DNA from: Clostridia bacterium
GTDB taxonomy: Bacteria > Bacillota > Clostridia > DUPQ01
Reading direction: 5' to 3'
NCBI GenBank assembly: GCA_030590175.1
Contig: JAUUZE010000001.1
Span: forward strand, 1 to 48,441
Length of the DNA stretch: 48,441 nucleotides
Shown here: positions 1 through 48,441 of the stretch, one piece after another
Position numbering within the stretch: position 1 is the first letter of the stretch
How the letters are laid out: every line of letters starts with the position of its first letter
Translations under genes and position numbers: made by a program
Notes under the pieces: model-generated
Told to the model about the DNA's origin: nothing
Seen by the model: only the letters and a program-made list of their open reading frames with translations
Databases searched by the model: none

Positions 1-123
1 ATCTAATTCAGAATTTCTATAATCAAAACTAACATAAAGAGTTCCGCTAACATCTGTCTCAAGTTCAACTTTATGAATAGTTTTACTTCGTCTGGTTTCA
101 AAATCTAAGATATCAAAGGTTGT
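1..123. repeat. Direct repeat copy 1 of 2 (identical to 46837-46959); marks the permutation / terminal-redundancy point of the phage sequence
   Basis: Base-by-base comparison gives 1-123 = 46837-46959 (123/123). Identity ends at 124 (t) versus 46960 (g). The repeat could extend left of the window. Confidence 0.9.
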
Positions 124-1164
124 TTCAAGAGCTGGAATAATTATACTACTATCTGAAGACATAAAATAATCTACTCCATCTTGATGTCCAATACTCGTAA
201 TTGTTGTAGGCCCAGAACCTAAACTATTATCTTTAGTATTATAAATAAATCCAACAGCTCCATCACAGATATAAATTAAATTATTAATCTCGTCAAATGA
301 CATTATTAAATTACTGTTTAATGTTTTTAAATATTCTGAAAAATCTAGAACTTTAACTCCTTCACCTGTTATAATACATAGTTTATTATTAACATCTATA
401 AAATATTGCCCTGTCAATGTTTCAATTACACTATTTTTACCTTTAATTCCAGTTTTATAAATAGTCTTTGGCATATAAGTATTTACTTCTGGAACATCCT
501 GATCATATCGACTTTGTTTATTTTGAGTAGGTGTGATTATAGTAATACCATTAGCACCATAAACTATAGCACCACTATCAATTTTTATAATCTTATAAAT
601 CATCCCAGACCATGGCATAGGTCTTTTACCAGCTAGATTAGCATTACTCAAGGTAAAATCAAGATTACCTAAGCCACTCCACTTAATAAAATTTTCTTCT
701 CCAGGATTTATATAAGTATCAGAATAATTAATATTAAGATTAATATTTATAGCAGTATCAGCACTAATAAATACAGCTTCAATACCAGTACCATGAAGAG
801 TTAATGAAATACCTATTGGATCAGAAGCAACTGATATATCAATTATCTCACCAGCAATATTGATATATAATGCTATAACCCCTCGATCTGGATTACCGGC
901 ACTATCAACATCACCACAATCAAAATAAGTATCAAGATCTGGATTAGGATCAACTATAGGTCCAAGATTAAAAAGTCTTCTTGAAATTTCATCGACATTA
1001 ATACTATCATTAACACTAATATAAAGTGTATCAGTCCAAACAGATACATCTTCAGAAATATTAATACGATCAATAACATCTCCAAACGAATGTTCTACTT
1101 TAACTAAAACATCTTCATTAATACTAATGTCATTATTAATATTTTGTATAGGAATACTAGCCAT
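1..1164 (-). CDS. Tail fibre/spike-like virion protein, N-terminal 388 codons; 3' end cut by the window edge, with the remaining 51 codons plus stop at 46681-46836
   Basis: Absent from the ORF track because it is open at the edge. ATG 1164-1162 is preceded by AAGGA. My translation (MASIPIQNINNDISINEDV...) has no stop down to base 1. The frame continues through the repeat into 46836-46681. Confidence 0.75.
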   Translation of the reverse strand, partial: MASIPIQNINNDISINEDVLVKVEHSFGDVIDRINISEDVSVWTDTLYISVNDSINVDEISRRLFNLGPIVDPNPDLDTYFDCGDVDSAGNPDRGVIALYINIAGEIIDISVASDPIGISLTLHGTGIEAVFISADTAININLNINYSDTYINPGEENFIKWSGLGNLDFTLSNANLAGKRPMPWSGMIYKIIKIDSGAIVYGANGITIITPTQNKQSRYDQDVPEVNTYMPKTIYKTGIKGKNSVIETLTGQYFIDVNNKLCIITGEGVKVLDFSEYLKTLNSNLIMSFDEINNLIYICDGAVGFIYNTKDNSLGSGPTTITSIGHQDGVDYFMSSDSSIIIPALETTFDILDFETRRSKTIHKVELETDVSGTLYVSFDYRNSELD

Positions 1165-1173
1165 AATAATTCC

Positions 1174-1608
1174 TTATGTTGCTACAGATATTCTTACTTC
1201 TGGATTAGCTATTGTAAAAATTCCACCTGAGGCCTGTGTCCGTTCAGTTGTAAAATCTATATAGCCAACAACAGGATCACTTGCAACACTATCATCAATG
1301 ATAATAGCTCCTGGTGTAGGACCTATATTACCTCCACTTGCCGTCCAATTAGGATCATCCCAAGTTATTTCAGTCCGATTATCAGTATCATCTTCTGTAA
1401 CTATAACCCCAGTTAAAACTTTATCATTCTGTGTATAACCATTTCCAGTAGCAAGTTCAGATGAACTTATATCAGCATAATATGAATGAGAATCTTGATC
1501 AAATACATATCCTGTTGCCATTAATATTATTTTAAAACTATCATTAGCAAAATCTATTTGCTTTGTAGCAAGTAAATAAGCTATTTTATTTGTTGCTAGT
1601 GTTGTCAT
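1174..1608 (-). CDS. Hypothetical virion-module protein (144 aa)
   Basis: ORF track entry, co-oriented and tightly packed in the structural arm. Palindrome copy 1 lies 18 nt upstream of its start. Confidence 0.7.
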   Translation of the reverse strand: MTTLATNKIAYLLATKQIDFANDSFKIILMATGYVFDQDSHSYYADISSSELATGNGYTQNDKVLTGVIVTEDDTDNRTEITWDDPNWTASGGNIGPTPGAIIIDDSVASDPVVGYIDFTTERTQASGGIFTIANPEVRISVAT

Positions 1609-1626
1609 TAGTCTTCTCCATAACCC

Positions 1627-1647
1627 TTTGATGATTAAATCATCAAA
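1627..1647. repeat. Conserved palindrome copy 1 (TTTGATGAT-TAA-ATCATCAAA)
   Basis: Perfect 9+3+9 palindrome, stem extended by CC/GG. Lies between the stop at 1654 and the start at 1608. Confidence 0.95.
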
Positions 1648-1653
1648 GGAAAT

Positions 1654-2913
1654 TTAACCCCAATCATAAACTCCATCCCAGTTTATTGCCATACTATGCA
1701 TAGCTCCCATATCAGCAGCTAGCCAAAGATCACTACCTATACGTTCAAAAGCTGATCTTGGACCTTTATCTCCTAAACCAAGTTCACCATTATTATTATA
1801 ACCAGTTCCCCACATCTCACCATTTGTCTTTATAGCAAGAGTATTAGTTCTTTTATTAGCAACAGATTCCCACCCTGTTCCATCAAGCTGAACAAAAGAT
1901 GTTTCATCACCACCACCAGGAAGTCCCATTAAGTTATACTGATTACTTCCAGCTGCCCACATAATTCCACTATTTTTGATTAGAAATGATGAACCACTAT
2001 ATGCAGTTGAATAGTAACCACCACACTCAATAAAAGCATTATCTCTGCCAGCATCACTTATTTGAACAAAACTTTCTGTAGGAGTTGTATTTCCTATTCC
2101 GAACTGTCCATCATTATTTGAACCTGTCATCCATACTGAACCATCTATTCCAATAACGCCAGTAAAATAATAACCACAACTTACTTGTGAAACACTATTT
2201 AATGCACCTGTTAATACATCCCGCTTAAGTGTATCACCAAGTCCTAATGCTCCTTGATAACTATTTCCACAACTATAAAGATTACCAGCAGAATTTAATG
2301 CCATCGTAAAATAACTACCAGTTTTAACACTTATCCAATTTGATGCTGTTCCTACTTGTTCCCATGTATTTCTATTAGTTGCACCACCTAAACCAAGTTG
2401 TCCATAATTATTATAGCCTGTAGCCCAGAGTGTTCCATCATTTTTAATTGCTAAAGAATGTGTATATATAGGAGATGTAGAAACATCCGTCCAAATACCA
2501 GATATTTGCTCCCAAGATGTTCTTGCAATCTCATCACCAAGTCCAAGACATCCATGCTGGTTTGCACCTATTCCCCACATAGCTCCATAATTTGTTATAA
2601 TAAGTGTATGAGAACCTCCAGCCGAAACTTTTTTATAATAAGTATCATTAACAATCTTATCAAATACAACTCTATTTAATGCATCACCAGTAACTCCAGG
2701 TGCACTATTTCCCATTCTATGATTTAAGCCATACCCAGAACCATAAAGTGTTCCACCAGGAGGTTTAACCTGATCAGTCGAGGGTAATTCTACTGGCCAA
2801 TAACCACAAGGATAATGTTTATCTGTACGTCCTGGTTCATCTGTATGAAATGGATTATTAATATAGCCACCATCTTTATACATTTTTGAAAGTGGCCAAG
2901 TTGGATTACTCAT
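1654..2913 (-). CDS. RCC1-repeat (beta-propeller) protein, probable receptor-binding/tail-associated
   Basis: Repeated motifs of the form G..W..G.N..GQLGLG recur about 7 times (e.g. GTLWATGYNNYGQLGLG, GEMWGTGYNNNGELGLGD). These are typical of RCC1/BLIP-II propellers. Confidence 0.75.
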   Translation of the reverse strand: MSNPTWPLSKMYKDGGYINNPFHTDEPGRTDKHYPCGYWPVELPSTDQVKPPGGTLYGSGYGLNHRMGNSAPGVTGDALNRVVFDKIVNDTYYKKVSAGGSHTLIITNYGAMWGIGANQHGCLGLGDEIARTSWEQISGIWTDVSTSPIYTHSLAIKNDGTLWATGYNNYGQLGLGGATNRNTWEQVGTASNWISVKTGSYFTMALNSAGNLYSCGNSYQGALGLGDTLKRDVLTGALNSVSQVSCGYYFTGVIGIDGSVWMTGSNNDGQFGIGNTTPTESFVQISDAGRDNAFIECGGYYSTAYSGSSFLIKNSGIMWAAGSNQYNLMGLPGGGDETSFVQLDGTGWESVANKRTNTLAIKTNGEMWGTGYNNNGELGLGDKGPRSAFERIGSDLWLAADMGAMHSMAINWDGVYDWG

Positions 2914-2915
2914 AA

Positions 2916-3410
2916 TTAAACTCCTACATCAGGTGAACCTACAATAACCTGTCCTTTATAATTACAAATAGCTGAAGCTTTTGGAAGATCAGTATTAATA
3001 CTATATTGTTGTGTTACTGGCGAACGAACTACAACAACATTACTATTACTCATATAAATATAATCTCGAAAATCTACAGCATCCCATGTTGAACCAACTG
3101 TAAGTCCTGATATTTTAGAAACTAAACTTCCATCAACCAGTTCAAATATCTCAGTTTCACCACAAACTATAATATGATTTATAAAAATAAATGCTTGTGG
3201 ATAAGGAAATGCATCAGTTATAACACTTGTATCAATACTTGATAAACTATCTAATGCCCATAAAAGATTATCTCTACCAACAGCTCCAGAACAACTAACC
3301 ATATAACCAGAATTTCTTCCAACTCTTTCAACTGGTCGAAGTCCTTTTTGTAAGTCACTTCCATCAATTGTAAGCATAAATCTTTTATTTCTATTAGTAT
3401 CAAGTTTCAT
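2916..3410 (-). CDS. Hypothetical virion-module protein (164 aa)
   Basis: ORF track entry. Its start overlaps the stop of the upstream gene (ATGA-type coupling at 3410). Confidence 0.65.
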   Translation of the reverse strand: MKLDTNRNKRFMLTIDGSDLQKGLRPVERVGRNSGYMVSCSGAVGRDNLLWALDSLSSIDTSVITDAFPYPQAFIFINHIIVCGETEIFELVDGSLVSKISGLTVGSTWDAVDFRDYIYMSNSNVVVVRSPVTQQYSINTDLPKASAICNYKGQVIVGSPDVGV

Positions 3411-3769
3411 TAGATATTTCCATTATAATTAAGTTTTAATTCTGAACGATTAGGAATATGATTTACATCTAATTTATTAACTACTCCCATTCTTTCTTTA
3501 ATTATTGGAATAGCTTTTTTAATAACCTCTTCATACTCAAGTCCAGGATTATCACCATCTATTTCCTCCAAAATATGAGCAACCAGGGATTTATTATTTT
3601 TAAATTCTGGATATTCAGAATATAATTTAACATTAAGTTTGCTCAACGTTGCCTGTGATGTCATTAAGTTTCCAATAATATCAGGAAGTTTTAAAAAAAT
3701 CTGTTCAATTATTTCATTTTTAAGAATCTCTCTTTCTTCATTATTCATAGCCATCTCCCATTTCTTCAA
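3410..3769 (-). CDS. Hypothetical protein (119 aa; true start may be the ATG at 3748)
   Basis: ORF track entry. It overlaps 3741..4469 by 29 nt, and the internal ATGs at 3754 or 3748 would give a conventional short overlap. Confidence 0.6.
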   Translation of the reverse strand: MKKWEMAMNNEEREILKNEIIEQIFLKLPDIIGNLMTSQATLSKLNVKLYSEYPEFKNNKSLVAHILEEIDGDNPGLEYEEVIKKAIPIIKERMGVVNKLDVNHIPNRSELKLNYNGNI

Positions 3770-4469
3770 TATCAGTCATTTTTTCCTCAACTATATCCAT
3801 ATCAATATCAATTAGATCTTTTCTTATAATTTCTTCCCATTCGCCTCTTGCTTTTATATTTCGATAAGATATTTCAACCTGTCGAAGTGCAGCAGTTATA
3901 AGAGTTGAAGGAGTTTCAATAGACCAAAAATTTTCATCAGCATCAAGAGTTAATTTTTTCTGATAAAATTTTCCAAAAATCTCGATATCAAAAGCTTCAT
4001 CAACTGGAGGTAGAATTAATATTCCTCGATAATCATAGCTAGATGACTTTGTATAATTGATGAAGATTCCAATACTATCTTTATCAGCTACATCAATCTC
4101 CCTAAGTTTTGCTAGAGTATAATATAAAGGTGCACCAGTAGAAATATCAGCAATAGGACTATCATATAAATCCCTTAATTCATCCCAATCTACTTTTTCA
4201 AGGTGAACTCTATCAGTAGCATTATTCGCCCAGACATCTTTAATAACTCTACAACGCTCTTGAAATTCAATATAATAATCATCAGGAAAAATAGTTTTAA
4301 TTATTCTACCTTCAGATTCTGGAACAACCACTCCCTGTCGATCAAGATAATCTTGACCAGAATTGATAAAATAATCTGCACCATTATCAGCATATGAAGT
4401 AGTATCAATAACTAAATCATATCGACCACTTTGTTTAACAAATTCAGTTCTAATTTCAAGTAGATCCAT
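3741..4469 (-). CDS. Hypothetical virion protein (242 aa)
   Basis: ORF track entry in the structural arm downstream of the capsid gene. Confidence 0.65.
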   Translation of the reverse strand: MDLLEIRTEFVKQSGRYDLVIDTTSYADNGADYFINSGQDYLDRQGVVVPESEGRIIKTIFPDDYYIEFQERCRVIKDVWANNATDRVHLEKVDWDELRDLYDSPIADISTGAPLYYTLAKLREIDVADKDSIGIFINYTKSSSYDYRGILILPPVDEAFDIEIFGKFYQKKLTLDADENFWSIETPSTLITAALRQVEISYRNIKARGEWEEIIRKDLIDIDMDIVEEKMTDIEEMGDGYE

Positions 4470-4478
4470 AATATTCCT

Positions 4479-4712
4479 TTAATATATTAAATCTAATTCC
4501 ATCCTAATATCAACATTTTGAATATCTTTAGGTTTTTCATGATTAGTAACTTCAATAGCTTCATCTTTCTTATTTCGTTTTCTTTGAATATCTATATAAC
4601 CTAATCGTATTCCATTAGTTTTTTCAAAATCAAATAAAAGTTTAGTTATATCCTTTTCTAATTTTATTTTATTTTTCTTAACATCATCGATAGTAATTTT
4701 ATTTTTACCCAT
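4479..4712 (-). CDS. Hypothetical Lys-rich protein (77 aa)
   Basis: ORF track entry. Palindrome copy 2 ends 9 nt upstream, and its AAAGGA flank is positioned like an SD. Confidence 0.55.
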   Translation of the reverse strand: MGKNKITIDDVKKNKIKLEKDITKLLFDFEKTNGIRLGYIDIQRKRNKKDEAIEVTNHEKPKDIQNVDIRMELDLIY

Positions 4713-4721
4713 AACATTTCC

Positions 4722-4742
4722 TTTGATGATTTAATCATCAAA
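4722..4742. repeat. Conserved palindrome copy 2 (centre TTA)
   Basis: Perfect core. Adjacent to a small GGGAG/CTCCC hairpin at 4743-4758. Confidence 0.95.
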
Positions 4743-4781
4743 GGGAGATTTTACTCCCCTGATGACAATTAAAGATTAATT

Positions 4782-4994
4782 TTATAGATTAGATCTATCT
4801 TTAATAAAGTCTCTTTTAAGTTTTTGATGTCGTTTTTTCATCTTAGCTGCTCCACTAGCTGATCCAGTTTTTTTAAGTCTATATTTATAAGCACCAAATT
4901 CTGCCTGTACTTCTTCCTCACTAGTTCTTTGATATTTAGGAACACGTTTAGCTGTTTTTTTAGATATATCTTTTCTCCTCATAATAACCTCCAA
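4782..4994 (-). CDS. Small highly basic protein (70 aa)
   Basis: ORF track entry, K/R-rich, immediately downstream of the capsid gene and its hairpin. Confidence 0.55.
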   Translation of the reverse strand: MEVIMRRKDISKKTAKRVPKYQRTSEEEVQAEFGAYKYRLKKTGSASGAAKMKKRHQKLKRDFIKDRSNL

Positions 4995-5062
4995 TAAATT
5001 AAGTTTAACTTTATATTAATAATATCTTTTTGATGAAAAATTACTATAGAAATTAACTCCCC

Positions 5063-5083
5063 TATGATGATTAAATCATCAAA
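5063..5083. repeat. Conserved palindrome copy 3 (variant TATGATGAT-TAA-ATCATCAAA), core of an extended 17-bp-stem hairpin at 5055-5091
   Basis: AACTCCCCTATGATGAT TAA ATCATCAAAGGGGAGTT has one A.A mismatch. It starts 9 nt after the capsid gene stop (5100) in the mRNA sense. Confidence 0.95.
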
Positions 5084-5099
5084 GGGGAGTTAAAATAAT

Positions 5100-6383
5100 C
5101 TATGGAGTTCCATTATCAGAATTAAAACCATTAAGAAATGCACAAGTGCTAGCATGATGAAACTCTAATCCACATTCAGTCAAATACTCCTCATCAGTTC
5201 CATCAATTCTATTCCGACCAGTATTCTTTTTATCAGGATCATCATAAAAAGTAGTGTCGGTAATAAAGCGATATTTAACATTCTTTGGTTCAAAACAAAC
5301 CATAGAATTACGATTAGTAACTTCATAACTAAATAATGGATGCCGCTTCATATGAATAACACCAAAAGGAGTTGTCCATGTAGTTACATTAATTCCATAA
5401 TCTTTAGTCTGAGCACTAAATTCAAAATTACCATATTCCTTAACCAGTTTGTTAATTCCCAGAATAACTCCGCTACCACAGAATGCCATTCGTTCATCAG
5501 AACCATAACGAAACATTTCCTCGAGCTGAGTATCCAACCATTCCTCACCACTAGCAAGCCAAGATGTATCGGTAAAATCTGTATTACTGGTAAAGTCATC
5601 ATTGATTCCACTATTGGCAACCAGATAAGGAACTATTCCCCAAGTAGTTCTTTCAGGTTTACCATTAGAACCTGTTGATTCCAGACCATATCCCCAGATA
5701 AAAGCTTTCTCCATTTCAATACCATGAAGTTCAAGAGCTTCTCGTTTAGCCTCTTTATATTGATCACCAGTACGAAGACGAGTAAGACGAGCAGTACGTG
5801 TGATGCTTAAAGGAGTTCTAAAAATCTGAGTATAATTTGTCCGTTTGGTAGGATCATATGCAATAGAATCTGGCATTGTATCACCCTCAGAATTAACACT
5901 ACCAATAACTAAAATTCTATTACAGTCAGCAAGTCCAGTTGTTGTCGGATCAGCCTGAATCAATTTACATGCTATATAAGAACTAGCACCATTTGAAAGT
6001 GTCCCAACAACTTTAGCAACAGTATCATCAAGATAATTAGCAGTATTTCTAAGTAATACCTCATGACCAGCCCGAAACTCAGCAGCTACAGCAGCAGCAC
6101 AAGCAGCATAAATAACATCACCTACAGCACCCCCAGTTGTATATTCAGTAGAACTAAGATCAGGAGTCAACCAAATACTAGAAACCGTCCCACTCTGTGA
6201 TGGCAGACTCTTCTCCCACCAGTTAAATTCAGGATCATCAACTTTCTCACTACCCATCATAGAAAGAATACCTGTTAAAGGCATCTCACCATTTGGATAG
6301 AGATAAAGCATCGTCTCCCTCCAATTTTTAGGTCTTTGATCTGTAACCCAATCTCCGTTTCCCCTCATTCCTAAAAAAGCCAT
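5100..6383 (-). CDS. Major capsid protein candidate (427 aa)
   Basis: Called from size and position (terminase-portal-scaffold-...-this ORF). It has a strong SD (GGAGAT) and the longest hairpin of the genome just downstream. No family motif was recognised by eye. Confidence 0.55.
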   Translation of the reverse strand: MAFLGMRGNGDWVTDQRPKNWRETMLYLYPNGEMPLTGILSMMGSEKVDDPEFNWWEKSLPSQSGTVSSIWLTPDLSSTEYTTGGAVGDVIYAACAAAVAAEFRAGHEVLLRNTANYLDDTVAKVVGTLSNGASSYIACKLIQADPTTTGLADCNRILVIGSVNSEGDTMPDSIAYDPTKRTNYTQIFRTPLSITRTARLTRLRTGDQYKEAKREALELHGIEMEKAFIWGYGLESTGSNGKPERTTWGIVPYLVANSGINDDFTSNTDFTDTSWLASGEEWLDTQLEEMFRYGSDERMAFCGSGVILGINKLVKEYGNFEFSAQTKDYGINVTTWTTPFGVIHMKRHPLFSYEVTNRNSMVCFEPKNVKYRFITDTTFYDDPDKKNTGRNRIDGTDEEYLTECGLEFHHASTCAFLNGFNSDNGTP

Positions 6384-6440
6384 AATATTTATCTCCTTCT
6401 TTAGCCTAAACTAAATTTAAATTTAAATTAAAATTCTATT

Positions 6441-7019
6441 CTACACCATTACTCCAGCACCAATGCGTTCATAAATAGCATACCAATTTATCTGTCCGGT
6501 TGAAGCAGCTCCATAAGTTACTAATATATCTCCAGGCATCAAAATAACTCCTGGAGCTTGAATATCAGTAGCTTCAAAAGCATCTAACAATGCAATAACA
6601 TCTTCACTAAAATCCTTTGTCCAACGATAGACTGTACCAGTTACATCACCAGTAGCATCTAAAGTATTACTTGACAAATCAACATTAGTGCCACCATCAT
6701 CCGGATCAAGATTAAGTTGTATTGTAGTTGCCTGAGCTTGAATAGCTGTTGTCGTAACTATTCCAAAAATTTCATGGACAAGTACAGGGCCTCCAGTTAT
6801 TGAAAAAAGATCTCCTGTTGCAAGTGGTGATACAACAGGTGTTGCAGCTACATATTCTCTTTGTCCAACTAACTGTTTTATATAGGCCATAAGAGACTCG
6901 GATGTACTTGGAGCTGCTGTAGCAGCTGCATCAGATTTATTCCCAACAACATGAGCCATCCATTTATTAGATGCACTATCTGCACCTGGCCTTCGTAATC
7001 TATCTAACCATCTACCCAT
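6441..7019 (-). CDS. Hypothetical Ala/Thr/Gly-rich virion protein (192 aa)
   Basis: ORF track entry between the scaffold and capsid genes. Palindrome copy 4 lies 15 nt upstream. Confidence 0.65.
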   Translation of the reverse strand: MGRWLDRLRRPGADSASNKWMAHVVGNKSDAAATAAPSTSESLMAYIKQLVGQREYVAATPVVSPLATGDLFSITGGPVLVHEIFGIVTTTAIQAQATTIQLNLDPDDGGTNVDLSSNTLDATGDVTGTVYRWTKDFSEDVIALLDAFEATDIQAPGVILMPGDILVTYGAASTGQINWYAIYERIGAGVMV

Positions 7020-7034
7020 ATTTATTACCTCCCC

Positions 7035-7055
7035 TTTGATGATTAAATCATCAAA
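7035..7055. repeat. Conserved palindrome copy 4 (centre TAA)
   Basis: Perfect core between the stop at 7068 and the start at 7019. Confidence 0.95.
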
Positions 7056-7067
7056 GCGATTATATTA

Positions 7068-7430
7068 TTAAGCTACACCATCAAGAATTACTCGCCATTT
7101 CAAACCATCAGAGTATAGCATAACGTGATCATCATCAGCATCAAGATCACCATATGTAGAAAATTCTGCCCCAGTTTCTTTCTCATAAACACTAATATCA
7201 CCAGCCGTAGATCCAGTTGGTGCACATATATAATAGTATTGTCCGATAGCCTCGTTCAAACTTGGCAAAGTAATAATAGCAGCAGCATCAGCTAGAGCCG
7301 TAATAGCAATAATATTATGTTCTGTCGGCTTCATCACATAAGGTGTATTAGTTGCTGTTATTGTAAGTCGAAGCATTTTGCCAGCGTTTGATTCTAGTGT
7401 TTCTCTTCCAATTCGTTCTGTTCTATCCAT
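7068..7430 (-). CDS. Hypothetical virion protein (120 aa)
   Basis: ORF track entry in the structural arm. Confidence 0.65.
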   Translation of the reverse strand: MDRTERIGRETLESNAGKMLRLTITATNTPYVMKPTEHNIIAITALADAAAIITLPSLNEAIGQYYYICAPTGSTAGDISVYEKETGAEFSTYGDLDADDDHVMLYSDGLKWRVILDGVA

Positions 7431-7448
7431 GATTATCCTCCCATTTAG

Positions 7449-8375
7449 TTAAAGTAATTCATCTATATCATTCTGCAATCTAGAAGTCTTAGTACTACTT
7501 TTTTGTTTATTAACTCCCTGAGACTTCTTAACAAAAGCAGGTTTTTTATTAGTTTTATTTTTATCTTTATCATCATTTACTATATTTTTCTTTATACCCA
7601 ACATTTCCCTTGTTCCTTCAGCAGCTTTAATAAAAACATCTTTTAAAATCATATTAGGATTTTTCTTAATTATATCAACAGCTACTGCTTGAACAGCACT
7701 TTTAACATTAGTAAGATCACTATTCTCAGTATAAAATGTATCAACTATTTTTTTCATTTCAAGGTGATTATCAGTATGAGTTCTAACATTCTCAGATAAA
7801 TTACCCTCATACTTATTTTTAAGTTTATCTTCTATTTTTTTAAGTGCTCTAGTTAAAACTTCATTAAAAACTTTTTTATCAGATACAACATTATCTATAT
7901 CTAAATCACCTATAAAATCATCAAGATCAATTTTAGCATCATTAGCATCATCAGCATCATCAACATCTTTAACAGCTTTTTTATTATCCTTATCTATTAA
8001 TTTTCCAGAAAGTTCATTAATCTTATCGACGAGTATTTGATTTTGTTTCTGCATTTCAACAAATTTATCATCAACAATAGTTTTATCACCATCAATAATA
8101 ATTTCATCTTCAACAATAGTTTTATTCTTATCTAATTCTTCTTCATCTTCTTCTTCCGTCTCAAATGTTGTATTCTCTTTTTTATCTTTTTCTTCTGTAT
8201 CCTCATTAATTTTTTCTTCATCAAGCTCTGTTTCATCATCATCCCCTTTTTCATCAATAGTAGAATCATCAATAATAAAATCTTCTGATAACATATCATC
8301 TATTTGTGCATTCTGATCAAATTCATCATCAAGATTAGTTTTATCATCTTCTACTACATCATTATCTTTATTCAT
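7449..8375 (-). CDS. Scaffolding protein candidate (308 aa, very acidic, low complexity)
   Basis: D/E/K-rich sequence with a coiled-coil-like composition. It lies between the portal and capsid genes, the usual scaffold position. Confidence 0.5.
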   Translation of the reverse strand: MNKDNDVVEDDKTNLDDEFDQNAQIDDMLSEDFIIDDSTIDEKGDDDETELDEEKINEDTEEKDKKENTTFETEEEDEEELDKNKTIVEDEIIIDGDKTIVDDKFVEMQKQNQILVDKINELSGKLIDKDNKKAVKDVDDADDANDAKIDLDDFIGDLDIDNVVSDKKVFNEVLTRALKKIEDKLKNKYEGNLSENVRTHTDNHLEMKKIVDTFYTENSDLTNVKSAVQAVAVDIIKKNPNMILKDVFIKAAEGTREMLGIKKNIVNDDKDKNKTNKKPAFVKKSQGVNKQKSSTKTSRLQNDIDELL

Positions 8376-8632
8376 TATTTTTTCTCCTTTTTTGTTTCTT
8401 CAAATTCAATATCAGCATTAATTGCTTCTATCTGTACCTCTGGCCATAAAATTAAATCTTTAAGAACTTCTCTACGTCCTTGACATCTATGAATATTAAC
8501 AATATTATCAGAACTACTCATAAGATCTTCTTGCTCAACTATAGATATTTTTAACATTTCCATAAAAGCTTTCCAAAAATTAGATTTTAATCCATCATCT
8601 AAATCACGTAAATTTAATTCTAATGTTTCCAT
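8375..8632 (-). CDS. Hypothetical protein (85 aa)
   Basis: ORF track entry. Its stop overlaps the start of the scaffold gene. Confidence 0.6.
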   Translation of the reverse strand: METLELNLRDLDDGLKSNFWKAFMEMLKISIVEQEDLMSSSDNIVNIHRCQGRREVLKDLILWPEVQIEAINADIEFEETKKEKK

Positions 8633-8640
8633 AAATCTCC

Positions 8641-10605
8641 TTATTGTTTAACTAAATTACCAGCTTGCACTTGTTTAGCAATTTCCTCATCTGGCATAAC
8701 AGTTCCTTGTTGTTGTGGCTGTTCAGTTCGTTCAAAATCACTAATATTCTTAGCACCATTATTTCTAGCTATATGATTAAATATCTTATATATATCAAGT
8801 TTCTTTTGTAACTCTGGATGCTCAGATATAACATTAAATAGTTCCATAAAAACTCCAGAATAATTACTACCAGGAATTGAACCATCTCTAACCATTATAT
8901 CATAATTTATAAGAATATCAAATGGACTAACTTTCATTTTACCGTCTTTGATACTATTTCCATATTCTTTCATTAATGTTTGCTGCCAACGACCTGTAGT
9001 TTTAACATAAAGTTCTTCGTTCATTAGTTGTTTTGTATGACTAGCAAACATACCACCAATATCTTGCATAGCTTGTAAACCAATTAATCGTGCTATTCGT
9101 TCAAGTCTAGAAAATGCTCCACGTTGAGTTCCTTCAAATTCCTTACCTGTCAAACGCTCAGGTCCGCCTTGACGAAGACTTCCCATAGATACATTATCTG
9201 TAGCTCCAATTTTCTGCATCCAATTAACTATCCATGCAGAATCTTGAATATGTCCTTGTGTTACATCAGTTACATTAAGTTGTTGGATAACATCCTTAAC
9301 TCCCTTTCCCCAAGAAGGTCGTCGTAAGCGAATCAACTTACCCTCACGCCCATCTCTTAAATCTTTAGTATTAACTTGATAAGGATCTATAACAAACATA
9401 TCATTGATACTCTTTCTTACATTAGTAATATGCGTATTAAATAACCAATCAAGAATACCTTGCATTCCACTAAGAATTTCTAATCTTGAAACTGGCGTAG
9501 AACTATATCCATCAAAATCTGGTGCTGCAACTGCAATTGGAAACATACCATGATCAAGACCTATTGGTCTAGCCTCAGTAATTATTTCATCAGCTGATAG
9601 TTTAAAAAACCACTTCTCAGGAATTTCACTATTACCAAGTTTCCATTCTTTTGGAATAATCTTAATATACATATTTAGATTATCAACTCTATTCGAGATT
9701 GTAGTATCTTTAATCAGATTACTACCACCAATCTTTTGCTCTCGCTCAGATGGATCAAGTTTAATTACACTAGTAAGTCTATTCTTCAACATATCAAGAT
9801 ACTTAACATTAAAAATACCTTCTCCAGTATTTTCATCAGAAAGCATATCAAAGTAGTTAGTCTTTTCTATCCATCCAAAATATTCTCCATTTTGCTGATC
9901 ATGAATAGATACATTAGGATCAGGAAGACAAAGATAAGGATCAATATTAAGTAATTCATTTCCTTCAAATAAAATACTCTCAACAGATTCCTTCTTTCGT
10001 GATCCTAACATATTTCCAAATATTCCAAAAGATTTATCTCTTTCAACTGTTTTCTTACCATGAATCACTTTCCAACTGGGCGCACCAACTCCAAACCCAT
10101 ATGCTAATGAATCTCGAAACATAGTATGAAGAGCTAATGCAACTTTAGTTTTTGTACAATGAACATCTATAACTTTCTCCAACATAATTGCACCAACAGT
10201 ATCTTCTGGACTAACACCTTCATATCGAAATATAGGACTTTGAAAAAATGCACTCATAAGATAACCAAGAAGAGTTTCAAGAATAGCATATGAATATGGA
10301 AAAACTATACTTGTTGGTTTCCTATAATCATTATCTTTTATATCATCTTCTTTTTCATCAGTCTTAATATATGCTGTTAATGTCCAATCTATATCTCTCC
10401 AAGCATCATGTCGAGTAGACATAATAGCTTGAGAAGCTCGAGCACGTGTAAGTATTTCATTCTTAATATATCTATGAAGTGTAGAACCAGGTTTAAGATC
10501 TAAATTATCAGGATAATCATAATTTAAATCTTTTCCATGGATAAGTTCTGTAGAACTATTTCTATTTGAATTATAATGTTCATCACCAGATATTATATTA
10601 GGCAT
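8641..10605 (-). CDS. Portal protein candidate (654 aa)
   Basis: Large ORF immediately downstream of the large terminase gene. The call rests on size and position only. Confidence 0.6.
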   Translation of the reverse strand: MPNIISGDEHYNSNRNSSTELIHGKDLNYDYPDNLDLKPGSTLHRYIKNEILTRARASQAIMSTRHDAWRDIDWTLTAYIKTDEKEDDIKDNDYRKPTSIVFPYSYAILETLLGYLMSAFFQSPIFRYEGVSPEDTVGAIMLEKVIDVHCTKTKVALALHTMFRDSLAYGFGVGAPSWKVIHGKKTVERDKSFGIFGNMLGSRKKESVESILFEGNELLNIDPYLCLPDPNVSIHDQQNGEYFGWIEKTNYFDMLSDENTGEGIFNVKYLDMLKNRLTSVIKLDPSEREQKIGGSNLIKDTTISNRVDNLNMYIKIIPKEWKLGNSEIPEKWFFKLSADEIITEARPIGLDHGMFPIAVAAPDFDGYSSTPVSRLEILSGMQGILDWLFNTHITNVRKSINDMFVIDPYQVNTKDLRDGREGKLIRLRRPSWGKGVKDVIQQLNVTDVTQGHIQDSAWIVNWMQKIGATDNVSMGSLRQGGPERLTGKEFEGTQRGAFSRLERIARLIGLQAMQDIGGMFASHTKQLMNEELYVKTTGRWQQTLMKEYGNSIKDGKMKVSPFDILINYDIMVRDGSIPGSNYSGVFMELFNVISEHPELQKKLDIYKIFNHIARNNGAKNISDFERTEQPQQQGTVMPDEEIAKQVQAGNLVKQ

Positions 10606-10615
10606 ATTTATTCCT

Positions 10616-12088
10616 TTAAACTATTGCAAAATCTTCTATTGGTTCTTCATCACTTAAATCAGAATAATCTTCATCAAGATCTAAATTAATATTTGACGGA
10701 GTAAAATACTCCCCTTCAACTTCCATAAATTTAACTACATAAGCCATAGCATCCATAACATCCCAAAGACGAGATTTAGGAAAACTAAGTAACTGTGTTT
10801 CAAGTTTCAAACAACAATTAGGATTATGATAAACAAAGCCCTGGCGATAATAGGGAACAAGTTCTTTAATTCGATCTTCCTTTTTTCCCTTTGCAGTTAA
10901 TTCAACATACCGAGCATGACAACCTTTAATTCGTAATTGATTCTTAAATGGTTGTGAGATAAATTCATGAAGAGAAGTTACTTCAATAGCTATTATCCCA
11001 GCACCAAGTCGACTAGCCATATTAATAGCTTCATCATAAAGTTCATCAGGATACAATCTTCTTGAAACAACATCCCTAACATAAATAGCTGAGTTTTCTT
11101 TATCTATTCCAAGACAAACTATAGCACTCTCAGCTGAATGTAATTTAACTGTTTTAGCAGGATCAATGATAATAACAGTTATTAAATCCTTAACTTTTTG
11201 TGTCCTTATTATTTCATTCTCACTATAATCTTTAAAATATTCAGATCTAAATATAGCATCTTCAGTTGATATAGGAATATTCCGATATTCCTGATAGAAT
11301 AAATCAACCTGGCTTGGCGTCTTATTTTTATGACTTTCATAAAGTTCAATGACTTCTTTATCAGACATAAAATCTGGCCAATTAGATTTAAAATCATCAT
11401 CACAAAGAGATAAATGAACACTGTGCCATTCGGGATCTTCAAGAAGATTAACAAGAAGAGAATCCTCATGAAGAACAGTTCCAACAATAACTATTTTCCA
11501 ATCTTTAGTCCCACGATCAATAGAATTACAAACATCAGAGAAAAACCATTCCTTAAGTTTCTCCCTTTGTTCAGGACTCTTAACACTCTCCTTATCTTCC
11601 AAATCGTCTCCAATAATTAGATCTGGTCGATAACGATCATATAGAATGCCACGAATCTGCTGACCAGCACCTCTTGGCATTATCATTGTTCCAGTTGAAG
11701 TTATCCACTGTTCAGCAGAAAACTTTTCACTCTTCATAGGCCCAAATAAATTCTTAACATATTGATTATAAAGAAGTTCACGCTTCAGGTTTTCACCCTG
11801 CATTACAGCACTTGTTGCAGTGCAGCTAATTGGCACAATAAACTTCTTTTCACGAAAAAGAACCTTCTTAGCCGGGTAAGCAATAGTATCAATCGTTGTC
11901 TTACCAAACCCACGAGGAGCAGCAATTACAGCCTTTTGAATATTATCATCATCTAGAACATTAAATATTTCATCATGAAGTTTAGAAAATTTTCTATGAA
12001 AACGTTCAGGAAATAATGTAGCACAAGATACTTTAGTGCTACTAAAACACAATTCCATAGTATTTTGTATTTTCTGACTAATAGTCAT
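10616..12088 (-). CDS. terL: Terminase large subunit
   Basis: Walker A-like AAPRGFGKTT and Walker B-like DLIIGDDLED. A C-terminal nuclease-like region (IIIDPAKT) follows, and the portal-sized ORF lies downstream. Confidence 0.8.
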   Translation of the reverse strand: MTISQKIQNTMELCFSSTKVSCATLFPERFHRKFSKLHDEIFNVLDDDNIQKAVIAAPRGFGKTTIDTIAYPAKKVLFREKKFIVPISCTATSAVMQGENLKRELLYNQYVKNLFGPMKSEKFSAEQWITSTGTMIMPRGAGQQIRGILYDRYRPDLIIGDDLEDKESVKSPEQREKLKEWFFSDVCNSIDRGTKDWKIVIVGTVLHEDSLLVNLLEDPEWHSVHLSLCDDDFKSNWPDFMSDKEVIELYESHKNKTPSQVDLFYQEYRNIPISTEDAIFRSEYFKDYSENEIIRTQKVKDLITVIIIDPAKTVKLHSAESAIVCLGIDKENSAIYVRDVVSRRLYPDELYDEAINMASRLGAGIIAIEVTSLHEFISQPFKNQLRIKGCHARYVELTAKGKKEDRIKELVPYYRQGFVYHNPNCCLKLETQLLSFPKSRLWDVMDAMAYVVKFMEVEGEYFTPSNINLDLDEDYSDLSDEEPIEDFAIV

Positions 12089-12090
12089 AA

Positions 12091-12444
12091 TTATCTAGAT
12101 CCATAATAAGGAGTTGTTTGAATAACGCCATGAACACCATTAGCAGCACTAATTATTCTACAAGCCCTCAAAGTAGCTCCATCCTGAATTTCAATAACAG
12201 AGCCAGCAATAAACAGATGACCAACCTCACTACCACCAGTTTGAACAGCAGCAGTTCCAAAAGCAATTCTAATTGATTGTGTTTCTACAGTAATCTTAGC
12301 TCCAACAACAGCCCTTTGTCCACCAAAAGTACTTGGTGCAGTTCCAAGTTCTGTAATTGTTATAGCTGCTGATGAGTCAGTACTAGCTTGTCTAACTGTC
12401 GCACCAGCAACTCCTTTCATAATTTCTACAGGTTGTATAGCCAT
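12091..12444 (-). CDS. Hypothetical Ala/Gly-rich protein (117 aa)
   Basis: ORF track entry. Palindrome copy 5 lies 11 nt upstream. Confidence 0.6.
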   Translation of the reverse strand: MAIQPVEIMKGVAGATVRQASTDSSAAITITELGTAPSTFGGQRAVVGAKITVETQSIRIAFGTAAVQTGGSEVGHLFIAGSVIEIQDGATLRACRIISAANGVHGVIQTTPYYGSR

Positions 12445-12455
12445 ATTAATGCCCC

Positions 12456-12476
12456 TTTGATGATTAAATCATCAAA
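12456..12476. repeat. Conserved palindrome copy 5 (centre TAA)
   Basis: Perfect core between the stop at 12486 and the start at 12444. Confidence 0.95.
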
Positions 12477-12485
12477 GCATTTTAT

Positions 12486-12869
12486 TTATGCAGCTTTTAT
12501 ATTAACTGGATATCCATAAAATGCTTTAGTTCCACCACCAGTTATTGTAAGTTTAAATATAAGTGTTGCTTTTTGATTCTCATAAGTGGCTCCTGGATGA
12601 GCCAGAGTAAATCCAATCTCGTTATCATTTTGAACATAAGGAGTAGTATCATCTGAATCAATCAAACCAGTTATCTGGGTTTCACCACTAAGTCCATCAC
12701 GAGCCTTGACCTTACCAAGATATGCTTCCATAGTTACAGCTGTAATAACAGCACCAAAAGGAATAACTCCATCATTAGCAGTAGCTGATGAACATATAGG
12801 AAATGAAACTAGATAATCCCCCCAATCATCATTATGATAGTTAACACTTATATTAAATTCTATATCCAT
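12486..12869 (-). CDS. Hypothetical protein (127 aa)
   Basis: ORF track entry in the structural arm. Confidence 0.6.
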   Translation of the reverse strand: MDIEFNISVNYHNDDWGDYLVSFPICSSATANDGVIPFGAVITAVTMEAYLGKVKARDGLSGETQITGLIDSDDTTPYVQNDNEIGFTLAHPGATYENQKATLIFKLTITGGGTKAFYGYPVNIKAA

Positions 12870-13380
12870 CTAAGATACTCCCTATATGATAAAAATCTTC
12901 TTTATTAAGACAGTTATAATAAAACTTCTTCTTAGTGTTATAAGTATAATAAAAACTTCCACCAACACTACAAGTATAATGAAAATCTTCATCAACAACA
13001 GGTGTGTAAAAACCTGCTGTTGGAACCATTCTTCTATAACTTTTTTCACTAATCGAAATACTATCATTAACAATAATATTTAAAGCTGAAAATATTAGTG
13101 AAATATTCTCGCTAATTGAAACACTTTCACTAACATTTACTGGGAAAAATACTTCACCAGAAACATTTTCACTTAATGAAATACTATTATTAACATTAAC
13201 ATTAATATTAGTTTCAACAAAACTACTCTCACTCAGCGCAATAGCACTTAGTACTGAAATTGATAGAAATATATATATTGATATATTAACTATTATATCA
13301 GCAATACTACAACTATCATTAACACTGATGTTTAAATCAGATACATCAGCATTAACATTTTCAAGTACTGATACACCCAC
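12853..13380 (-). CDS. Repeat-rich protein (175 aa) with a (I/V)S(I/V)N(D/E)S-type N-terminal repeat region and a Tyr-rich C-terminus
   Basis: ORF track entry with a GTG start. It has 8 N-x-S motifs in the first ~110 aa. The motif ISVNDS is shared with the N-terminus of the fibre gene (1..1164). Confidence 0.55.
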   Translation of the reverse strand: MGVSVLENVNADVSDLNISVNDSCSIADIIVNISIYIFLSISVLSAIALSESSFVETNINVNVNNSISLSENVSGEVFFPVNVSESVSISENISLIFSALNIIVNDSISISEKSYRRMVPTAGFYTPVVDEDFHYTCSVGGSFYYTYNTKKKFYYNCLNKEDFYHIGSILDGYRI

Positions 13381-13384
13381 TTAA

Positions 13385-14185
13385 TTACAGCTCCATAAAT
13401 TGCTGCTCTTCACCTCGAGCAGGATATTGAACTCCATTATTATCTATATGTCGACAAAATATCTTCGTATCAATTAGAAAGGGAAAATCCTTCTTAGCAA
13501 ATTCTGGCCAGTCAGCCTTTTTAAAAATATCCTCACACATTATTCTTGTACACCATTCAAGATCCTCAGTTCCTTGAGAATTATGCCAGTTATTTGTCTC
13601 AGGATCATACCAAGTTCTAGCCGGTGTTTCAAAGATTTTTCTAACCTTAACTCCACCAACTTCATATTCTTTACTCTCGTCATACATAACCTTAAGAATA
13701 GATTTATGTATCATAGTACATCCCATAGGTATTCCATCTACCCAAACCTCTTCACCAAGTTTCCACCCAGTGAAATAACTGTTTCCTCGACCTCGATAAA
13801 CAAGAGGTTCACTGGGAATACTTCTGGTAAAATATAATCCTGACCAAATAGGAACATCTCCTTTAAGCATTCTATCATTCCACGCCAAGATAGTTGTTGG
13901 TGGAATAACTGTATCATGATCAATAAAGAATAGCCAATCAAAATCCTCTTCAACAAACTTTGTAGCTATTACATTTCGGGCATCCGCCACTACAAATCCC
14001 AGCGGTGAACTCTGATCAATAAACTGTAAACAATCAACTTGACTCCAATTACAAGGAATAACCTGTCCATATCGAGCTAAAACCCATTCAGCACGAAGAA
14101 GACCTGTCATTGGAATCCCTATCATAATCCTCTTAGACATACTTTCACTAGCCTTAATGATTCCCTTAGGATAAAAATCTTCCAT
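13385..14185 (-). CDS. Glycosyltransferase-like protein (266 aa)
   Basis: N-terminal IGIPMTG, a DxD-like FFIDHDT, and a general GT-A-like layout. The family is not assignable by eye. Confidence 0.45.
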   Translation of the reverse strand: MEDFYPKGIIKASESMSKRIMIGIPMTGLLRAEWVLARYGQVIPCNWSQVDCLQFIDQSSPLGFVVADARNVIATKFVEEDFDWLFFIDHDTVIPPTTILAWNDRMLKGDVPIWSGLYFTRSIPSEPLVYRGRGNSYFTGWKLGEEVWVDGIPMGCTMIHKSILKVMYDESKEYEVGGVKVRKIFETPARTWYDPETNNWHNSQGTEDLEWCTRIMCEDIFKKADWPEFAKKDFPFLIDTKIFCRHIDNNGVQYPARGEEQQFMEL

Positions 14186-14187
14186 AA

Positions 14188-14646
14188 TTATTTATCCTCC
14201 TTATACATAATAACTTCCATATTACCATTAGCCTGCCAAACTGGAAATCCTTTTTCAATAACCCAGGGCTTCGGCTGATAGATATTATATAATGGAAATC
14301 TCTTATCAAAATACTGCCAAGTAGCCATATTACAGGGATTACAATGCGTAGGATCCTGAATGAATCCATCAGAAACTCCATAAGGCATTGATAGTAATAA
14401 CTTCCCTTCAAATTGCATAATCCTCCAAAGTTCATTCATAAAATCTAACATAAGCCAGGGCTTAATATGTTCAATAATATGACTGCCAATTATAATCAAA
14501 CAACTTTCATCTTCAATCGGATAAGGGAACACCTCCAAATCATGAACTATATCAACGCCCTTAAGATTACGTTTATCCATCCCAAGAAATCCCTTTTGCT
14601 TATTTTCACCACATCCAATATCCAGACGAAATCCTTTTAATGTCAT
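14188..14646 (-). CDS. SAM-dependent methyltransferase (152 aa)
   Basis: Motif I LDIGCGENK near the N-terminus and a class I MTase-like size. Confidence 0.65.
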   Translation of the reverse strand: MTLKGFRLDIGCGENKQKGFLGMDKRNLKGVDIVHDLEVFPYPIEDESCLIIIGSHIIEHIKPWLMLDFMNELWRIMQFEGKLLLSMPYGVSDGFIQDPTHCNPCNMATWQYFDKRFPLYNIYQPKPWVIEKGFPVWQANGNMEVIMYKEDK

Positions 14647-14668
14647 GTTTTTTACCTCCCTATTATTA

Positions 14669-15199
14669 TTAACTTAATACATTATACCTTAAACAAACAC
14701 CAATTAGTTCTGTTGTATCTGCAATTGTATCTAAAACATCCCCACTCAATCGTGTAATTTTAAAAGTTATACACCGTTTAGTTATACTTGGATGATTAAT
14801 ACCTAAGATTTCTGCCAATACTAAACCATTAGGAGTTGCAGACGCTGTACCTATTCCTGTTAAAGTTTCATCAGCAGCAGCAATAGTTGACTCACCAATA
14901 GCAGTCCAATTATAATCAACTTGCCACTTAACATCACCTGGGCTTACTCCATCAGCTGACCAACCAACATATCCAATAAGTGGAATATTTATATCGATAT
15001 TATAAGGTGCTACCATTCTCCCTGATACACTCTCTTGGTTCGCCTCAATAGCATCTGCAAACTGCCAAGATGTATCTAAACCATGAGGTACTTCTGTAGC
15101 TGGCTTTGCCCCAGCAGCTTTCAACCCAGCAACATTTAACCACAATTCTCTTGTAAGATTTACACATTTCCAAGGATTATTTGTCCAGCAGCCACTCAT
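14669..15199 (-). CDS. Hypothetical protein (176 aa)
   Basis: ORF track entry in the structural arm. Confidence 0.6.
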   Translation of the reverse strand: MSGCWTNNPWKCVNLTRELWLNVAGLKAAGAKPATEVPHGLDTSWQFADAIEANQESVSGRMVAPYNIDINIPLIGYVGWSADGVSPGDVKWQVDYNWTAIGESTIAAADETLTGIGTASATPNGLVLAEILGINHPSITKRCITFKITRLSGDVLDTIADTTELIGVCLRYNVLS

Positions 15200-15204
15200 A
15201 ATAG

Positions 15205-15582
15205 TTAAACCTCAAACTCTTTTTTAAAGGTAAGAATAACTATCCCCTGTTTAGCATTCCCAGCATTAGAAACAACTATTGTTAAAGCCCCTGAAGTTAT
15301 AAAATCAGGACAAGCATGATAACTTTCAGCAACAGTTCCACTACAATCAGCCAACTCTGCATTCATAATATCTTCACTATAAATATCATTTATAACAACA
15401 TCATGTTGGTCAGTAGGAAGATCAGTAGTTAGATCACCATCTTTACCCGGAACAGTTTGAACCTTCAACAAACCAAAAATATTCTCAGGAGTAAACGTGA
15501 CACTGGCATCACCACTGGCATCACTCAACCAAGATTCAATATATATCTTTCTATCTTTTGTCTGCTTTATTGATTCACTCAT
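15205..15582 (-). CDS. Hypothetical protein (125 aa)
   Basis: ORF track entry. Palindrome copy 6 lies 12 nt upstream. Confidence 0.6.
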   Translation of the reverse strand: MSESIKQTKDRKIYIESWLSDASGDASVTFTPENIFGLLKVQTVPGKDGDLTTDLPTDQHDVVINDIYSEDIMNAELADCSGTVAESYHACPDFITSGALTIVVSNAGNAKQGIVILTFKKEFEV

Positions 15583-15594
15583 ATTAGACCCTCC

Positions 15595-15615
15595 TTTGAT
15601 GATTTAATCATCAAA
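15595..15615. repeat. Conserved palindrome copy 6 (centre TTA)
   Basis: Perfect core between the stop at 15621 and the start at 15582. Confidence 0.95.
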
Positions 15616-15620
15616 GCATT

Positions 15621-16091
15621 TTATGAAAACCTAATCTGATATGTAACATTAACATTCTGATTTGTATTACAAGAACTACTTGCAAAAGTATTTCCAGCAA
15701 AAATACTATTTTCAGCACTAGAATTAAACAAACCAATATTAGATAGATTAGCAGCAGCACTTAGAAAACTATCTGAGCTTGCATATGTAGCTGTGAACTG
15801 GGCAGTAGTACTACCAACATTAGCATATGTAGGAGCCTTACGCTGAGTAGAACTCATAATCTCACCAGGCAATCCTGTTGCATTTGAGGCAGTTGTTCCA
15901 CCAGTCCCAAGAGCAATAAATGCGACTTGTCGGCTGCCAGCACTATTTCCAAGCAAATGACATAAATAGTTTAAAAACCCAACATTAGTTATTTGGTTCG
16001 GGCCTATAAAACCACTATCACCAATAACCTTACCAGCTTTAGTTATTTTAACTCTTGAAAATCCTTGTATTTTACAACCTTCGTTATTCAT
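15621..16091 (-). CDS. Hypothetical Ser/Ala/Gly-rich protein (156 aa)
   Basis: ORF track entry in the structural arm. Confidence 0.6.
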   Translation of the reverse strand: MNNEGCKIQGFSRVKITKAGKVIGDSGFIGPNQITNVGFLNYLCHLLGNSAGSRQVAFIALGTGGTTASNATGLPGEIMSSTQRKAPTYANVGSTTAQFTATYASSDSFLSAAANLSNIGLFNSSAENSIFAGNTFASSSCNTNQNVNVTYQIRFS

Positions 16092-16114
16092 AGTAATAAA
16101 TCTCCGTTAAAATT

Positions 16115-17260
16115 TTAGCACATTAAATCATTAGTATCTGAACAATCATGAACAGATATTGATAAGTCATCGCCACCAGGTGATGCAGGTGCCCCTTCAA
16201 TAATAAATGTAGCCGGATCACTATGATTATTATACTCCGCTCCTACCCAATCAGCTGATCTAGCAATATCTGAAATTCGTATTTCATCCAAGAAACCTTT
16301 AAATTCTCTTGCAGTACTATGATTCCAAGATGCAATTGCCATGTTTGCTGTTGCACTAGGAATTGCACTCAAACCTAAATCTTTCACTAATGAACCAGCA
16401 ATATATATTTTAGAAGAAACTCCATCAATAACACCTGTAATATATGCTGTTGTACCAAATGTATATGCTGTTGTGGTATAGTCTCCAGACCCAGCTACAA
16501 ATATTCCAACAGATCTTTCAAGTGCTCCAGCACCAGTTGGATTCGTTGTTATTATATAACCATTTGCACCGCTTCCAGCAGTAGATTTATCAATAATACG
16601 CTGATAAGCATCACCACTTGATTGATTCATAATACATGAAATTGTTGCTGCACTACCATTTAAACTTAATGCATGACTTGAATCAATTGAGCCAAGTCTA
16701 ACTACATCATCATCACCATCAAAATCTATTCCCTTCCCAATCTGGGCATCGATAAGATCACCACTCGTCATTGTGCCTTCAGAAGTTCCATCACAATTAT
16801 TAGACGTAGAATCAATCATCTGTGGAGATCCACCAGAAGGATCCTCATTCATATGCTGAACCATCATATAGTTGCTATCCCAAACACTCTCCGCTCCATA
16901 AGCAGCATCGATAGCAGGCTGGGACTCACCAGATTTATTATACCAAATGTAAAAATCTGTATCAGTACCACTAGCAACAGACAGCACCTTAACATGTATT
17001 TCAGCAGCACCATTAGCAGGATCATTATCAATTGTAAATGTAACAACTTCACAAGAGAGTTGGGTATTACCATCAGAATCCGAGGAAAACCGAATATCAC
17101 CACCACCACTTAGCGCAGGATTACTACCATCAGCATCAAACATCTCAGATGGTAGCGTGGTCAAATCCAGTAGCACAGGAAAATTAGAAAGAGCTCCAGG
17201 CACCTTGCCATTCTGAATTGTTAATTTACATTTCCTGCCCCAACCTGCTGGGAAAGCCAT
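16115..17260 (-). CDS. LamG/concanavalin-A-like lectin domain protein (381 aa), probable host-surface binding
   Basis: C-terminal FKGFLDEIRISDIARSADWVGAEYNN is typical of LamG-type jelly-roll domains. Confidence 0.55.
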   Translation of the reverse strand: MAFPAGWGRKCKLTIQNGKVPGALSNFPVLLDLTTLPSEMFDADGSNPALSGGGDIRFSSDSDGNTQLSCEVVTFTIDNDPANGAAEIHVKVLSVASGTDTDFYIWYNKSGESQPAIDAAYGAESVWDSNYMMVQHMNEDPSGGSPQMIDSTSNNCDGTSEGTMTSGDLIDAQIGKGIDFDGDDDVVRLGSIDSSHALSLNGSAATISCIMNQSSGDAYQRIIDKSTAGSGANGYIITTNPTGAGALERSVGIFVAGSGDYTTTAYTFGTTAYITGVIDGVSSKIYIAGSLVKDLGLSAIPSATANMAIASWNHSTAREFKGFLDEIRISDIARSADWVGAEYNNHSDPATFIIEGAPASPGGDDLSISVHDCSDTNDLMC

Positions 17261-17285
17261 TAGACGATTCCTTTATTTCCATCCC

Positions 17286-17306
17286 TTTGATGATTTAATC
17301 ATCAAA
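17286..17306. repeat. Conserved palindrome copy 7 (centre TTA)
   Basis: Perfect core 25 nt upstream of the LamG gene start at 17260. Confidence 0.95.
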
Positions 17307-17312
17307 GGAGAT

Positions 17313-17471
17313 TTATTCATTAAAAATATCTTTTATAGTTTGTTGACGTTTCTTTTTACGTTTCTTAATTTTCTCCGCTCGACCAAATGCAGAAAAAGGA
17401 GTCTCCTTACTTTTCCCAGCCTTCGGGCGTTTAACACTAGTTGTTTTCTCACCTTTATTCCAAAAGCTCAT
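17313..17471 (-). CDS. Unannotated small, very basic ORF (52 aa: MSFWNKGEKTTSVKRPKAGKSKETPFSAFGRAEKIKKRKKKRQQTIKDIFNE)
   Basis: My translation. Its ATG overlaps the stop of 17471..17830 by 1 nt (TAATG coupling). It falls below the ORF-track length cut-off. Confidence 0.45.
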   Translation of the reverse strand: MSFWNKGEKTTSVKRPKAGKSKETPFSAFGRAEKIKKRKKKRQQTIKDIFNE

Positions 17472-17830
17472 TATAACCTCCAAGAAATACTCTTTTTATG
17501 AAAATATTCTAAAACAATTCTAATAATCCAATACTTAATATACCGTTTCATATATGATGTTCCTTTATATTCAAGAACTTCAAGATAAACATCAGCAGCA
17601 GTTTTCTTACTTACCACTGGCTCTGAATCAAATCTACTTAAATAATCATGAATAAGACCAGCAGTCGGACAAGTTCCTTTGACAAAGCCAGTTGATTCAA
17701 AGTCAGTAATAAACCCAGCTGGAATTATTACCATCTGATTAAGTACATCACTATCAAAAACAAAATCCTTGATAAGTTTAGAATACTTTGAATCAATAAT
17801 TCTTACTACTGGCATATTTTTTATATACAT
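17471..17830 (-). CDS. Hypothetical protein (119 aa), possibly DUF1353-like
   Basis: PAGFITDFES resembles the G-F-x-T-D motif of DUF1353. It is adjacent to the endolysin gene. Confidence 0.4.
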   Translation of the reverse strand: MYIKNMPVVRIIDSKYSKLIKDFVFDSDVLNQMVIIPAGFITDFESTGFVKGTCPTAGLIHDYLSRFDSEPVVSKKTAADVYLEVLEYKGTSYMKRYIKYWIIRIVLEYFHKKSISWRL

Positions 17831-17833
17831 TAG

Positions 17834-18406
17834 TTATATATTCCTTAGATATATTTGAATACTTCGTTTAAAGCATCTAGCCATACGCCTCTGGTTTTCA
17901 GGTTCCTTTAAAAACTTTCTCATTTTAGGATTACTTAAAAACTCACATTCCACAAGCACAGCTGGCATACGAGTCTCACATAGTACTTTAAAGTCTGATC
18001 TTTTAACTCCTCTATTTCGCTGCAATGGAAAATAAGTCAATAATTGCCTATGCACAATACCAGAAATTTGAAGCGAACCTATTGAGGCTGCTGGATATAT
18101 ATGAATACTTATACCCTGGACTGTCTTCTTATGAAATGCATCACAGTGGATTGAGAAGAATAGCTTTGCATCTTTAACATTAGCCAGCGTAACTCGCTGA
18201 TCAAGAGAAACATCTTCATCCTTCTCCCTTGTCATACAGTATGAAATACCAGCTTCTTTTAATTCATATTCAAGATAATATGCAATAGCAAGATTAATAT
18301 CATCTTCATCGGTATATCCATAAGAAGCACCATTATCAAGTCCGCCATGTCCAGGATCGATAATAATCATTGAAGATTTATCCACTGTTTTTCCTCCCAG
18401 CAACAA
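17834..18406 (-). CDS. N-acetylmuramoyl-L-alanine amidase (Amidase_3-type endolysin); the start may be the ATG at 18370
   Basis: IIIDPGHGGLDNGA, FSIHCDAF and ECEFLSNP match the zinc-amidase motifs. The track start at 18406 is a TTG. Confidence 0.8.
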   Translation of the reverse strand: MLLGGKTVDKSSMIIIDPGHGGLDNGASYGYTDEDDINLAIAYYLEYELKEAGISYCMTREKDEDVSLDQRVTLANVKDAKLFFSIHCDAFHKKTVQGISIHIYPAASIGSLQISGIVHRQLLTYFPLQRNRGVKRSDFKVLCETRMPAVLVECEFLSNPKMRKFLKEPENQRRMARCFKRSIQIYLRNI

Positions 18407-18536
18407 AAGCTATCCAAGCATGATACTTCACAACATTATACCAGTTCTTTTCAACAATAGTTTTAGGTTTGAACTTATAACCTTTTTCCTGCCACCACTT
18501 AATAAATTCTTTATGTAACTTTTCTTTTTTTGTCAT
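18378..18536 (-). CDS. Unannotated small ORF (52 aa: MTKKEKLHKEFIKWWQEKGYKF...)
   Basis: My translation, running from ATG 18536-18534 to TAA 18380-18378. It lies between the holin-like ORF and the amidase gene. Confidence 0.35.
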   Translation of the reverse strand: MTKKEKLHKEFIKWWQEKGYKFKPKTIVEKNWYNVVKYHAWIAFVAGRKNSG

Positions 18537-18540
18537 AAGC

Positions 18541-18717
18541 TTATTTATTATCCTTTTTTTGAAACTTCAAGGCTCTTGGCAAAGTTATAAAGAAAAAAGT
18601 TACTATAACTGTGAACAGGACAAATATAGATGTCCACGCCTCACAACTATGCGGAATATAATACCAGATACTTCCAAAAAAACTCACTAGATAGCTACAA
18701 ATTTCCTTATCTTCCAA
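18541..18717 (-). CDS. Unannotated holin-like small membrane protein (58 aa, two hydrophobic segments)
   Basis: My translation: (TTG)EDKEICSYLVSFFGSIWYYIPHSCEAWTSIFVLFTVIVTFFFITLPRALKFQKKDNK. GGAG lies 6 nt upstream, and the ORF sits just upstream of the amidase gene. Confidence 0.45.
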   Translation of the reverse strand: MEDKEICSYLVSFFGSIWYYIPHSCEAWTSIFVLFTVIVTFFFITLPRALKFQKKDNK

Positions 18718-18726
18718 AGTAATCTC

Positions 18727-19248
18727 CTATTCAGAAATATCAAATTCAGCGTCAACAACATCACTATTATCACGAGCTCTATTTTTCATCTCTTCAATAT
18801 CTTTATCTGTGAAATAATTATGATTTTCACTTAAGACTTTCTTAACTGGCGAAAACCCAGCTCGATCAAGATTACTTTCAGCAACCTTAGCCCGGAGATT
18901 AATACCAGCTTTCTTACCATCACCAGTTCCAGCAATAATATCATTAAGCAAATTAAGACTCTTTGGAGCCATTCTCATTATATCTCTGGAAATCTCAATA
19001 GCATTAACATCTCTGGCTGCCACCATCAGGGCAAGTCGTTCTTGAACAGCAGGAGAATTACGAATACTTGAGACATGTTCTTGAGTAATCCCCATTCGCT
19101 TAGCAATCTCAATATTTTTATAGCCAAGCATAATATAGCGCATTACTTCATGATGCATTTCCCAAAGCTTGCCAACCTGCCAAGTCTTGTTTCCGGTTTT
19201 ACGAAGATCATTACCACGCCCAGGATTGCTATACTTTTCAATTGTCAT
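18727..19248 (-). CDS. HTH DNA-binding protein (LuxR / sigma-70 region-4-like), first gene of the leftward arm
   Basis: YKNIEIAKRMGITQEHVSSIRN is a helix-turn-helix. I shortened the track ORF (to 19311) to the ATG at 19248, because the TTG at 19311 is part of a consensus -35 hexamer. Confidence 0.6.
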   Translation of the reverse strand: MTIEKYSNPGRGNDLRKTGNKTWQVGKLWEMHHEVMRYIMLGYKNIEIAKRMGITQEHVSSIRNSPAVQERLALMVAARDVNAIEISRDIMRMAPKSLNLLNDIIAGTGDGKKAGINLRAKVAESNLDRAGFSPVKKVLSENHNYFTDKDIEEMKNRARDNSDVVDAEFDISE

Positions 19249-19282
19249 AATATTATGTTCTCCAATTGTTATTCTACATATT

Positions 19283-19311
19283 ATTATAACACACGGTAAT
19301 ACCCTTGTCAA
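19283..19311 (-). promoter_or_regulatory. Consensus sigma70-type promoter, leftward (TTGACA-17-TATAAT)
   Basis: The minus strand reads TTGACA (19311-19306), then a 17-nt spacer, then TATAAT (19288-19283). Confidence 0.75.
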
Positions 19312-19366
19312 CGATAAAATTCCATAAAATTTAAACAGCGATTATTACCCACTGGCTAAACCCCGC

Positions 19367-19387
19367 TTTGATGATTAAATCATCAAA
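19367..19387. repeat. Conserved palindrome copy 8 (centre TAA)
   Basis: Perfect core about 55 bp upstream of the leftward -35 element. Confidence 0.95.
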
Positions 19388-19420
19388 GGGAATCCAATCA
19401 CAGCTACAACTTGGCTTATG

Positions 19421-19466
19421 ATTCAAACCGGATCAGGATTCGAGCCGGATCAGGATTCGAGCCGGA
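19421..19466. repeat. 17-bp tandem repeat (CCGGATCAGGATTCGAG, about 2.7 copies), GC-rich
   Basis: Units at 19428-19444 and 19445-19461 are identical, with partial units on both sides. Confidence 0.9.
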
Positions 19467-19484
19467 CGCCAAGATCATTATAGT

Positions 19485-19520
19485 GCTCGCGCCCCACCTG
19501 CTCGCGCCCCACCTGCTCGC
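19485..19520. repeat. 15-bp tandem repeat (GCTCGCGCCCCACCT x2 plus a partial unit), GC-rich
   Basis: Units at 19485-19499 and 19500-19514 are identical. Confidence 0.9.
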
Positions 19521-19662
19521 TCAATCGTGCCAGGGCACAGGGATTTGATTTACACAAATATGTTGGAGGTTTAGAATTATATAAAAATTCTACAGAGTCT
19601 TAATATATCATACCATAACTAAAAATTCCCCCATCGAGAATAATATCTATATAAAAATAAAT

Positions 19663-19690
19663 TTGACAAATGTTTTTTTTCTGTTATGAT
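19663..19690 (+). promoter_or_regulatory. Sigma70-type promoter, rightward early (TTGACA-16-TATGAT)
   Basis: TTGACA at 19663-19668 and TATGAT at 19685-19690. An upstream ATAAAAATAAA tract is shared with the other rightward promoters. Confidence 0.7.
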
Positions 19691-19879
19691 GTAATCAAAT
19701 GTCAAACAGTTCTTTTACATAACACAATATTTAATATTGTGCCCTTTGTGGAAACAAGCATATCAGGGCTAGACATTGATATAGCTAGGACTGCTCAATG
19801 CACAAAGGTTATTAAGGGTCATTATAATTATAATGATTATAAACTCTAATATGGACAGGATCCATAAAGGAGAATAATT

Positions 19880-20287
19880 ATGATAAGAAAAATGAATCAG
19901 ATACATATTGGTGGCGACAAGGTTGACAATCCTTGTCACGTGGATATAGAACTTGATTGTGAAGGTGTTACCCTAGACCAGGCGTTGGATATGCTTTGTG
20001 CAGCGAGCAGTCCCAGGGTCAAAGCACAAGCCCGACTACGAGATATGCCAGCAGTTGAGTTAGCGGAAAAGGCTAAAAACGGCTGGAAAGTCAAGCTTGG
20101 TGATTTGTACACTAGACAAGCCCACACGACAAAGGTTATCAAGATCAATACCCTGGATGATGCACTGGCAACATTCAGCGAGCGAGACGAGTTCATCAGT
20201 AAGTGTTTGGAAGCCTGGGGTGATATAGGAAGTAAAGAACAGTTCAATAAAATCTATGATCGATATCATTCAAATGAAATAGAATAA
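19880..20287 (+). CDS. First early protein (135 aa), unknown function, locally GC-rich
   Basis: ORF track entry with a strong SD (AAAGGAG) 7 nt upstream. Its GC content is visibly higher than the rest of the phage. Confidence 0.7.
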   Translation: MIRKMNQIHIGGDKVDNPCHVDIELDCEGVTLDQALDMLCAASSPRVKAQARLRDMPAVELAEKAKNGWKVKLGDLYTRQAHTTKVIKINTLDDALATFSERDEFISKCLEAWGDIGSKEQFNKIYDRYHSNEIE

Positions 20288-20337
20288 CCAACAAATAACT
20301 AACAAATAATCATCCTGTTCATAATAGAGTTTATAAT

Positions 20338-20415
20338 CCACTTTAATGATCCACTTTAATGATCGGGTTTAATGATCCACTTTAATGATCGGGTTTAATG
20401 ATCGCCTTTGATGAT
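20338..20415. repeat. Six tandem 13-bp units (NNNNTTTAATGAT x5, then CGCCTTTGATGAT, which is the left arm of palindrome copy 9)
   Basis: Units start at 20338, 20351, 20364, 20377, 20390 and 20403. The prefix alternates CCAC/CGGG. Confidence 0.9.
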
Positions 20416-20427
20416 TAAATCATCAAA
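20407..20427. repeat. Conserved palindrome copy 9 (centre TAA)
   Basis: Perfect core. First member of a doublet with 37-bp spacing. Confidence 0.95.
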
Positions 20428-20443
20428 GCAAATCATAATCGCC

Positions 20444-20464
20444 TTTGATGATTTAATCATCAAA
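20444..20464. repeat. Conserved palindrome copy 10 (centre TTA)
   Basis: Perfect core. Second member of the doublet. Confidence 0.95.
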
Positions 20465-20493
20465 GGGGTTTAAACCAAACAGGAGTAATAATC

Positions 20494-20625
20494 ATGTCAT
20501 TTAAAGATATGTGTTATGCTAGACAAAAGTATTTTGCCCAGCAAAAGCGGATTCATAGAATACGGATATTTAGTAAAGTTATCCAGATCATAATCGGTAT
20601 AGTTCTTATGTATGTTTGTATATAA
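20494..20625 (+). CDS. Unannotated small ORF (43 aa) with a hydrophobic C-terminus (MSFKDMCYARQKYFAQQKRIHRIRIFSKVIQIIIGIVLMYVCI)
   Basis: My translation. AGGAG lies 8 nt upstream of ATG 20494. It falls below the ORF-track cut-off. Confidence 0.4.
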   Translation: MSFKDMCYARQKYFAQQKRIHRIRIFSKVIQIIIGIVLMYVCI

Positions 20626-20641
20626 ATTAGATAATTGATGT

Positions 20642-20695
20642 AACCGTTTTAACCGTTTTAACCGTTTTAACCGCATTAACCACATGAACCGGGGT
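20642..20695. repeat. Six 9-bp-phased units starting with AACCG (AACCGTTTT x3, AACCGCATT, AACCACATG, AACCGGGGT)
   Basis: Read directly from the sequence, with exact 9-bp periodicity. Confidence 0.9.
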
Positions 20696-20725
20696 AGGGC
20701 TTCCCTCATGGGCGGGCTGGTAGGT

Positions 20726-20761
20726 GGTTATGATGGTTATGATGGTTATGATGGTTATGAT
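20726..20761. repeat. 9-bp tandem repeat GGTTATGAT x4, followed by a TG-rich run and an A10 tract
   Basis: Four identical units. GTGTGTGTGT follows at 20773-20782 and an A-run at about 20790-20799. Confidence 0.9.
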
Positions 20762-20926
20762 GGGTAGTTGTTGTGTGTGTGTAGTGTATAAAAAAAAAAT
20801 TTAAAGATTCTAGAAACAAATACAAAACTAAATATAAACAACTAAACAAACACAGATACTATATATAAGAGTTATGGAGCAGGTTAATCATAACCATATT
20901 GGCATCGTTGGAGGGAAGGGCTGGGG

Positions 20927-20980
20927 CGGTTAATCTGGTGCATGCGGTTAATCCGGTTAATCCGGTTCATCCGGTTCGGG
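20927..20980. repeat. Six 9-bp-phased units, five starting with CGGTT (reverse complement of AACCG): CGGTTAATC x3, CGGTTCATC, CGGTTCGGG, plus one degenerate unit
   Basis: Units start at 20927, (20936 degenerate), 20945, 20954, 20963 and 20972. The orientation is inverted relative to 20642-20695. Confidence 0.85.
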
Positions 20981-21020
20981 CGCAAGCACTATAATAATAT
21001 TACTAATGAGCCTTCAGCGA

Positions 21021-21060
21021 ATCAAATCGAATCAAATTAGATCAAATTAGATCAAAATAA
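21021..21060. repeat. 10-bp tandem repeat (ATCAAATNNA x4) immediately upstream of the promoter at 21084
   Basis: The four units are ATCAAATCGA, ATCAAATTAG, ATCAAATTAG and ATCAAAATAA. Confidence 0.85.
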
Positions 21061-21083
21061 TTATCAATAGATAAAAATAATGG

Positions 21084-21112
21084 TTGACATGATGATTATT
21101 TTATGGTATTGT
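21084..21112 (+). promoter_or_regulatory. Sigma70-type promoter, rightward (TTGACA-17-TATTGT with an extended -10 TGG)
   Basis: TTGACA at 21084-21089 and TGG-TATTGT at 21104-21112. The ATAAAAATAA tract lies upstream. Confidence 0.6.
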
Positions 21113-21145
21113 TGTGGAAAGTGAATGATAATAATAACGATCCGC

Positions 21146-21166
21146 TATGATGATTTAATCATCAAA
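21146..21166. repeat. Conserved palindrome copy 11 (variant TATGATGAT-TTA-ATCATCAAA)
   Basis: Stem extended by ATCCGC/GCGGAT (21140-21172). It lies in the predicted leader of the 21084 promoter, 41 nt before the ATG at 21208. Confidence 0.95.
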
Positions 21167-21207
21167 GCGGATTATAAAATAAATTTAAACTATGAAAGGG
21201 GAAAATT

Positions 21208-21399
21208 ATGAAAATGCGTTTATTGATTATAGATAATGATTATTATTTTAACTGGGAATTAAGTACTCAAGGAATAATAATTGCAAAAGATTGGGATTAT
21301 TCAACGGCTGAAAAAGCTGAAAAAGCTGCAAAAAATGTTGCTAAACAATTAAATATTACCATAAGTAAGTGTACATATCATAATACAAAAGATGAATAA
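21208..21399 (+). CDS. Early hypothetical protein (63 aa)
   Basis: ORF track entry with SD AAAGGGGA. Confidence 0.6.
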   Translation: MKMRLLIIDNDYYFNWELSTQGIIIAKDWDYSTAEKAEKAAKNVAKQLNITISKCTYHNTKDE

Positions 21400-21421
21400 A
21401 TTTAAATTATGAAAGGAATAG

Positions 21422-21637
21422 ATGAAAAGGAAAATAATCATGAAAGAACAAGCAGAAACTCACCAAAGAGGTGCACTACTTGTAGAAGAACTTGATAAAA
21501 ATTATGATTTTAAGAATTGTGACTTTGGACTACAAATTGCAAAAGACGGTAGAATCTGGGTTTGCATAGATGGGCGGGCATTCTTGAGATTTTTGCCTAA
21601 AAAGAATTATGATAAAATAAAGGAAAGTCATGATTAA
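21422..21637 (+). CDS. Early hypothetical protein (71 aa; alternative start at 21440)
   Basis: ORF track entry. Both ATGs have SD-like purine runs upstream. Confidence 0.6.
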   Translation: MKRKIIMKEQAETHQRGALLVEELDKNYDFKNCDFGLQIAKDGRIWVCIDGRAFLRFLPKKNYDKIKESHD

Positions 21638-21833
21638 AATAAATAAGCTTCATAAAAATCTAATGGATAAGTTTGAAAAAGATCTAATGGATAAGTTTGA
21701 AAAAGATCTAGTAGAACTATTAAACAAACATGAAATTGAAGATAAATGTCATATGCCTAATAAGATTCTTGCTAATACAATTGTTGATTTTATAGATATT
21801 ATTGGAAAAGTTACCAAGAGGAATCTTGATTAG
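21630..21833 (+). CDS. Early hypothetical protein (67 aa) containing an in-frame 24-bp tandem duplication (21661-21708)
   Basis: ORF track entry. LMDKFEKD occurs twice, encoded by two identical 24-nt units. Confidence 0.6.
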   Translation: MIKINKLHKNLMDKFEKDLMDKFEKDLVELLNKHEIEDKCHMPNKILANTIVDFIDIIGKVTKRNLD

Positions 21834-21881
21834 CAGTTAATAAATAAATAGTTATTTAACTTATATTAAAAGGAAAATATT

Positions 21882-22076
21882 ATGACTAAAAAAGAATTAC
21901 TAAAAGCTTTAGAAAATTGGCCTGATGATGCTGTGATAGAATTTTCAGTAACAACAGATTTAGATGATTCTGAAGAGCCAGACACTGTATGGTATAGAAT
22001 AGATAGTGTTGAACAGATTCGAAATGAATGCTGGCTTAATAATCACTGTTTACTTTATGCTGGTAAACATCTATAA
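21882..22076 (+). CDS. Early hypothetical protein (64 aa)
   Basis: ORF track entry with SD AAAGGAAA. Confidence 0.6.
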   Translation: MTKKELLKALENWPDDAVIEFSVTTDLDDSEEPDTVWYRIDSVEQIRNECWLNNHCLLYAGKHL

Positions 22077-22094
22077 AATAATGAGGAAAATATT

Positions 22095-22451
22095 ATGAAC
22101 TCAATCTATTTAAAAACTCTTTTAAAAGGAAAAAAAGAATTAGAAGATACTCTTGAAGCTATTACAGAAGAAATAATAGAATATGTAAAAGATCTTGATA
22201 AAATGAAGACGGAAAAAATTGAACATCATGTAGTAAAAATTATAACTAAGATTGATATAAAAAAGAAAAAGAAAATAGTTTATGAAACAAATTTATTAGA
22301 TCTTAAAAAAGCAATAGAATTTAGAACTTGGTTTAGCGAGAAAATTAGTACAGAATTTGAAATGTGCCGGCATGAACATAGATATTATTTTATACTATTT
22401 GAACTATCACAAAAAGAGGTTATGAAAATAAATAGATATTTTAAAGATTAA
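22095..22451 (+). CDS. Early hypothetical protein (118 aa)
   Basis: ORF track entry with SD GAGGAAA. Confidence 0.6.
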   Translation: MNSIYLKTLLKGKKELEDTLEAITEEIIEYVKDLDKMKTEKIEHHVVKIITKIDIKKKKKIVYETNLLDLKKAIEFRTWFSEKISTEFEMCRHEHRYYFILFELSQKEVMKINRYFKD

Positions 22452-22464
22452 GAAAGGAAAGAAA

Positions 22465-23250
22465 ATGAAAAAAAACTGGAAAAAAATTGTGAAAAATTCA
22501 CAAAACTTAGAGCATGCTAATTTAAATTATGCTGACTTGAGTGGTACTGATTTACGTCATATTAGTTTACATCATATTAGTTTACGTCATGCTGATTTAC
22601 GTTATGCTAATTTACGTGGTACTGATTTATATTATGCTGATTTATATTATGCTAATTTAGAATATGCTAATTTATATTATGCTAATTTACAAGATGTTAT
22701 TTTAGAGCATGCTAATTTAAGTAACACTATTTTACAACATACTAATTTAGAACATACTAATTTAAATAATGCTAATTTAAGTAACGCTAATTTACGTTAT
22801 GCTAGTTTAATTGATGCTAGTTTAATTGATACTAATTTAGATTATGCTAATTTAGAATATGCTAATTTAGACGGTGCTAATTTAGATGGCGCTAATTTAA
22901 ATAGAATTAAATATAATTATGCTACTTCAGGTATCCATCCAGCACCAGAAGGAAGTTTGATTGGCTGGGGTAAGAAAAATGGTGTAATTGTAAAACTACT
23001 TATACCGGCTAATGCTAAACGGTCATGTGCTACAACCAGGAAGCATAGAGCTGAGTATGCAATTTGTCTTAAAGTTGAAGGAGCTTATAAAGTTATAGTT
23101 GAAAATTCTATTGCAAATGTAACAACTACTTATGCTCCTGGCAAAATAGTTCGCTGTCACAAGTGGGACATGAATCGTTGGAAAGAATGTTCTGGCGGGA
23201 TACATTTTTTCTTAACACGAGAAGAAGCAAAAAATTGGCAAGTGATATAA
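22465..23250 (+). CDS. Pentapeptide-repeat protein with a conserved Cys-containing C-terminal domain (paralog 1)
   Basis: About 25 consecutive A(D/N)L.. pentapeptides (ANLNYADLSGTDLRH...), followed by a C-terminus ending GIHFFLTREEAKNW. Confidence 0.85.
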   Translation: MKKNWKKIVKNSQNLEHANLNYADLSGTDLRHISLHHISLRHADLRYANLRGTDLYYADLYYANLEYANLYYANLQDVILEHANLSNTILQHTNLEHTNLNNANLSNANLRYASLIDASLIDTNLDYANLEYANLDGANLDGANLNRIKYNYATSGIHPAPEGSLIGWGKKNGVIVKLLIPANAKRSCATTRKHRAEYAICLKVEGAYKVIVENSIANVTTTYAPGKIVRCHKWDMNRWKECSGGIHFFLTREEAKNWQVI

Positions 23251-23264
23251 ATTAAACGATCCGC

Positions 23265-23285
23265 TTTGATGATTTAATCATCAAA
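23265..23285. repeat. Conserved palindrome copy 12 (centre TTA)
   Basis: Perfect core between the two pentapeptide paralogs. Confidence 0.95.
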
Positions 23286-23308
23286 GGAAATTATGCGAAA
23301 GGAAAATA

Positions 23309-24007
23309 ATGAAAGAAAAATATAAAGAAACTATAAAATATAAAGAAACTATAAAATATGAAGAAACTATAAAAGATTATCAAGAATGGTTAAATAATTC
23401 AGATTTAAATAAACCTAGTTTACATCACGCTGATTTAAGTAATACTGATTTACATCATATTAGTTTACGTCATGCTGATTTAAGTTATGCTAATTTATAT
23501 TATACTGATTTAAGTTATGCTAATTTACGTTGTACTAATTTAAGTTATGCTATTTTAAATAATACTAATTTACATCATACTGATTTAAGTTGTGCAGATT
23601 TATGCGGTGCAGATTTATGTGGTGCTAATTTGAGTAATGCTGATTTACGGCATGCTAATTTAGGTGATATTAAATATAATTATTTAACTATAGGTATCCA
23701 TCCAGCTCCTGAAGGAATACTAACTGGCTGGGGAAAGAAAAATAAAAGACTTGTAGAATTACTAATTCCTGCTAATGCAAAAAGATCATGTGCTACAACT
23801 AGAAAACATCGAGCAGAATATGCAATCTGCACTAAAATTGAGGGAGCTGATAAAGTTACGGTTGAAAACTCTCATACAAAAGAACTAACTATTTATGCTA
23901 TTGGCAAAACAGTTTATTGTCATAAATGGGATCCAGACAGATGGAATGAATGTTCTGGTGGGATACATTTTTTTCTAACTAGAAAAGAAGCAATAGAATG
24001 GATGTAG
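23309..24007 (+). CDS. Pentapeptide-repeat protein with the same C-terminal domain (paralog 2)
   Basis: Pentapeptide repeats plus a C-terminus alignable by eye with 22465..23250 (IHPAPEG..GWGKKN...LLIPANAKRSCATTRKHRAEYAIC...CHKWD..RW.ECSGGIHFFLTR.EA). It has an N-terminal KETIKY x3 from 18-bp repeats at 23324-23377. Confidence 0.85.
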   Translation: MKEKYKETIKYKETIKYEETIKDYQEWLNNSDLNKPSLHHADLSNTDLHHISLRHADLSYANLYYTDLSYANLRCTNLSYAILNNTNLHHTDLSCADLCGADLCGANLSNADLRHANLGDIKYNYLTIGIHPAPEGILTGWGKKNKRLVELLIPANAKRSCATTRKHRAEYAICTKIEGADKVTVENSHTKELTIYAIGKTVYCHKWDPDRWNECSGGIHFFLTRKEAIEWM

Positions 24008-24027
24008 ATATAAATTGAAACAATCGC

Positions 24028-24048
24028 TTTGATGATTTAATCATCAAA
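24028..24048. repeat. Conserved palindrome copy 13 (centre TTA)
   Basis: Perfect core, 20 nt after the stop at 24007 and 30 nt before the ATG at 24079. Confidence 0.95.
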
Positions 24049-24078
24049 GGGTGGTTATTATAACTAAGGAAAGAAAAA

Positions 24079-24342
24079 ATGTATGAAAGAAAATCAAATA
24101 TTAGAATAATGCAGACACAAATAACGCCACAAATAAGAATATCAACTGCTGGTATCTTTTGTCATGAGGGATGGGGAAAATGGTTTCAATATGAAACTTG
24201 GTGTTTCTCAGATGATTCGAAACAAAAAACTTTCCAAGTTATACATGGCACAGCTTCTTCTATTAATCAATATTATCTAAAAAAAGCAATAAAGATTCAT
24301 CGTTATATTTCAAATAATTTACAAATTAAGTATAATAAGTAA
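24079..24342 (+). CDS. Early hypothetical protein (87 aa)
   Basis: ORF track entry with an SD present. Confidence 0.6.
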   Translation: MYERKSNIRIMQTQITPQIRISTAGIFCHEGWGKWFQYETWCFSDDSKQKTFQVIHGTASSINQYYLKKAIKIHRYISNNLQIKYNK

Positions 24343-24395
24343 ATTTAACTAATAAATAGCATTTGCTAAAACTAAACTAAAACTGGAGACTAACT

Positions 24396-24584
24396 ATGGA
24401 TAAGAATACTGAAATAATTTTAAGTGCTTTAATTAAAAGAGATATTAAACAACTACTTAAAAACAAAACTTTTAGAGATATTATGTTTCGACTCTATGAG
24501 CAAGATATAGATAAAATTATATCACGAAAAAAAGAATTAGAACGAGAAGAATTAACTACAGTATGTAATATGAAAGGAAATTAA
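24396..24584 (+). CDS. Early hypothetical protein (62 aa)
   Basis: ORF track entry with SD TGGAGA. Confidence 0.55.
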   Translation: MDKNTEIILSALIKRDIKQLLKNKTFRDIMFRLYEQDIDKIISRKKELEREELTTVCNMKGN

Positions 24585-24588
24585 TCTT

Positions 24589-24828
24589 ATGAAAATATGT
24601 CAAAAATCTAAATGCACTCAGATGGCTTTTGGTAATATAGATCATTCTAAATCAATTCCAATAGAATATTGGTCTAAATTACATCAAAAATGTATATATA
24701 AAAATATCTTTCCAACTATTGAAAATTCAGAAACTTTATGCTATTACCATAAAAAAGAAAAGTATTTTCTTGATAATGCTAAAAAGATTGCAATAGAACA
24801 GCAGATGAAAAGAAATCAAGAGAATTAA
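24589..24828 (+). CDS. Early hypothetical protein (79 aa), Cys/His-containing
   Basis: ORF track entry with CQKSKC...CYYH spacing that could form a zinc ribbon. Confidence 0.55.
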   Translation: MKICQKSKCTQMAFGNIDHSKSIPIEYWSKLHQKCIYKNIFPTIENSETLCYYHKKEKYFLDNAKKIAIEQQMKRNQEN

Positions 24829-24846
24829 AAATAACAAATAATCTCC

Positions 24847-24867
24847 TTTGATGATTTAATCATCAAA
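24847..24867. repeat. Conserved palindrome copy 14 (centre TTA)
   Basis: Perfect core with a TCC/GGA stem extension, 25 nt before the ATG at 24893. Confidence 0.95.
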
Positions 24868-24892
24868 GGACGATTATTATTAAAGGAATATT

Positions 24893-25294
24893 ATGAAAAG
24901 TAAAAATACTATCGCAACTACCTTTCGAGGTGATATTAAAAGCATTGCAGCTTTGGCTAATTTCTGGCATAAACAGGGTTATGAAATAACATCAATAAAT
25001 AAGGTATTAACACTAAGCATTGATGCCTTAACTGAACTAATTATCAACAAATATCCAAAACAGGAAATAACTAATATTGAAGATGCTATTAAAGTTCTAG
25101 AGCATTTTAATATCTTCAATATTGAAAAAAAATTCAGAAATAAAAAAACTCTTCTTAATGAATTAAGTTTGGAAAATATAGAACGAGAACCAGAACACAT
25201 TATAACTAAACAATCAAATAGTCCTTTTGGTTCTGATCAAGCCCAAAATAAAACTAATGAAGAATTAAATAAACAAATAATGAAAAAGGATTAA
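24893..25294 (+). CDS. Early hypothetical protein (133 aa)
   Basis: ORF track entry. Confidence 0.6.
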   Translation: MKSKNTIATTFRGDIKSIAALANFWHKQGYEITSINKVLTLSIDALTELIINKYPKQEITNIEDAIKVLEHFNIFNIEKKFRNKKTLLNELSLENIEREPEHIITKQSNSPFGSDQAQNKTNEELNKQIMKKD

Positions 25295-25299
25295 TTCCT

Positions 25300-25596
25300 A
25301 TGATAAAAGAAAATTTTCTAAAAAGAGAAATAAATCGGCAAGTTAAGGAAATATTGCAGAAAAATGATAAACTTAAATCAGAAATATCAGCAAATCTATA
25401 TGAAATATATAAGCTTAAAAAAGAACATAATTTTATTGACAGAAAACAAGCTATGATTGATGGAAGACATAAAATTATTAAGAGAAAAAAACCGGCTAAA
25501 AAGGATAAAAAGTATATATTTTCAAATATGTCTGAAAAAGAAAAACTTGAAATCTATAATATATTGAAAGATTTAGAAGAAAATATTATACAATAA
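25300..25596 (+). CDS. Early hypothetical Lys-rich protein (98 aa)
   Basis: ORF track entry. Confidence 0.6.
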   Translation: MIKENFLKREINRQVKEILQKNDKLKSEISANLYEIYKLKKEHNFIDRKQAMIDGRHKIIKRKKPAKKDKKYIFSNMSEKEKLEIYNILKDLEENIIQ

Positions 25597-25653
25597 AAGA
25601 TAATAATTTAATTAATTCAGATTAAAAAAAATCAATAAAGATAAAAATTTTTG

Positions 25654-25682
25654 TTGACACCTTATATTTAATAATATATAAT
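25654..25682 (+). promoter_or_regulatory. Perfect consensus sigma70 promoter, rightward (TTGACA-17-TATAAT)
   Basis: TTGACA at 25654-25659 and TATAAT at 25677-25682. The ATAAAAATTTT tract lies upstream. Confidence 0.8.
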
Positions 25683-25796
25683 GGTGGTTATAAATCGATG
25701 ATTTAATAATAAATAACGAAAGGAGTTAAAATTTAAACTATAATAATCATCAAATTTACTAAATTAATTTAATCTTAAAAATGAAAGGATAAAAAA

Positions 25797-26120
25797 ATGA
25801 TTGATGTAACAGCAAAAAAAGATGGAAAAGAAGCAACAATCCAGTATGACTTTGGTAATGATCTGGATGATGCAGTTGCAAAATTTGGAAAGGATGTAGT
25901 TTTCAGCAATTTTGTACAAAGTGCTAAAATTACATTACAAAGTATTGTAAGACGTTATCTTGTGACTGATGGTGATATTCAGGGTTTAACAACTACCTGG
26001 AAACCTGGTATGCAAATGCAGCGCACAAGTGTTCCTGCTCGAGTAGCCATCATTAGTGAATTTAAAAATATGTCTCCAGAAGAGAAAAAAGCATTCTTGA
26101 TTGACCTTAAAGGAAAATAA
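25797..26120 (+). CDS. Hypothetical protein (107 aa), first gene of the middle/replication block
   Basis: ORF track entry, bracketed by a consensus promoter upstream and a canonical terminator downstream. Confidence 0.7.
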   Translation: MIDVTAKKDGKEATIQYDFGNDLDDAVAKFGKDVVFSNFVQSAKITLQSIVRRYLVTDGDIQGLTTTWKPGMQMQRTSVPARVAIISEFKNMSPEEKKAFLIDLKGK

Positions 26121-26141
26121 TTTAATCATAAAATAAAATGA

Positions 26142-26187
26142 ATGGCAAAGATAAATATCTAATTTTTAATTTATCTTTGCCATTTTT
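26142..26187 (+). terminator. Canonical rho-independent terminator
   Basis: A 15-bp perfect stem (ATGGCAAAGATAAAT / ATTTATCTTTGCCAT) with a 12-nt loop, followed by TTTT. Confidence 0.8.
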
Positions 26188-26231
26188 AATATCTAAATAT
26201 CAACAAATTTGTTGGTTAGGATAAACTAATT

Positions 26232-26456
26232 ATGAAAAAGAAACAAACTAAACAAACTAGACAAACTAAACAATATTTAGAAAGAAATTGGAATAAGTTT
26301 ATGATAGCTGGTGTAAAAGCCAGATGTATAAAAATATCAGAAAGTGATTGTATAACTTTAAAAGAACTTACTCAAATAAATAAGATAATAATATGTTCTA
26401 GTAAAATCATAAATTCTTGGGAAGATCAATCTGAGTTATTAAAACAGGAAGAATAA
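26232..26456 (+). CDS. Hypothetical protein (74 aa) with an N-terminal KQT repeat (9-bp DNA repeat at about 26242-26273)
   Basis: ORF track entry. Confidence 0.55.
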   Translation: MKKKQTKQTRQTKQYLERNWNKFMIAGVKARCIKISESDCITLKELTQINKIIICSSKIINSWEDQSELLKQEE

Positions 26457-26457
26457 T

Positions 26458-27357
26458 ATGTCTAAACGATCCGGTATTATGCTCTGTTATCCATTAGAAG
26501 AAAAACGCTTGCTTAATCAAATCCGTGGCTGTTATTGGTCTTGGCCTGTTTTTGTTCAGCCTAAACTTGATGGTGAGCGTTGCAGAGCAAAAGATGGAAA
26601 TTATCTCATATCAAGCGAGCTAAACTCCTTCAATCACACAGTTCCACATATTAAAAAGGCTTATCAGGAACTTTGTATTAAGATAGGTTATTGCCCTGAA
26701 TTTGATGGAGAACTATATGAACATGGTATGAATTTTGAGGATATCCATAGTCGTGTATCGACCAGCAGACTTCAACCTCATGAAGATTATAGCTCTATCA
26801 AATATCATATCTTTGATATAATTGATGAAGAAAAATCTCAATTACAGCGAATAAGTGATTTATTAAGTAATCTTGATTTTAAATCTCCACTGATAATTGT
26901 TCCAACTATTATTGCCCATAATATATCTCAAATAATGGAAATATATCAGCATTTTGTTGGACTAAAATATGAAGGAATAGTAGTTCGTGAAGCAACTAAA
27001 CCATATGTTCGTCAGCGTTCACCTTATATACTCAAATTTAAGCCTAAGAAAACTGATGAATATCTGATTGTTGATTTTCAAGAAGAGATTTCCAAAGATG
27101 GAATCCCAAAGAATACTCTTGGTAGTTTGATCTGTGAAAAGGATGGTCATCGTTTTTCAACTGGGAGTGGGACATTAACTGATATTCAAAAACAACAGTT
27201 CTGGGATGATCGTCTTAATCTTCCTGGTAAAATATGCAAAGTTTGGTATCAGAATATAACAGCTAAAGAAAAAGTTCCAAGATTTATTAGCAAAATTGAA
27301 ATACTGGATAAGCCAGAAACTAATCATGTTAATCCATTTTTAAATATAGGAGGTTAA
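26458..27357 (+). CDS. ATP-dependent DNA ligase (small phage type)
   Basis: Motif I KLDGER, motif III FDGELY, motif IV EGIVVRE and motif V ILKFKPK. Confidence 0.85.
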   Translation: MSKRSGIMLCYPLEEKRLLNQIRGCYWSWPVFVQPKLDGERCRAKDGNYLISSELNSFNHTVPHIKKAYQELCIKIGYCPEFDGELYEHGMNFEDIHSRVSTSRLQPHEDYSSIKYHIFDIIDEEKSQLQRISDLLSNLDFKSPLIIVPTIIAHNISQIMEIYQHFVGLKYEGIVVREATKPYVRQRSPYILKFKPKKTDEYLIVDFQEEISKDGIPKNTLGSLICEKDGHRFSTGSGTLTDIQKQQFWDDRLNLPGKICKVWYQNITAKEKVPRFISKIEILDKPETNHVNPFLNIGG

Positions 27358-27359
27358 TT

Positions 27360-27530
27360 GTGATAAAAATTCTAAAAAATAAAAATATATTAAAAGAAAA
27401 ACCAAAATTAAAACTTTGTTCTAATCATTATCACTTTATATCTCAAGCAACTTTGAGGCATTGGGATAGTTCAAAACTTGGAACAGCATATAAAAATAAT
27501 AACTGGTATAAAACTAAGGAGATTAACTAA
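27360..27530 (+). CDS. Unannotated small ORF (56 aa, GTG start)
   Basis: My translation (VIKILKNKNILKEKPKLKLCSNHYHFISQATLRHWDSS...). AGGAGG lies 6 nt upstream. Its stop overlaps the ATG at 27530 by 1 nt. Confidence 0.45.
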   Translation: MIKILKNKNILKEKPKLKLCSNHYHFISQATLRHWDSSKLGTAYKNNNWYKTKEIN

Positions 27531-27808
27531 TGACCAAAGAAAATTGTCAAACTGAAGCTGTAGCTCCAGATGAAGTTGAATCAAGAAAAAATCCCTTTAA
27601 AATTCAAATTGGTGGAACTCATTATAAACTTTTTAAAATAGAGCCATTTGAATTTTTCTTTGTAAATAATATTCCACACCATAAAGCTACGATTATTCGT
27701 AGAATTCTACGCTATGATCAAGCTTCTGGTGACGGGCTTCTAGATTTACAAAAAATGAAGCATGAAATAGATTTAATCATTGAACTTGAGCGATATAATA
27801 ATATTTAA
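27530..27808 (+). CDS. DUF3310-like phage protein (92 aa)
   Basis: GGTHYK...IEPFEF.....H.ATIIRRILRY resembles the DUF3310 pattern as I remember it. This has not been verified. Confidence 0.45.
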   Translation: MTKENCQTEAVAPDEVESRKNPFKIQIGGTHYKLFKIEPFEFFFVNNIPHHKATIIRRILRYDQASGDGLLDLQKMKHEIDLIIELERYNNI

Positions 27809-27813
27809 TCTCC

Positions 27814-27834
27814 TTTGATGATTTAATCATCAAA
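27814..27834. repeat. Conserved palindrome copy 15 (centre TTA)
   Basis: Perfect core starting 5 nt after the stop at 27808. Confidence 0.95.
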
Positions 27835-27860
27835 GGAAACGGGAAAGGAGGTAATATAAA

Positions 27861-28322
27861 TTGAGTACTGTTTATGTAGTTAATCGTAGTTGTCATAATT
27901 TTAATAAAGCAACCGCTTATGGTGATATAAAATTTATGACAGTGGGTTCTATAGATAAATTTAATCTTACTAAAATGCATAGGACTTTCTTTAAATATTT
28001 AAAAGATTCTGACAAACAAGACTATATTGTCATTAGTGGTCTAACTAACATGAGTGTTATAGCCTGTGGTATTTTTGTTAATAAGCATCATAGGTTAAAT
28101 TTATTACTTTGGAATCAAAAGAAAAAAACATATAAAGCTGAGATGATTTTCTTTGAAGACTATTCTTTTGAATTGGATAAAGATAATAAGATAAATCCTG
28201 TATATTGCACTGAGTTATGTTATAATTGTAAATATAGAGAATATACAAAGTGTACAAAACAGAAAAAAGATATAACTTTTAATGAATATTGTCCTATGTG
28301 GCAAATTAACAAGAATATATAA
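27861..28322 (+). CDS. Hypothetical protein (153 aa, TTG start) with a Cys-rich C-terminus
   Basis: ORF track entry with strong SD AAAGGAGG. The C-terminus reads CTELCYNCKYREYTKC...CPMW. Confidence 0.6.
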   Translation: MSTVYVVNRSCHNFNKATAYGDIKFMTVGSIDKFNLTKMHRTFFKYLKDSDKQDYIVISGLTNMSVIACGIFVNKHHRLNLLLWNQKKKTYKAEMIFFEDYSFELDKDNKINPVYCTELCYNCKYREYTKCTKQKKDITFNEYCPMWQINKNI

Positions 28323-28336
28323 AGGAAGATATAATT

Positions 28337-28582
28337 ATGGAATTAACAGAAAAACTTATATATATTAATAAGTTATATAAAGATCTAGAAAAAATTGGAT
28401 TGATGGGAATAAGTTCTAATCAGATTCATTTACGAAATAAAACTTTTAATACAATTTCTAAGAATCAAAATGTAACAAATTCAATAGCTGGAGAATATCT
28501 TCAAAAATCTTTCGAAATTAAAGATGTTGAATTTATAACTCTTTTTTCACTTAGTAATTTTATAAATATTGATATTCTTTAA
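28337..28582 (+). CDS. Hypothetical protein (81 aa)
   Basis: ORF track entry. Confidence 0.55.
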   Translation: MELTEKLIYINKLYKDLEKIGLMGISSNQIHLRNKTFNTISKNQNVTNSIAGEYLQKSFEIKDVEFITLFSLSNFINIDIL

Positions 28583-28600
28583 AAAGGGAGGTGATATAAA

Positions 28601-29584
28601 TTGATAGAACATAATCCTACTTGGGACATTGTAGATTCATCCAAATTAAATGATTTTATAAAGTGTCGTAGAAAAGCTATGTACTTACATATTTTTGGTT
28701 GGAAAACAGAAAATTTATCTAATCATTTGGCTTTTGGCAGGGCTTATCATTTGCCTATGGAACATTTTTTGCTTGATGGTTATAATGATGATAGTGTAAT
28801 TGCTGGTCATCAAATGCTTTTGGAAGATTATCGTAAAGATTTTATGCCAGAAACAGATGAACTTTTTGGTGCAAAAACTCCTGATAACGCCCTGTTCGTT
28901 CTTGCTAAATACTGTGAAAAGTATCAAAATGATCTTGATCTTTATGACGTACTTTATACTGAAATTGCCGGCAGTGTATCTATTGGCAATGATAAGAAAA
29001 TCCATTTCCGTATGGATTCAGTTTTAAAAGATAAAATAACAGATAAAATAATATCTCTTGAACATAAAACCGGCTCTGGTCTTTGGATGTGGGCTGAGCA
29101 GTGGGCATTATCAGTACAAGTCGGAACCTATACTCATGCTCTTAATTGTCTCTATTCTCCTGATGAAGTTGATCAAGTAATTATGAATAGCAGTCATTTT
29201 TTACGAGCCAAGGGTGCTTGGGAAGATCTTAATCAACAGGGCTTTACGACCAAAAAACAGCCCTTTGATTTTCTTCGACATCCTGAGCCAAGATCTAACA
29301 CACAAATGCAGACATGGCTTGAGATGATAACATACTATTATGATGAATATTATCGTGAACTTGATTTACTTATGACAAAATGTTCACCAGATGATCCTAC
29401 TCTGGTTGCTTATCCTATGAATCCAGAATCTTGTTTAAAATATGGTCGAATTTGTGAGTTTCATGATTTTTGTACTGCTTGGCCTAATCCACTGAAGCGT
29501 TATTCTAAAACACCGCCAATAGGTTTTAAAGAAGAGTTTTGGAATCCTATGGAACAGGAAGCTAAACACATTATGGAACTTTGA
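28601..29584 (+). CDS. PD-(D/E)XK nuclease, Cas4/RecB-like with a putative Fe-S cysteine cluster
   Basis: The D...LEHK (D-ExK) motif, a QVGTY (QxxxY) motif, one N-terminal Cys (FIKCRRK) and C-terminal CLKYGRICEFHDFC. Confidence 0.7.
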   Translation: MIEHNPTWDIVDSSKLNDFIKCRRKAMYLHIFGWKTENLSNHLAFGRAYHLPMEHFLLDGYNDDSVIAGHQMLLEDYRKDFMPETDELFGAKTPDNALFVLAKYCEKYQNDLDLYDVLYTEIAGSVSIGNDKKIHFRMDSVLKDKITDKIISLEHKTGSGLWMWAEQWALSVQVGTYTHALNCLYSPDEVDQVIMNSSHFLRAKGAWEDLNQQGFTTKKQPFDFLRHPEPRSNTQMQTWLEMITYYYDEYYRELDLLMTKCSPDDPTLVAYPMNPESCLKYGRICEFHDFCTAWPNPLKRYSKTPPIGFKEEFWNPMEQEAKHIMEL

Positions 29585-29605
29585 AAATCTGGGCTAAACA
29601 ATCGC

Positions 29606-29626
29606 TATGATGATTAAATCATCAAA
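29606..29626. repeat. Conserved palindrome copy 16 (variant TATGATGAT-TAA-ATCATCAAA)
   Basis: The core has one A.A mismatch. Its AAGGAG flank lies 12 nt before the ATG at 29642. Confidence 0.95.
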
Positions 29627-29641
29627 GGAGAATTAATAACT

Positions 29642-30457
29642 ATGTCTGAAATATCTTTAGAAATTCTAAAAGAAGCCAGTGAGATCAAAAATATGTATGA
29701 TAATGATCCTACTCAGGATTCTTTTAGTGTTCTGCTTCTAGGTGAGGCTGGTTCTGGCAAAACCTTCTTCATTCCCACCTGTCGTAAACCCATTCACATA
29801 GATTCCTTTGACCCTGGAGGAACTAAAGGAATCAAGAAATATATTAAATCTGGTGAAGTTATTGCTGCTACCCAATATGAGAAAGAAAATCCTGCAAAAC
29901 CTTTTGCTTTTGAACAGTGGAAACGAGATATGGATAGAAGAATAAAGCTAAACTACTTCGACCATATTGGAACCTATGTTCTCGATTCAGCTACAACCTG
30001 GTCTGATGCTATTATGAACTGGATATTAAAAGCTGCTGGTTTGCCTGGTCAAGCACCTAGATTCACCAAAGACTATGTTCCACAAAAGATGCAAATTCGC
30101 AACTGGATAGCTGTTATGATGGCTCTTCCTTGTGACTTTGTTATGACAGGGCATCTGGAAGGTTTCAAGGATGAAGTTTCTGGAACAATATCTTATCGCT
30201 TTCTGACTACTGGAAAGGGAGTAGTTACAATTCCAGGACTGTTTGATGAGCTATGGGTATGTGATCCTAAGGGAACATCTCAAGGTGTTACATACAGAAT
30301 ATTAACCCAATCAACTGGCCGGCACATAGCCAGAAGCCGTTTGGCAGAGGAGGGAAAACTTAAACAATATGAAGAACCAAACATGAAGAAGATCTTGCAA
30401 AAGGTAAATCACATATCTAGTGACAAACCATTATTAACTAATAAGAAGGAGAAATAA
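29642..30457 (+). CDS. RecA-fold ATPase (Sak4 / AAA_24-like recombination protein)
   Basis: Walker A LLLGEAGSGKT and Walker B-like YVLDSAT. It sits between a nuclease gene and a small SSB-like ORF. Confidence 0.6.
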   Translation: MSEISLEILKEASEIKNMYDNDPTQDSFSVLLLGEAGSGKTFFIPTCRKPIHIDSFDPGGTKGIKKYIKSGEVIAATQYEKENPAKPFAFEQWKRDMDRRIKLNYFDHIGTYVLDSATTWSDAIMNWILKAAGLPGQAPRFTKDYVPQKMQIRNWIAVMMALPCDFVMTGHLEGFKDEVSGTISYRFLTTGKGVVTIPGLFDELWVCDPKGTSQGVTYRILTQSTGRHIARSRLAEEGKLKQYEEPNMKKILQKVNHISSDKPLLTNKKEK

Positions 30458-30460
30458 ATT

Positions 30461-30862
30461 ATGAGTATTATTGACTTAACAAACATGGCTATGGATGACA
30501 CTTTTGAATCAACAATTCTTCCTAAAGGTGAGGAAGCTAAACTTCGTCTGCTTAATATTGCTGATGGAACAGATAAAAATGGTAATAGCTATATGATGCC
30601 ATTTTTTGAAAGTGTTGAAGATCCTTATTGCAAAGAATTTGGCGATTATATGCCCTTACCCAGGGAAGATATGAATCCTAAAGAACTTAACAGTGCTAAA
30701 AATCGTATTAATTCCTTCTGTACTGCCTTTAATATTGATCTTTCCCAACCTATTAATATTGATAATGTTCGTAATAATGAGGGTTGGGCAATACTTGGCG
30801 TTGGAAAAGATCAAGATGAACAGCCAGTCAATAGAATTAATAAATATGTAACTGGGCAATAA
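30461..30862 (+). CDS. Putative ssDNA-binding/annealing accessory protein (DUF669-like, 133 aa)
   Basis: Called from its position directly after the Sak4-like ATPase gene, its size and its N-terminal pattern. Assigned from memory only. Confidence 0.4.
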   Translation: MSIIDLTNMAMDDTFESTILPKGEEAKLRLLNIADGTDKNGNSYMMPFFESVEDPYCKEFGDYMPLPREDMNPKELNSAKNRINSFCTAFNIDLSQPINIDNVRNNEGWAILGVGKDQDEQPVNRINKYVTGQ

Positions 30863-30873
30863 GATTAATTAAG

Positions 30874-30909
30874 CTAATCAGCTGGTAATAAATATCAGCT
30901 GATTAGTTT
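30874..30909 (+). terminator. Rho-independent terminator candidate
   Basis: An 11-bp perfect stem (CTAATCAGCTG / CAGCTGATTAG) with an 11-nt loop, followed by TTT. Confidence 0.65.
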
Positions 30910-30936
30910 AACATATAAACAATAAGGAGTAAACTA

Positions 30937-31155
30937 ATGAGCAGATTATCAATAGACATTTCTGATGAAAAGTCTTTAGCTCTTGATCAAATCTTAGAAC
31001 ATGGAATGAGAGTAGTAGTATTTAATCTGCTCATTGATGATCTTCTTGAAACTTGTAATAAACATGGTGCTGGAAAGGTTATAGGTGCATTGATTGAAAG
31101 AGCTATTACAATTAAAGAAATTAGTAATCTTAATTTTAAACTGGAGAATAAATAA
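30937..31155 (+). CDS. Hypothetical protein (72 aa)
   Basis: ORF track entry with SD AAGGAG. Confidence 0.6.
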   Translation: MSRLSIDISDEKSLALDQILEHGMRVVVFNLLIDDLLETCNKHGAGKVIGALIERAITIKEISNLNFKLENK

Positions 31156-31157
31156 AT

Positions 31158-31385
31158 ATGGACTTAGATGATTTAAACAAATCAATTTCTGATATGTCAG
31201 ATAAGGAACTTGAAAAACGGCTAATTGAAATAAGAAAGCGAATATTAACTAAAAAACCGGCTAAAGCTAAGATTAAAGCTTCTGATAAACAATCTAAAAC
31301 TCCAACTCCAACAGCTAAAGCACTTTTCAGTGGTATGACAGCTGCTGATCGAGAAGCATTAATACTAGAATTAGAAAGTGAATAA
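31158..31385 (+). CDS. Hypothetical protein (75 aa)
   Basis: ORF track entry. Confidence 0.6.
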   Translation: MDLDDLNKSISDMSDKELEKRLIEIRKRILTKKPAKAKIKASDKQSKTPTPTAKALFSGMTAADREALILELESE

Positions 31386-31431
31386 AAATATTATAAATAT
31401 TATAAATCTAATTTAAATAAGGAGAAAAAAC

Positions 31432-31641
31432 ATGAAAAGTTTTAATAAAATTATGAGAAATCTTAATAATACAGTTGAAAAATTAGAATTATTATCTGCC
31501 AAAATTTGTTTAGAAAAAGAAGAAAAACAAAATATTATTAGAAAAATTAAGCAAGATATAGAAAATATTTCTGCTGAAGAAATGGCAGCAACAGAAGTAG
31601 CGAAAAAATTAAAAGTACTTTTTACGCCTGTAACTATATAA
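31432..31641 (+). CDS. Hypothetical coiled-coil-like protein (69 aa)
   Basis: ORF track entry with SD AAGGAGA. Confidence 0.6.
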   Translation: MKSFNKIMRNLNNTVEKLELLSAKICLEKEEKQNIIRKIKQDIENISAEEMAATEVAKKLKVLFTPVTI

Positions 31642-31658
31642 AAATATTAGGATATAAA

Positions 31659-31931
31659 ATGACAGAATATATAAAACTTAGCCCTAAAGATAAGGTTATA
31701 TATTATGATGGTACTAATTTTGATAAAAATTGTGAGGTTGTCACAATTAATGAATTATCTATATCTATAAGTCTTGAATTTATCAAATACTCACATCGTA
31801 GAAAAAATATAAGTTCAATTAGATCATTTATTTATAAAATGCCAGAAGAAAAAAGTAGGCTTTTAGATGAAATAAATATAAGTATAGATATAGCTAACTG
31901 GCATTATCAAACAGTAAATACTAATTACTAG
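31659..31931 (+). CDS. Hypothetical protein (90 aa)
   Basis: ORF track entry. Confidence 0.55.
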   Translation: MTEYIKLSPKDKVIYYDGTNFDKNCEVVTINELSISISLEFIKYSHRRKNISSIRSFIYKMPEEKSRLLDEINISIDIANWHYQTVNTNY

Positions 31932-31945
31932 CCAATAACATTTGC

Positions 31946-31966
31946 TTTGATGATTTAATCATCAAA
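31946..31966. repeat. Conserved palindrome copy 17 (centre TTA), 14-bp stem
   Basis: The core is extended by TTTGC/GCAAA (31941-31971). Confidence 0.95.
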
Positions 31967-32001
31967 GCAAAACCAATTAACAGGGAGAATTAATAATAAC
32001 T

Positions 32002-33342
32002 ATGAAACTTGATATTATTCCAATATCTAATATTAATATTGGTAAGCGTTTTAGAAAAGATTATGGTGATCTTGATGATCTTGCTTTATCAATTAAAAGT
32101 AAGGGTCTTATCTGTCCTATAGCTGTATCAAAAATAGATAATGAAGATAATGAAGATAATGAAGATAATACATTTAAACTCGCTGCTGGTGGTCGCCGAC
32201 TAGCTGCTCATAAATTATTAGAACTTCAAACTATTCCTTGTCGTATCTATGATCATGATTTATCTGATCTTGAACTACGATCAATTGAACTTGAGGAAAA
32301 TATTAAACGAAAGGAGCTGGGTTATCTTGAAGAAATAAAACTTAAGGATGAAATTTTAAATCTTCAACAAGCTATTCATGGTAAGAAAACTTCTAAAAAT
32401 TCAGATGCAACTGGTGTATCTATGCGTGATGTTGCTGATCTTATCGGAGTAGATCAATCAACATTATCAAAGGATATTTCTCTTAATAGTTTTGTAGAAG
32501 AATTTCCTGAAGTTGAGTGGGATAAAATGAATAGTAAATCAGAAGCTCTCAAAATGAAAAATAAAATTGAAGAAAGTTTTATTAGAGCTGAAATGTCTAA
32601 ACGAGCTAGAGAAACAATTGGAGACAGTGGAAGTTCTATTTTTATTAACAAACTAATAAACTCATATATCATTAAAGATTTTTTTGTTGGAGTTAAAGAT
32701 ATTCCTGATAATTCTATTAATTTTATTGAGATTGACCCTCCATATGCTATTGATTTAAAAACTGCTAAAAAACAATACGCTTATGAACATGAAAAATATA
32801 ATGAGATTATTTCTGATGATTATCCTGAATTTCTTGATGAACTTTTCTCAGAATCTTATCGTGTTATGAGTGAAAATTCTTGGTTAATTTGCTGGTTTGC
32901 TCCAGAACCTTGGTTTGACGTAGTTTATAATTCTATAATAAGGGCAGGATTTAAAACTAATCGAATGTGTGGACTTTGGATAAAACCAACTGGTCAAACT
33001 AAATCACCTTCGTTAAACCTTGCTAATCAATATGAGATGTTTTTTTATGCTAAAAAAGGAAATCCGGTTCTAGCTATTCCAGGACAATTAAATGCTTTCC
33101 ATCACCCAGCTGTTTCACCAACTAAAAAACTCCACCCAACAGAACGACCAATTGAACTTCTTGATGATATATTAACTACTTTTGCAACTGAAAATTCTCG
33201 TGTTCTTGTTCCATTTGCTGGAAGTGGTAATACTCTTATATCAACAGCTAAAAATAAAATGATTCCGATAGGTTTTGATCTTACTGAAGAATATAAAAAT
33301 TCTTATATATTAAAAATTCAAGAGATGTTTAAGGAGAGCTAA
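32002..33342 (+). CDS. ParB-like N-terminal domain fused to a DNA (N6-adenine/N4-cytosine) methyltransferase
   Basis: ParB-box-like KLAAGGRRLAAH, catalytic IEIDPPYA (DPPY), and the SAM motif VPFAGSGNT near the C-terminus (beta-class order). Confidence 0.8.
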   Translation: MKLDIIPISNINIGKRFRKDYGDLDDLALSIKSKGLICPIAVSKIDNEDNEDNEDNTFKLAAGGRRLAAHKLLELQTIPCRIYDHDLSDLELRSIELEENIKRKELGYLEEIKLKDEILNLQQAIHGKKTSKNSDATGVSMRDVADLIGVDQSTLSKDISLNSFVEEFPEVEWDKMNSKSEALKMKNKIEESFIRAEMSKRARETIGDSGSSIFINKLINSYIIKDFFVGVKDIPDNSINFIEIDPPYAIDLKTAKKQYAYEHEKYNEIISDDYPEFLDELFSESYRVMSENSWLICWFAPEPWFDVVYNSIIRAGFKTNRMCGLWIKPTGQTKSPSLNLANQYEMFFYAKKGNPVLAIPGQLNAFHHPAVSPTKKLHPTERPIELLDDILTTFATENSRVLVPFAGSGNTLISTAKNKMIPIGFDLTEEYKNSYILKIQEMFKES

Positions 33343-33344
33343 TT

Positions 33345-34001
33345 ATGAAGCTAATAAAACCAAGTTTTGATATTTTATTTATTTCACCTAAACCACTTGA
33401 AACAATTGAAATGGCTGGAAGAACTTGTTATAAATCAGAAGATAAAATAACTAAGAATTCTGCAGAAAAATTTATTAAGATGATTATTAAAAATAGTCAC
33501 TATTCAGTAATTGAGCATGTAAATATGTCAGTGAGAATCATCTGTGATAGAGGAGTATCACATGAGATTGTTCGTCATCGACTTGTATCATATAGTCAGG
33601 AAAGTACAAGATACTGTAATTATGCAGGAGAAGTTACTTTTATTATCCCTCCTTGGATAGATATTGAAGAAGGAGAATATGCTCTTCCTTATTACGAAGA
33701 TCAACCAGGATACCCAGAACTTTTTTGGTATAAAAGTTTGATTCATGCTGAAAAAGAATATAAAAACTTACTTTATTCAGGATGGTCTCCTCAGCAGGCT
33801 CGTTCCGTTCTTCCAAATTCACTTAAAACTGAAATCATAGTGTCAGCAAATATGCGAGAGTGGATACATATTTTTAAATTAAGAACCTCCAAAGCAGCTC
33901 ATCCACAAATGAGAGAAATAATGATTCCTCTTTTAAAAGAAGTAGAAAGAAAAATTCCAATAATCTTTGATGATATTAATAAATCCCCTTTGATGATTTA
34001 A
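33345..34001 (+). CDS. thyX: Flavin-dependent thymidylate synthase ThyX
   Basis: The ThyX signature RHRLVSYSQESTRY and a typical size of 218 aa. Confidence 0.9.
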   Translation: MKLIKPSFDILFISPKPLETIEMAGRTCYKSEDKITKNSAEKFIKMIIKNSHYSVIEHVNMSVRIICDRGVSHEIVRHRLVSYSQESTRYCNYAGEVTFIIPPWIDIEEGEYALPYYEDQPGYPELFWYKSLIHAEKEYKNLLYSGWSPQQARSVLPNSLKTEIIVSANMREWIHIFKLRTSKAAHPQMREIMIPLLKEVERKIPIIFDDINKSPLMI

Positions 34002-34009
34002 TCATCAAA
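33989..34009. repeat. Conserved palindrome copy 18 (centre TTA), overlapping the 3' end of thyX
   Basis: The last thyX codons (...SPLMI) and the TAA stop (33999-34001) lie inside the palindrome. GGG then TTTT follows. Confidence 0.95.
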
Positions 34010-34037
34010 GGGTTTTGAAATATGGAGAATAATAATT

Positions 34038-36506
34038 ATGCCAGTAACATTTGTTAAACCTGAGGGTGATAACGCTACAGCAACCTATATGATAATAGGT
34101 GAACAACCTATTCGTATGGAAATTAAACTTAATAAATCATTCATAGGCCCAGTAGGACGTGTATTTGATGAATGTCTTGCAATAACTGGGATTCAAAGAT
34201 CAGATTGTTATATTACTAATCTAATAAAAGATCTTGATCATCCATTAAAATACTATCTTCAAAATAATAAAAGTCAAATAACATTTTCAAAAGAGGGTCT
34301 TAATTATCTAAACATTCTTAAAGATGAAATTAAAAATTCTAATGCAAAGATTATAATCGTCTTTGGTTGGGCAGCTACAGCAGCACTAACCGGTAGAGTC
34401 GGTATTAAAAAATGGCGTGGTAGTATTATTAAACAATCTGGGAAATTCATTATTCCAACTTATCATCCAGCTACAACATTAAATTCTTATGGTTATCAAG
34501 AAATAAAAGGTGGTCAGTATTTAAATAAACTCTTAATTCAATTTGATATGAAAAAGGGAAAAGATATTCTTGAAAAAGGATTTAAAAAAACTCCTAGAGA
34601 ATTAATAGTCAAACCTACTTTTATTAAAACTATGCAACATTTAAATATATTAAAAGATTTTGGATTAAAAGGATATCTAATCTCCTTTGATATTGAAATA
34701 ACTAATCTTGAAGTTTCTTGTATTTCATTTTCTGATAATCCTAATTTTGCTATATCCATTCCTTTTATTGATGAAAGGGGTAGTTATTACTCTATCCCAC
34801 AAGAGATGGAAATATGGAAAACTATTGAAAGTATTCTCAGTAATCCAAATATAAAAAAGTGTGGTCAAAATCTAATTTTTGATACACATTTTCTTCTTCG
34901 TAAATATGGAATTAAAACTAAGAATATTGAAGATACTATGGTTGCCCAGAGAACAATCATGATCGACTATAAGGTAGGTCTTGATTTTATAACTTCAATA
35001 TGGACTGATCATGAGTATTATAAAGATGAAGGTAAGAAATACTTTGATGGAGGTAATAAAGAAAAGCTCTGGCGTTATAATGCTACTGATTCTATTATAT
35101 GTTCTGAAGCATTTCCTAAACAAAAACAGGAACTTATTAAACAGGATAACCTACCTGCTTATAATCGACAAGTTAAGATTATTGAACCACTTTGTTATAT
35201 GATGGAGCGAGGAATAAAGATTAATGTTAAAGCTATGACGCAGGCTTATAATGATAAGTTACCTGAAATAGAAAAAATGCAATTAGAACTTAATGAATTA
35301 GCTGGTCAACCTCTTAATGCAAGTTCATCTAAACAAATCATGGATTATTTTTATAAAGAAAAAAAACTAAAGCCATATAAAAATAAAGGTAAAGCTACTG
35401 CTGATGAAAAGGCTATGATTCGTATAGCACGTAAAGGATTTCCAGAAGCATTTAAAATCCTTGATATTCGCAGAGCTATTAAAAATCGTTCTACATATCT
35501 TAATCCTGAAAAAATTGATTCTGATGGTCGGCTTCGCTGTAGTTATAATCCTGTTGGTACAAAGTTTAGCCGGATTAGTTCTTCAAAAAATATATTTGGA
35601 ACTGGGAATAATATTCAGAATCAACCTCATGAAATTCTAAAATACTTTCTTGCTGATGATGGCTATATTTGTTATTCTCTTGATCTTGCCCAAGCTGAAA
35701 ACAGAATTGTAGCATATGTAGGTCCTGTTCCACAAATGATAGAAGCATTTGAATCTGGTATTGATACTCATGCATTAACAGCAGCAATGATTTCTGGTGA
35801 AACTATTGAAGAAGTTATTCGACAGGATAAAGCAGGAATAACTTGTCATATTGGTGGAGGTAAAAAATCCTGGCGTTATTTTGGTAAAAAATCTAATCAC
35901 TCTCAAGATTATGATCAGAGCTATAAAAGTTTCTCGCTTGAGCTTGAAATTCCAGAACGTGATGGAAAGTATATTGTTAATAGATTTCATCTGGGTTATC
36001 CAGGTATTCGTCAAAACTATCATACAGGTATTCGTAAACAATTATCAAAAAATAGAACTCTAACTAATCTAATGGGTCGTAAAACTTTATTTCTTGATGA
36101 ATGGGGAGATAAACTATTTAAAGTTGCTTATAGTTGTATTCCACAAGGAACTGTTGGTGATATAATTAATGAAAGAGGATTAATTTATACCTATTATAAC
36201 CAACAAAAGTTTAAACATATTGAACTTCTTAATCAAGTTCATGATTCATTAGTATTTCAAATACCTATTAACATCGGTTTTGATAAACATGCTGAGATGC
36301 TTCTTGATATAATTAAATCTCTTGAGACACCTCTGATTCTCCCGAATAAAAATACTTTTATAATACCTGTAGATATCGAAATGGGATTTAATATGTATAA
36401 GGAAGATTGTCAGAATATATCTTATAAGAATATGCCTAAGAATATTTCTGATCTATCAAAGGCTCTAAATAATAATTATCAAACTCTTTTACAAGAAAGG
36501 AAATAA
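34038..36506 (+). CDS. Family A DNA polymerase with an N-terminal family-4 UDG-like domain and a 3'-5' exonuclease
   Basis: UDG-like region: GEQP...FIGPVGRVFDECL...CYITNLIKD...YHPA. Exo I: FDIE. Pol motif A: DLAQAENR. Motif B: KKSNHSQDY. Motif C: QVHDS. Confidence 0.85.
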   Translation: MPVTFVKPEGDNATATYMIIGEQPIRMEIKLNKSFIGPVGRVFDECLAITGIQRSDCYITNLIKDLDHPLKYYLQNNKSQITFSKEGLNYLNILKDEIKNSNAKIIIVFGWAATAALTGRVGIKKWRGSIIKQSGKFIIPTYHPATTLNSYGYQEIKGGQYLNKLLIQFDMKKGKDILEKGFKKTPRELIVKPTFIKTMQHLNILKDFGLKGYLISFDIEITNLEVSCISFSDNPNFAISIPFIDERGSYYSIPQEMEIWKTIESILSNPNIKKCGQNLIFDTHFLLRKYGIKTKNIEDTMVAQRTIMIDYKVGLDFITSIWTDHEYYKDEGKKYFDGGNKEKLWRYNATDSIICSEAFPKQKQELIKQDNLPAYNRQVKIIEPLCYMMERGIKINVKAMTQAYNDKLPEIEKMQLELNELAGQPLNASSSKQIMDYFYKEKKLKPYKNKGKATADEKAMIRIARKGFPEAFKILDIRRAIKNRSTYLNPEKIDSDGRLRCSYNPVGTKFSRISSSKNIFGTGNNIQNQPHEILKYFLADDGYICYSLDLAQAENRIVAYVGPVPQMIEAFESGIDTHALTAAMISGETIEEVIRQDKAGITCHIGGGKKSWRYFGKKSNHSQDYDQSYKSFSLELEIPERDGKYIVNRFHLGYPGIRQNYHTGIRKQLSKNRTLTNLMGRKTLFLDEWGDKLFKVAYSCIPQGTVGDIINERGLIYTYYNQQKFKHIELLNQVHDSLVFQIPINIGFDKHAEMLLDIIKSLETPLILPNKNTFIIPVDIEMGFNMYKEDCQNISYKNMPKNISDLSKALNNNYQTLLQERK

Positions 36507-36508
36507 AT

Positions 36509-37162
36509 ATGCAAGAATTAAATTTCTATGATATTTGTAAATGTACTTCTAAAATTCCTAAAAAATTAAAAACTCTTATGATAGAAAGTGATTTTCCTAT
36601 ATATATTGCAGGGGGTTTTATTAGATCTATAATTGTTGGAGATACAGTTAATGATATAGATATTTTTGCTGGAAATCATACAGTATCTCAATCATTAGCT
36701 TATCAATTATCTACCAAAACATATAATATTAGTGAAACTAATAATGCTTTTACATTATTAGATTTTAAACCTCCTATTCAACTTATACATAGATGGACAT
36801 TTAAAAATTATATAGAATTAATAGATTCTTTTGATTTTACTATTTGTAAAGCTGTTATTTTTTATGATAAAAAAACTAAAAAATGGAAAGGATTCTGTGA
36901 TGATAATTTTTATTCTGACTTAGCCGCTAAAAGATTAATTTATTGTAATCCTATTAGAGATGAAGAGGTTGGCGGTTCTACATTAAGACTTTTAAAATAT
37001 TATAGAAAAGGTTTTAATGCTCCACTATCTTCAATAGCTACTGTTTTGGGAAGACTTTTATTTAAAGTTCATACAGAAAGAGATAATTCTACCGAAATAG
37101 AATTAGTTATTATTATTAGAGGGTTATTAATAGAAGTAGATCCTAATGCAATAGTTGAATAA
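36509..37162 (+). CDS. Pol-beta superfamily nucleotidyltransferase, CCA-adding / poly(A) polymerase head-domain-like (217 aa)
   Basis: IAGGFIRSIIVGDTVNDIDIF matches the GGxVRDxxxGxxxxDxD head motif of class II tRNA nucleotidyltransferases. Confidence 0.6.
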   Translation: MQELNFYDICKCTSKIPKKLKTLMIESDFPIYIAGGFIRSIIVGDTVNDIDIFAGNHTVSQSLAYQLSTKTYNISETNNAFTLLDFKPPIQLIHRWTFKNYIELIDSFDFTICKAVIFYDKKTKKWKGFCDDNFYSDLAAKRLIYCNPIRDEEVGGSTLRLLKYYRKGFNAPLSSIATVLGRLLFKVHTERDNSTEIELVIIIRGLLIEVDPNAIVE

Positions 37163-37173
37163 AGGAAATAAAT

Positions 37174-38367
37174 ATGCAAGATAGAATCTTAACTGATTGG
37201 CTTGATAATTATCTAGTTTACACTCATAATAGCGAGCCTTCTGAAATGTATCGCTTGTGGTCTGGGATTAGTGTTATATCTGGAGTTCTTCAGCGAAAGT
37301 GTAAACTTGATTGGGGTGAGTTAGTTTTTTATCCTAATCTCTATACTATTCTCGTTGGTCCTCCAGCCGCCCGAAAGGGTACTGCTATGAACCAGGCTTT
37401 TCCGTTTCTTGAAAATCTTAACATTAAAATAGCTGCTGAATCAATAACTCGTGAAGCATTAATTCAGGAACTTAAAAATTCTAATGATAATGATCTTGAT
37501 ATTAAAACTGGTAAAATGCACTTCCATTCATCATTGACTATCTGGGCACAAGAATTAACTGTCTTTCTTGGATATAGTAATCTCCAACTACTTAGTGATC
37601 TAACCGACTGGTATGATTGTCGAAATAAGTGGACATATCGTACTAAGAATATGGGTACTGATGAAATTGTAGGAGTCTATGTAAATCTCTTTGGTGCTAC
37701 TACTCCTGACCTCCTTCGCTCAACAATGCCACTTGATGCTATTGGTGGTGGATTAACATCAAGAATGATATTTGTTTATGAATGGGATAAAGAGAAACTT
37801 GTAGTTTATACCGGACTAACTAATAAAGAAAAACAAATCAAAGAAAACCTTTACATTGATCTCGAACGAATTAGAATGCTTAGTGGTACATTTAGAACTA
37901 CTCCTGATGTTATCGATATCTGGGCACAATGGTATACATATCAGGAAAATAATCCACCTTTTCGTGACTCTAGATTCAATAGTTACTTTCAGCGTCGTGG
38001 AAATCATATTATGAAATTAGCTATGATTTGCAGTGCTTCACGAACATCTAATATGATTATAACAGGAGATGATTTTAATAGAGCAATTAATATTCTGAAT
38101 CGAACAGAGAAAAAAATGTCTCAAACATTCTCTGGTGTTGGTAAGGCATCTCACGCAGATGTACTTACAAAAGTATATACTGATCTCAGATTTGCTGGTA
38201 AAGAAGGTATGAAATATAGTGAGCTTCTTGCTATATATCGTGATGATGCTGATGACTGGATAATGGATAAGATTATTAAAACTTTAAAAGCTATGAAATA
38301 TATTGAAACTATTATCAATGGTGATGATACAACAATAATAGCACTTAAACTAGATGATGGAGACTAA
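37174..38367 (+). CDS. P-loop NTPase, probable replicative helicase / primase-associated protein
   Basis: Walker A LVGPPAARKGT and Walker B-like RMIFVYEWD. It lies in the replication module. Confidence 0.5.
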   Translation: MQDRILTDWLDNYLVYTHNSEPSEMYRLWSGISVISGVLQRKCKLDWGELVFYPNLYTILVGPPAARKGTAMNQAFPFLENLNIKIAAESITREALIQELKNSNDNDLDIKTGKMHFHSSLTIWAQELTVFLGYSNLQLLSDLTDWYDCRNKWTYRTKNMGTDEIVGVYVNLFGATTPDLLRSTMPLDAIGGGLTSRMIFVYEWDKEKLVVYTGLTNKEKQIKENLYIDLERIRMLSGTFRTTPDVIDIWAQWYTYQENNPPFRDSRFNSYFQRRGNHIMKLAMICSASRTSNMIITGDDFNRAINILNRTEKKMSQTFSGVGKASHADVLTKVYTDLRFAGKEGMKYSELLAIYRDDADDWIMDKIIKTLKAMKYIETIINGDDTTIIALKLDDGD

Positions 38368-38378
38368 TTATAATCCCC

Positions 38379-38399
38379 TTTGATGATTAAATCATCAAA
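38379..38399. repeat. Conserved palindrome copy 19 (centre TAA)
   Basis: Perfect core, 11 nt after the stop at 38367 and 28 nt before the ATG at 38428. Confidence 0.95.
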
Positions 38400-38427
38400 G
38401 GAATTTAAATAATAAGGAAAAATAAAT

Positions 38428-38814
38428 ATGACAGATGAAAAAGGACTTACAATAGAAAATCAAGAAGATATAAAATTACTTAGATCAATAGCAACAACAC
38501 TTCATACTCTTCTATGTAATCGAAAACATAATAGTGAAGATCAAACTTGCTGTCAATTCTATTCTAATGAAATATTTTCTGCACATCATGAAGATCTTTG
38601 GGCTGAAGAATCACATAAAGATTGGATTCAAATAACTAAAGTTTTAATGAAACTGAATCATGTACAAGAAAAGGAGATGTTTATAATTCTTGAAAACATA
38701 TCAAAAGTTATTCTAGATATATCTAATCTATTATCTAAATATCCAAAGATGTATAATATAATAAAAGAAGTAATTGAAAGTATATTTACAAACCACCCTT
38801 CAAGCCAGAACTAA
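38428..38814 (+). CDS. Hypothetical protein (128 aa), last gene of the rightward arm
   Basis: ORF track entry with SD AAGGAAAA. Its 3' end overlaps the convergent 1412-aa gene by 29 nt. Confidence 0.6.
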   Translation: MTDEKGLTIENQEDIKLLRSIATTLHTLLCNRKHNSEDQTCCQFYSNEIFSAHHEDLWAEESHKDWIQITKVLMKLNHVQEKEMFIILENISKVILDISNLLSKYPKMYNIIKEVIESIFTNHPSSQN

Positions 38815-41800
38815 TACCACCAATACCACCACTTCGTTTTTTCTTCTTATGACTCTTGGAATCAATTTTTGGCAAACTTACTAATTGTTTAGCCCAAGAG
38901 TCATAATAATCTGTAGGATAACTCTTATTCCAAGCATTAGCTACTTTTGAAGCTGTTCCCCAATATTGAAAATGTTCTTCTGTTCCTTCGAATAATCCTT
39001 TCTGACTTATCACAGAATATAAATCCAGAACTGGAGACATATAAATATCTGGATTTGCAAACTTAAATCCTTTCTCTGTCGGTTTTATAAAATGACTAAT
39101 GAATGGTGGATGTAAGAATAGTTCTAAAACACTAGTATCATTTGCTCTAGCGATACTTTCAGCTATTCCAACATACATAAGATATCTCATAAATCTTGTT
39201 CTATAACTAGTTCCAAAAACATCTTTCTCACCTTTAAGAGCCTTCTTAATTATATCATATTTATATTCAAGAAGTTTTATTGGAGTCATTGTAAACATAG
39301 TAAATGCTCTAGCTCCAGTACCTTTCATCCACAATGCCTGATCACTTTGACCTCTAAAATTTGAATCAAGAATATTTTTCCAGATAGCTTTTTGAACTTT
39401 TTCCATTGGCATCTTACCAACACCTGACATAATCCCTGCCATAACATTAATACCATTTTCAAATGCTTCGATTGCAACAGTTGGCTGAGCTAAAAGAGCT
39501 TTAACTCTTTGTGATCCTTCTCTAAATCCTGGAATTTGATCTAATTCCGCCACAATATTTTTCTGTTTTATAAAAGCACTAATAACATCTAACTCATGTC
39601 CTTTTGGCTCACGTCCAAAAGTTTTTTTAAATGCTTGACCAGCTGCTTTGAAAGCTAATTTACTAGCTTGAATATTAGCTTTTGTACTATATATTGCAAA
39701 TGTCCCTGGAAGCTTTAATAAATGCTTAAGTCCAACACTAAGTGAAGCACCTATAAGTCTAAGATATTCAAAATCTACAAGTTTATCAACACCATGTTCC
39801 ATTAACCTAGATACTCCAGTCTCATGTTTTCGATATAGATTTTTATCTATCCACTCATTGTATAAACTACGTAAACCAGTATCTGCTCCAGCCATAGTTT
39901 GAGCAAACCTATTAAAGAATGGTTGATGAGCTAGCTTCTTCTCAACCATAGGAATATATACATCTAGAATTTGACTTGCATCTGGTATCCATATTCTACC
40001 GTTTGGCATCTGTCTTTGAAAATCCATAATTTCAGGAGCTTTAAGTTTCTTAAAAAACCCAACATCTTTAGGATTATCAAGAACTGAATTCCAGAGTCTA
40101 GTCATATATGTTTCTTTTTTATCAATAGGTATACCAACATCTTGAAGATGTTCTTTCTTTGTTAAAAAATATTCTTTTAATCTTCTTGATAAAAACATTT
40201 CATCAGCATTAAGTTTAACTTCTGGATGCTGTTTAAGTTGTTCAAGTTTCTTAAGAGCATTCTGATATCGTTTTGATTTCATAAGAGTTTCAGATCTATT
40301 CGACTCATGAACTCCTTGAATATATTCATTTAGACTTTTAATTCTTTGTTGTGGTAACTGCCCACCAGCATGTAGAGTAGCCTTAACAACTGGCTCATTA
40401 TATAGCTTAACTATATTAATATCATAATCTTCTGGTAATCCTTTTAGTCTTTTTCCAATATTTTTACTTTGTAATTTTAATTTCTCTAACCTCTCTTCAT
40501 ATTTTTTCTTTTTATCTTTTGGTGACTTTTTAATTTGTCTCTTAATAACATCTATCTGTCTACCGATACTATTTCTCTTATTAATATCAGGTCTATATTT
40601 TTCATAAACAGGATCAAGAACATCACTAATTCTTTTCAATCTATCTTTTTTATCTTTATCAAATCTCTTAAATAAATCCTGTTTCCATTTTGAATAATTA
40701 CTAATATTTGTATGAAAAGCAATATTAGATTGTTGCATATCTATTACAGGATTATCTATTAAATCAAAAGCTTTTTCAAATTGATAATGAGGACTTGCAA
40801 GATCTTTCTTAATATCTTTTTTAATCTTAGGAACTCTCTCAACATTAATTCCTGATTTCATATGTTGTGGAAGTTCATAAGAACCTTTTTTATAACCTTT
40901 AACTATCACACCCTGATCTAATAAGTATTGATGAAATTCTGATAATTTTTCCTTAGGAGTATTATCTATAATTCTCTTATCTATCTCCATTTGTACAGCA
41001 GTTTTCTTTGCTTGATCAAGTTTACTTTTTGCATCAGAAAAATCTTTAGCATCAAACTCTTTAAGTTCCTTTTGCATCTGCCTATTAATAAACTCATCAA
41101 CAATTAGTGCTTCTTTTTCTGAATAACCAGCATCTAACAAATACCTAAGAACTTCTATCCCTTCTTCTTTAGCTGCCTTAATAATATTTCTAAGTTGCTG
41201 AACTCGCTCTGGTGGGAGTGGACCAGTTGATATTGATCCTCGCTCATCTTTAAGAATCTCTTTAACACTATCCATAAGTTCTGCTAATAATTCTGAATCT
41301 CTTCCAACACCTTTAGAAAAACTATCATCAGCCATATCAAAGATATCACTCATAGTTGTTTCAACTATATCTTCTTTTGTTTCAGCTGCTTCAAGTTTTT
41401 CTTTAAGTGGTCTCTTAGCATCAAGTAAAATATCAGCTCTATCACCGAGCTGTTTTTCTACTTTAATATGATCTATACCTGTCAATATTCTATCTACATA
41501 TTCATTAACTTGTACAAATCTAGGATCATTAGTTGGAGCTTCACTTATTAAACTCTTTAATTCTTTTTCAACATTTAGAATAATATCTGTATCACCTGGC
41601 TTCTCTATCCACTCTCTCATTACTTCACCAAGAGCATCAATCTCTTGCATTAACTCATCTGGTTCTTTAACATACTTATATGTTCTATCTTTCATTGAAG
41701 GAATTTTATCTTCATCAGTTAATTCTTTCAGCAACTTTCTTCTTTTTTCTGTCATTTTATCTTTAGGAATAATATCCCCTTTGATGATTAAATCATCAAA

Positions 41801-43024
41801 GGGTTTTTCACCACTCTTAATAGCCTCACCTTCCAATTTCTCTAAGTTATCTTGAAATACTGTTTCTTCTTCAACTATTGATTCAGCAGGCTTTTTAATA
41901 TCAGCTTCAGCTTTATCATATTCTACCATTTTATCTTTTATAGCTTTTCTAATAAATTCAGGACTTGCATCTTCTGGAAAAGTCATAGTTGTTTCTCTAC
42001 CTTTTTCCATAATTGTATACAGTTGTCGTGCAGGAAGTTTACCAAATCCCTGTTGTCCACCAGTATCTTCAAATCTAATATCAACGCCCAGATCTTTAGC
42101 CTCTTTCAAAACAACATCAGGTTTATAATTTGGATCTGGTTCATTAAATGTTATTTTAGTTTCTCCACTTTCAGCAACTTGTTCATCAAGTTTATTAAGT
42201 TTCTCACGTTCAATCTGCATTTCTCGTTTAGCTTCTTCAGGAACCTCTTCAACTACTCTTTCATGAACTTCTTTGGTGTCACGAACTACACTTTCCAACT
42301 CAGTTTTAATTCCTTCAACCTCTGCTTTAACATCTGGGTCTTTAATTTCTTTAAGATCAATTCCTTTAATATCATCAGCTAAGTCAGTAAATTCTTCTTG
42401 TGTAAGTTTTTTAGTTTTAATTCTACGTTTCATACCTTCAATTTTACTCTTAACTTTTTTAATTCCTCCTGCACCAACTTCATGATAACCTTTAAAAGCT
42501 AATAATTCAATAAACTTAGCCATACCAAAAGCAGCTACATCAATAACTTCATCAGGAATAAATGTATCAAGCTCTTTAAATTGTGCTAGATTTTTTTCTA
42601 TCTGTTCAGATGGAACCATTACCTCAATTCCATGACTAACTTTCTTAACAACACTTTCAGGTATTTCTGGCTGTTGACCTATATCAAAAAATTCCTTTGA
42701 AAATTTAGTTATCATTCCAGGCTGGAGAGTAACTTTACTAGCAGCTTCAACAGCCTGGTCTCTAGCTTCACGTATAGTCATTTTTGGATCTACTATTCCA
42801 CGACCTATAGCCATTGTCTCAGCACCAAGCCCAGGAAGAAACATTGTAGCACCATGAGTTAATGCTGCTGTTGCATCAATAGTTTCTATAGTACTAGCTC
42901 CAATATCCTTCCCGAATTGTTTAATAGAACTAAACATTCCTGGAGATTTTTCAACTGGTTTACGATCATCAGTTATCCTATTATCACCAATAGCATCTTG
43001 ATTACGATCATCAACTATATCCAT
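38786..43024 (-). CDS. Giant virion-internal / ejection or tape-measure-like protein (1412 aa)
   Basis: It is the longest ORF. It has a K/E-rich coiled-coil-like middle region and a Gly-rich C-terminal tail (SGGIGGISSGLKGGL), and it is the last gene of the virion arm. No enzymatic motif was recognised. Confidence 0.55.
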   Translation of the reverse strand: MDIVDDRNQDAIGDNRITDDRKPVEKSPGMFSSIKQFGKDIGASTIETIDATAALTHGATMFLPGLGAETMAIGRGIVDPKMTIREARDQAVEAASKVTLQPGMITKFSKEFFDIGQQPEIPESVVKKVSHGIEVMVPSEQIEKNLAQFKELDTFIPDEVIDVAAFGMAKFIELLAFKGYHEVGAGGIKKVKSKIEGMKRRIKTKKLTQEEFTDLADDIKGIDLKEIKDPDVKAEVEGIKTELESVVRDTKEVHERVVEEVPEEAKREMQIEREKLNKLDEQVAESGETKITFNEPDPNYKPDVVLKEAKDLGVDIRFEDTGGQQGFGKLPARQLYTIMEKGRETTMTFPEDASPEFIRKAIKDKMVEYDKAEADIKKPAESIVEEETVFQDNLEKLEGEAIKSGEKPFDDLIIKGDIIPKDKMTEKRRKLLKELTDEDKIPSMKDRTYKYVKEPDELMQEIDALGEVMREWIEKPGDTDIILNVEKELKSLISEAPTNDPRFVQVNEYVDRILTGIDHIKVEKQLGDRADILLDAKRPLKEKLEAAETKEDIVETTMSDIFDMADDSFSKGVGRDSELLAELMDSVKEILKDERGSISTGPLPPERVQQLRNIIKAAKEEGIEVLRYLLDAGYSEKEALIVDEFINRQMQKELKEFDAKDFSDAKSKLDQAKKTAVQMEIDKRIIDNTPKEKLSEFHQYLLDQGVIVKGYKKGSYELPQHMKSGINVERVPKIKKDIKKDLASPHYQFEKAFDLIDNPVIDMQQSNIAFHTNISNYSKWKQDLFKRFDKDKKDRLKRISDVLDPVYEKYRPDINKRNSIGRQIDVIKRQIKKSPKDKKKKYEERLEKLKLQSKNIGKRLKGLPEDYDINIVKLYNEPVVKATLHAGGQLPQQRIKSLNEYIQGVHESNRSETLMKSKRYQNALKKLEQLKQHPEVKLNADEMFLSRRLKEYFLTKKEHLQDVGIPIDKKETYMTRLWNSVLDNPKDVGFFKKLKAPEIMDFQRQMPNGRIWIPDASQILDVYIPMVEKKLAHQPFFNRFAQTMAGADTGLRSLYNEWIDKNLYRKHETGVSRLMEHGVDKLVDFEYLRLIGASLSVGLKHLLKLPGTFAIYSTKANIQASKLAFKAAGQAFKKTFGREPKGHELDVISAFIKQKNIVAELDQIPGFREGSQRVKALLAQPTVAIEAFENGINVMAGIMSGVGKMPMEKVQKAIWKNILDSNFRGQSDQALWMKGTGARAFTMFTMTPIKLLEYKYDIIKKALKGEKDVFGTSYRTRFMRYLMYVGIAESIARANDTSVLELFLHPPFISHFIKPTEKGFKFANPDIYMSPVLDLYSVISQKGLFEGTEEHFQYWGTASKVANAWNKSYPTDYYDSWAKQLVSLPKIDSKSHKKKKRSGGIGGISSGLKGGL
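41780..41800. repeat. Conserved palindrome copy 20 (centre TAA), located in frame inside the 1412-aa CDS
   Basis: Perfect core with CCC/GGG flanks. It encodes PFDDLIIKG within ...GEKPFDDLIIKGDIIP... Confidence 0.95.
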
Positions 43025-43026
43025 AA

Positions 43027-43848
43027 TTATTCTCCAAAATTAATTATACGTTCACTATCATCTAATTCTAAAAAGCCATCTATCATTTGATTAGCTTTCT
43101 TCTCACTCACATTATATTTATTAACTAGAACATCTAAAATTCTAGATGTTTTAATATTCTCACCAACATCATCAACAATAAAAGGAATCCTCATAGGTTT
43201 TGTATCAAACCCTTCATACGTAATTGGAAATTCAAGAACTGTTATATCTTTTCCAAGTTCATTAGCATAATTTTTAACACTATTTAAATTATCTATTGTT
43301 GGATATATATGATTATTATCTTCATCAAGAGTTATTTCATCTAACTCTTTCTGAATTTGATAAACAGTTTTAGCTGTACCTTTATCTGATTTACCTAAAT
43401 CTTTTGTTGTTGAAGATCTAACTGGCTCACCTATTTTTTTACCGCCTTTAACAAAATAAGTATTAAAAACTCCAGGTGAGTCTTCAAAAACTTCTGTTGT
43501 AAAACCTTGAGATTCTTTATATTCAATTGTAGCATCATCAACCTCTTGCTTTGCCTGATAAGCAAGTCGTCTAGTTTCAGCATTTTTAGTTGCAGCATCA
43601 GCATTACTTTGACTAATTAAAGTTTTCTTCGTTTCAAAAACATTTTTAATCTTGTCCATCTCTAACTCATGATCATATTTTTCTCTCTTAAGACCCATAG
43701 TTTCTTTATGTCTCTGTTGAACACTTTGAGCAGTTCTAGCACTCTCAGCCATTTGTATAAGATCATTAATAGTTTTATTTTCAATCTGTTGTTGTTTCTG
43801 TCTTAAACCCATAATAGCATTTTGTTCTTGAGGAGATAGCCCTAACAA
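43027..43848 (-). CDS. Hypothetical virion protein (273 aa); start uncertain (TTG at 43848, no SD)
   Basis: ORF track entry. The next in-frame ATG is at 43815. Confidence 0.55.
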   Translation of the reverse strand: MLGLSPQEQNAIMGLRQKQQQIENKTINDLIQMAESARTAQSVQQRHKETMGLKREKYDHELEMDKIKNVFETKKTLISQSNADAATKNAETRRLAYQAKQEVDDATIEYKESQGFTTEVFEDSPGVFNTYFVKGGKKIGEPVRSSTTKDLGKSDKGTAKTVYQIQKELDEITLDEDNNHIYPTIDNLNSVKNYANELGKDITVLEFPITYEGFDTKPMRIPFIVDDVGENIKTSRILDVLVNKYNVSEKKANQMIDGFLELDDSERIINFGE

Positions 43849-43889
43849 ACTAATACCAGTATTACTATCAGTATCAGCCGCATCTTTTG

Positions 43890-44423
43890 CTAGGGCGCCA
43901 GAAAATTTGGCGATAGAGTTTCAAAAATCTTTTTTGAATCTAATTCTGAAGTACCAGTTGCACCAGTTGCACCAACATCCTGTTCACCTTCAATAGTTGA
44001 ATCATCTGTTATATCAGCATCTATTTGAACATTACTTCCACCACCCTCTTTCTTTCCAGTTTGAATAACTTTATTTAATCCGGTTAATCCAGGAGCAGTA
44101 AAACTATCTTCCGCAGGAGTACGTCCACCAAGAATATCTGTAAATGCTTTCATTAGTCTTTCTTGGCTTTGGTTTTTTTGCCCAGCTATATCTTTTAAAG
44201 CTTTTTCACTTAGACTAGATTTAGCTAATTGAGTTCCAAGTCCAGCAAATATATTACCTTCATCACGACCAGCTAATCCACTACCAAGATAATCAAGAAT
44301 GATACTTGTAAGTTCTGGTTTTTCTTTCATAAAACCACCAACCTTACCAAATATTCCTCCTGCATCACCTTGCCCAGTTTGAACTTCATCACCTAAATTT
44401 TTTGCTACATCCATTGGATTCAT
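43890..44423 (-). CDS. Gly-rich hypothetical virion protein (177 aa)
   Basis: ORF track entry with SD GGAGA. It has Gly-rich amphipathic segments. Confidence 0.6.
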   Translation of the reverse strand: MNPMDVAKNLGDEVQTGQGDAGGIFGKVGGFMKEKPELTSIILDYLGSGLAGRDEGNIFAGLGTQLAKSSLSEKALKDIAGQKNQSQERLMKAFTDILGGRTPAEDSFTAPGLTGLNKVIQTGKKEGGGSNVQIDADITDDSTIEGEQDVGATGATGTSELDSKKIFETLSPNFLAP

Positions 44424-44434
44424 TTTAAATCTCC

Positions 44435-44455
44435 TTTGATGATTAAATCATCATA
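44435..44455. repeat. Conserved palindrome copy 21 (variant TTTGATGAT-TAA-ATCATCATA)
   Basis: One mismatch in the core. First member of a doublet with 38-bp spacing. Confidence 0.9.
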
Positions 44456-44472
44456 GCATTTATATTATCCCC

Positions 44473-44493
44473 TTTGATGATTAAATCATCAAA
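44473..44493. repeat. Conserved palindrome copy 22 (centre TAA)
   Basis: Perfect core with a CCC/GGG extension. Second member of the doublet. Confidence 0.95.
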
Positions 44494-44503
44494 GGGAATT
44501 TAA

Positions 44504-45343
44504 TTATAAGAATGATAATGCTCCACCTATTACACCACCTACAATAGCTCCAACCCAATTACCTACTCCAAAACCAGTAGCTGCTCCACTTAAAGCTCCA
44601 CCAACAAATTTTTCTAGATCACTAGCACTACCACCTTTTTTCCCTGAAGTACTTGATGAGCCAGCTCCGGTTAAAAGTCCTAAAACCGATCTTTCAAATT
44701 CATATAAATCTAAAGGCCAAAGTTTATCTTGGATATTCATATCAAGATTAGTATTAATAACATCCAACTTCAAATTATAATATAATTTAACTATATTACT
44801 ATACTGACCAACAACATTCTTATTCCAACTTAAATGTGTTGACCATCTATTAATTGCTATCGGTAATAATTTATATTTAACTTCAGTTTTATATCTATCA
44901 ATAGTCTTATCTTTAGATTCATTTATTAAATTTATTCCGTCTATATAAATACTATTCATAATAGAATTAATATTATCAACTCCAGAATTAAATCTAACAA
45001 TAGAATTATCAACTTCAGTATTAATTAAACTAACTTTCTTTTCAACTAAACTTGTTAGAGGAATACCATTAGTTGTATCATAAAGTATCTGATCAAATAA
45101 TACACTAATATCAAGCCCAGCTAAAAACTTACCATAGATATCAAATAATGATGGAAAATTTCCTATCACACTTCCTACATCAAAAAACAGATCATCAATT
45201 TCTATATCGGTTCTTCCATAAGCTGGAGATTTAGTTGCAACTCCTTCAAGTACCTCAGCTTGTGTATAATCTAAAAGAGTCTGATGTTTACTTTCTAAGT
45301 AATCTGGATATCTAGTTGTATTAACATTAGTATATGAACCCAT
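44504..45343 (-). CDS. Virion protein with a C-terminal glycine-zipper hydrophobic tail (paralog B, 279 aa)
   Basis: Alignable by eye with 45356..46222 (RYPDYLE / RYPAYLE; LWPL..YE.ERS..G.LTGAGSSST). The tail reads GGALSGAATGFGVGNWVGAIVGGVIGGALSFL. Confidence 0.65.
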   Translation of the reverse strand: MGSYTNVNTTRYPDYLESKHQTLLDYTQAEVLEGVATKSPAYGRTDIEIDDLFFDVGSVIGNFPSLFDIYGKFLAGLDISVLFDQILYDTTNGIPLTSLVEKKVSLINTEVDNSIVRFNSGVDNINSIMNSIYIDGINLINESKDKTIDRYKTEVKYKLLPIAINRWSTHLSWNKNVVGQYSNIVKLYYNLKLDVINTNLDMNIQDKLWPLDLYEFERSVLGLLTGAGSSSTSGKKGGSASDLEKFVGGALSGAATGFGVGNWVGAIVGGVIGGALSFL

Positions 45344-45355
45344 AATTATTCCTTA

Positions 45356-46222
45356 TTAAAAGAATGATGTTGCAGCTCCTATAACTCCACCTGCTGCTGT
45401 TATCCAAGAATCACCAGTCATTGCTCCAGCAGCTGCCCCACTAGCAGCACCGCCAAGTGCACTCTTTATATTACTTCCACCTTCATCTTGCTTTGATTTA
45501 GTGCTCGATGAACCAGCTCCAGTTAAAACTCCTATTGCTGATCTCTCATATTCAAAAACATTCAATGGCCAGAGCTTATCTTTAAATAATTTTTCATAAT
45601 TAAACTTTTCAACTCCAAGTTTAATATTATAATAATTCTGTATTACTTCTCCATAACAAATAATAATATCCTTTTGCCAAGTTAATCTATCTGAATAAAC
45701 TTTCATCATATCAGGAAACATATTATATCTAAGTTCTGATTCAAACTTTGAAATCTTAAAAATCTTCTTCTGTTCAATAATAGATTTACCAATTACAAAA
45801 GAACTACTTTCAATAGAATCTATATCACGCATACTAATAGCAAACTTAGCCATAATTCTATCATCTATATCATCATCCAACATATCAGATTTTGATGTAA
45901 CTATATCATCGATAATAGATGTATTAACAATACTATCAAAAACATCATCAAAGATTTCCTCAATATCTAATCCAGCCATATGCTTTCCAAACATATCATA
46001 CAATGCTGGAAAACTAGATATAGTATATCCGGCTGTAAGAAATGCATCATCTATATTTATTGCACTAAAATCAGCATATGGAGAATCTTCTTTAATAACT
46101 GTAACTTGATTATGAACATTATTCAAAAAACTTCTATGAGCAGTTTCTAAATATGCAGGATATCTAACAGTTGTAGTAGTCTGTTTATTTTTATCTTCTG
46201 AAGAACCTCCACCAGAGCCCAT
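45356..46222 (-). CDS. Virion protein with a C-terminal glycine-zipper hydrophobic tail (paralog A, 288 aa)
   Basis: Tandem paralog of 44504..45343. The tail reads GGAASGAAAGAMTGDSWITAAGGVIGAATSFF. Confidence 0.65.
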   Translation of the reverse strand: MGSGGGSSEDKNKQTTTTVRYPAYLETAHRSFLNNVHNQVTVIKEDSPYADFSAINIDDAFLTAGYTISSFPALYDMFGKHMAGLDIEEIFDDVFDSIVNTSIIDDIVTSKSDMLDDDIDDRIMAKFAISMRDIDSIESSSFVIGKSIIEQKKIFKISKFESELRYNMFPDMMKVYSDRLTWQKDIIICYGEVIQNYYNIKLGVEKFNYEKLFKDKLWPLNVFEYERSAIGVLTGAGSSSTKSKQDEGGSNIKSALGGAASGAAAGAMTGDSWITAAGGVIGAATSFF

Positions 46223-46232
46223 AATAATATCC

Positions 46233-46703
46233 TTATAATTTAATTATATAATTTCTAAATGTTTCTGCTATATTAAAATTACTTGCCATATCCCAAATTT
46301 TAGAATTAGCTGAATCAAATTCAAATGCCTTACAATTATTATTCTTTGCAAATGCTAAAGATGTTTCAACAAGTTTTTTATAAACATCTATATTTGATTT
46401 TTCAAAAGCATATAGATATTCTCCATAAAGAATTAAATCACCAGTAATTTTATTAGATAAAATTCTATTAATCATAAGAGCTTTTATTGCTCTGGTTTCT
46501 TTATCTAACATAAAATAACATTGAGCTTTACCACTAAGTAATTCATATAATGTCTGGATATTATAATAGTGAATATCTTTCTCATCTTTTATATGAGTAT
46601 TAGCCATTCCATACTTAATAATTTCCCAATAAGTATAAGTACCTTGTAAATCTCTTGTTGAAATCTGTTGTGGTGTTAGTCTAATTATCATTAATATCTC
46701 CAT
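46233..46703 (-). CDS. Hypothetical protein (156 aa; more likely start is the ATG at 46691, preceded by GGAG)
   Basis: ORF track entry. It overlaps the fibre gene stop (46681-46683). Confidence 0.6.
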   Translation of the reverse strand: MEILMIIRLTPQQISTRDLQGTYTYWEIIKYGMANTHIKDEKDIHYYNIQTLYELLSGKAQCYFMLDKETRAIKALMINRILSNKITGDLILYGEYLYAFEKSNIDVYKKLVETSLAFAKNNNCKAFEFDSANSKIWDMASNFNIAETFRNYIIKL

Positions 46704-46959
46704 GTATTTTTATCTTATAAATATTAAATGCTTCATAATTATTAAGTTTAATTTTTAACTTAAATTCTTTTCCATAACAAGGTAAATATGCTTGACCACC
46801 AGGATTAACCATTACCCAAGGAGTTGATGAAAAACTATCTAATTCAGAATTTCTATAATCAAAACTAACATAAAGAGTTCCGCTAACATCTGTCTCAAGT
46901 TCAACTTTATGAATAGTTTTACTTCGTCTGGTTTCAAAATCTAAGATATCAAAGGTTGT
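46681..46959 (-). CDS. 3'-terminal fragment (92 codons plus stop) of the fibre gene that starts at 1164; it has no start of its own in this linear representation
   Basis: The frame is continuous with 1..1164 via the repeat. Upstream of 46959 the frame hits a stop (46966-46968) within 3 codons. Confidence 0.7.
   Translation of the reverse strand, partial: TTFDILDFETRRSKTIHKVELETDVSGTLYVSFDYRNSELDSFSSTPWVMVNPGGQAYLPCYGKEFKLKIKLNNYEAFNIYKIKIHGDINDN
46837..46959. repeat. Direct repeat copy 2 of 2 (identical to 1-123)
   Basis: 123/123 identity. It is followed at 46960 by an abrupt change in composition. Confidence 0.9.
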
Positions 46960-46965
46960 GGAAGC

Positions 46966-47730
46966 CTATGATTCTTTTTCAAATTCAAGAAGGGAATGGC
47001 CATAGCGATGAGTGGAAAAGTCCGCCTTACTTTCGGTGAAATAACGTGACCAAAATTTTTGTATGGATCGAAACTTTTTGGAATTGGGTGCACTGGCCCC
47101 TGCCACATAGACCTTAACATTGGCGAGGTTGGGAACGAGGTTTTGTTCTTTTTGATTTCGAATCACATTGGAAATGTATTTATTTGTGATCTTATGACGA
47201 CCAAATTTGTATTGCTTAGAATCCTGGATCATATCAGAAAGGATAACCAGGATCTTTTTACGTTTTTCTTTATGGAAGATTGTATCGACAACATTCAAAG
47301 AATTTAGAATTTCCGTATATGGAGTCCCTTTCTTGCGAGACAGGAGTCGGTCTACCGATTTTCGTACGTTTTTCTTAGTCTTGGCCAGGTTTTGTTCGTA
47401 TTGAAGGCGGTTAGTCCATAATGATTGTTTAGGAATTTCCGTATCAATCACCGGTTTGAAGTCGATGTAGGAGTGGCTGGTGATGGTTCCTACGACAATA
47501 CGGTCCCCTTGCCGCAGGTTTTGATAGACTTTATCAAACGCTTTTTGATAAACTGTGCGACGTGCTTTGTTAGTGCTTCCGGACATGTCGACAAAAACAA
47601 CGATCGCCCGCGAAGGTTTTTTATCTTTTCCGAATATCGAAGATGCGTCCGCGTCCCGAATCATTGAACCCAAAAAAAGAAAAGAGCAGAAAAAGATGAT
47701 TAAAAAGAGTCTATATTTCCACCGTCTCAT
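46966..47730 (-). CDS. Secreted/lipoprotein-like von Willebrand factor A (vWA) domain protein, in non-phage-like DNA
   Basis: N-terminal signal-like MRRWKYRLFLIIFFCSFLFLGS and the MIDAS motif VVFVDMSGST. Codon usage and GC are clearly different from the phage. Confidence 0.7.
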   Translation of the reverse strand: MRRWKYRLFLIIFFCSFLFLGSMIRDADASSIFGKDKKPSRAIVVFVDMSGSTNKARRTVYQKAFDKVYQNLRQGDRIVVGTITSHSYIDFKPVIDTEIPKQSLWTNRLQYEQNLAKTKKNVRKSVDRLLSRKKGTPYTEILNSLNVVDTIFHKEKRKKILVILSDMIQDSKQYKFGRHKITNKYISNVIRNQKEQNLVPNLANVKVYVAGASAPNSKKFRSIQKFWSRYFTESKADFSTHRYGHSLLEFEKES

Positions 47731-47918
47731 TGGGGTATACCTCCTTACTGCAGGTAGATAGGCTGAAGGTTAAGTCTGTTAGGGAAAAGCGCATTTTGAG
47801 CAATGTTTGGTGCAAAAAAAAGCTATTTCCAGTAAAAGTCGGCAATCGTACTCTTTAGACTCCTTCAGCCTTCAGTCTAAACAGCTTCAGCCTGACTACA
47901 TGATAGTAGTCACGTTTT

Positions 47919-48441
47919 TCATTTTTTACTCGCCGCCTCAGAACGACGCAATGCGGTGGTTGCGTTTAACAGTTCCTTGCTGTTTTCTTGTTTTTCGAAA
48001 TCCACGCCTATCTCATGTTCCTTTTCAAAAGACTTGGGTTTTGTATGATCAGGACGTTCGCGCTGATTAATTTTGCGATAGTGATAGATGAGTTCCTGGG
48101 CTTCCTGATGAATACGGCTGATTTTTTCCTGTTGTTCGGAAAGAATTTCATTATGTTTTGCTTCAATGGAACGCATGGACTTATTGAGCTGGTTGGTCCG
48201 GCGGTGCAAATGCTCCAACATAGGGTCTTTATCATGGGCAAAGTAGGAGCATAACGTGGCTGCAGCCAAAATAACCAGGTTCAGGCCAACAAATGAGGCT
48301 CCTATAAATTTGCTGCTGGCGAAACTGCCGACCCCACCGGCCACGGAAAGGTCACCCAGGTACTGAACGCGTACATAGCCGATTGCAACCAAGCCGGCTA
48401 TTGTAAGAGTAAATAGTAAGCCTACACCGAGGGCACTCTTC
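47919..48441 (-). CDS. Membrane plus coiled-coil protein, 5'-truncated by the window edge
   Basis: The track ORF is 47919..48392 with a TTG start. The frame stays open upstream to base 48440 (…KSALGVGLLFTLTIAGLVAIG…), so the true start probably lies outside the window. Confidence 0.55.
   Translation of the reverse strand, partial: KSALGVGLLFTLTIAGLVAIGYVRVQYLGDLSVAGGVGSFASSKFIGASFVGLNLVILAAATLCSYFAHDKDPMLEHLHRRTNQLNKSMRSIEAKHNEILSEQQEKISRIHQEAQELIYHYRKINQRERPDHTKPKSFEKEHEIGVDFEKQENSKELLNATTALRRSEAASKK

Follow-up and report, generated by a model that had tools for sequence, protein, structure and literature searches.

What reads a palindrome that recurs 22 times, on both arms, in a single phage genome? 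We addressed this question in a window of 48,441 nucleotides, the whole stretch of DNA that was analyzed. Sites matching TTTGATGATWWAATCATCAAA with no more than one mismatch number 22, at exactly the coordinates of the original prediction, where shuffled sequences are expected to give 0; 18 copies are perfect and 4 carry a single T>A change. Because the flanking C and G are invariant in all copies, we set the conserved core at 23 bp, C-TTTGATGAT-WWA-ATCATCAAA-G, with TTTGATGAT as the half-site. The element was abundant in none of 185,579 species genomes, which gave 49 scattered single matches.

The placement of the copies, for which no strand is assigned, largely agreed with what had been described. 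Intergenic gaps hold 20 of them; of the other two, copy 18 (33988 to 34010) overlaps the thyX stop codon 5' of the DNA polymerase gene, and copy 20 (41779 to 41801) lies in frame in the 1412-aa open reading frame, where it encodes FDDLIIK at codon ~408. Most copies also lie at the predicted distances from the neighboring stop and start codons; the exceptions are copy 2 (4721 to 4743), 39 nt after the stop, and copy 3 (5062 to 5084), 68 nt before the next start. Copy 3 is a TATG variant just 3' of the major capsid gene, and nearly all relatives have a copy after this gene. The TATG change is also found in copy 11 (21145 to 21167), confirmed in the leader of the 21084 promoter, and in copy 16 (29605 to 29627), 5' of the AAA_24 ATPase gene. 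Copy 21 (44434 to 44456), a CATA variant, forms a doublet with copy 22 (44472 to 44494), and copies 9 (20406 to 20428) and 10 (20443 to 20465) form another; the spacings are indeed 38 and 37 bp, respectively. Copy 9 abuts a 13-mer iteron array on the forward strand (20336 to 20415; CACTTTAATGATC / GGGTTTAATGATC, about 6 copies), which runs into the doublet and resembles the half-site TTTGATGAT in sequence similarity only; the array may supply additional half-sites. Copy 8 (19366 to 19388) occupies the spacer between promoters predicted to be divergent and, as originally described, lies upstream of the leftward one, a 12/12 consensus match, at 56 bp from its -35 element. Copies 6 (15594 to 15616), 7 (17285 to 17307), 14 (24846 to 24868), and 15 (27813 to 27835) complete the intergenic set together with those named below.

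We then asked about related phages. Relatives do have compensating elements: a distinct version is present in each of dozens of related uncultured phages and in Desulfofustis phage MD01. The geometry is fixed, with frame A always 23 bp (CTWTG-N13-CAWAG) and frame B always 25 bp (AGWT..AWCT), while the nonpalindromic center varies from 1 to 7 nt across the family; the inner bases are phage specific, and the positions are often orthologous. In the closest relative (rel1; capsid protein identity of 86%), the element reads CTWTGGTGAT-WWA-ATCACCAWAG and occurs at least 16 times, every time with an A>G and a T>C change relative to the window. At least 10 junctions are common to the window and rel1, including those of copy 1 (1626 to 1648; between the 419-aa RCC1-like and 144-aa genes), copy 4 (7034 to 7056), copy 5 (12455 to 12477; 5' of a 117-aa gene and the large terminase gene), copy 16, and copy 17 (31945 to 31967). 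rel1 also has a copy upstream of its polymerase gene (compare copy 18), a single copy at the junction of the copy 21/22 doublet, and a doublet at the primase junction, which holds copy 19 in the window (38378 to 38400, 3' of the primase gene) and is occupied in MD01 as well. Its ortholog of the 1412-aa open reading frame contains in-frame copies at codons ~305 and ~425, with the center AAA. Some orthologous positions are kept out to phages at ~45% protein identity. Sites recognized by a trans-acting factor that co-evolves with them would be expected to show this combination of identity within a genome and divergence between genomes at orthologous junctions.

Could the palindromes instead be selfish or recombinogenic repeats (REP/MITE-like or T4 PeSL-like) that have no function of their own, propagate by copy-paste or gene conversion, and mark the boundaries of cassettes? 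Copies do bracket window-specific genes: copy 2 lies beside the 70-aa and 77-aa genes, and two tandem pentapeptide-repeat/DUF5758 paralogs each have their own copy at the 3' side (copy 12, 23264 to 23286; copy 13, 24027 to 24049). In addition, rel1 has a copy with ~45 bp of flank after the portal gene that the window does not have. Because of this bracketing, the cassette-boundary recombination originally suggested gains some support as a side effect, but it leaves the concerted, position-conserved evolution unexplained. The orthologous positions, the in-frame copies kept within the longest gene of both the window phage and rel1, and the low abundance in every genome searched all speak against a selfish repeat. 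Neither a transposase nor a RAYT gene was found, and inter-copy spacing in the relatives is more regular than random (CV of 0.40 versus 0.77; 0/5000 null draws as low). We regard a selfish origin as very unlikely.

Is the folded hairpin the conserved form of the element? The main argument for this had been that the flanks differ between copies yet stay complementary, and it fails a formal covariation test. Flank pair 2 is Watson-Crick in 13/22 copies versus 12.8 expected, with 5 C.C and 4 G.G combinations, and flank pairs 3 to 14 are at chance for complementarity across the 22 window copies. The covariation score was 0.094 compared to 0.093 in shuffles, 238/500 of which scored equally high. 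The complementary flanks listed in the original prediction are a selection. Within the palindrome, A.A and T.T mismatches are tolerated; in rel1, one or the other occurs at pair 3 in 13/16 copies, above independence (Fisher P = 0.036). G.U is not favored on the sense strand (19 G.U versus 35 A.C mismatches), and the outer blocks of the elements in L066 and L140 keep their sequence yet are often noncomplementary. Base pairing is not the conserved property.

An RNA hairpin in polycistronic mRNAs could still serve as an attenuator, processing site, or stabilizer whose sequence is recognized by an RNA-binding protein or nuclease of the phage, and several observations are consistent with this. The copies between a stop codon and the next start codon are inside transcription units, predicted folds range from -10.6 to -25.9 kcal/mol, and the copy 3' of the capsid gene is widely kept. 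The 3' end of the element, CAAAGG(A/G)G, abuts the Shine-Dalgarno sequence or, in many copies, serves as one, and at one junction a doublet in rel1 takes the place of an unrelated hairpin with a 19-bp stem in the window; both fit an RNA-level role. The asymmetric elements of some relatives are mostly co-oriented with transcription (4/4 in L140; ~3:1 overall), which a symmetric dimer site does not predict. However, besides the missing covariation and the mismatch pattern described above, no U-tract follows the stem, stems of 10 to 12 bp are short for RNase III, and copy 8 lies between predicted divergent promoters. Our search yielded no candidate RNA-binding protein or nuclease, no Rfam match, and no specific support for an RNA processing or stability element, and an RNA hairpin would leave the covariation with a ParB helix-turn-helix (HTH), presented below, unexplained. 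We consider this explanation unlikely.

A further suggestion, that the palindromes are hairpin-type promoters for a virion RNA polymerase as in phage N4, draws on the stem with its 3-nt loop and on a 1412-aa virion-module protein with no recognizable domain. The center does read TTA in the mRNA sense in 16/22 copies, as predicted, which would place a central purine on the template strand, but this orientation bias is absent from rel1 (sense-strand centers, 7 TAA, 6 TTA, and 3 AAA). The copies span early and late genes and a coding sequence, the element abuts the Shine-Dalgarno sequence in relatives, leaving no leader, and the MD01 homolog of the large protein matches a polyvalent-protein domain rather than a polymerase. 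Consensus sigma-70 promoters are present, and specific support for N4-type promoters was not found; we judge them extremely improbable.

Which protein, then, would read the sites? The gene 35 nt downstream of copy 17 (32002 to 33342, forward strand) encodes a 446-aa candidate trans-acting factor. It combines a ParB N-terminal NTPase fold (residues 5 to 102; box II GGRR, box III EENxxR), an HTH at residues ~136 to 167 (GVSMRDVADLIGVDQSTLSKDISL..., 32407 to 32502, forward strand) whose recognition helix begins near D151-Q152, and an N6/N4 DNA methyltransferase domain (residues 239 to 433; DPPY, PFxGSG). The fusion gene was present in 48/48 family loci of at least 15 kb and lies just upstream of the DNA polymerase gene in every family member examined. 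A structural model (pLDDT 76.7) matches Noc, Noc-NBS, ParB-parS, and KorB over ~175 to 185 columns, which correspond to the N-terminal domain and the HTH DNA-binding domain. The motifs G-x-R-R (box II), E-N-x-x-R (box III), DPPY, and PFxGSG are unchanged in 60/60 orthologs. Few positions of the HTH vary as much as residue 152. The protein has no canonical C-terminal dimerization domain, and no ParA gene was found.

Changes in the recognition helix follow those in the palindrome half-site more closely than phylogeny accounts for. In partial Mantel tests of half-site versus helix, conditioned on the rest of the same protein, the correlation was r = 0.28 (P = 0.0007; n = 26) and r = 0.37 (P = 0.005; n = 15); an earlier, smaller sample of frame A gave no signal (partial r = 0.07, P = 0.30). 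A G at half-site position 6 is accompanied by His or Arg at residue 152 in 8/8 taxa, whereas 16/18 taxa with T or A at this position have neither (Fisher P = 2.9e-5). The switches are coupled in close pairs (Q/A in the window versus H/G in rel1; H/G in L222 versus P/T in L227), and all 13 taxa added after the residue-152 rule had been written down obeyed it. L201, at only 42% overall identity, has the same helix as the window (DQSTLSK) and an element with the same inner ATGATT. The covariation is statistical, with one exception (L144, His with T), which counts against reading the palindromes as sites of this protein.

Within-genome identity and phage-specific divergence would fit any co-evolving binding protein, including the TerS-like GerE-type HTH protein (18727 to 19248), an unrecognized small phage protein, or a host factor. 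The HTH protein adjoins copy 8 and has a homolog in MD01, but that homolog is positioned and annotated as a small terminase, and IMG/VR yielded none. The site sequence changes even between close relatives, and enrichment is seen in no genome, which makes a host factor unlikely. If another protein were the reader, it would be a coincidence that the sites covary specifically with the ParB recognition helix once the remainder of that gene is accounted for, and we find such a reader improbable. Of the original prediction, the operator for a dimeric phage DNA-binding protein is thus the reading we favor, but since the covariation points to 32002 to 33342, its factor is the ParB-HTH-methyltransferase rather than the protein named.

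Taken together, the palindromes are probably cognate duplex-DNA sites of the phage's own candidate ParB-methyltransferase, and we infer that they are best read as parS-like binding or loading sites. What the analysis shows is the site anatomy and fixed geometry, family-wide concerted evolution at conserved positions, the fold with its invariant motifs, and the helix-site covariation. Placement also favors this reading: copy 8 between predicted divergent promoters, the in-frame copies retained in the window phage and rel1, and the regular spacing in relatives. A dimer would read two 10- to 11-bp half-sites (C-T-W-T-G plus the phage-specific inner block) with one HTH per half-site, and where the recognition helix begins, residue 152 would read position 6. 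The analogy with ParB/parS, Noc/NBS, and KorB/OB suggests that an NTP-gated clamp would load at the sites, close there, and slide onto neighboring DNA; preferential modification of the phage genome by the fused methyltransferase may follow. A genome-wide transcriptional regulator or roadblock is an alternative role for the complex. If the reading is correct, a Q152H swap would move the preference from TTTGATGAT to TTTGGTGAT. Counting against it, many phages have ParB_N-methyltransferase fusions but no reported repeats of this kind.

How do these sites compare with known systems? T7-group promoters, a 23-bp phage-specific sequence in ~17 copies at orthologous intergenic positions, evolve together with the part of a single phage protein that sets specificity. 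Unlike the dyad-symmetric window elements, they lack symmetry and depend on a phage RNA polymerase, a gene for which was not found here. The stoperators of cluster A mycobacteriophages, which are temperate, are targets of the immunity repressor. They resemble our elements in that one phage protein has many identical sites, specific to the phage, in the short gaps between genes of both arms; in the window phage, neither a repressor nor an integrase was found. Stoperators are 13 bp, asymmetric, and strictly co-oriented with transcription (PMC4351075). The 17-bp repeats of cluster O mycobacteriophages (TGTTCGG-NNN-CCGAACA, 34 copies in Corndog) are closer in design (PMC4351075), with invariant arms, an A/T-rich 3-nt center, no meaningful orientation, and dozens of copies genome-wide, many intergenic and some in coding sequence. 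The carriers are likewise apparently lytic, the repeats have no assigned function, and Corndog too encodes a ParB_N-domain protein, gp90. However, the sequences and phage lineage are unrelated, gp90 has no methyltransferase domain in Pfam, and the protein-to-site link is examined here and not there.

The likeness to ParB-parS, Noc-NBS, and KorB-OB lies in the NTPase fold with invariant boxes II and III followed by an HTH domain, in the model's match to these structures, and in dispersed, dyad-symmetric sites whose bases covary with HTH specificity residues. There are ~70 NBS sites for Noc and, on RK2, 12 OB sites for KorB. The differences count against our reading: the phage sites are 23 to 25 bp compared to 13 to 16 bp, the C terminus is a DNA methyltransferase in place of the dimerization domain, and no ParA partner was found. 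The carrier looks like a lytic phage, and binding and spreading by its protein are putative. Phages commonly join this fold to enzymes that modify DNA, or pair it with them (PMC12704722, PMC13229309), including ParB-dependent T-dioxygenases (PMC13229309) and ParB-CTPase-fold fusions to N6_N4 methyltransferases, which have the same domain architecture as the window protein (PMC12704722). The searched text of both papers makes no mention of a palindromic target site for the methyltransferase fusions. We propose here a candidate site and a specificity-determining residue for ParB-methyltransferase fusions; if correct, this would be the first candidate target site for a widespread, uncharacterized class of phage proteins.

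Searching the window with TTTGATGATWWAATCATCAAA at no more than one mismatch recovered all 22 predicted copies of the palindrome, 18 of them perfect and 4 carrying a single T>A change; 100 shuffles gave none. C and G flank the 21-mer in 22/22 copies, and we therefore treat the 23-mer C-TTTGATGAT-WWA-ATCATCAAA-G as the invariant core. Judged against open reading frames (ORFs) called on three transcription arms, 20/22 copies lie in gaps between genes; the other two overlap the stop codon of thyX and sit in frame within the 1412-aa ORF, respectively. The spacing of the doublets (37 and 38 bp) and the positions of copies 8 (19367) and 11 (21146) relative to sigma-70-like promoters were also as claimed; copy 19367 lies between predicted divergent promoters. 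The palindrome is symmetric in the window. The repeat is genuine, and nothing else in the genome is as striking.

The window is a 48.4-kb phage genome. Its rightward replication arm encodes a ligase, a PD-(D/E)XK nuclease, an AAA_24 ATPase, a ParB-methyltransferase, thyX, a family A DNA polymerase and a primase; the leftward arm, which runs across the window ends, encodes a TerS-like helix-turn-helix (HTH) protein, an amidase, the large terminase, portal, capsid and a 1412-aa virion-module protein. The iteron-rich region from which the two arms diverge (19.4-21.1 kb) coincides with a switch in the sign of GC skew. No integrase, repressor, RNA polymerase or transposase was found among the window genes. 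The closest deposited genome, that of Desulfofustis phage LS06-2018-MD01 (MD01), shares the gene order and has a terminase 44% identical; its description in the pink-berry phage paper does not mention repeats. A near-DNA search of GenBank phages with the window returned no match. The closest relative in IMG/VR is IMGVR_UViG_3300005265_000060 (rel1), whose capsid protein is 86% identical to that of the window.

Several features of the gene map deserve description. The origin-like control region at 19400-21100 lies at the GC-skew sign change, between divergent consensus promoters, and contains eight different tandem iteron arrays, among them a 17-mer (x2.8), a 15-mer (x2.5), a 13-mer (x6.2), three 9-mers (x4.6, x4.3 and x5.6) and a 10-mer (x2.6). 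The 13-mer iterons, CACTTTAATGATC, adjoin the 20407/20444 doublet and resemble the palindrome half-site, a likeness that may hint at a link between the palindrome and the origin region. Two sigma-70 promoters match the consensus perfectly (12/12, TTGACA-17-TATAAT), at 19283-19311 on the minus strand and at 25654-25682 on the plus strand. The former overlaps the TTG at which the longest ORF call of the TerS-like HTH gene begins, and thus that gene probably starts at 19248. Two tandem paralogous genes at 22465-24007, each combining pentapeptide repeats with DUF5758, are each followed by their own palindrome copy, as if gene and palindrome had been duplicated as a unit; a homolog is absent from rel1. 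The arms converge at 38786-38814, where the final rightward gene (128 aa) shares 29 bp with the leftward 1412-aa gene and no terminator separates the two. At 44504-46222, adjacent paralogous genes (279 and 288 aa) that correspond to a single MD01 gene have C termini weakly matching Pfam Bacteriocin_IIc, a model of class II bacteriocins with a double-glycine leader.

Are the palindromes kept as folded hairpins or as duplex sequence? The original prediction read complementary changes in the bases flanking the core as evidence of folding. That claim is wrong, failing on every measure. Flank pair 2 is Watson-Crick in 13/22 copies versus 12.8 expected from column composition (with 5 C.C and 4 G.G), flank pairs 3-14 pair at chance, and the covariation score of a 19-pair helix across the aligned copies is 0.094 versus 0.093 for shuffled alignments, 238/500 shuffles scoring as high. 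Rather, the flanks conform to a loose, symmetric consensus (AAT-YYS-core-SRR-ATT) that shows no coupling between paired positions. In rel1, 13/16 copies combine CTATG with CAAAG or CTTTG with CATAG, and the resulting A.A/T.T mismatch at the third pair is commoner than expected under independence (Fisher P=0.036). In 18 loci, 19 mismatches correspond to G.U in the mRNA versus 35 to A.C, with G.U not in excess, and in L066, L140, L138 and L154 the outer blocks are conserved though non-complementary at 2-3 positions. The compensatory changes and the tolerance of G.U on the transcribed strand that mark a structured RNA were not found in the palindromes. Taken together, the mismatches, the G.U counts, the non-complementary outer blocks and the position of copy 19367 argue for the conservation of sequence rather than pairing, in a duplex that would be read by a protein of fixed geometry.

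A role at the RNA level draws on three observations: asymmetric variants are co-oriented with transcription at ∼3:1, the 3' end of the palindrome, CAAAGG(A/G)G, in many cases forms or immediately adjoins the Shine-Dalgarno sequence, and the junction after the 133-aa gene holds a doublet in rel1 and an unrelated 19-bp-stem hairpin in the window. The latter hairpin (30869-30911, 3' of the 133-aa gene) has a perfect stem, a predicted energy of -24.7 kcal/mol and no U-tract. The predicted palindrome hairpins are A/U-rich, at -10.6 to -25.9 kcal/mol. We agree with the original prediction that they are not ordinary terminators: they have no U-tract, the sense-strand consensus 3' of the palindrome being GGRRNWTTAA, and their stem is A/U-rich as opposed to the G+C-rich stem of an intrinsic terminator. 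Only a small number of copies pass a lax terminator scan, doing so on either strand, and no Rfam family or tRNA matches the window. Hairpin promoters of the N4 type, which had also been proposed, are used by a virion RNA polymerase, have a purine on the template strand in the central loop and serve early genes; no such polymerase was recognised in the window, whose 1412-aa protein has no assigned identity, and, unlike those promoters, the palindromes are not confined to early genes. The reported bias in the orientation of the centre holds as a count in the window (16/22) and is missing in rel1. The preferred reading remains a duplex recognized by a protein.

Other identities were also considered. 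A host REP-like element would be abundant in the host chromosome; the degenerate 21-mer gave 49 scattered single hits and no contig with several sites among 185,579 species genomes, a collection with one genome per species from which the true host may be missing, and no transposase was found. We reject this origin. The exact 21-mer pattern of the window is absent from IMG/VR, and the exact 23-mer pattern occurs in the metagenome collection as a single copy on one 1.3-kb contig. A T7-like promoter (TCACCATAGGGA resembling TCACTATAGGGAGA) was dropped because the resembling orientation points against the genes and no polymerase gene was recognised. Host FNR, CRP and IHF sites were dropped on account of unfit spacing and of differences between close relatives. 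The promoter-stem-loop (PeSL) cassettes of T4 combine an early promoter with a stem-loop and flank shuffled cassettes in hyperplastic regions. The proposed analogy to these cassette boundaries did not hold: the element has no promoter, and most copies lie at conserved junctions of core modules. A small number of copies do bracket window-specific genes. The stoperators of Cluster A phages are asymmetric, lie in one orientation relative to transcription and serve the immunity repressor of a temperate phage; the window differs, with a symmetric palindrome and neither integrase nor repressor found.

Do related phages carry the element? The capsid protein has >100 relatives in IMG/VR. In rel1 we found at least 16 copies of CTWTGGTGAT-WWA-ATCACCAWAG, which is the window's element with an A>G change and the matching T>C change in all copies. 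At least 10 of them lie at junctions orthologous to those of the window; the shared junctions include those that follow the capsid and primase genes, those that precede the terminase module and the genes of the ATPase, the ParB-methyltransferase and the polymerase, and the site within the 1412-aa gene. Copies within the rel1 ortholog of the last have the centre AAA, whereby a stop codon is avoided. More distant relatives each carry their own version: CTATGTCCCAA-N-TTGGGACATAG in MD01, and CTATGGTGAAA.., CTATGGTAAAT.., CTATGTTTAAT.., CTATGGGGA-N5-.. and CTTTGTTC-N7-... in others. Total length is constant, at 23 bp in frame A (CTWTG-N13-CAWAG) and 25 bp in frame B (AGWT...AWCT), with a non-palindromic centre of 1 to 7 nt across relatives. 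The outer blocks are common to the phages, and the inner block is phage-specific and uniform within each genome. Copies in the relatives are spaced 3-6 kb apart, more regularly than random (pooled coefficient of variation 0.40 versus a null of 0.77, with 0/5000 null draws as low). Two lineages carry the after-capsid copy in inverted orientation and two others do not, a split that is uninformative.

Further repeats were seen in these loci. In the control region of MD01 (L132, 43143-43196), a 17-mer iteron, TAGTGGGATAATATCCC (x3.2), holds the palindrome inner block (TCCCA/TGGGA) inside-out, beside two palindrome copies. In L168 (IMGVR_UViG_3300027914_000271), the 9-mer GCGATCGCC, counted 4 times with both strands pooled, contains GCGATCGC, the HIP1 motif of cyanobacteria, which suggests cyanobacterial hosts for some members of the family; the window itself has its pentapeptide-repeat genes and a Pam3_gp32-like gene. 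Five motif copies (..TATGACTGACAAGAA..) at 78-bp spacing in L049 (2510-2836) are unrelated to the palindromes and probably reflect an internal repeat of a gene for a structural protein.

What reads the palindromes? The original prediction of an operator for a phage DNA-binding protein holds up as to kind. The reader that it named, the TerS-like HTH protein (18727-19248), is probably not the right one, since covariation of helix and site points to the ParB-HTH-methyltransferase (32002-33342, plus strand, 446 aa). No homologs of the TerS-like protein were recovered in IMG/VR, it is unrelated to the annotated "transcriptional regulator" of MD01, and Pfam scans of ∼40 other ORFs gave no clear further DNA- or RNA-binding protein. 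The ParB-HTH-methyltransferase has a ParB_N domain at residues 5-102 (Pfam E=2.8e-9), a weak HTH_3 match at 138-157 and an N6_N4 methyltransferase domain at 239-433, and its N terminus matches ParB, Noc and Spo0J chains in PDB by sequence. An AF2 model of residues 1-235 (pLDDT 76.7, from an alignment of 3 sequences) places helices at 141-148 and 152-167. The best Foldseek matches to this model were Noc, Noc-NBS, ParB-parS, ParB-CDP and KorB, over ∼175-185 columns that span the N-terminal domain and the HTH DNA-binding domain. G63, R65, R66, E99, N100 and R103 are invariant in 60/60 orthologs, as are box II (G-x-R-R), box III (E-N-x-x-R), the catalytic DPPY and PFxGSG; few HTH positions vary as much as residue 152, which opens the recognition helix. 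In 48/48 family loci of at least 15 kb the gene immediately precedes that of the DNA polymerase, and because it is universal in the family, a test of presence versus absence is uninformative.

The helix and the half-site change together. The window combines the helix DQSTLSKDI with the half-site CTTTG-A-TGAT, and rel1 combines DHSTLSKDI with CTWTG-G-TGAT; Gln with A and His with G are usual side-chain-to-base preferences. We set down the rule, namely that G goes with His/Arg and that T or A goes with any other residue, before enlarging the sample through ParB and polymerase loci to 41 dereplicated orthologs, each with at least two elements in its own locus. The partial Mantel correlation of half-site with helix similarity, with the remainder of that protein as the control, was 0.28 in frame A (P=0.0007, n=26) and 0.37 in frame B (P=0.005, n=15). 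An earlier, smaller sample had shown no helix-specific signal in frame A, and thus this result depends on sample size. In frame A, residue 152 is His/Arg in 8/8 taxa with G at half-site position 6, and His/Arg is absent in 16/18 taxa with T or A there (Fisher P=2.9e-5). All 13/13 taxa added after the rule was set obey it (4/4 and 9/9, exact P 1/715). The switch is coupled in close pairs, namely window and rel1 (proteins 69% identical) and L222 (His, G) versus L227 (Pro, T) (82% identity). There are two exceptions: L212, whose elements each have one G half-site and one T half-site, and L144, which goes against the rule. L201, at 42% overall identity, has the helix start of the window (DQSTLSK) and one element, CTATC-ATGATT-A-.., with the same inner block. 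On these sequence comparisons we consider it rather probable that the ParB-HTH-methyltransferase reads the palindromes as parS-like sites.

What the complex would do downstream we can only infer. The dispersed palindromes may be parS-like loading sites, one per 2-5 kb, with some even within very long genes. From them an NTP-gated clamp, once loaded, would slide along the phage DNA carrying the methyltransferase, thereby restricting methylation, or some other activity that depends on the clamp, to DNA of the phage itself, and site and recognition helix would co-evolve as a private code for each phage lineage. The loading of a sliding clamp fits the invariant NTPase motifs, the regular spacing, the sites kept in the longest gene and the indifference to orientation in the window; the full proposal of site-loaded sliding methylation by such fusions is tentative, and we consider it less likely than not. 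A KorB-like regulator or roadblock is an alternative role that would fit the sites at gene boundaries and in the early leader. Isolated half-sites outside the palindromes number 63 versus 33 expected, a count confounded by GATGAT codons.

If the palindromes are the cognate site, these enzymes become directly testable with a defined 23-mer. The reading by the ParB-HTH-methyltransferase, if true, predicts a specificity residue (Gln152 with A, His or Arg with G) and offers dozens of natural protein-site pairs; it would further supply a set of orthogonal protein-operator pairs. The ParB/parS principle would then reach beyond segregation and the regulation of plasmids, to a phage, apparently lytic, that controls or marks its own genome. 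The searched text of a 2025 survey (PMC12704722) describes fusions of the ParB-CTPase fold to N6_N4 methyltransferases as frequent in phages, leaves their role open, "perhaps" anti-defence, and contains neither a cognate DNA site nor the string "palindrom". Such fusions are among the commonest phage uses of the ParB fold. A second paper (PMC13229309) reports that phage ParB-like proteins activate T-dioxygenases, and that the ParB fold can partner DNA-modifying enzymes in phages.

The window system is like ParB, Noc and KorB in its protein fold, with an N-terminal NTPase fold bearing box II (GxxRxxA) and box III (ENxxRxxL), in the predicted HTH DNA-binding domain directly after it and in a dyad-symmetric site that tracks the HTH specificity residues. 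It is unlike them in having an N6_N4 methyltransferase in place of the C-terminal dimerisation domain and in lacking a ParA partner, AAA_24 being the only ATPase, and not of ParA type, among the scanned window ORFs. A further comparison, offered as a lead only, is with Cluster O mycobacteriophages, which have 34 copies of an unexplained 17-bp palindrome and a ParB_N-domain protein. In Corndog this protein, gp90 (L285, 6425-7933), has 502 aa, with a ParB_N domain and ∼400 residues without a significant Pfam domain, and it might be the reader of Corndog's 34 palindromes. If true, our reading would thus provide a testable explanation for other genome-wide phage palindromes such as these.

Follow-up and report, generated by a model that had tools for sequence, protein, structure and literature searches.

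The locus considered here, where a run of 13-bp direct repeats leads into two palindromes just after the first early gene of a phage, raises the question of whether the repeats are a functional loading site for a protein that recognizes half-sites, and of how the palindromes themselves act. The window, by which we mean the whole 48,441-nucleotide stretch of DNA analyzed, is a new ~48 kb phage. Megablast against GenBank phages returned no near-identical genome, the protein encoded by the first early gene is present on a single contig only, and a metagenome scan with the first-gene alignment detected no further copies of the locus. Prophage relatives were sought for host inference, and only a 31%-identical terminase, in a Thermodesulfobacteriota MAG, was found. 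The locus comprises the following features:

19663 to 19690, plus strand: sigma70-like early promoter TTGACA-16-TATGAT, 11/12 matches, ahead of ORF 19880 to 20287
19880 to 20287, plus strand: first early gene, 135 aa, no family hit
20338 to 20402, no strand: five 13-bp direct units (CCAC or CGGG followed by TTTAATGAT), in the order A A B A B
20406 to 20428, no strand: palindrome copy 9, CTTTGATGATTAAATCATCAAAG, its left arm continuing the phase of the array
20443 to 20465, no strand: palindrome copy 10, CTTTGATGATTTAATCATCAAAG, 37 bp after copy 9
20641 to 20976: 9-bp TAACCG iteron arrays, direct at 20641 to 20695 and inverted at 20722 to 20763 and 20927 to 20976

Reading of the sequence places unit A (CCACTTTAATGAT) at 20338, 20351, and 20377 and unit B (CGGGTTTAATGAT) at 20364 and 20390, and the 26-bp A-B unit at 20351 to 20376 is duplicated exactly at 20377 to 20402. 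CGCC followed by TTTGATGAT begins at 20403, TTTGATGAT being the left arm of the palindrome at 20407 to 20427, and because 20403 equals 20338 plus five times 13, the array is in phase with that arm. TRF reported the array both as 6.2 copies of a 13-bp period (score 97) and as 2.8 copies of a 26-bp period (93%, score 127). The initial annotation had described five 13-bp units running in phase into palindrome copy 9, a second palindrome 37 bp further on, a one-base A-versus-G difference between the array half-sites and the palindrome arm, and a position right after the first early gene. The sequence bears out this description: the second palindrome lies at 20444 to 20464, all units carry A where canonical arms read G, ORF 19880 to 20287 precedes the array, and the numbering of the two palindromes as copies 9 and 10 agrees with the 22 copies that we count.

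The TAACCG arrays flank an AT-rich stretch ~240 bp downstream of the half-site array, and the first of them is kept in the related phage L010 with a conserved core and varying spacers. The region from 20641 to 20976 is the probable replication origin; no Rep-type initiator was recognized among the ORFs scanned. The first early gene product was considered as a regulator and set aside, having no family hit and a poor AF2 model (pLDDT 49).

The half-site TTTAATGAT occurs six times in the window, five of the six within the array, against an expectation of 3.5 in total, and isolated half-sites occur in the window-wide count at chance-level frequency with no enrichment. The position changed from G to A in the array is G in 44/44 canonical arms of the window phage. 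A period of 13 bp is out of step with the helical repeat of DNA: neighboring units lie ~86 degrees apart around the helix, and with a period of 13 and a higher-order period of 26 the array fails the spacing for binding on the same face (about 10 to 11 bp or multiples). No ORF of at least 20 aa spans the array, a 23-aa minus-strand ORF at 20270 to 20341 overlaps only bases 20338 to 20341 of unit 1, and a promoter scan detected nothing inside the array. Five GATC sites recur in it at 13-bp spacing; a GATC/Dam cluster was rejected, since genome-wide GATC shows no notable enrichment (175 observed, 141 expected).

Comparison of the array locus rests on two relatives, neither near-identical to the window. 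In L010, whose first gene product is 74% identical at the amino acid level, the sequence "...gagcttataat" is followed directly by two full palindromes and no array, and in the IMG/VR relative L001 the locus holds three full palindromes as a 35-bp tandem repeat, likewise with no half-site array. The related genomes, in which the initial annotation had suggested looking for the same architecture, thus have a full doublet only and a full triplet, and the unit number at the locus is fluid. The array is missing from the homologous site in both L010 and L001, and in both the first-early-gene homolog (41% amino acid identity in L001) adjoins a palindrome cluster. By sequence comparison, the conserved feature is this cluster of two to three full palindromes just after the first early gene. 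The array is very probably a recent, non-conserved amplification, recent because its units are exact copies of one another, and it would have arisen by tandem amplification of the 5′ flank and left arm of the first palindrome in the window lineage only. It matters less than the palindromes, mainly showing that clusters expand and contract by tandem duplication, and as a set of natural weakened subsites it offers useful probes for binding assays.

The 23-bp palindrome CTWTGATGATTWAATCATCAWAG is present in 22 copies in the window phage, where none is expected by chance. Eighteen are exact copies of TTTGATGATNNNATCATCAAA (0 expected), and four more, at 5063, 21146, 29606, and 44435, have one arm reading TATGATGAT. 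Besides copies 9 and 10, they are located as follows:

1627 to 1647: palindrome copy, intergenic
4722 to 4742: palindrome copy, intergenic, next start codon 9 nt away
5053 to 5093, minus strand: palindrome copy with one TATG arm, terminator-like, directly after the major capsid gene
7035 to 7055: palindrome copy, intergenic
12456 to 12476: palindrome copy, intergenic
15595 to 15615: palindrome copy, intergenic
17286 to 17306: palindrome copy, intergenic
19367 to 19387: palindrome copy in the divergent control region, between divergent consensus promoters
21146 to 21166: palindrome copy with a TATG arm, flanks lengthening the stem by 6 bp
23265 to 23285: palindrome copy, intergenic
24028 to 24048: palindrome copy, intergenic
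24847 to 24867: palindrome copy, intergenic
27814 to 27834: palindrome copy, intergenic
29606 to 29626: palindrome copy with a TATG arm, upstream of the Sak4-like gene
31946 to 31966: palindrome copy upstream of the ParB-methyltransferase gene
33989 to 34009: palindrome copy upstream of the DNA polymerase gene, overlapping the stop codon of ThyX
38379 to 38399: palindrome copy after the primase gene
41780 to 41800: palindrome copy inside the 1412-aa ORF, encoding PFDDLIIKG
44435 to 44493: second palindrome doublet, starts at 44435 and 44473, 38 bp apart

All but one of the copies (21/22) are non-coding, although non-coding DNA makes up 7.8% of the genome, and each of these follows a stop codon and precedes the next ribosome-binding site, 9 to 68 nt from the start codon; that of a 43-aa ORF is ~30 nt downstream of copy 10. 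Their spacing is more even than that of random positions (CV 0.59, P = 0.009) and also than that of random gene junctions (P = 0.006). Upstream of the consensus leftward promoter (19311 to 19283), the copy at 19367 to 19387 lies 56 bp from the −35 hexamer, and that at 21146 to 21166 is ~35 bp downstream of a promoter at 21084 to 21112. The palindrome is near-perfectly symmetric in the window lineage, with the TATG arm on the 5′ side in 16 copies across the lineage and on the 3′ side in 7, and the changes it tolerates are one-sided and fall at the outer T/A position and in the center. Described as subsites, two inverted arms of 9 to 11 bp lie 12 bp apart center to center, and the five direct units of the array follow at 13-bp spacing. 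No exact match to the 23-mer was found in 185,579 species genomes or in the metagenome and IMG/VR collections; a host REP-like element or host transcription-factor site was rejected on the absence of the exact motif from the bacterial genomes scanned.

Between lineages the palindrome changes in its core. The core is ATGATT in the window, L010, L021, and L024, GTGATT in the IMG/VR relative, TCCCAA in Desulfofustis phage OP947158, and ATCAAT in IMGVR_3300024265_000091. Core changes hit both arms together, and the outer CTWTG...CAWAG is constant in all of them, across lineages with only 42 to 80% protein identity. The position after the primase gene is kept in the IMG/VR relative, as a doublet, and in the Desulfofustis phage. 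The site homologous to the coding copy bears in a relative its own version of the palindrome, encoding PFGDKITKG, so that a coding-embedded palindrome is kept in two phages despite amino acid changes (D to G, I to T). Complementarity of the palindrome flanks shows no excess over a permutation control, and selection for longer stems was rejected because the two are at the same level. That the palindromes would be recognized by their sequence, and not as generic hairpins, is supported by within-genome invariance, the joint change of the arms, the coding copy, the flank control, and the conservation of a weakly ribbon-helix-helix (RHH)-like small protein in every palindrome-bearing relative.

We therefore consider it plausible, with the arguments evenly balanced, that the palindromes are recognized on DNA by a protein. 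In this model a sequence-specific oligomeric phage protein would occupy the palindromes in duplex DNA, with one subsite per arm. The cluster that follows the first early gene would be a high-occupancy site, flanked by that gene on one side and the probable origin on the other. As for the array, it would either contribute subsites of reduced strength or have no effect, and nucleation would not depend on it. Taken as a whole, this reading of protein-bound palindromes on duplex DNA, with the array as a young by-product of amplification, is one that we prefer tentatively. The initial annotation had favored protein sites over hairpins; the palindromes do look sequence-specifically recognized, and the part of that proposal that finds no support is the array as a conserved nucleation or iteron site.

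An unlikely but serious alternative is that the palindromes act in RNA, as intercistronic hairpins in polycistronic transcripts, and that the array is a non-functional by-product of duplication. The hairpins could be processing sites, stabilizers of 3′ or 5′ ends, or sites for a translational regulator near the ribosome-binding site, and the doublets could form a 23-bp duplex resembling an RNase III substrate. The intercistronic position of 21/22 copies fits such roles, as does the Shine-Dalgarno sequence (SD) formed by the 3′ arm and flank (AAAGGAG or AAAGGGG) in about seven copies. About five strong sigma70-type promoters were found, and with so few, transcripts should be long. Predicted hairpins have energies of −10 to −17 kcal/mol with z-scores of −4 to −7, and a doublet folds as one long stem; single copies form stems of 10 to 14 bp, whereas doublets can reach about 25 bp, against the about 20 bp or more of an RNase III-type duplex. 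The array itself is unstructured when folded as RNA (z = +1.3), in keeping with a by-product. The distant relatives L009 and L011 have a directional version of the motif, oriented the same way as transcription and in L009 fused to the SD, a pattern that fits a role in RNA or transcription and speaks against DNA binding. However, the L009-type motif is predicted to pair poorly, with two fixed mismatches, a hairpin would not need the exact identity of 22 copies, flank complementarity is within the permutation control, and the one-sided variants give A.A or C.A mismatches on the sense strand and not G.U pairs. Conserved copies inside a 4.2-kb ORF are also hard to square with intercistronic hairpins.

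Termination in particular does not account for the family. The copy at 5063 is enlarged by 10 extra complementary pairs on each side and has a T-rich tail on the minus strand, giving a terminator-like hairpin after the capsid gene, and 24028, 24847, and 33989 weakly resemble terminators. Most copies are followed by GGR without a T run, and a general role as intrinsic terminators was rejected because U-tracts are absent; there is also no palindrome copy at the convergent junction near 38.8 kb. A known RNA family or CRISPR-repeat mimic was likewise rejected: Rfam gave no gathering-level hit, and an E-value scan returned only miRNA hairpin noise and CRISPR-DR63 (E = 3.9). The initial annotation had held that the array would be hard to explain if the palindromes were only RNA hairpins, an argument that fails if the array is a neutral duplication by-product.

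The preferred reading, binding to duplex DNA, calls for a protein, and the one that we would propose is the following:

30937 to 31155, plus strand: 72-aa protein, RLSIDIS strand at the N terminus followed by helix-G-helix

Only two small proteins without an assigned function are conserved in all four palindrome-bearing lineages, this one and a 133-aa protein that was rejected as the binder since it resembles DUF669 of recombination modules. Among 78 homologs of the 72-aa protein, ParD (RHH) is the only recurrent Pfam family (six members, best E 0.0033), and one of the 78 matches RHH_1. The window protein itself has no Pfam hit, its AF2 monomer (pLDDT 65) no Foldseek hit, and hhalign against an approximate CopG sequence gave 10.7% probability. 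Proteins of the RHH fold class can bind series of subsites in direct and inverted orientation. The 72-aa protein is weakly RHH-like, and its candidacy as the DNA binder of the palindromes is doubtful.

It is improbable that, as the initial annotation proposed, the five phased half-sites are a functional, iteron-like nucleation array that cooperatively loads a half-site-recognizing protein. The exact phasing with the palindrome arm, the possible RHH-type protein, and the proximity of the array (~240 bp) to the probable origin all suit that model. So do two findings in the IMG/VR relative: a second arm-derived array, (ACCAAAG) x about 6, beside a doublet, which means that such arrays could be selected and not accidental, and two full "A-class" palindromes (TTTAGTGAT...ATCACTAAA) flanking its first early gene at the same locus, by which the G-to-A variant may be a real second site class there. 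Against it, the array is absent in both relatives covering the locus, its identical units mark it as young, the G-to-A change hits the position invariant in canonical arms, the period is off the helical repeat, half-sites are without use elsewhere in the genome, and the conserved repeats of the region are the 9-bp TAACCG units. A broader version, to which we give little credence, would make the palindromes and arm-derived arrays a genome-wide, evenly spaced lattice for a small phage RHH protein, with the array and doublet nucleating. The phage, which looks lytic, would then carry a global system like those of omega, ParG, or KorB, its origin-side cluster being high-occupancy or centromere-like, and specificity would co-evolve across the phage family through changes of the 6-bp core.

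Very unlikely is the idea that the palindromes work as hairpin or cruciform signals read when the DNA is single-stranded or supercoiled, such as N4/T7-style promoters or priming or recombination signals. The 3′ half with its flank (TCATCAAAGGG; AATCACTAAAGGG in a relative) presumably resembles T3/T7 promoter cores, the palindrome center is 11 nt from the first G, and the downstream flank is G-rich in 19/22 copies, but no RNA polymerase is detectable, for which reason a phage RNA polymerase promoter was rejected; the only large unassigned ORF, of 1412 aa, matches nothing in PHROGs, Pfam, or PDB, and polymerase motifs are not visible in it. The motif is, moreover, essentially symmetric in the window lineage, and the copy in the last gene of its operon has nothing downstream to express. 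A sigma70 promoter within the motif was also rejected, the −10-like hexamers lacking key bases and being inconsistent between lineages. Just as remote is a selfish or homogenized repeat kept identical by recombination or gene conversion with no trans-acting partner, the array being the same process acting on half a unit: tandem amplification is visible at the locus (35-bp unit in a relative, 13/26-bp units here) and the phage has genes for a recombination module (Sak4-like, exonuclease, and DUF669-like proteins), but the outer motif is constant across diverged lineages, certain positions are kept, e.g., that after the primase gene, the copies are evenly spaced, and the coding-embedded copy is maintained.

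Protein-bound palindromes would have parallels among known dispersed operators. The stoperators of Cluster A mycobacteriophages, the KorB OB sites, and the P1 C1 operators are present in ~12 to 30 dispersed copies read by one element-encoded protein, and in stoperator-type systems the site sequence co-evolves with that protein. Like these, the palindromes are intergenic copies of one specific site across a replicon of ~50 kb. Stoperators are asymmetric, strictly oriented, and found in temperate phages, whereas the motif here is symmetric and directional only in the distant L009 and L011, and no integrase or immunity repressor was found in the window phage; no ORF scanned matched an integrase or repressor family, many ORFs having no family at all, and no ParB-type HTH DNA-binding domain was identified. 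RHH operators and centromeres (Arc, Mnt, omega, ParG) consist of short inverted or direct subsites bound by cooperative RHH dimers. Adjacent inverted and direct subsites are present here too, and we take the omega heptad WATCACW to resemble the AATCACC/AATCATC arm core, but subsite spacing is 12 to 13 bp as opposed to the typical 7 to 11 bp. Like origin iterons, the 13-bp array consists of direct tandem repeats within a control region close to AT-rich DNA, but it is not conserved and has no linked initiator gene, and the TAACCG arrays are a much better match to the iteron pattern.

Dispersed phage-specific palindromes are known in several phage groups, with, to our knowledge, a mechanism established for none. 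The present lineage is tractable in this respect, combining core co-variation over four lineages, a fixed outer motif, a coding copy, even spacing, and conserved clusters with a short list of conserved small proteins as candidates. Cluster O mycobacteriophages carry a 17-bp palindromic repeat, TGTTCGGNNNCCGAACA, with 34 copies in Corndog, for which binding of a dimeric regulator was proposed and whose function is unknown (PMC4351075). As in that repeat, the arms are invariant within a genome and the center is A/T-rich and variable, dozens of copies occupy mostly short intergenic gaps and some genes, there is no clear orientation, host genomes lack the sequence, and local insertion, deletion, and duplication events involve the repeats (PMC4351075). 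The sequence and the phages are nevertheless unrelated, and the element described here is 23 bp, almost exclusively intergenic, with cores that co-vary across diverged lineages and with arm-derived tandem arrays. The SAS/ESAS repeats of Cluster K mycobacteriophages, also of unknown function, likewise lie just upstream of the start codons of a subset of genes, overlapping the ribosome-binding site, and ESAS form imperfect inverted repeats with a consensus that varies among subclusters (PMC3203893). SAS is a 13-bp asymmetric element at a fixed distance from the start codon (PMC3203893), whereas the element of the window phage is a near-perfect palindrome located 9 to 68 nt from the start codon of genes of all classes.

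The window represents a new phage with a double-stranded DNA genome of ~48 kb and 31% G+C, to which no nucleotide match was found among GenBank phages; its closest named relative is Desulfofustis phage LS06-2018-MD01, with 42-44% protein identity. Structural genes run leftward from ~19.3 kb, and early and replication genes, among them those for ligase, exonuclease, Sak4-like ATPase, ParB-methyltransferase, ThyX, family-A DNA polymerase and primase, run rightward from 19.9 to 38.8 kb, followed by another leftward block. The half-site array and its palindrome doublet lie inside a 2-kb control region (19311-21420) that contains consensus sigma70-type promoters in both directions and numerous further tandem arrays:

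19311-19283, minus strand: sigma70-type promoter (12/12 matches)
19663-19690, plus strand: sigma70-type promoter (consensus scan)
20338-20402: five 13-bp units, in order CCACTTTAATGAT, CCACTTTAATGAT, CGGGTTTAATGAT, CCACTTTAATGAT, CGGGTTTAATGAT (sequence read)
20406-20428: 23-bp palindrome copy, CTTTGATGATTAAATCATCAAAG
20443-20465: second palindrome copy, CTTTGATGATTTAATCATCAAAG
21084-21112, plus strand: sigma70-type promoter (consensus scan)

The initial annotation had described five phased 13-bp units running into a palindrome with a second copy after it, and both sequence reading and TRF confirmed this as written. The 13 bp at 20403-20415 (CGCC+TTTGATGAT) continue the phase of the array and include the left arm of palindrome 20406-20428. 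TRF reported period 13 with 6.2 copies and, more strongly, period 26 (2.8 copies, 93% matches), 20377-20402 being an exact repeat of the 26-bp block 20351-20376. Of the six occurrences of TTTAATGAT in the window, five are inside the array. An ORF scan of the array region detected no ORF of at least 20 aa spanning the array, the first four bases of which are touched by a single 23-aa ORF (20270-20341, minus strand), and folding predicted no structure for the array itself (z = +1.3). A GATC site arises wherever one unit meets the next, so that five lie at 13-bp spacing across 20338-20402; genome-wide, GATC is not notably enriched (175 observed versus 141 expected).

Comparison with two related phages indicates which part of this arrangement is conserved. 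In L010, a related fragment covering the array locus, the first early protein is 74% identical to that of the window, and the DNA past the gene aligns with the window to '...tagagcttataat', followed by 'caaac' and two full palindromes 39 bp apart; the 13-bp array is absent at this locus, and the 43-aa ORF 3' of the window doublet is missing. In the relative IMGVR_UViG_3300005265_000060, which is ~80% identical to the window in polymerase and terminase, the first gene is 41% identical, and three full palindromes occupy the same position as a 35-bp tandem repeat. Because doublet and triplet are present without the array, what is conserved is a cluster of several full palindromes following the first early gene, in which unit number and form differ lineage by lineage. 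The units of the window's array copy each other exactly, pointing to recent amplification, and all five have A where 44/44 canonical arms of the genome have G (TTTA versus TTTG); elsewhere in the window genome, solitary half-sites are found at chance frequency only. With B-DNA turning once in roughly 10.5 bp, units spaced 13 bp apart are each shifted by ~86 degrees around the helix from the one before. The proposal that the array is iteron-like was therefore not borne out: it is absent from L010 and the IMG/VR relative and its period is off helical phase, so that it departs from iterons in both conservation and phasing. On the best reading, an apparently weakened half-site at the edge of the conserved palindrome cluster was amplified recently, and in this lineage only, to form the array.

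A functional array nevertheless stays alive as a reading, on account of two features of the IMG/VR relative. Two full 'A-class' palindromes, TTTAGTGAT...ATCACTAAA, carry the G-to-A change on both arms, as in the array, and flank the first early gene of that phage. The relative also has a non-coding array of about six 7-bp units (ACCAAAG), derived from the outer right arm and directly past the doublet downstream of primase. Taken with the window array, this means that arm-derived arrays beside doublets arose at least twice, reflecting either a mutational tendency of such clusters or selection for extra subsites. The 7-bp array (L008 13755-13803 in the relative's coordinates; GACCAAA/ACCAAAG, about 6-7 units) lies just ahead of the Shine-Dalgarno (SD) sequence of the homologue of window 38428-38814.

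The element of interest is the palindrome family itself. TTTGATGAT-NNN-ATCATCAAA has 18 exact copies in the window versus 0 expected, and four additional copies with TATGATGAT as one arm bring the total to 22. All except one lie within the non-coding 7.8% of the genome (21/22), typically 5-40 nt past a stop codon and 9-68 nt ahead of the next start codon. Counted as 20 loci, they show a more even spacing (CV 0.59) than positions drawn at random (P = 0.009) or gene junctions drawn at random (P = 0.006). The sole internal copy (41780-41800) lies in the largest gene, a 1412-aa ORF with no detectable family, and encodes PFDDLIIKG; at the homologous place the relative retains a motif version of its own, which encodes PFGDKITKG, so that the DNA motif is maintained at the expense of protein sequence. 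The relative's in-gene copies lie at L008 17099 and 17459; both phages thus keep copies in this gene, with lineage-specific DNA sequence and altered amino acids.

The IMG/VR relative has ~22 copies of ccTWTGGTGATTWAATCACCAWAgg, differing from the window's motif by A to G and T to C on both arms, and the ATGATT core of the window is found in the closer fragments L010, L024 (JGI 3300040801), L021 and L022 (Logan runs). The Desulfofustis phage has ~9 copies of CTATGTCCCAAnTTGGGACATAG, and IMGVR_UViG_3300024265_000091 has five of CTATGATCAwtwwtTGAACAAAG. Compared across lineages, the family-wide form reads as an 11-1-11 inverted repeat with a conserved outer CTWTG...CAWAG and a symmetric 6-bp core that is particular to each lineage. 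The motif of the two distant lineages is directional, oriented with transcription, and in the 3300024265 phage it runs into a GGAGG SD; in the window's lineage it is essentially symmetric, the T/A arm variant being 5' in 16 copies and 3' in 7.

We give about an even chance to the palindromes being sites recognised by a protein on DNA. Consistent with this, copies are invariant inside each genome, core changes between lineages are symmetric, and tolerated variants are one-sided, at the outermost T/A position and the centre, producing A.A or C.A mismatches and not G.U pairs. The 3300024265 version pairs poorly, coding-embedded copies are kept, spacing is even, and one copy lies between divergent promoters. 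No flank complementarity above permuted controls was detected by two measures in the window (P = 0.04 and 0.63), nor was it significant in the relative. Action in RNA is a more doubtful alternative, to which the strict placement of copies between cistrons, adjoining or overlapping the SD, and the directionality in distant lineages do lend weight. Long transcripts are to be expected from the small number of host-type promoters, and the hairpins are stable (-10 to -17 kcal/mol). The copy after the major capsid gene (5053-5093, minus strand) forms a near-perfect inverted repeat of 41 bp with a T-rich tail behind it. With 10 complementary pairs added on each side, directly past the capsid gene, this copy (5063) resembles a terminator and is likely an intrinsic terminator or attenuator built on the motif.

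As to a possible binder, none of the window ORFs scanned was recognisable as an RNA polymerase, a sigma factor or an HTH regulator. Two small conserved proteins annotated without function are common to all four palindrome-bearing lineages. One (133 aa) resembles DUF669 of recombination modules. The other (72 aa, 30937-31155) has the conserved strand RLSIDIS at its N-terminus and then helix-Gly-helix, and a full HMMER search gave 91 homologues. Among the 78 scanned for families, six match ParD, a ribbon-helix-helix (RHH) antitoxin family (best E 0.0033), one matches RHH_1, and no other family appears in more than two members. A PDB profile search gave a marginal match only, to the strand and first helix of TTHA0139; the AF2 monomer model was mediocre and found no Foldseek match. 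An RHH fold is thus a lead, not a result, and the protein is a weak candidate for the palindrome binder, tied to the palindromes by co-occurrence only.

The array and doublet separate the first early gene from a far stronger candidate for the origin, formed by three 9-bp repeat arrays with a common TAACC(G) core:

20641-20695, direct: six TAACCGnnn 9-mers, core kept in L010, spacers varying
20722-20763 and 20927-20976, inverted: GGTTA and CGGTTAA arrays flanking an AT-rich stretch (20780-20880)

These arrays probably mark a replication origin with true iterons, and the palindrome cluster might insulate early transcription from the origin or couple the two. Functionally, the palindromes can be likened to stoperators, KorB, C1-type dispersed operators and RHH operators. 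The family is a new case of a type of phage repeat that has been described before but lacks an explanation. Closest to it are two sets of mycobacteriophage repeats, both without known mechanism: the 17-bp palindromes of Cluster O (PMC4351075) and the SAS/ESAS repeats of Cluster K (PMC3203893).

Other elements of the control region were also detected. Five or six ATCAAATnnn repeats of 10-bp period (21020-21080) abut the TTGACA of promoter 21084-21112 and look like phased A-tract or UP-element-like DNA. G+C-rich direct repeats at 19420-19466 and 19484-19520 (17 bp x 2.8; 15 bp x 2.5), in this 31% G+C genome, have palindrome 19367 on one side and the early promoter on the other; they lie upstream of a small-terminase-like gene and might serve packaging or regulation. 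The first early gene has a long 5' leader (window 19720-19810 versus L010 235-330) that folds into stems with compensatory changes: when just these two sequences are aligned, both partners differ in 9 pairs. This leader matches no Rfam family and may have a structural role or yield a small RNA. A small separate palindrome, TTATAATGATTATAA (19819-19840), ~40-55 nt upstream of the first early start codon, is kept in L010 (about 325-340), and the corresponding place in the relative holds an A-class copy of the big palindrome (L001 1104). Outside the control region, two adjacent pentapeptide-repeat proteins (22465-24007) are encoded by long 15-bp tandem repeats, with a palindrome copy after each. 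The final 1.5 kb (46966-48441), with ~41% G+C, skew unlike the rest of the genome and ORFs with essentially no phage-family matches, could come from a foreign insert or from a join made in assembly at the contig end.

Follow-up and report, generated by a model that had tools for sequence, protein, structure and literature searches.

The 27-nt palindrome at 41777-41803, which lies in frame within a 1412-aa ORF (38786..43024, - strand), is one member of a genome-wide set of 22 sites in the window, i.e., the whole 48,441-nt stretch of DNA analysed. Comparison with a close relative (L002) shows that this copy is constrained at the nucleotide level and that it changed in step with the relative's whole family of sites. 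We hold with middling confidence that the sites are a family conserved in position, which co-evolves with a reader of two-fold symmetry, most likely a phage DNA-binding regulator of the operator or roadblock type.

On the + strand the intragenic copy reads CCCTTTGATGATTAAATCATCAAAGGG; as the earlier note described, it is translated in frame as PFDDLIIKG (aa 408-416, codons CCC TTT GAT GAT TTA ATC ATC AAA GGG, - strand). Its core (41780-41800), set between CCC/GGG clamps, is a perfect match to the family consensus. In the window TTTGATGATT-W-AATCATCAAA occurs exactly 22 times, in 18 cases perfectly and in four with a single mismatch, against 0.03 +/- 0.17 sites expected by chance in shuffled sequence, and the full dyad consensus extends to 21 bp, C-TTTGATGATT-W-AATCATCAAA-G. 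No site in the window shows 2-3 mismatches to the TTTGATGATTWAATCATCAAA core, all 22 having at most one, and thus no decayed copies are seen at this level. The copy had also been assigned to a subfamily sharing both flanks; the left flank, ATCCCC, does recur at 33989, 38379 and 44473, but the right one, GGGTTTT, only at 33989.

[quoted passage not shown] Sites are found at 1627..1647 (between an RCC1-repeat gene and ORF 1174-1608), 4722..4742, 5063..5083 (3' of the major capsid gene, with a mismatch at position 2), 7035..7055 (with the SD sequence GGAGG directly after it on the coding strand), 12456..12476, 15595..15615, 17286..17306 and 19367..19387, the last within the leader of the late genes, a leftward block. 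The non-coding control region holds a tandem pair (20407..20427 and, 37 nt after the first, 20444..20464). The half-site-like TTTAATGATC is repeated there five times in direct orientation, every 13 nt (20342..20403, + strand), and these repeats keep phase with the left arm of site 20407. The site at 21146..21166 stands ahead of the first rightward gene, and others lie at 23265..23285, 24028..24048, 24847..24867, 27814..27834, 29606..29626 (between the exonuclease and Sak4-like genes), 31946..31966 (upstream of a ParB_N-methyltransferase gene) and 38379..38399 (just after the primase gene). A second pair occupies the ejection-gene cluster (44435..44455, with a mismatch at position 20, and 44473..44493, 38 nt after it); tandem pairs are spaced by 34-38 nt.

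For some 13 of the 22 sites in the window, the relative has a site at the corresponding gene junction, in two genomes whose proteins are only 40-86% identical. These include sites 1627 (relrc 27606), 5063 (relrc 30459), 7035 (relrc 32309), 12456 (relrc 37833), 29606 (relrc 6228), 31946 (relrc 12399, and also fragments L024 and L025/L026) and 44435 (relrc 23726 and L020 17870). The junction before PolA, at site 33989, is occupied in the relative (13755), L020 (6925) and L012 (17800), and that after the primase in the relative, L020, L012 and the Desulfofustis phage OP947158.1.

The giant ORF has a single alignable homologue (51% identity), from the syntenic 45-kb phage contig of the relative. 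The clean 9-residue indel that the earlier note had looked to as the mark of an insertion is absent from this alignment; instead, the relative bears a palindrome at the same codons (L002 11273-11299), encoding PFGDKITKG. The orthologous stretches read CCCTTTGATGATTTAATCATCAAAGGG in the window and CCCTTTGGTGATAAAATCACCAAAGGG in the relative, and both are flanked by the residues K...GD..(I/V)PK. All of the ~25 relative copies are G5/C17 and all 22 window copies A5/T17; the D-to-G and I-to-T replacements in the peptide are the same symmetric A-to-G and T-to-C switch as seen family-wide. Six of nine residues are conserved, and third-codon positions within the nine palindrome codons are all identical (9/9, against 55% elsewhere in the gene; P ~0.005), in a comparison that covers two genomes, the window and the relative. 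Conservation of the giant ORF is limited to its C-terminal ~470 aa, and the surroundings of the palindrome form a variable segment: aa 195-560 are indel-rich and only 16-52% identical to the relative per 50-column block, yet the palindrome has the joint-highest nucleotide identity of any 27-nt stretch within it. In-frame placement is by itself weak evidence, since in either orientation two of the three reading frames of the element carry stop codons and only an open-frame copy could survive in a coding sequence.

The relative contains a second intragenic copy 360 nt upstream, encoding PFGDKITIG, which has ~55 nt of similar flanks and adjoins a 16-aa indel relative to the window. It aligns with 42140..42166 of the window (- strand, aa 287-295, GETKITFNE, GGAGAAACTAAAATAACATTTAATGAA), possibly a decayed copy judging from a weak resemblance. 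Loop bases differ between the intragenic and intergenic copies of the relative, while stems are fixed. If the intragenic copies were disregarded, the gaps between sites would reach 6056 nt (window) and 6189 nt (relative), each the largest of its genome; this argument from spacing is a descriptive one.

Further symmetric variants occur, at some of the same junctions, in three more distant relatives, each genome having a variant of its own. Both-sided changes affect 9 of 12 dyad pairs, and the covariation score of the dyad, 0.50, was reached in 0 of 500 shuffles (shuffled value 0.17); dyad symmetry is thus maintained via symmetric changes. Some positions depart from complementarity in a systematic manner, namely 2/20 in the relative (19 of 23 copies scored) and in L020, and 5/17 in L012 (5/5 copies). 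Counted over the window flanks, positions -2/+2 do not covary.

All sites lie in transcribed DNA and are predicted to fold as stable hairpins (-12 to -22 kcal/mol, z-scores -3.8 to -6.6). At intercistronic sites the distance is 2-48 nt from the preceding stop codon and 9-73 nt to the next start, the latter being only 9-15 nt in several late genes. The coding strand directly after the element reads GG(G/A), and the G-run flank doubles as SD in about a third of cases. Read on the coding strand, 15 of 20 window copies have a central T, and the asymmetric form TATG...CAAA is oriented with transcription 14:3 in the relative. Host-type promoters were detected at 25654-25682 (scoring 12 of 12), 21084-21112 (sigma-70-like, TTGACA-17-TATTGT) and 19663. 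Sites sit 3' of the sigma-70-like promoters at 21084 (~33 nt in the case of site 21146) and near 19600, not inside them, and no -35/-10 elements were found at a fixed distance from the sites. The phage itself is roughly 47 kb, podovirus-like and appears lytic.

In the explanation that we favour, the sites, which occupy the short spacers between cistrons as well as the control region of the phage, would be read as a whole set by a lineage-specific factor with two-fold symmetry. The most likely candidate is a DNA-binding protein of the phage, dimeric or tetrameric, which, once on its sites, may modulate or block transcription by the host RNA polymerase, following an operator/roadblock logic like that of the mycobacteriophage stoperators. 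The intragenic copy may be needed to bound the inter-site spacing: the giant gene offers no spacer across ~6 kb, and one site would consequently be kept inside coding sequence, in a variable and indel-rich segment likely to tolerate it. PFDDLIIKG would then be a passenger of the DNA motif. The giant ORF product is presumed, from its synteny with head and ejection-like genes, to be an internal virion or ejection protein; Pfam, PHROG, PDB and phage-database searches gave no match for it.

A search for the reader revealed no HTH, repressor, integrase or RNA polymerase family in the ORFs scanned. One lead, rather than a finding, is a 72-aa ORF (30937..31155, + strand) whose N-terminus, RLSIDISDEK followed by a helix, is ribbon-helix-helix-like and which is conserved in all relatives examined. 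Its family yields one weak ParD match, from one member only, and its structure model has a pLDDT of 65. Two observations count against this candidate: its beta-strand residues are identical in the window and the relative although the sites differ, and it also occurs in L022, where 18 kb holds no such sites.

The main rival, which we consider rather unlikely, is that the sites act as RNA hairpins with 10-13-bp stems, read by a phage or host RNA-binding protein or nuclease for transcript processing, stabilisation, attenuation or termination. The copy in the giant gene would then be a pause, processing or attenuation point or, on the opposite strand, a terminator that stops antisense transcription reading through from the convergent replication operon. 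The presence of every copy in transcribed DNA, within stop-to-start spacers, agrees with this, and a stable hairpin at every transcribed site counts against a pure DNA reading. The 14:3 orientation bias likewise means that an RNA-level or transcription-coupled function also fits, as does the bias towards a central T. Intragenic copies differ only in the loop (GATTTAATC vs GATAAAATC) with stems intact, the window copy forms a textbook intrinsic terminator in antisense (12-bp stem, then TTTTT), and the AAA codon before CCC (antisense TTT) is kept in 3/3 intragenic copies. A plain hairpin, however, has no need for 21 invariant bases, and the non-complementarity at 2/20 and 5/17, the flanks that do not covary and the in-phase half-site repeats and tandem pairs of the non-coding control region all favour reading of half-sites on DNA. 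Furthermore, most copies lack a sense-strand U-tract, the stems fall short of what classical RNase III requires, and no RNA-binding protein or nuclease candidate was found.

Other explanations fare worse. T7-like phage polymerases use a conserved, phage-specific promoter motif of ~23 nt that precedes many genes and varies by lineage. The site pattern resembles such promoters generally, the GG(G/A) after the element would suit them, and a giant, presumably virion-borne protein is encoded; the element could be a promoter complete in itself, used by a polymerase that the phage encodes or modifies (e.g., the N4-type hairpin promoters), the intragenic copy serving the distal part of the giant gene. 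We deem this improbable given that no RNA polymerase or sigma family was seen in any ORF scanned, that the giant protein matches nothing in Pfam, PHROGs or PDB, and that separate consensus host-type promoters exist with the elements 3' of them. The 9-15 nt left before several late start codons, the symmetry of the element and its occurrence in both orientations also speak against it, and no internal start is conserved after the intragenic copy (M424 of the window is N in the relative). A mobile or copy-pasted palindrome (of the RPE, MITE or REP type) that had landed in frame in the giant gene was, in its RPE-like form, the reading preferred by the earlier note. Such an element would account for many near-identical copies, and the similar flanks beside the 16-aa indel of the relative are compatible with local copy-paste; the origin of the shared copy is untraceable, distant homologues not being alignable there. 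It is nevertheless very unlikely: the homologue has its palindrome at the same codons with no indel, copies occupy orthologous junctions between diverged genomes, the whole family switched sequence in concert, decayed copies with 2-3 core mismatches are lacking in the window, and only 1/22 copies lies deep in a CDS. The element is also 21-27 nt long against ~150 bp for Rickettsia palindromic elements (RPEs; PMC10969869), the ORFs scanned include no transposase-like family, and neither 185,579 bacterial genomes nor metagenome contigs gave multi-copy matches. Shared position, concerted switch and absence from bacterial genomes thus rule against an RPE-like jumping element, while the fallback of the same note, an internal regulatory, pausing or processing site, agrees with nucleotide-level selection. 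Little probability also attaches to the intragenic copy being a functionless relic homogenised by gene conversion. The phage does encode a Sak4-like annealing protein and an exonuclease, a recombination module through which conversion could proceed; conversion can yield concerted evolution of repeats, and the similar flanks of the relative's two intragenic copies hint at patch copying. Yet deletions or inversions would be expected between scattered 21-27-nt repeats in both orientations, and synteny is intact; the possible old copy at 42140-42166 was not homogenised, and the loops of the relative differ between intragenic and intergenic copies over fixed stems. Finally, the idea that PFDDLIIKG is a protein motif matching the palindrome by coincidence is effectively refuted. 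The six residues conserved in one close homologue would fit it, but the chance expectation is ~0.03 per window, the residue changes follow the DNA motif and all nine third-codon positions are identical. Moreover, the peptide is found in 0/149 of the more distant, palindrome-free homologues, which share only the C-terminal domain; it is therefore not a structural motif. The earlier note had named the presence of the peptide in such homologues as refuting its insertion reading, and that outcome was not observed.

Several known systems share part of this pattern. The operators of the P22 ribbon-helix-helix proteins Arc and Mnt are 21-bp dyads with a single central base pair, suiting two dimers. 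The same dyad geometry is found here, and the phage group conserves a 72-aa ORF whose N-terminus is RHH-like; for Arc and Mnt the operators number one or two, against 22 sites here, and the RHH fold of the 72-aa ORF is only putative. In phage T7, RNase III sites likewise form hairpins between the cistrons of long transcripts, at some ten or more places, but these hairpins are longer, imperfect and interrupted by an internal loop; they lack the 21 invariant bases, and the enzyme that reads them comes from the host. RPEs are also palindromic repeats translatable in frame inside a protein gene (PMC10969869); besides their greater length, they occur in many unrelated genes as insertions relative to orthologues, whereas positions are conserved here. 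The SAS and extended SAS of Cluster K mycobacteriophages (PMC3203893) are conserved repeats just 5' of many gene starts, with inverted-repeat parts and a subcluster-specific consensus, kept at the same gene families as here. Unlike the present sites, which lie 9-73 nt from the start codon in both genome halves with one intragenic, SAS are 13-bp asymmetric sequences that contain the SD, 3-7 bp from the start codon of non-structural genes only. The stoperators of Cluster A mycobacteriophages such as L5 and Bxb1 number 20-30 oriented sites per genome, and their motif co-varies with the repressor (PMC6550527). Each is an asymmetric 13-bp site to which the monomeric immunity repressor of a temperate phage binds, while those described here are 21-bp dyads known from sequence, in a phage for which no repressor or integrase was found and in which, as it appears lytic, a stoperator-type immunity repressor would have no obvious role. 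In both cases, 20-30 near-identical short sites are spread genome-wide, mostly in short intergenic spacers (PMC6550527, PMC9283540), largely oriented with transcription and with some sites 3' of promoters rather than within them, and in both the motif differs between related phages, tracking their divergence.

The plus-strand sequence at 41777-41803, CCCTTTGATGATTAAATCATCAAAGGG, is read on the coding strand as CCC TTT GAT GAT TTA ATC ATC AAA GGG and translated as PFDDLIIKG, residues 408-416 of the 1412-aa product of a giant ORF (38786-43024, minus strand); ORF and sequence together confirm the earlier description of a palindrome lying in frame in this gene. The window of 48,441 nt contains 22 copies of the palindrome's 21-nt core, TTTGATGATT-W-AATCATCAAA, against 0.03 in shuffled sequence. 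Eighteen copies are perfect and four carry one mismatch each, at position 2 or 20; a scan of the whole window detected no copies with two or three mismatches. The flanking bases never vary, being C at -1 and G at +1, and information content around these dyad sites is limited to about 25-27 nt. Of the 22, 20 fall between genes, one overlaps the final 13 nt of the ThyX ORF, and the copy at 41780 is the only one deep within a gene. Since each orientation of the element is open in just one of three frames, a surviving intragenic copy must sit in that frame, and its being in frame is by itself unremarkable.

The window is a phage genome of 32% G+C coding for an SU10-type capsid protein, a portal, a large terminase and an endolysin, along with a family A DNA polymerase that carries a UDG-like domain at its N-terminus, a DUF3987 primase, a ligase, an exonuclease, a Sak4-like protein, ThyX and a ParB_N-methyltransferase. 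Its replication genes point rightward (21208-38814), towards a leftward block ending in the giant gene. The polymerase-UDG-superfamily fusion (34038-36506; N-terminal UDG domain) was present in every related phage examined, and the fusion of ParB_N to an N6/N4 DNA methyltransferase (32002-33342) wherever domain annotation existed in relatives. The nearest database phage is Desulfofustis phage LS06-2018-MD01, whose polymerase and capsid protein are respectively 42% and 44% identical.

The earlier note read the intragenic copy chiefly as a mobile or copy-pasted element inserted in frame, to be checked by looking for a clean 9-residue indel among homologues. Only one protein, P0002 (1411 aa, 51% identical), encoded by the syntenic 45,424-nt contig IMGVR_UViG_3300005265_000060 (hereafter the relative), could be aligned across the palindrome. 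The alignment of KPFDDLIIKGD with its KPFGDKITKGD is gap-free at residues 408-416, and the DNA of the relative at this site, CCCTTTGGTGATAAAATCACCAAAGGG, is its own version of the palindrome at the same codons. About 25 copies of that version, T(A/T)TGGTGATT-W-AATCACCA(A/T)A, are found in its genome. The two families differ by a switch from A at position 5 and T at position 17 in the window to G and C in the relative, and the D-to-G (GAT to GGT) and I-to-T (ATC to ACC) substitutions are exactly this symmetric 5/17 switch. All nine third-codon positions of the copy are identical, compared with 55% gene-wide (P about 0.005), and the 27-nt stretch has the joint-highest nucleotide identity of all windows in residues 195-560, an indel-rich region merely 16-52% identical per 50-column block. 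It is the protein that follows the DNA motif and not the reverse; two residues of the giant protein would differ between the relatives only because a genome-wide control motif changed specificity. The peptide pattern is absent from all of the other 149 homologues listed, and is therefore not a structural motif of the giant-protein family.

Neither the giant protein nor four homologues matched Pfam, PHROGs or PDB in sequence searches, and the gene had no match among 50,697 phage records at the DNA or protein level; its neighbouring genes suggest a virion protein. A word-indexed search yielded one homologue. An exhaustive profile search yielded 235, which are alike only in the C-terminal ~470 residues, their N-terminal halves being unrelated. 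This family of 235 metagenomic members, also devoid of Pfam, PHROG or PDB matches, includes proteins of up to ~3000 aa, and its C-terminal ~470-aa domain bears the motif ANDTS(V/I)LE(L/M)FLHPPF and a basic Gly/Arg tail (38786-43024; P0003-P0151). A local profile of this domain did not match the syntenic giant proteins of the related phage contig L020 and the Desulfofustis phage, and the giant gene is therefore not orthologous throughout the group. Conservation of the protein is lowest around the intragenic copy, and a passenger of nine residues is probably tolerated there. Ignoring intragenic copies, the longest site-free stretch of each genome comprises the giant gene and its tightly packed neighbours (6056 nt for the window and 6189 nt for the relative); once these copies are counted, the largest gaps are 5421 and 4583 nt. 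As a description, these figures would fit a need for sites at bounded intervals that keeps one inside the giant gene.

Downstream, the 3' end of the giant gene overlaps by 29 nt (38786-38814) the 3' end of the convergent ORF 38428-38814. That ORF codes for a protein (~105-160 aa) which evolves rapidly and has conserved Cys/His positions; a homologue directly follows the primase gene in every related phage examined, with a dyad site at or beside the junction in those that have dyad sites. Additional terminator-like hairpins with T-runs lie antisense to the giant gene at 39601-39621 and 41434-41452 (plus strand), and 12 terminator-like sites were counted in 36000-48441, against 4.5 +/- 1.6 in shuffles. 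One possible cause is selection to curb antisense read-through by transcripts of the convergent operon.

For about 13 of the 22 copies in the window, the relative has a site at the corresponding gene junction. Shared positions include sites that follow the capsid and primase genes, that precede the ParB-methyltransferase and polymerase genes, and that separate the exonuclease gene from Sak4, as well as sites in the ejection-gene cluster, the control region and the giant gene. Syntenic phages at a greater distance carry their own variants of the 21-nt design: TATGGTAATT-W-AATTACCAAA in L020 (4 copies in 21 kb), TATG(G/T)TAATT-W-AATTA(A/C)CATA in contig L012 (5 copies in 23 kb) and TATGTCCCAA-N-TTGGGACATA in the Desulfofustis phage (L023; about 9 copies). 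L020 and L012 also have sites at the 'after primase' and 'before polymerase' junctions, and the Desulfofustis phage has one directly after its primase; some junction sites are conserved across the phage group. Among 39 distinct copies, nine of the 12 dyad pairs show changes on both sides, with a covariation score of 0.50 versus 0.17 in shuffles that was reached by none of 500 shuffles; the test reflects few independent events, as only about five lineages are represented. A stepwise path is visible among the variants, from TATG..CATA through TATG..CAAA to TTTG..CAAA. Judging from these comparisons, the dyad sites form a family that stays in place and changes in concert, a pattern expected for cis-sites co-evolving with a trans-acting reader and unexpected for a recently mobile repeat.

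Comparison with mobile repeats leads to the same view. Rickettsia palindromic elements (RPEs) are about 150 bp long (about 100-150 bp) and insert, with a conserved peptide, into many unrelated genes (PMC10969869); the element described here spans 21-27 nt, and one copy of 22 is deep in a coding sequence while another clips a gene end. An RPE or in-frame MITE is further opposed by the gap-free alignment to P0002 with a palindrome at the same codons, more distant homologues not aligning there, and a MITE- or REP-type repeat by the orthologous positions, the lack of copies with two or three mismatches and merely chance-level bacterial matches. A pattern scan of 185,579 bacterial species returned six single matches, about the chance level, and no genome with more than one. 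A metagenome scan gave 55 single matches, none bearing the giant gene, the only related phages being two short fragments (L035 and L038), and scans of viral contigs with window-type and general family patterns uncovered no other multi-copy genome. The RPE-like insertion envisaged earlier is unsupported: the copy shows no indel, the family occupies orthologous positions and its sequence switched in concert. The relative does carry another copy inside its giant gene, which encodes PFGDKITIG (aa 305-313) and lies 360 nt upstream of the shared one. Their flanks are similar over about 55 nt, and the additional copy adjoins a 16-aa indel relative to the window, which favours local copying; no internal protein repeat was found to account for the pair. 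The window counterpart would be at most a decayed remnant, at 42140-42166. Either point mutation or the insertion of a patch in the common ancestor could explain the shared copy, whose origin is untraceable further back since more distant proteins do not align in that region.

What, then, might the sites do? They are not ordinary promoters, since they lie downstream of separate host-type promoters, in transcribed DNA, at 21084-21112 (TTGACA-17-TATTGT) and near 19600 (TTGACA-16-TATGAT, 19663-19690), and no -35/-10 or other motif stands at a fixed distance from them. A perfect consensus sigma-70 promoter, TTGACA-17-TATAAT, occupies a 200-nt gap at 25654-25682; about 12 nt past it, 25694-25714 bears a weak 16/21 resemblance to the dyad (ATCGATGATTTAATAATAAAT), and a lone exact half-site is found at 25745-25754 on the minus strand. 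Promoters for a phage RNA polymerase of the T7 or N4 hairpin type are unlikely: none of the ORFs scanned matched such a polymerase or a sigma factor, and the giant protein lacks any Pfam, PHROG or PDB match. A novel phage polymerase may still be encoded. Intrinsic termination on the sense strand is likewise disfavoured, as tails read GGG(A/T/G)... and a U-run is absent at most copies, TTTTT occurring only antisense of the intragenic copy. No slippery heptamer was seen before the intragenic hairpin and no internal start codon after it is conserved between window and relative, making frameshifting or internal translation initiation unlikely.

The main rival is an RNA hairpin read by a specific factor. 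A role in RNA, or one coupled to transcription, is favoured by stable RNA folding of all copies (-12 to -22 kcal/mol), by the good intrinsic terminator formed by the antisense side of the intragenic copy (a 12-bp stem, then TTTTT), by a coding-strand bias towards T as the centre base (15:5 over 20 window copies), and by the asymmetric form TATG...CAAA, which tracks gene direction 14:3 in the relative; L012 shows no orientation bias. Recognition of duplex DNA through two half-sites is nevertheless favoured over a simple hairpin because of invariant bases, non-complementary pairs, half-site repeats and tandem pairs. Each of the 21 bases is close to invariant, though the dyad centre is free to vary. 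In the relative, 19 of the 23 copies scored have non-complementary bases at positions 2/20, a mismatch also present in L020, and every L012 copy is non-complementary at positions 5/17; by our count flank positions -2/+2 hold C or G on either side with no covariation. In a control region that is non-coding and rich in repeats, five direct TTTAATGATC repeats recur every 13 nt and lead in phase up to the full site at 20407; tandem dyad pairs are spaced by 34-38 nt. We therefore propose, with moderate confidence, an operator or roadblock model in which a symmetric phage protein would bind the dyad sites and modulate the passage of host RNA polymerase, as at stoperators (PMC6550527). A bolder scheme, which we consider improbable, would make the dyad the address label of a new system of gene-expression punctuation in phages, its hairpin or duplex read by a lineage-specific protein or RNA at every cistron boundary, the giant-gene copy splitting or attenuating expression into a two-piece or dose-controlled product and the protein being forced to follow a nucleic-acid code. 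The fallback offered by the earlier note, an internal regulatory, pausing or processing site, stands in its regulatory form as far as sequence analysis reaches.

No HTH, sigma, repressor or RNA polymerase family was detected among about 55 ORFs scanned. The 72-aa ORF 30937-31155 is a weak candidate for the reader, its N-terminus (RLSIDISDEK, then a helix) resembling a ribbon-helix-helix (RHH) protein. It is conserved in all relatives, and the dyad geometry (21 bp with a central base pair) fits an Arc/Mnt-like RHH operator. An AlphaFold model of the candidate had a pLDDT of 65, too uncertain for a fold search, and one member gave a single, marginal ParD match. Two further points count against it: its strand residues are identical in window and relative, and a homologue is encoded by L022 (IMGVR_UViG_3300035698_010165), a related phage with the same replication module (primase 59% identical) in which 18 kb of sequence revealed no dyad-site family. 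As for other readers, a 'transcriptional regulator' annotated in OP947158.1 was discarded, having neither Pfam support nor a homologue in the window. ORF 19880-20287 is dissimilar to the same-position gene of the Desulfofustis phage.

The control region itself (19400-21200) is non-coding, visibly more G+C-rich and full of short tandem repeats (GGATCAGGATTCGAGCC x2, CTGCTCGCGCCCCAC x2, AACCGTTTT x4, GGTTATGAT x4, and CCGGTTAAT-like and (A/G)ATCAAAT(T/C) units); it contains the five TTTAATGATC iterons and two dyad sites, and looks like an origin, a regulatory region or genome ends. An exact 123-nt direct repeat (1-123 and 46837-46959) makes the genome look circular or permuted (unit length 46,836 nt), as does a minus-strand ORF beginning near 1160, which leaves the window at its start and would resume at 46836. 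The remaining 1.48 kb (46960-48441; ORFs 46966-47730 and 47919-48392) has no similarity to 124-1605 and could be an alternative tail-fibre-like gene cassette or an assembly chimera. Two adjacent pentapeptide-repeat proteins with C-terminal DUF5758 (22465-23250 and 23309-24007), absent from the relative, have a dyad site between their genes (23265) and another after the second (24028); they are possible host-takeover or DNA-mimic proteins. In the relative, a GACCAAA heptamer run (17558-17600, reverse complement) marks the convergent junction, after a tandem dyad pair behind the primase gene.

The giant-gene copy shows with unusual clarity a coding sequence that follows a nucleic-acid motif, and provides a clean natural example of such a signal overriding protein sequence. 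It also serves as a warning for annotation: short in-frame palindromes should not be called mobile before orthologues are checked. The family as a whole offers material for studying the co-evolution of one reader with more than 20 sites.

The literature searched held no described palindrome family in this phage group, an uncultured podovirus-like assemblage to which the dyad family belongs and whose nearest record is the Desulfofustis phage. By analogy, the family, of general formula T.TG......W......CA.A (21 bp), would be a kind of genome-wide phage regulatory repeat, like stoperators and SAS/ESAS elements (PMC6550527, PMC3203893). In SAS/ESAS, the motif contains the Shine-Dalgarno sequence and lies 3-7 bp from the start codon, whereas here the sites fill short spacers, 2-48 nt after a stop codon and 9-73 nt ahead of the next start, in a register that is not fixed, and the G-run flank doubles as Shine-Dalgarno in about one third of cases. 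Stoperators are asymmetric 13-bp sites bound by the immunity repressor of a temperate phage, unlike the present 21-bp dyad in a genome whose scanned ORFs gave no match to a repressor or integrase family. Yet both comprise at least 20 near-identical sites genome-wide (22 in the window, about 25 in the relative), and in both the motif co-varies from one related phage to another, here as at least five lineage-specific variants.
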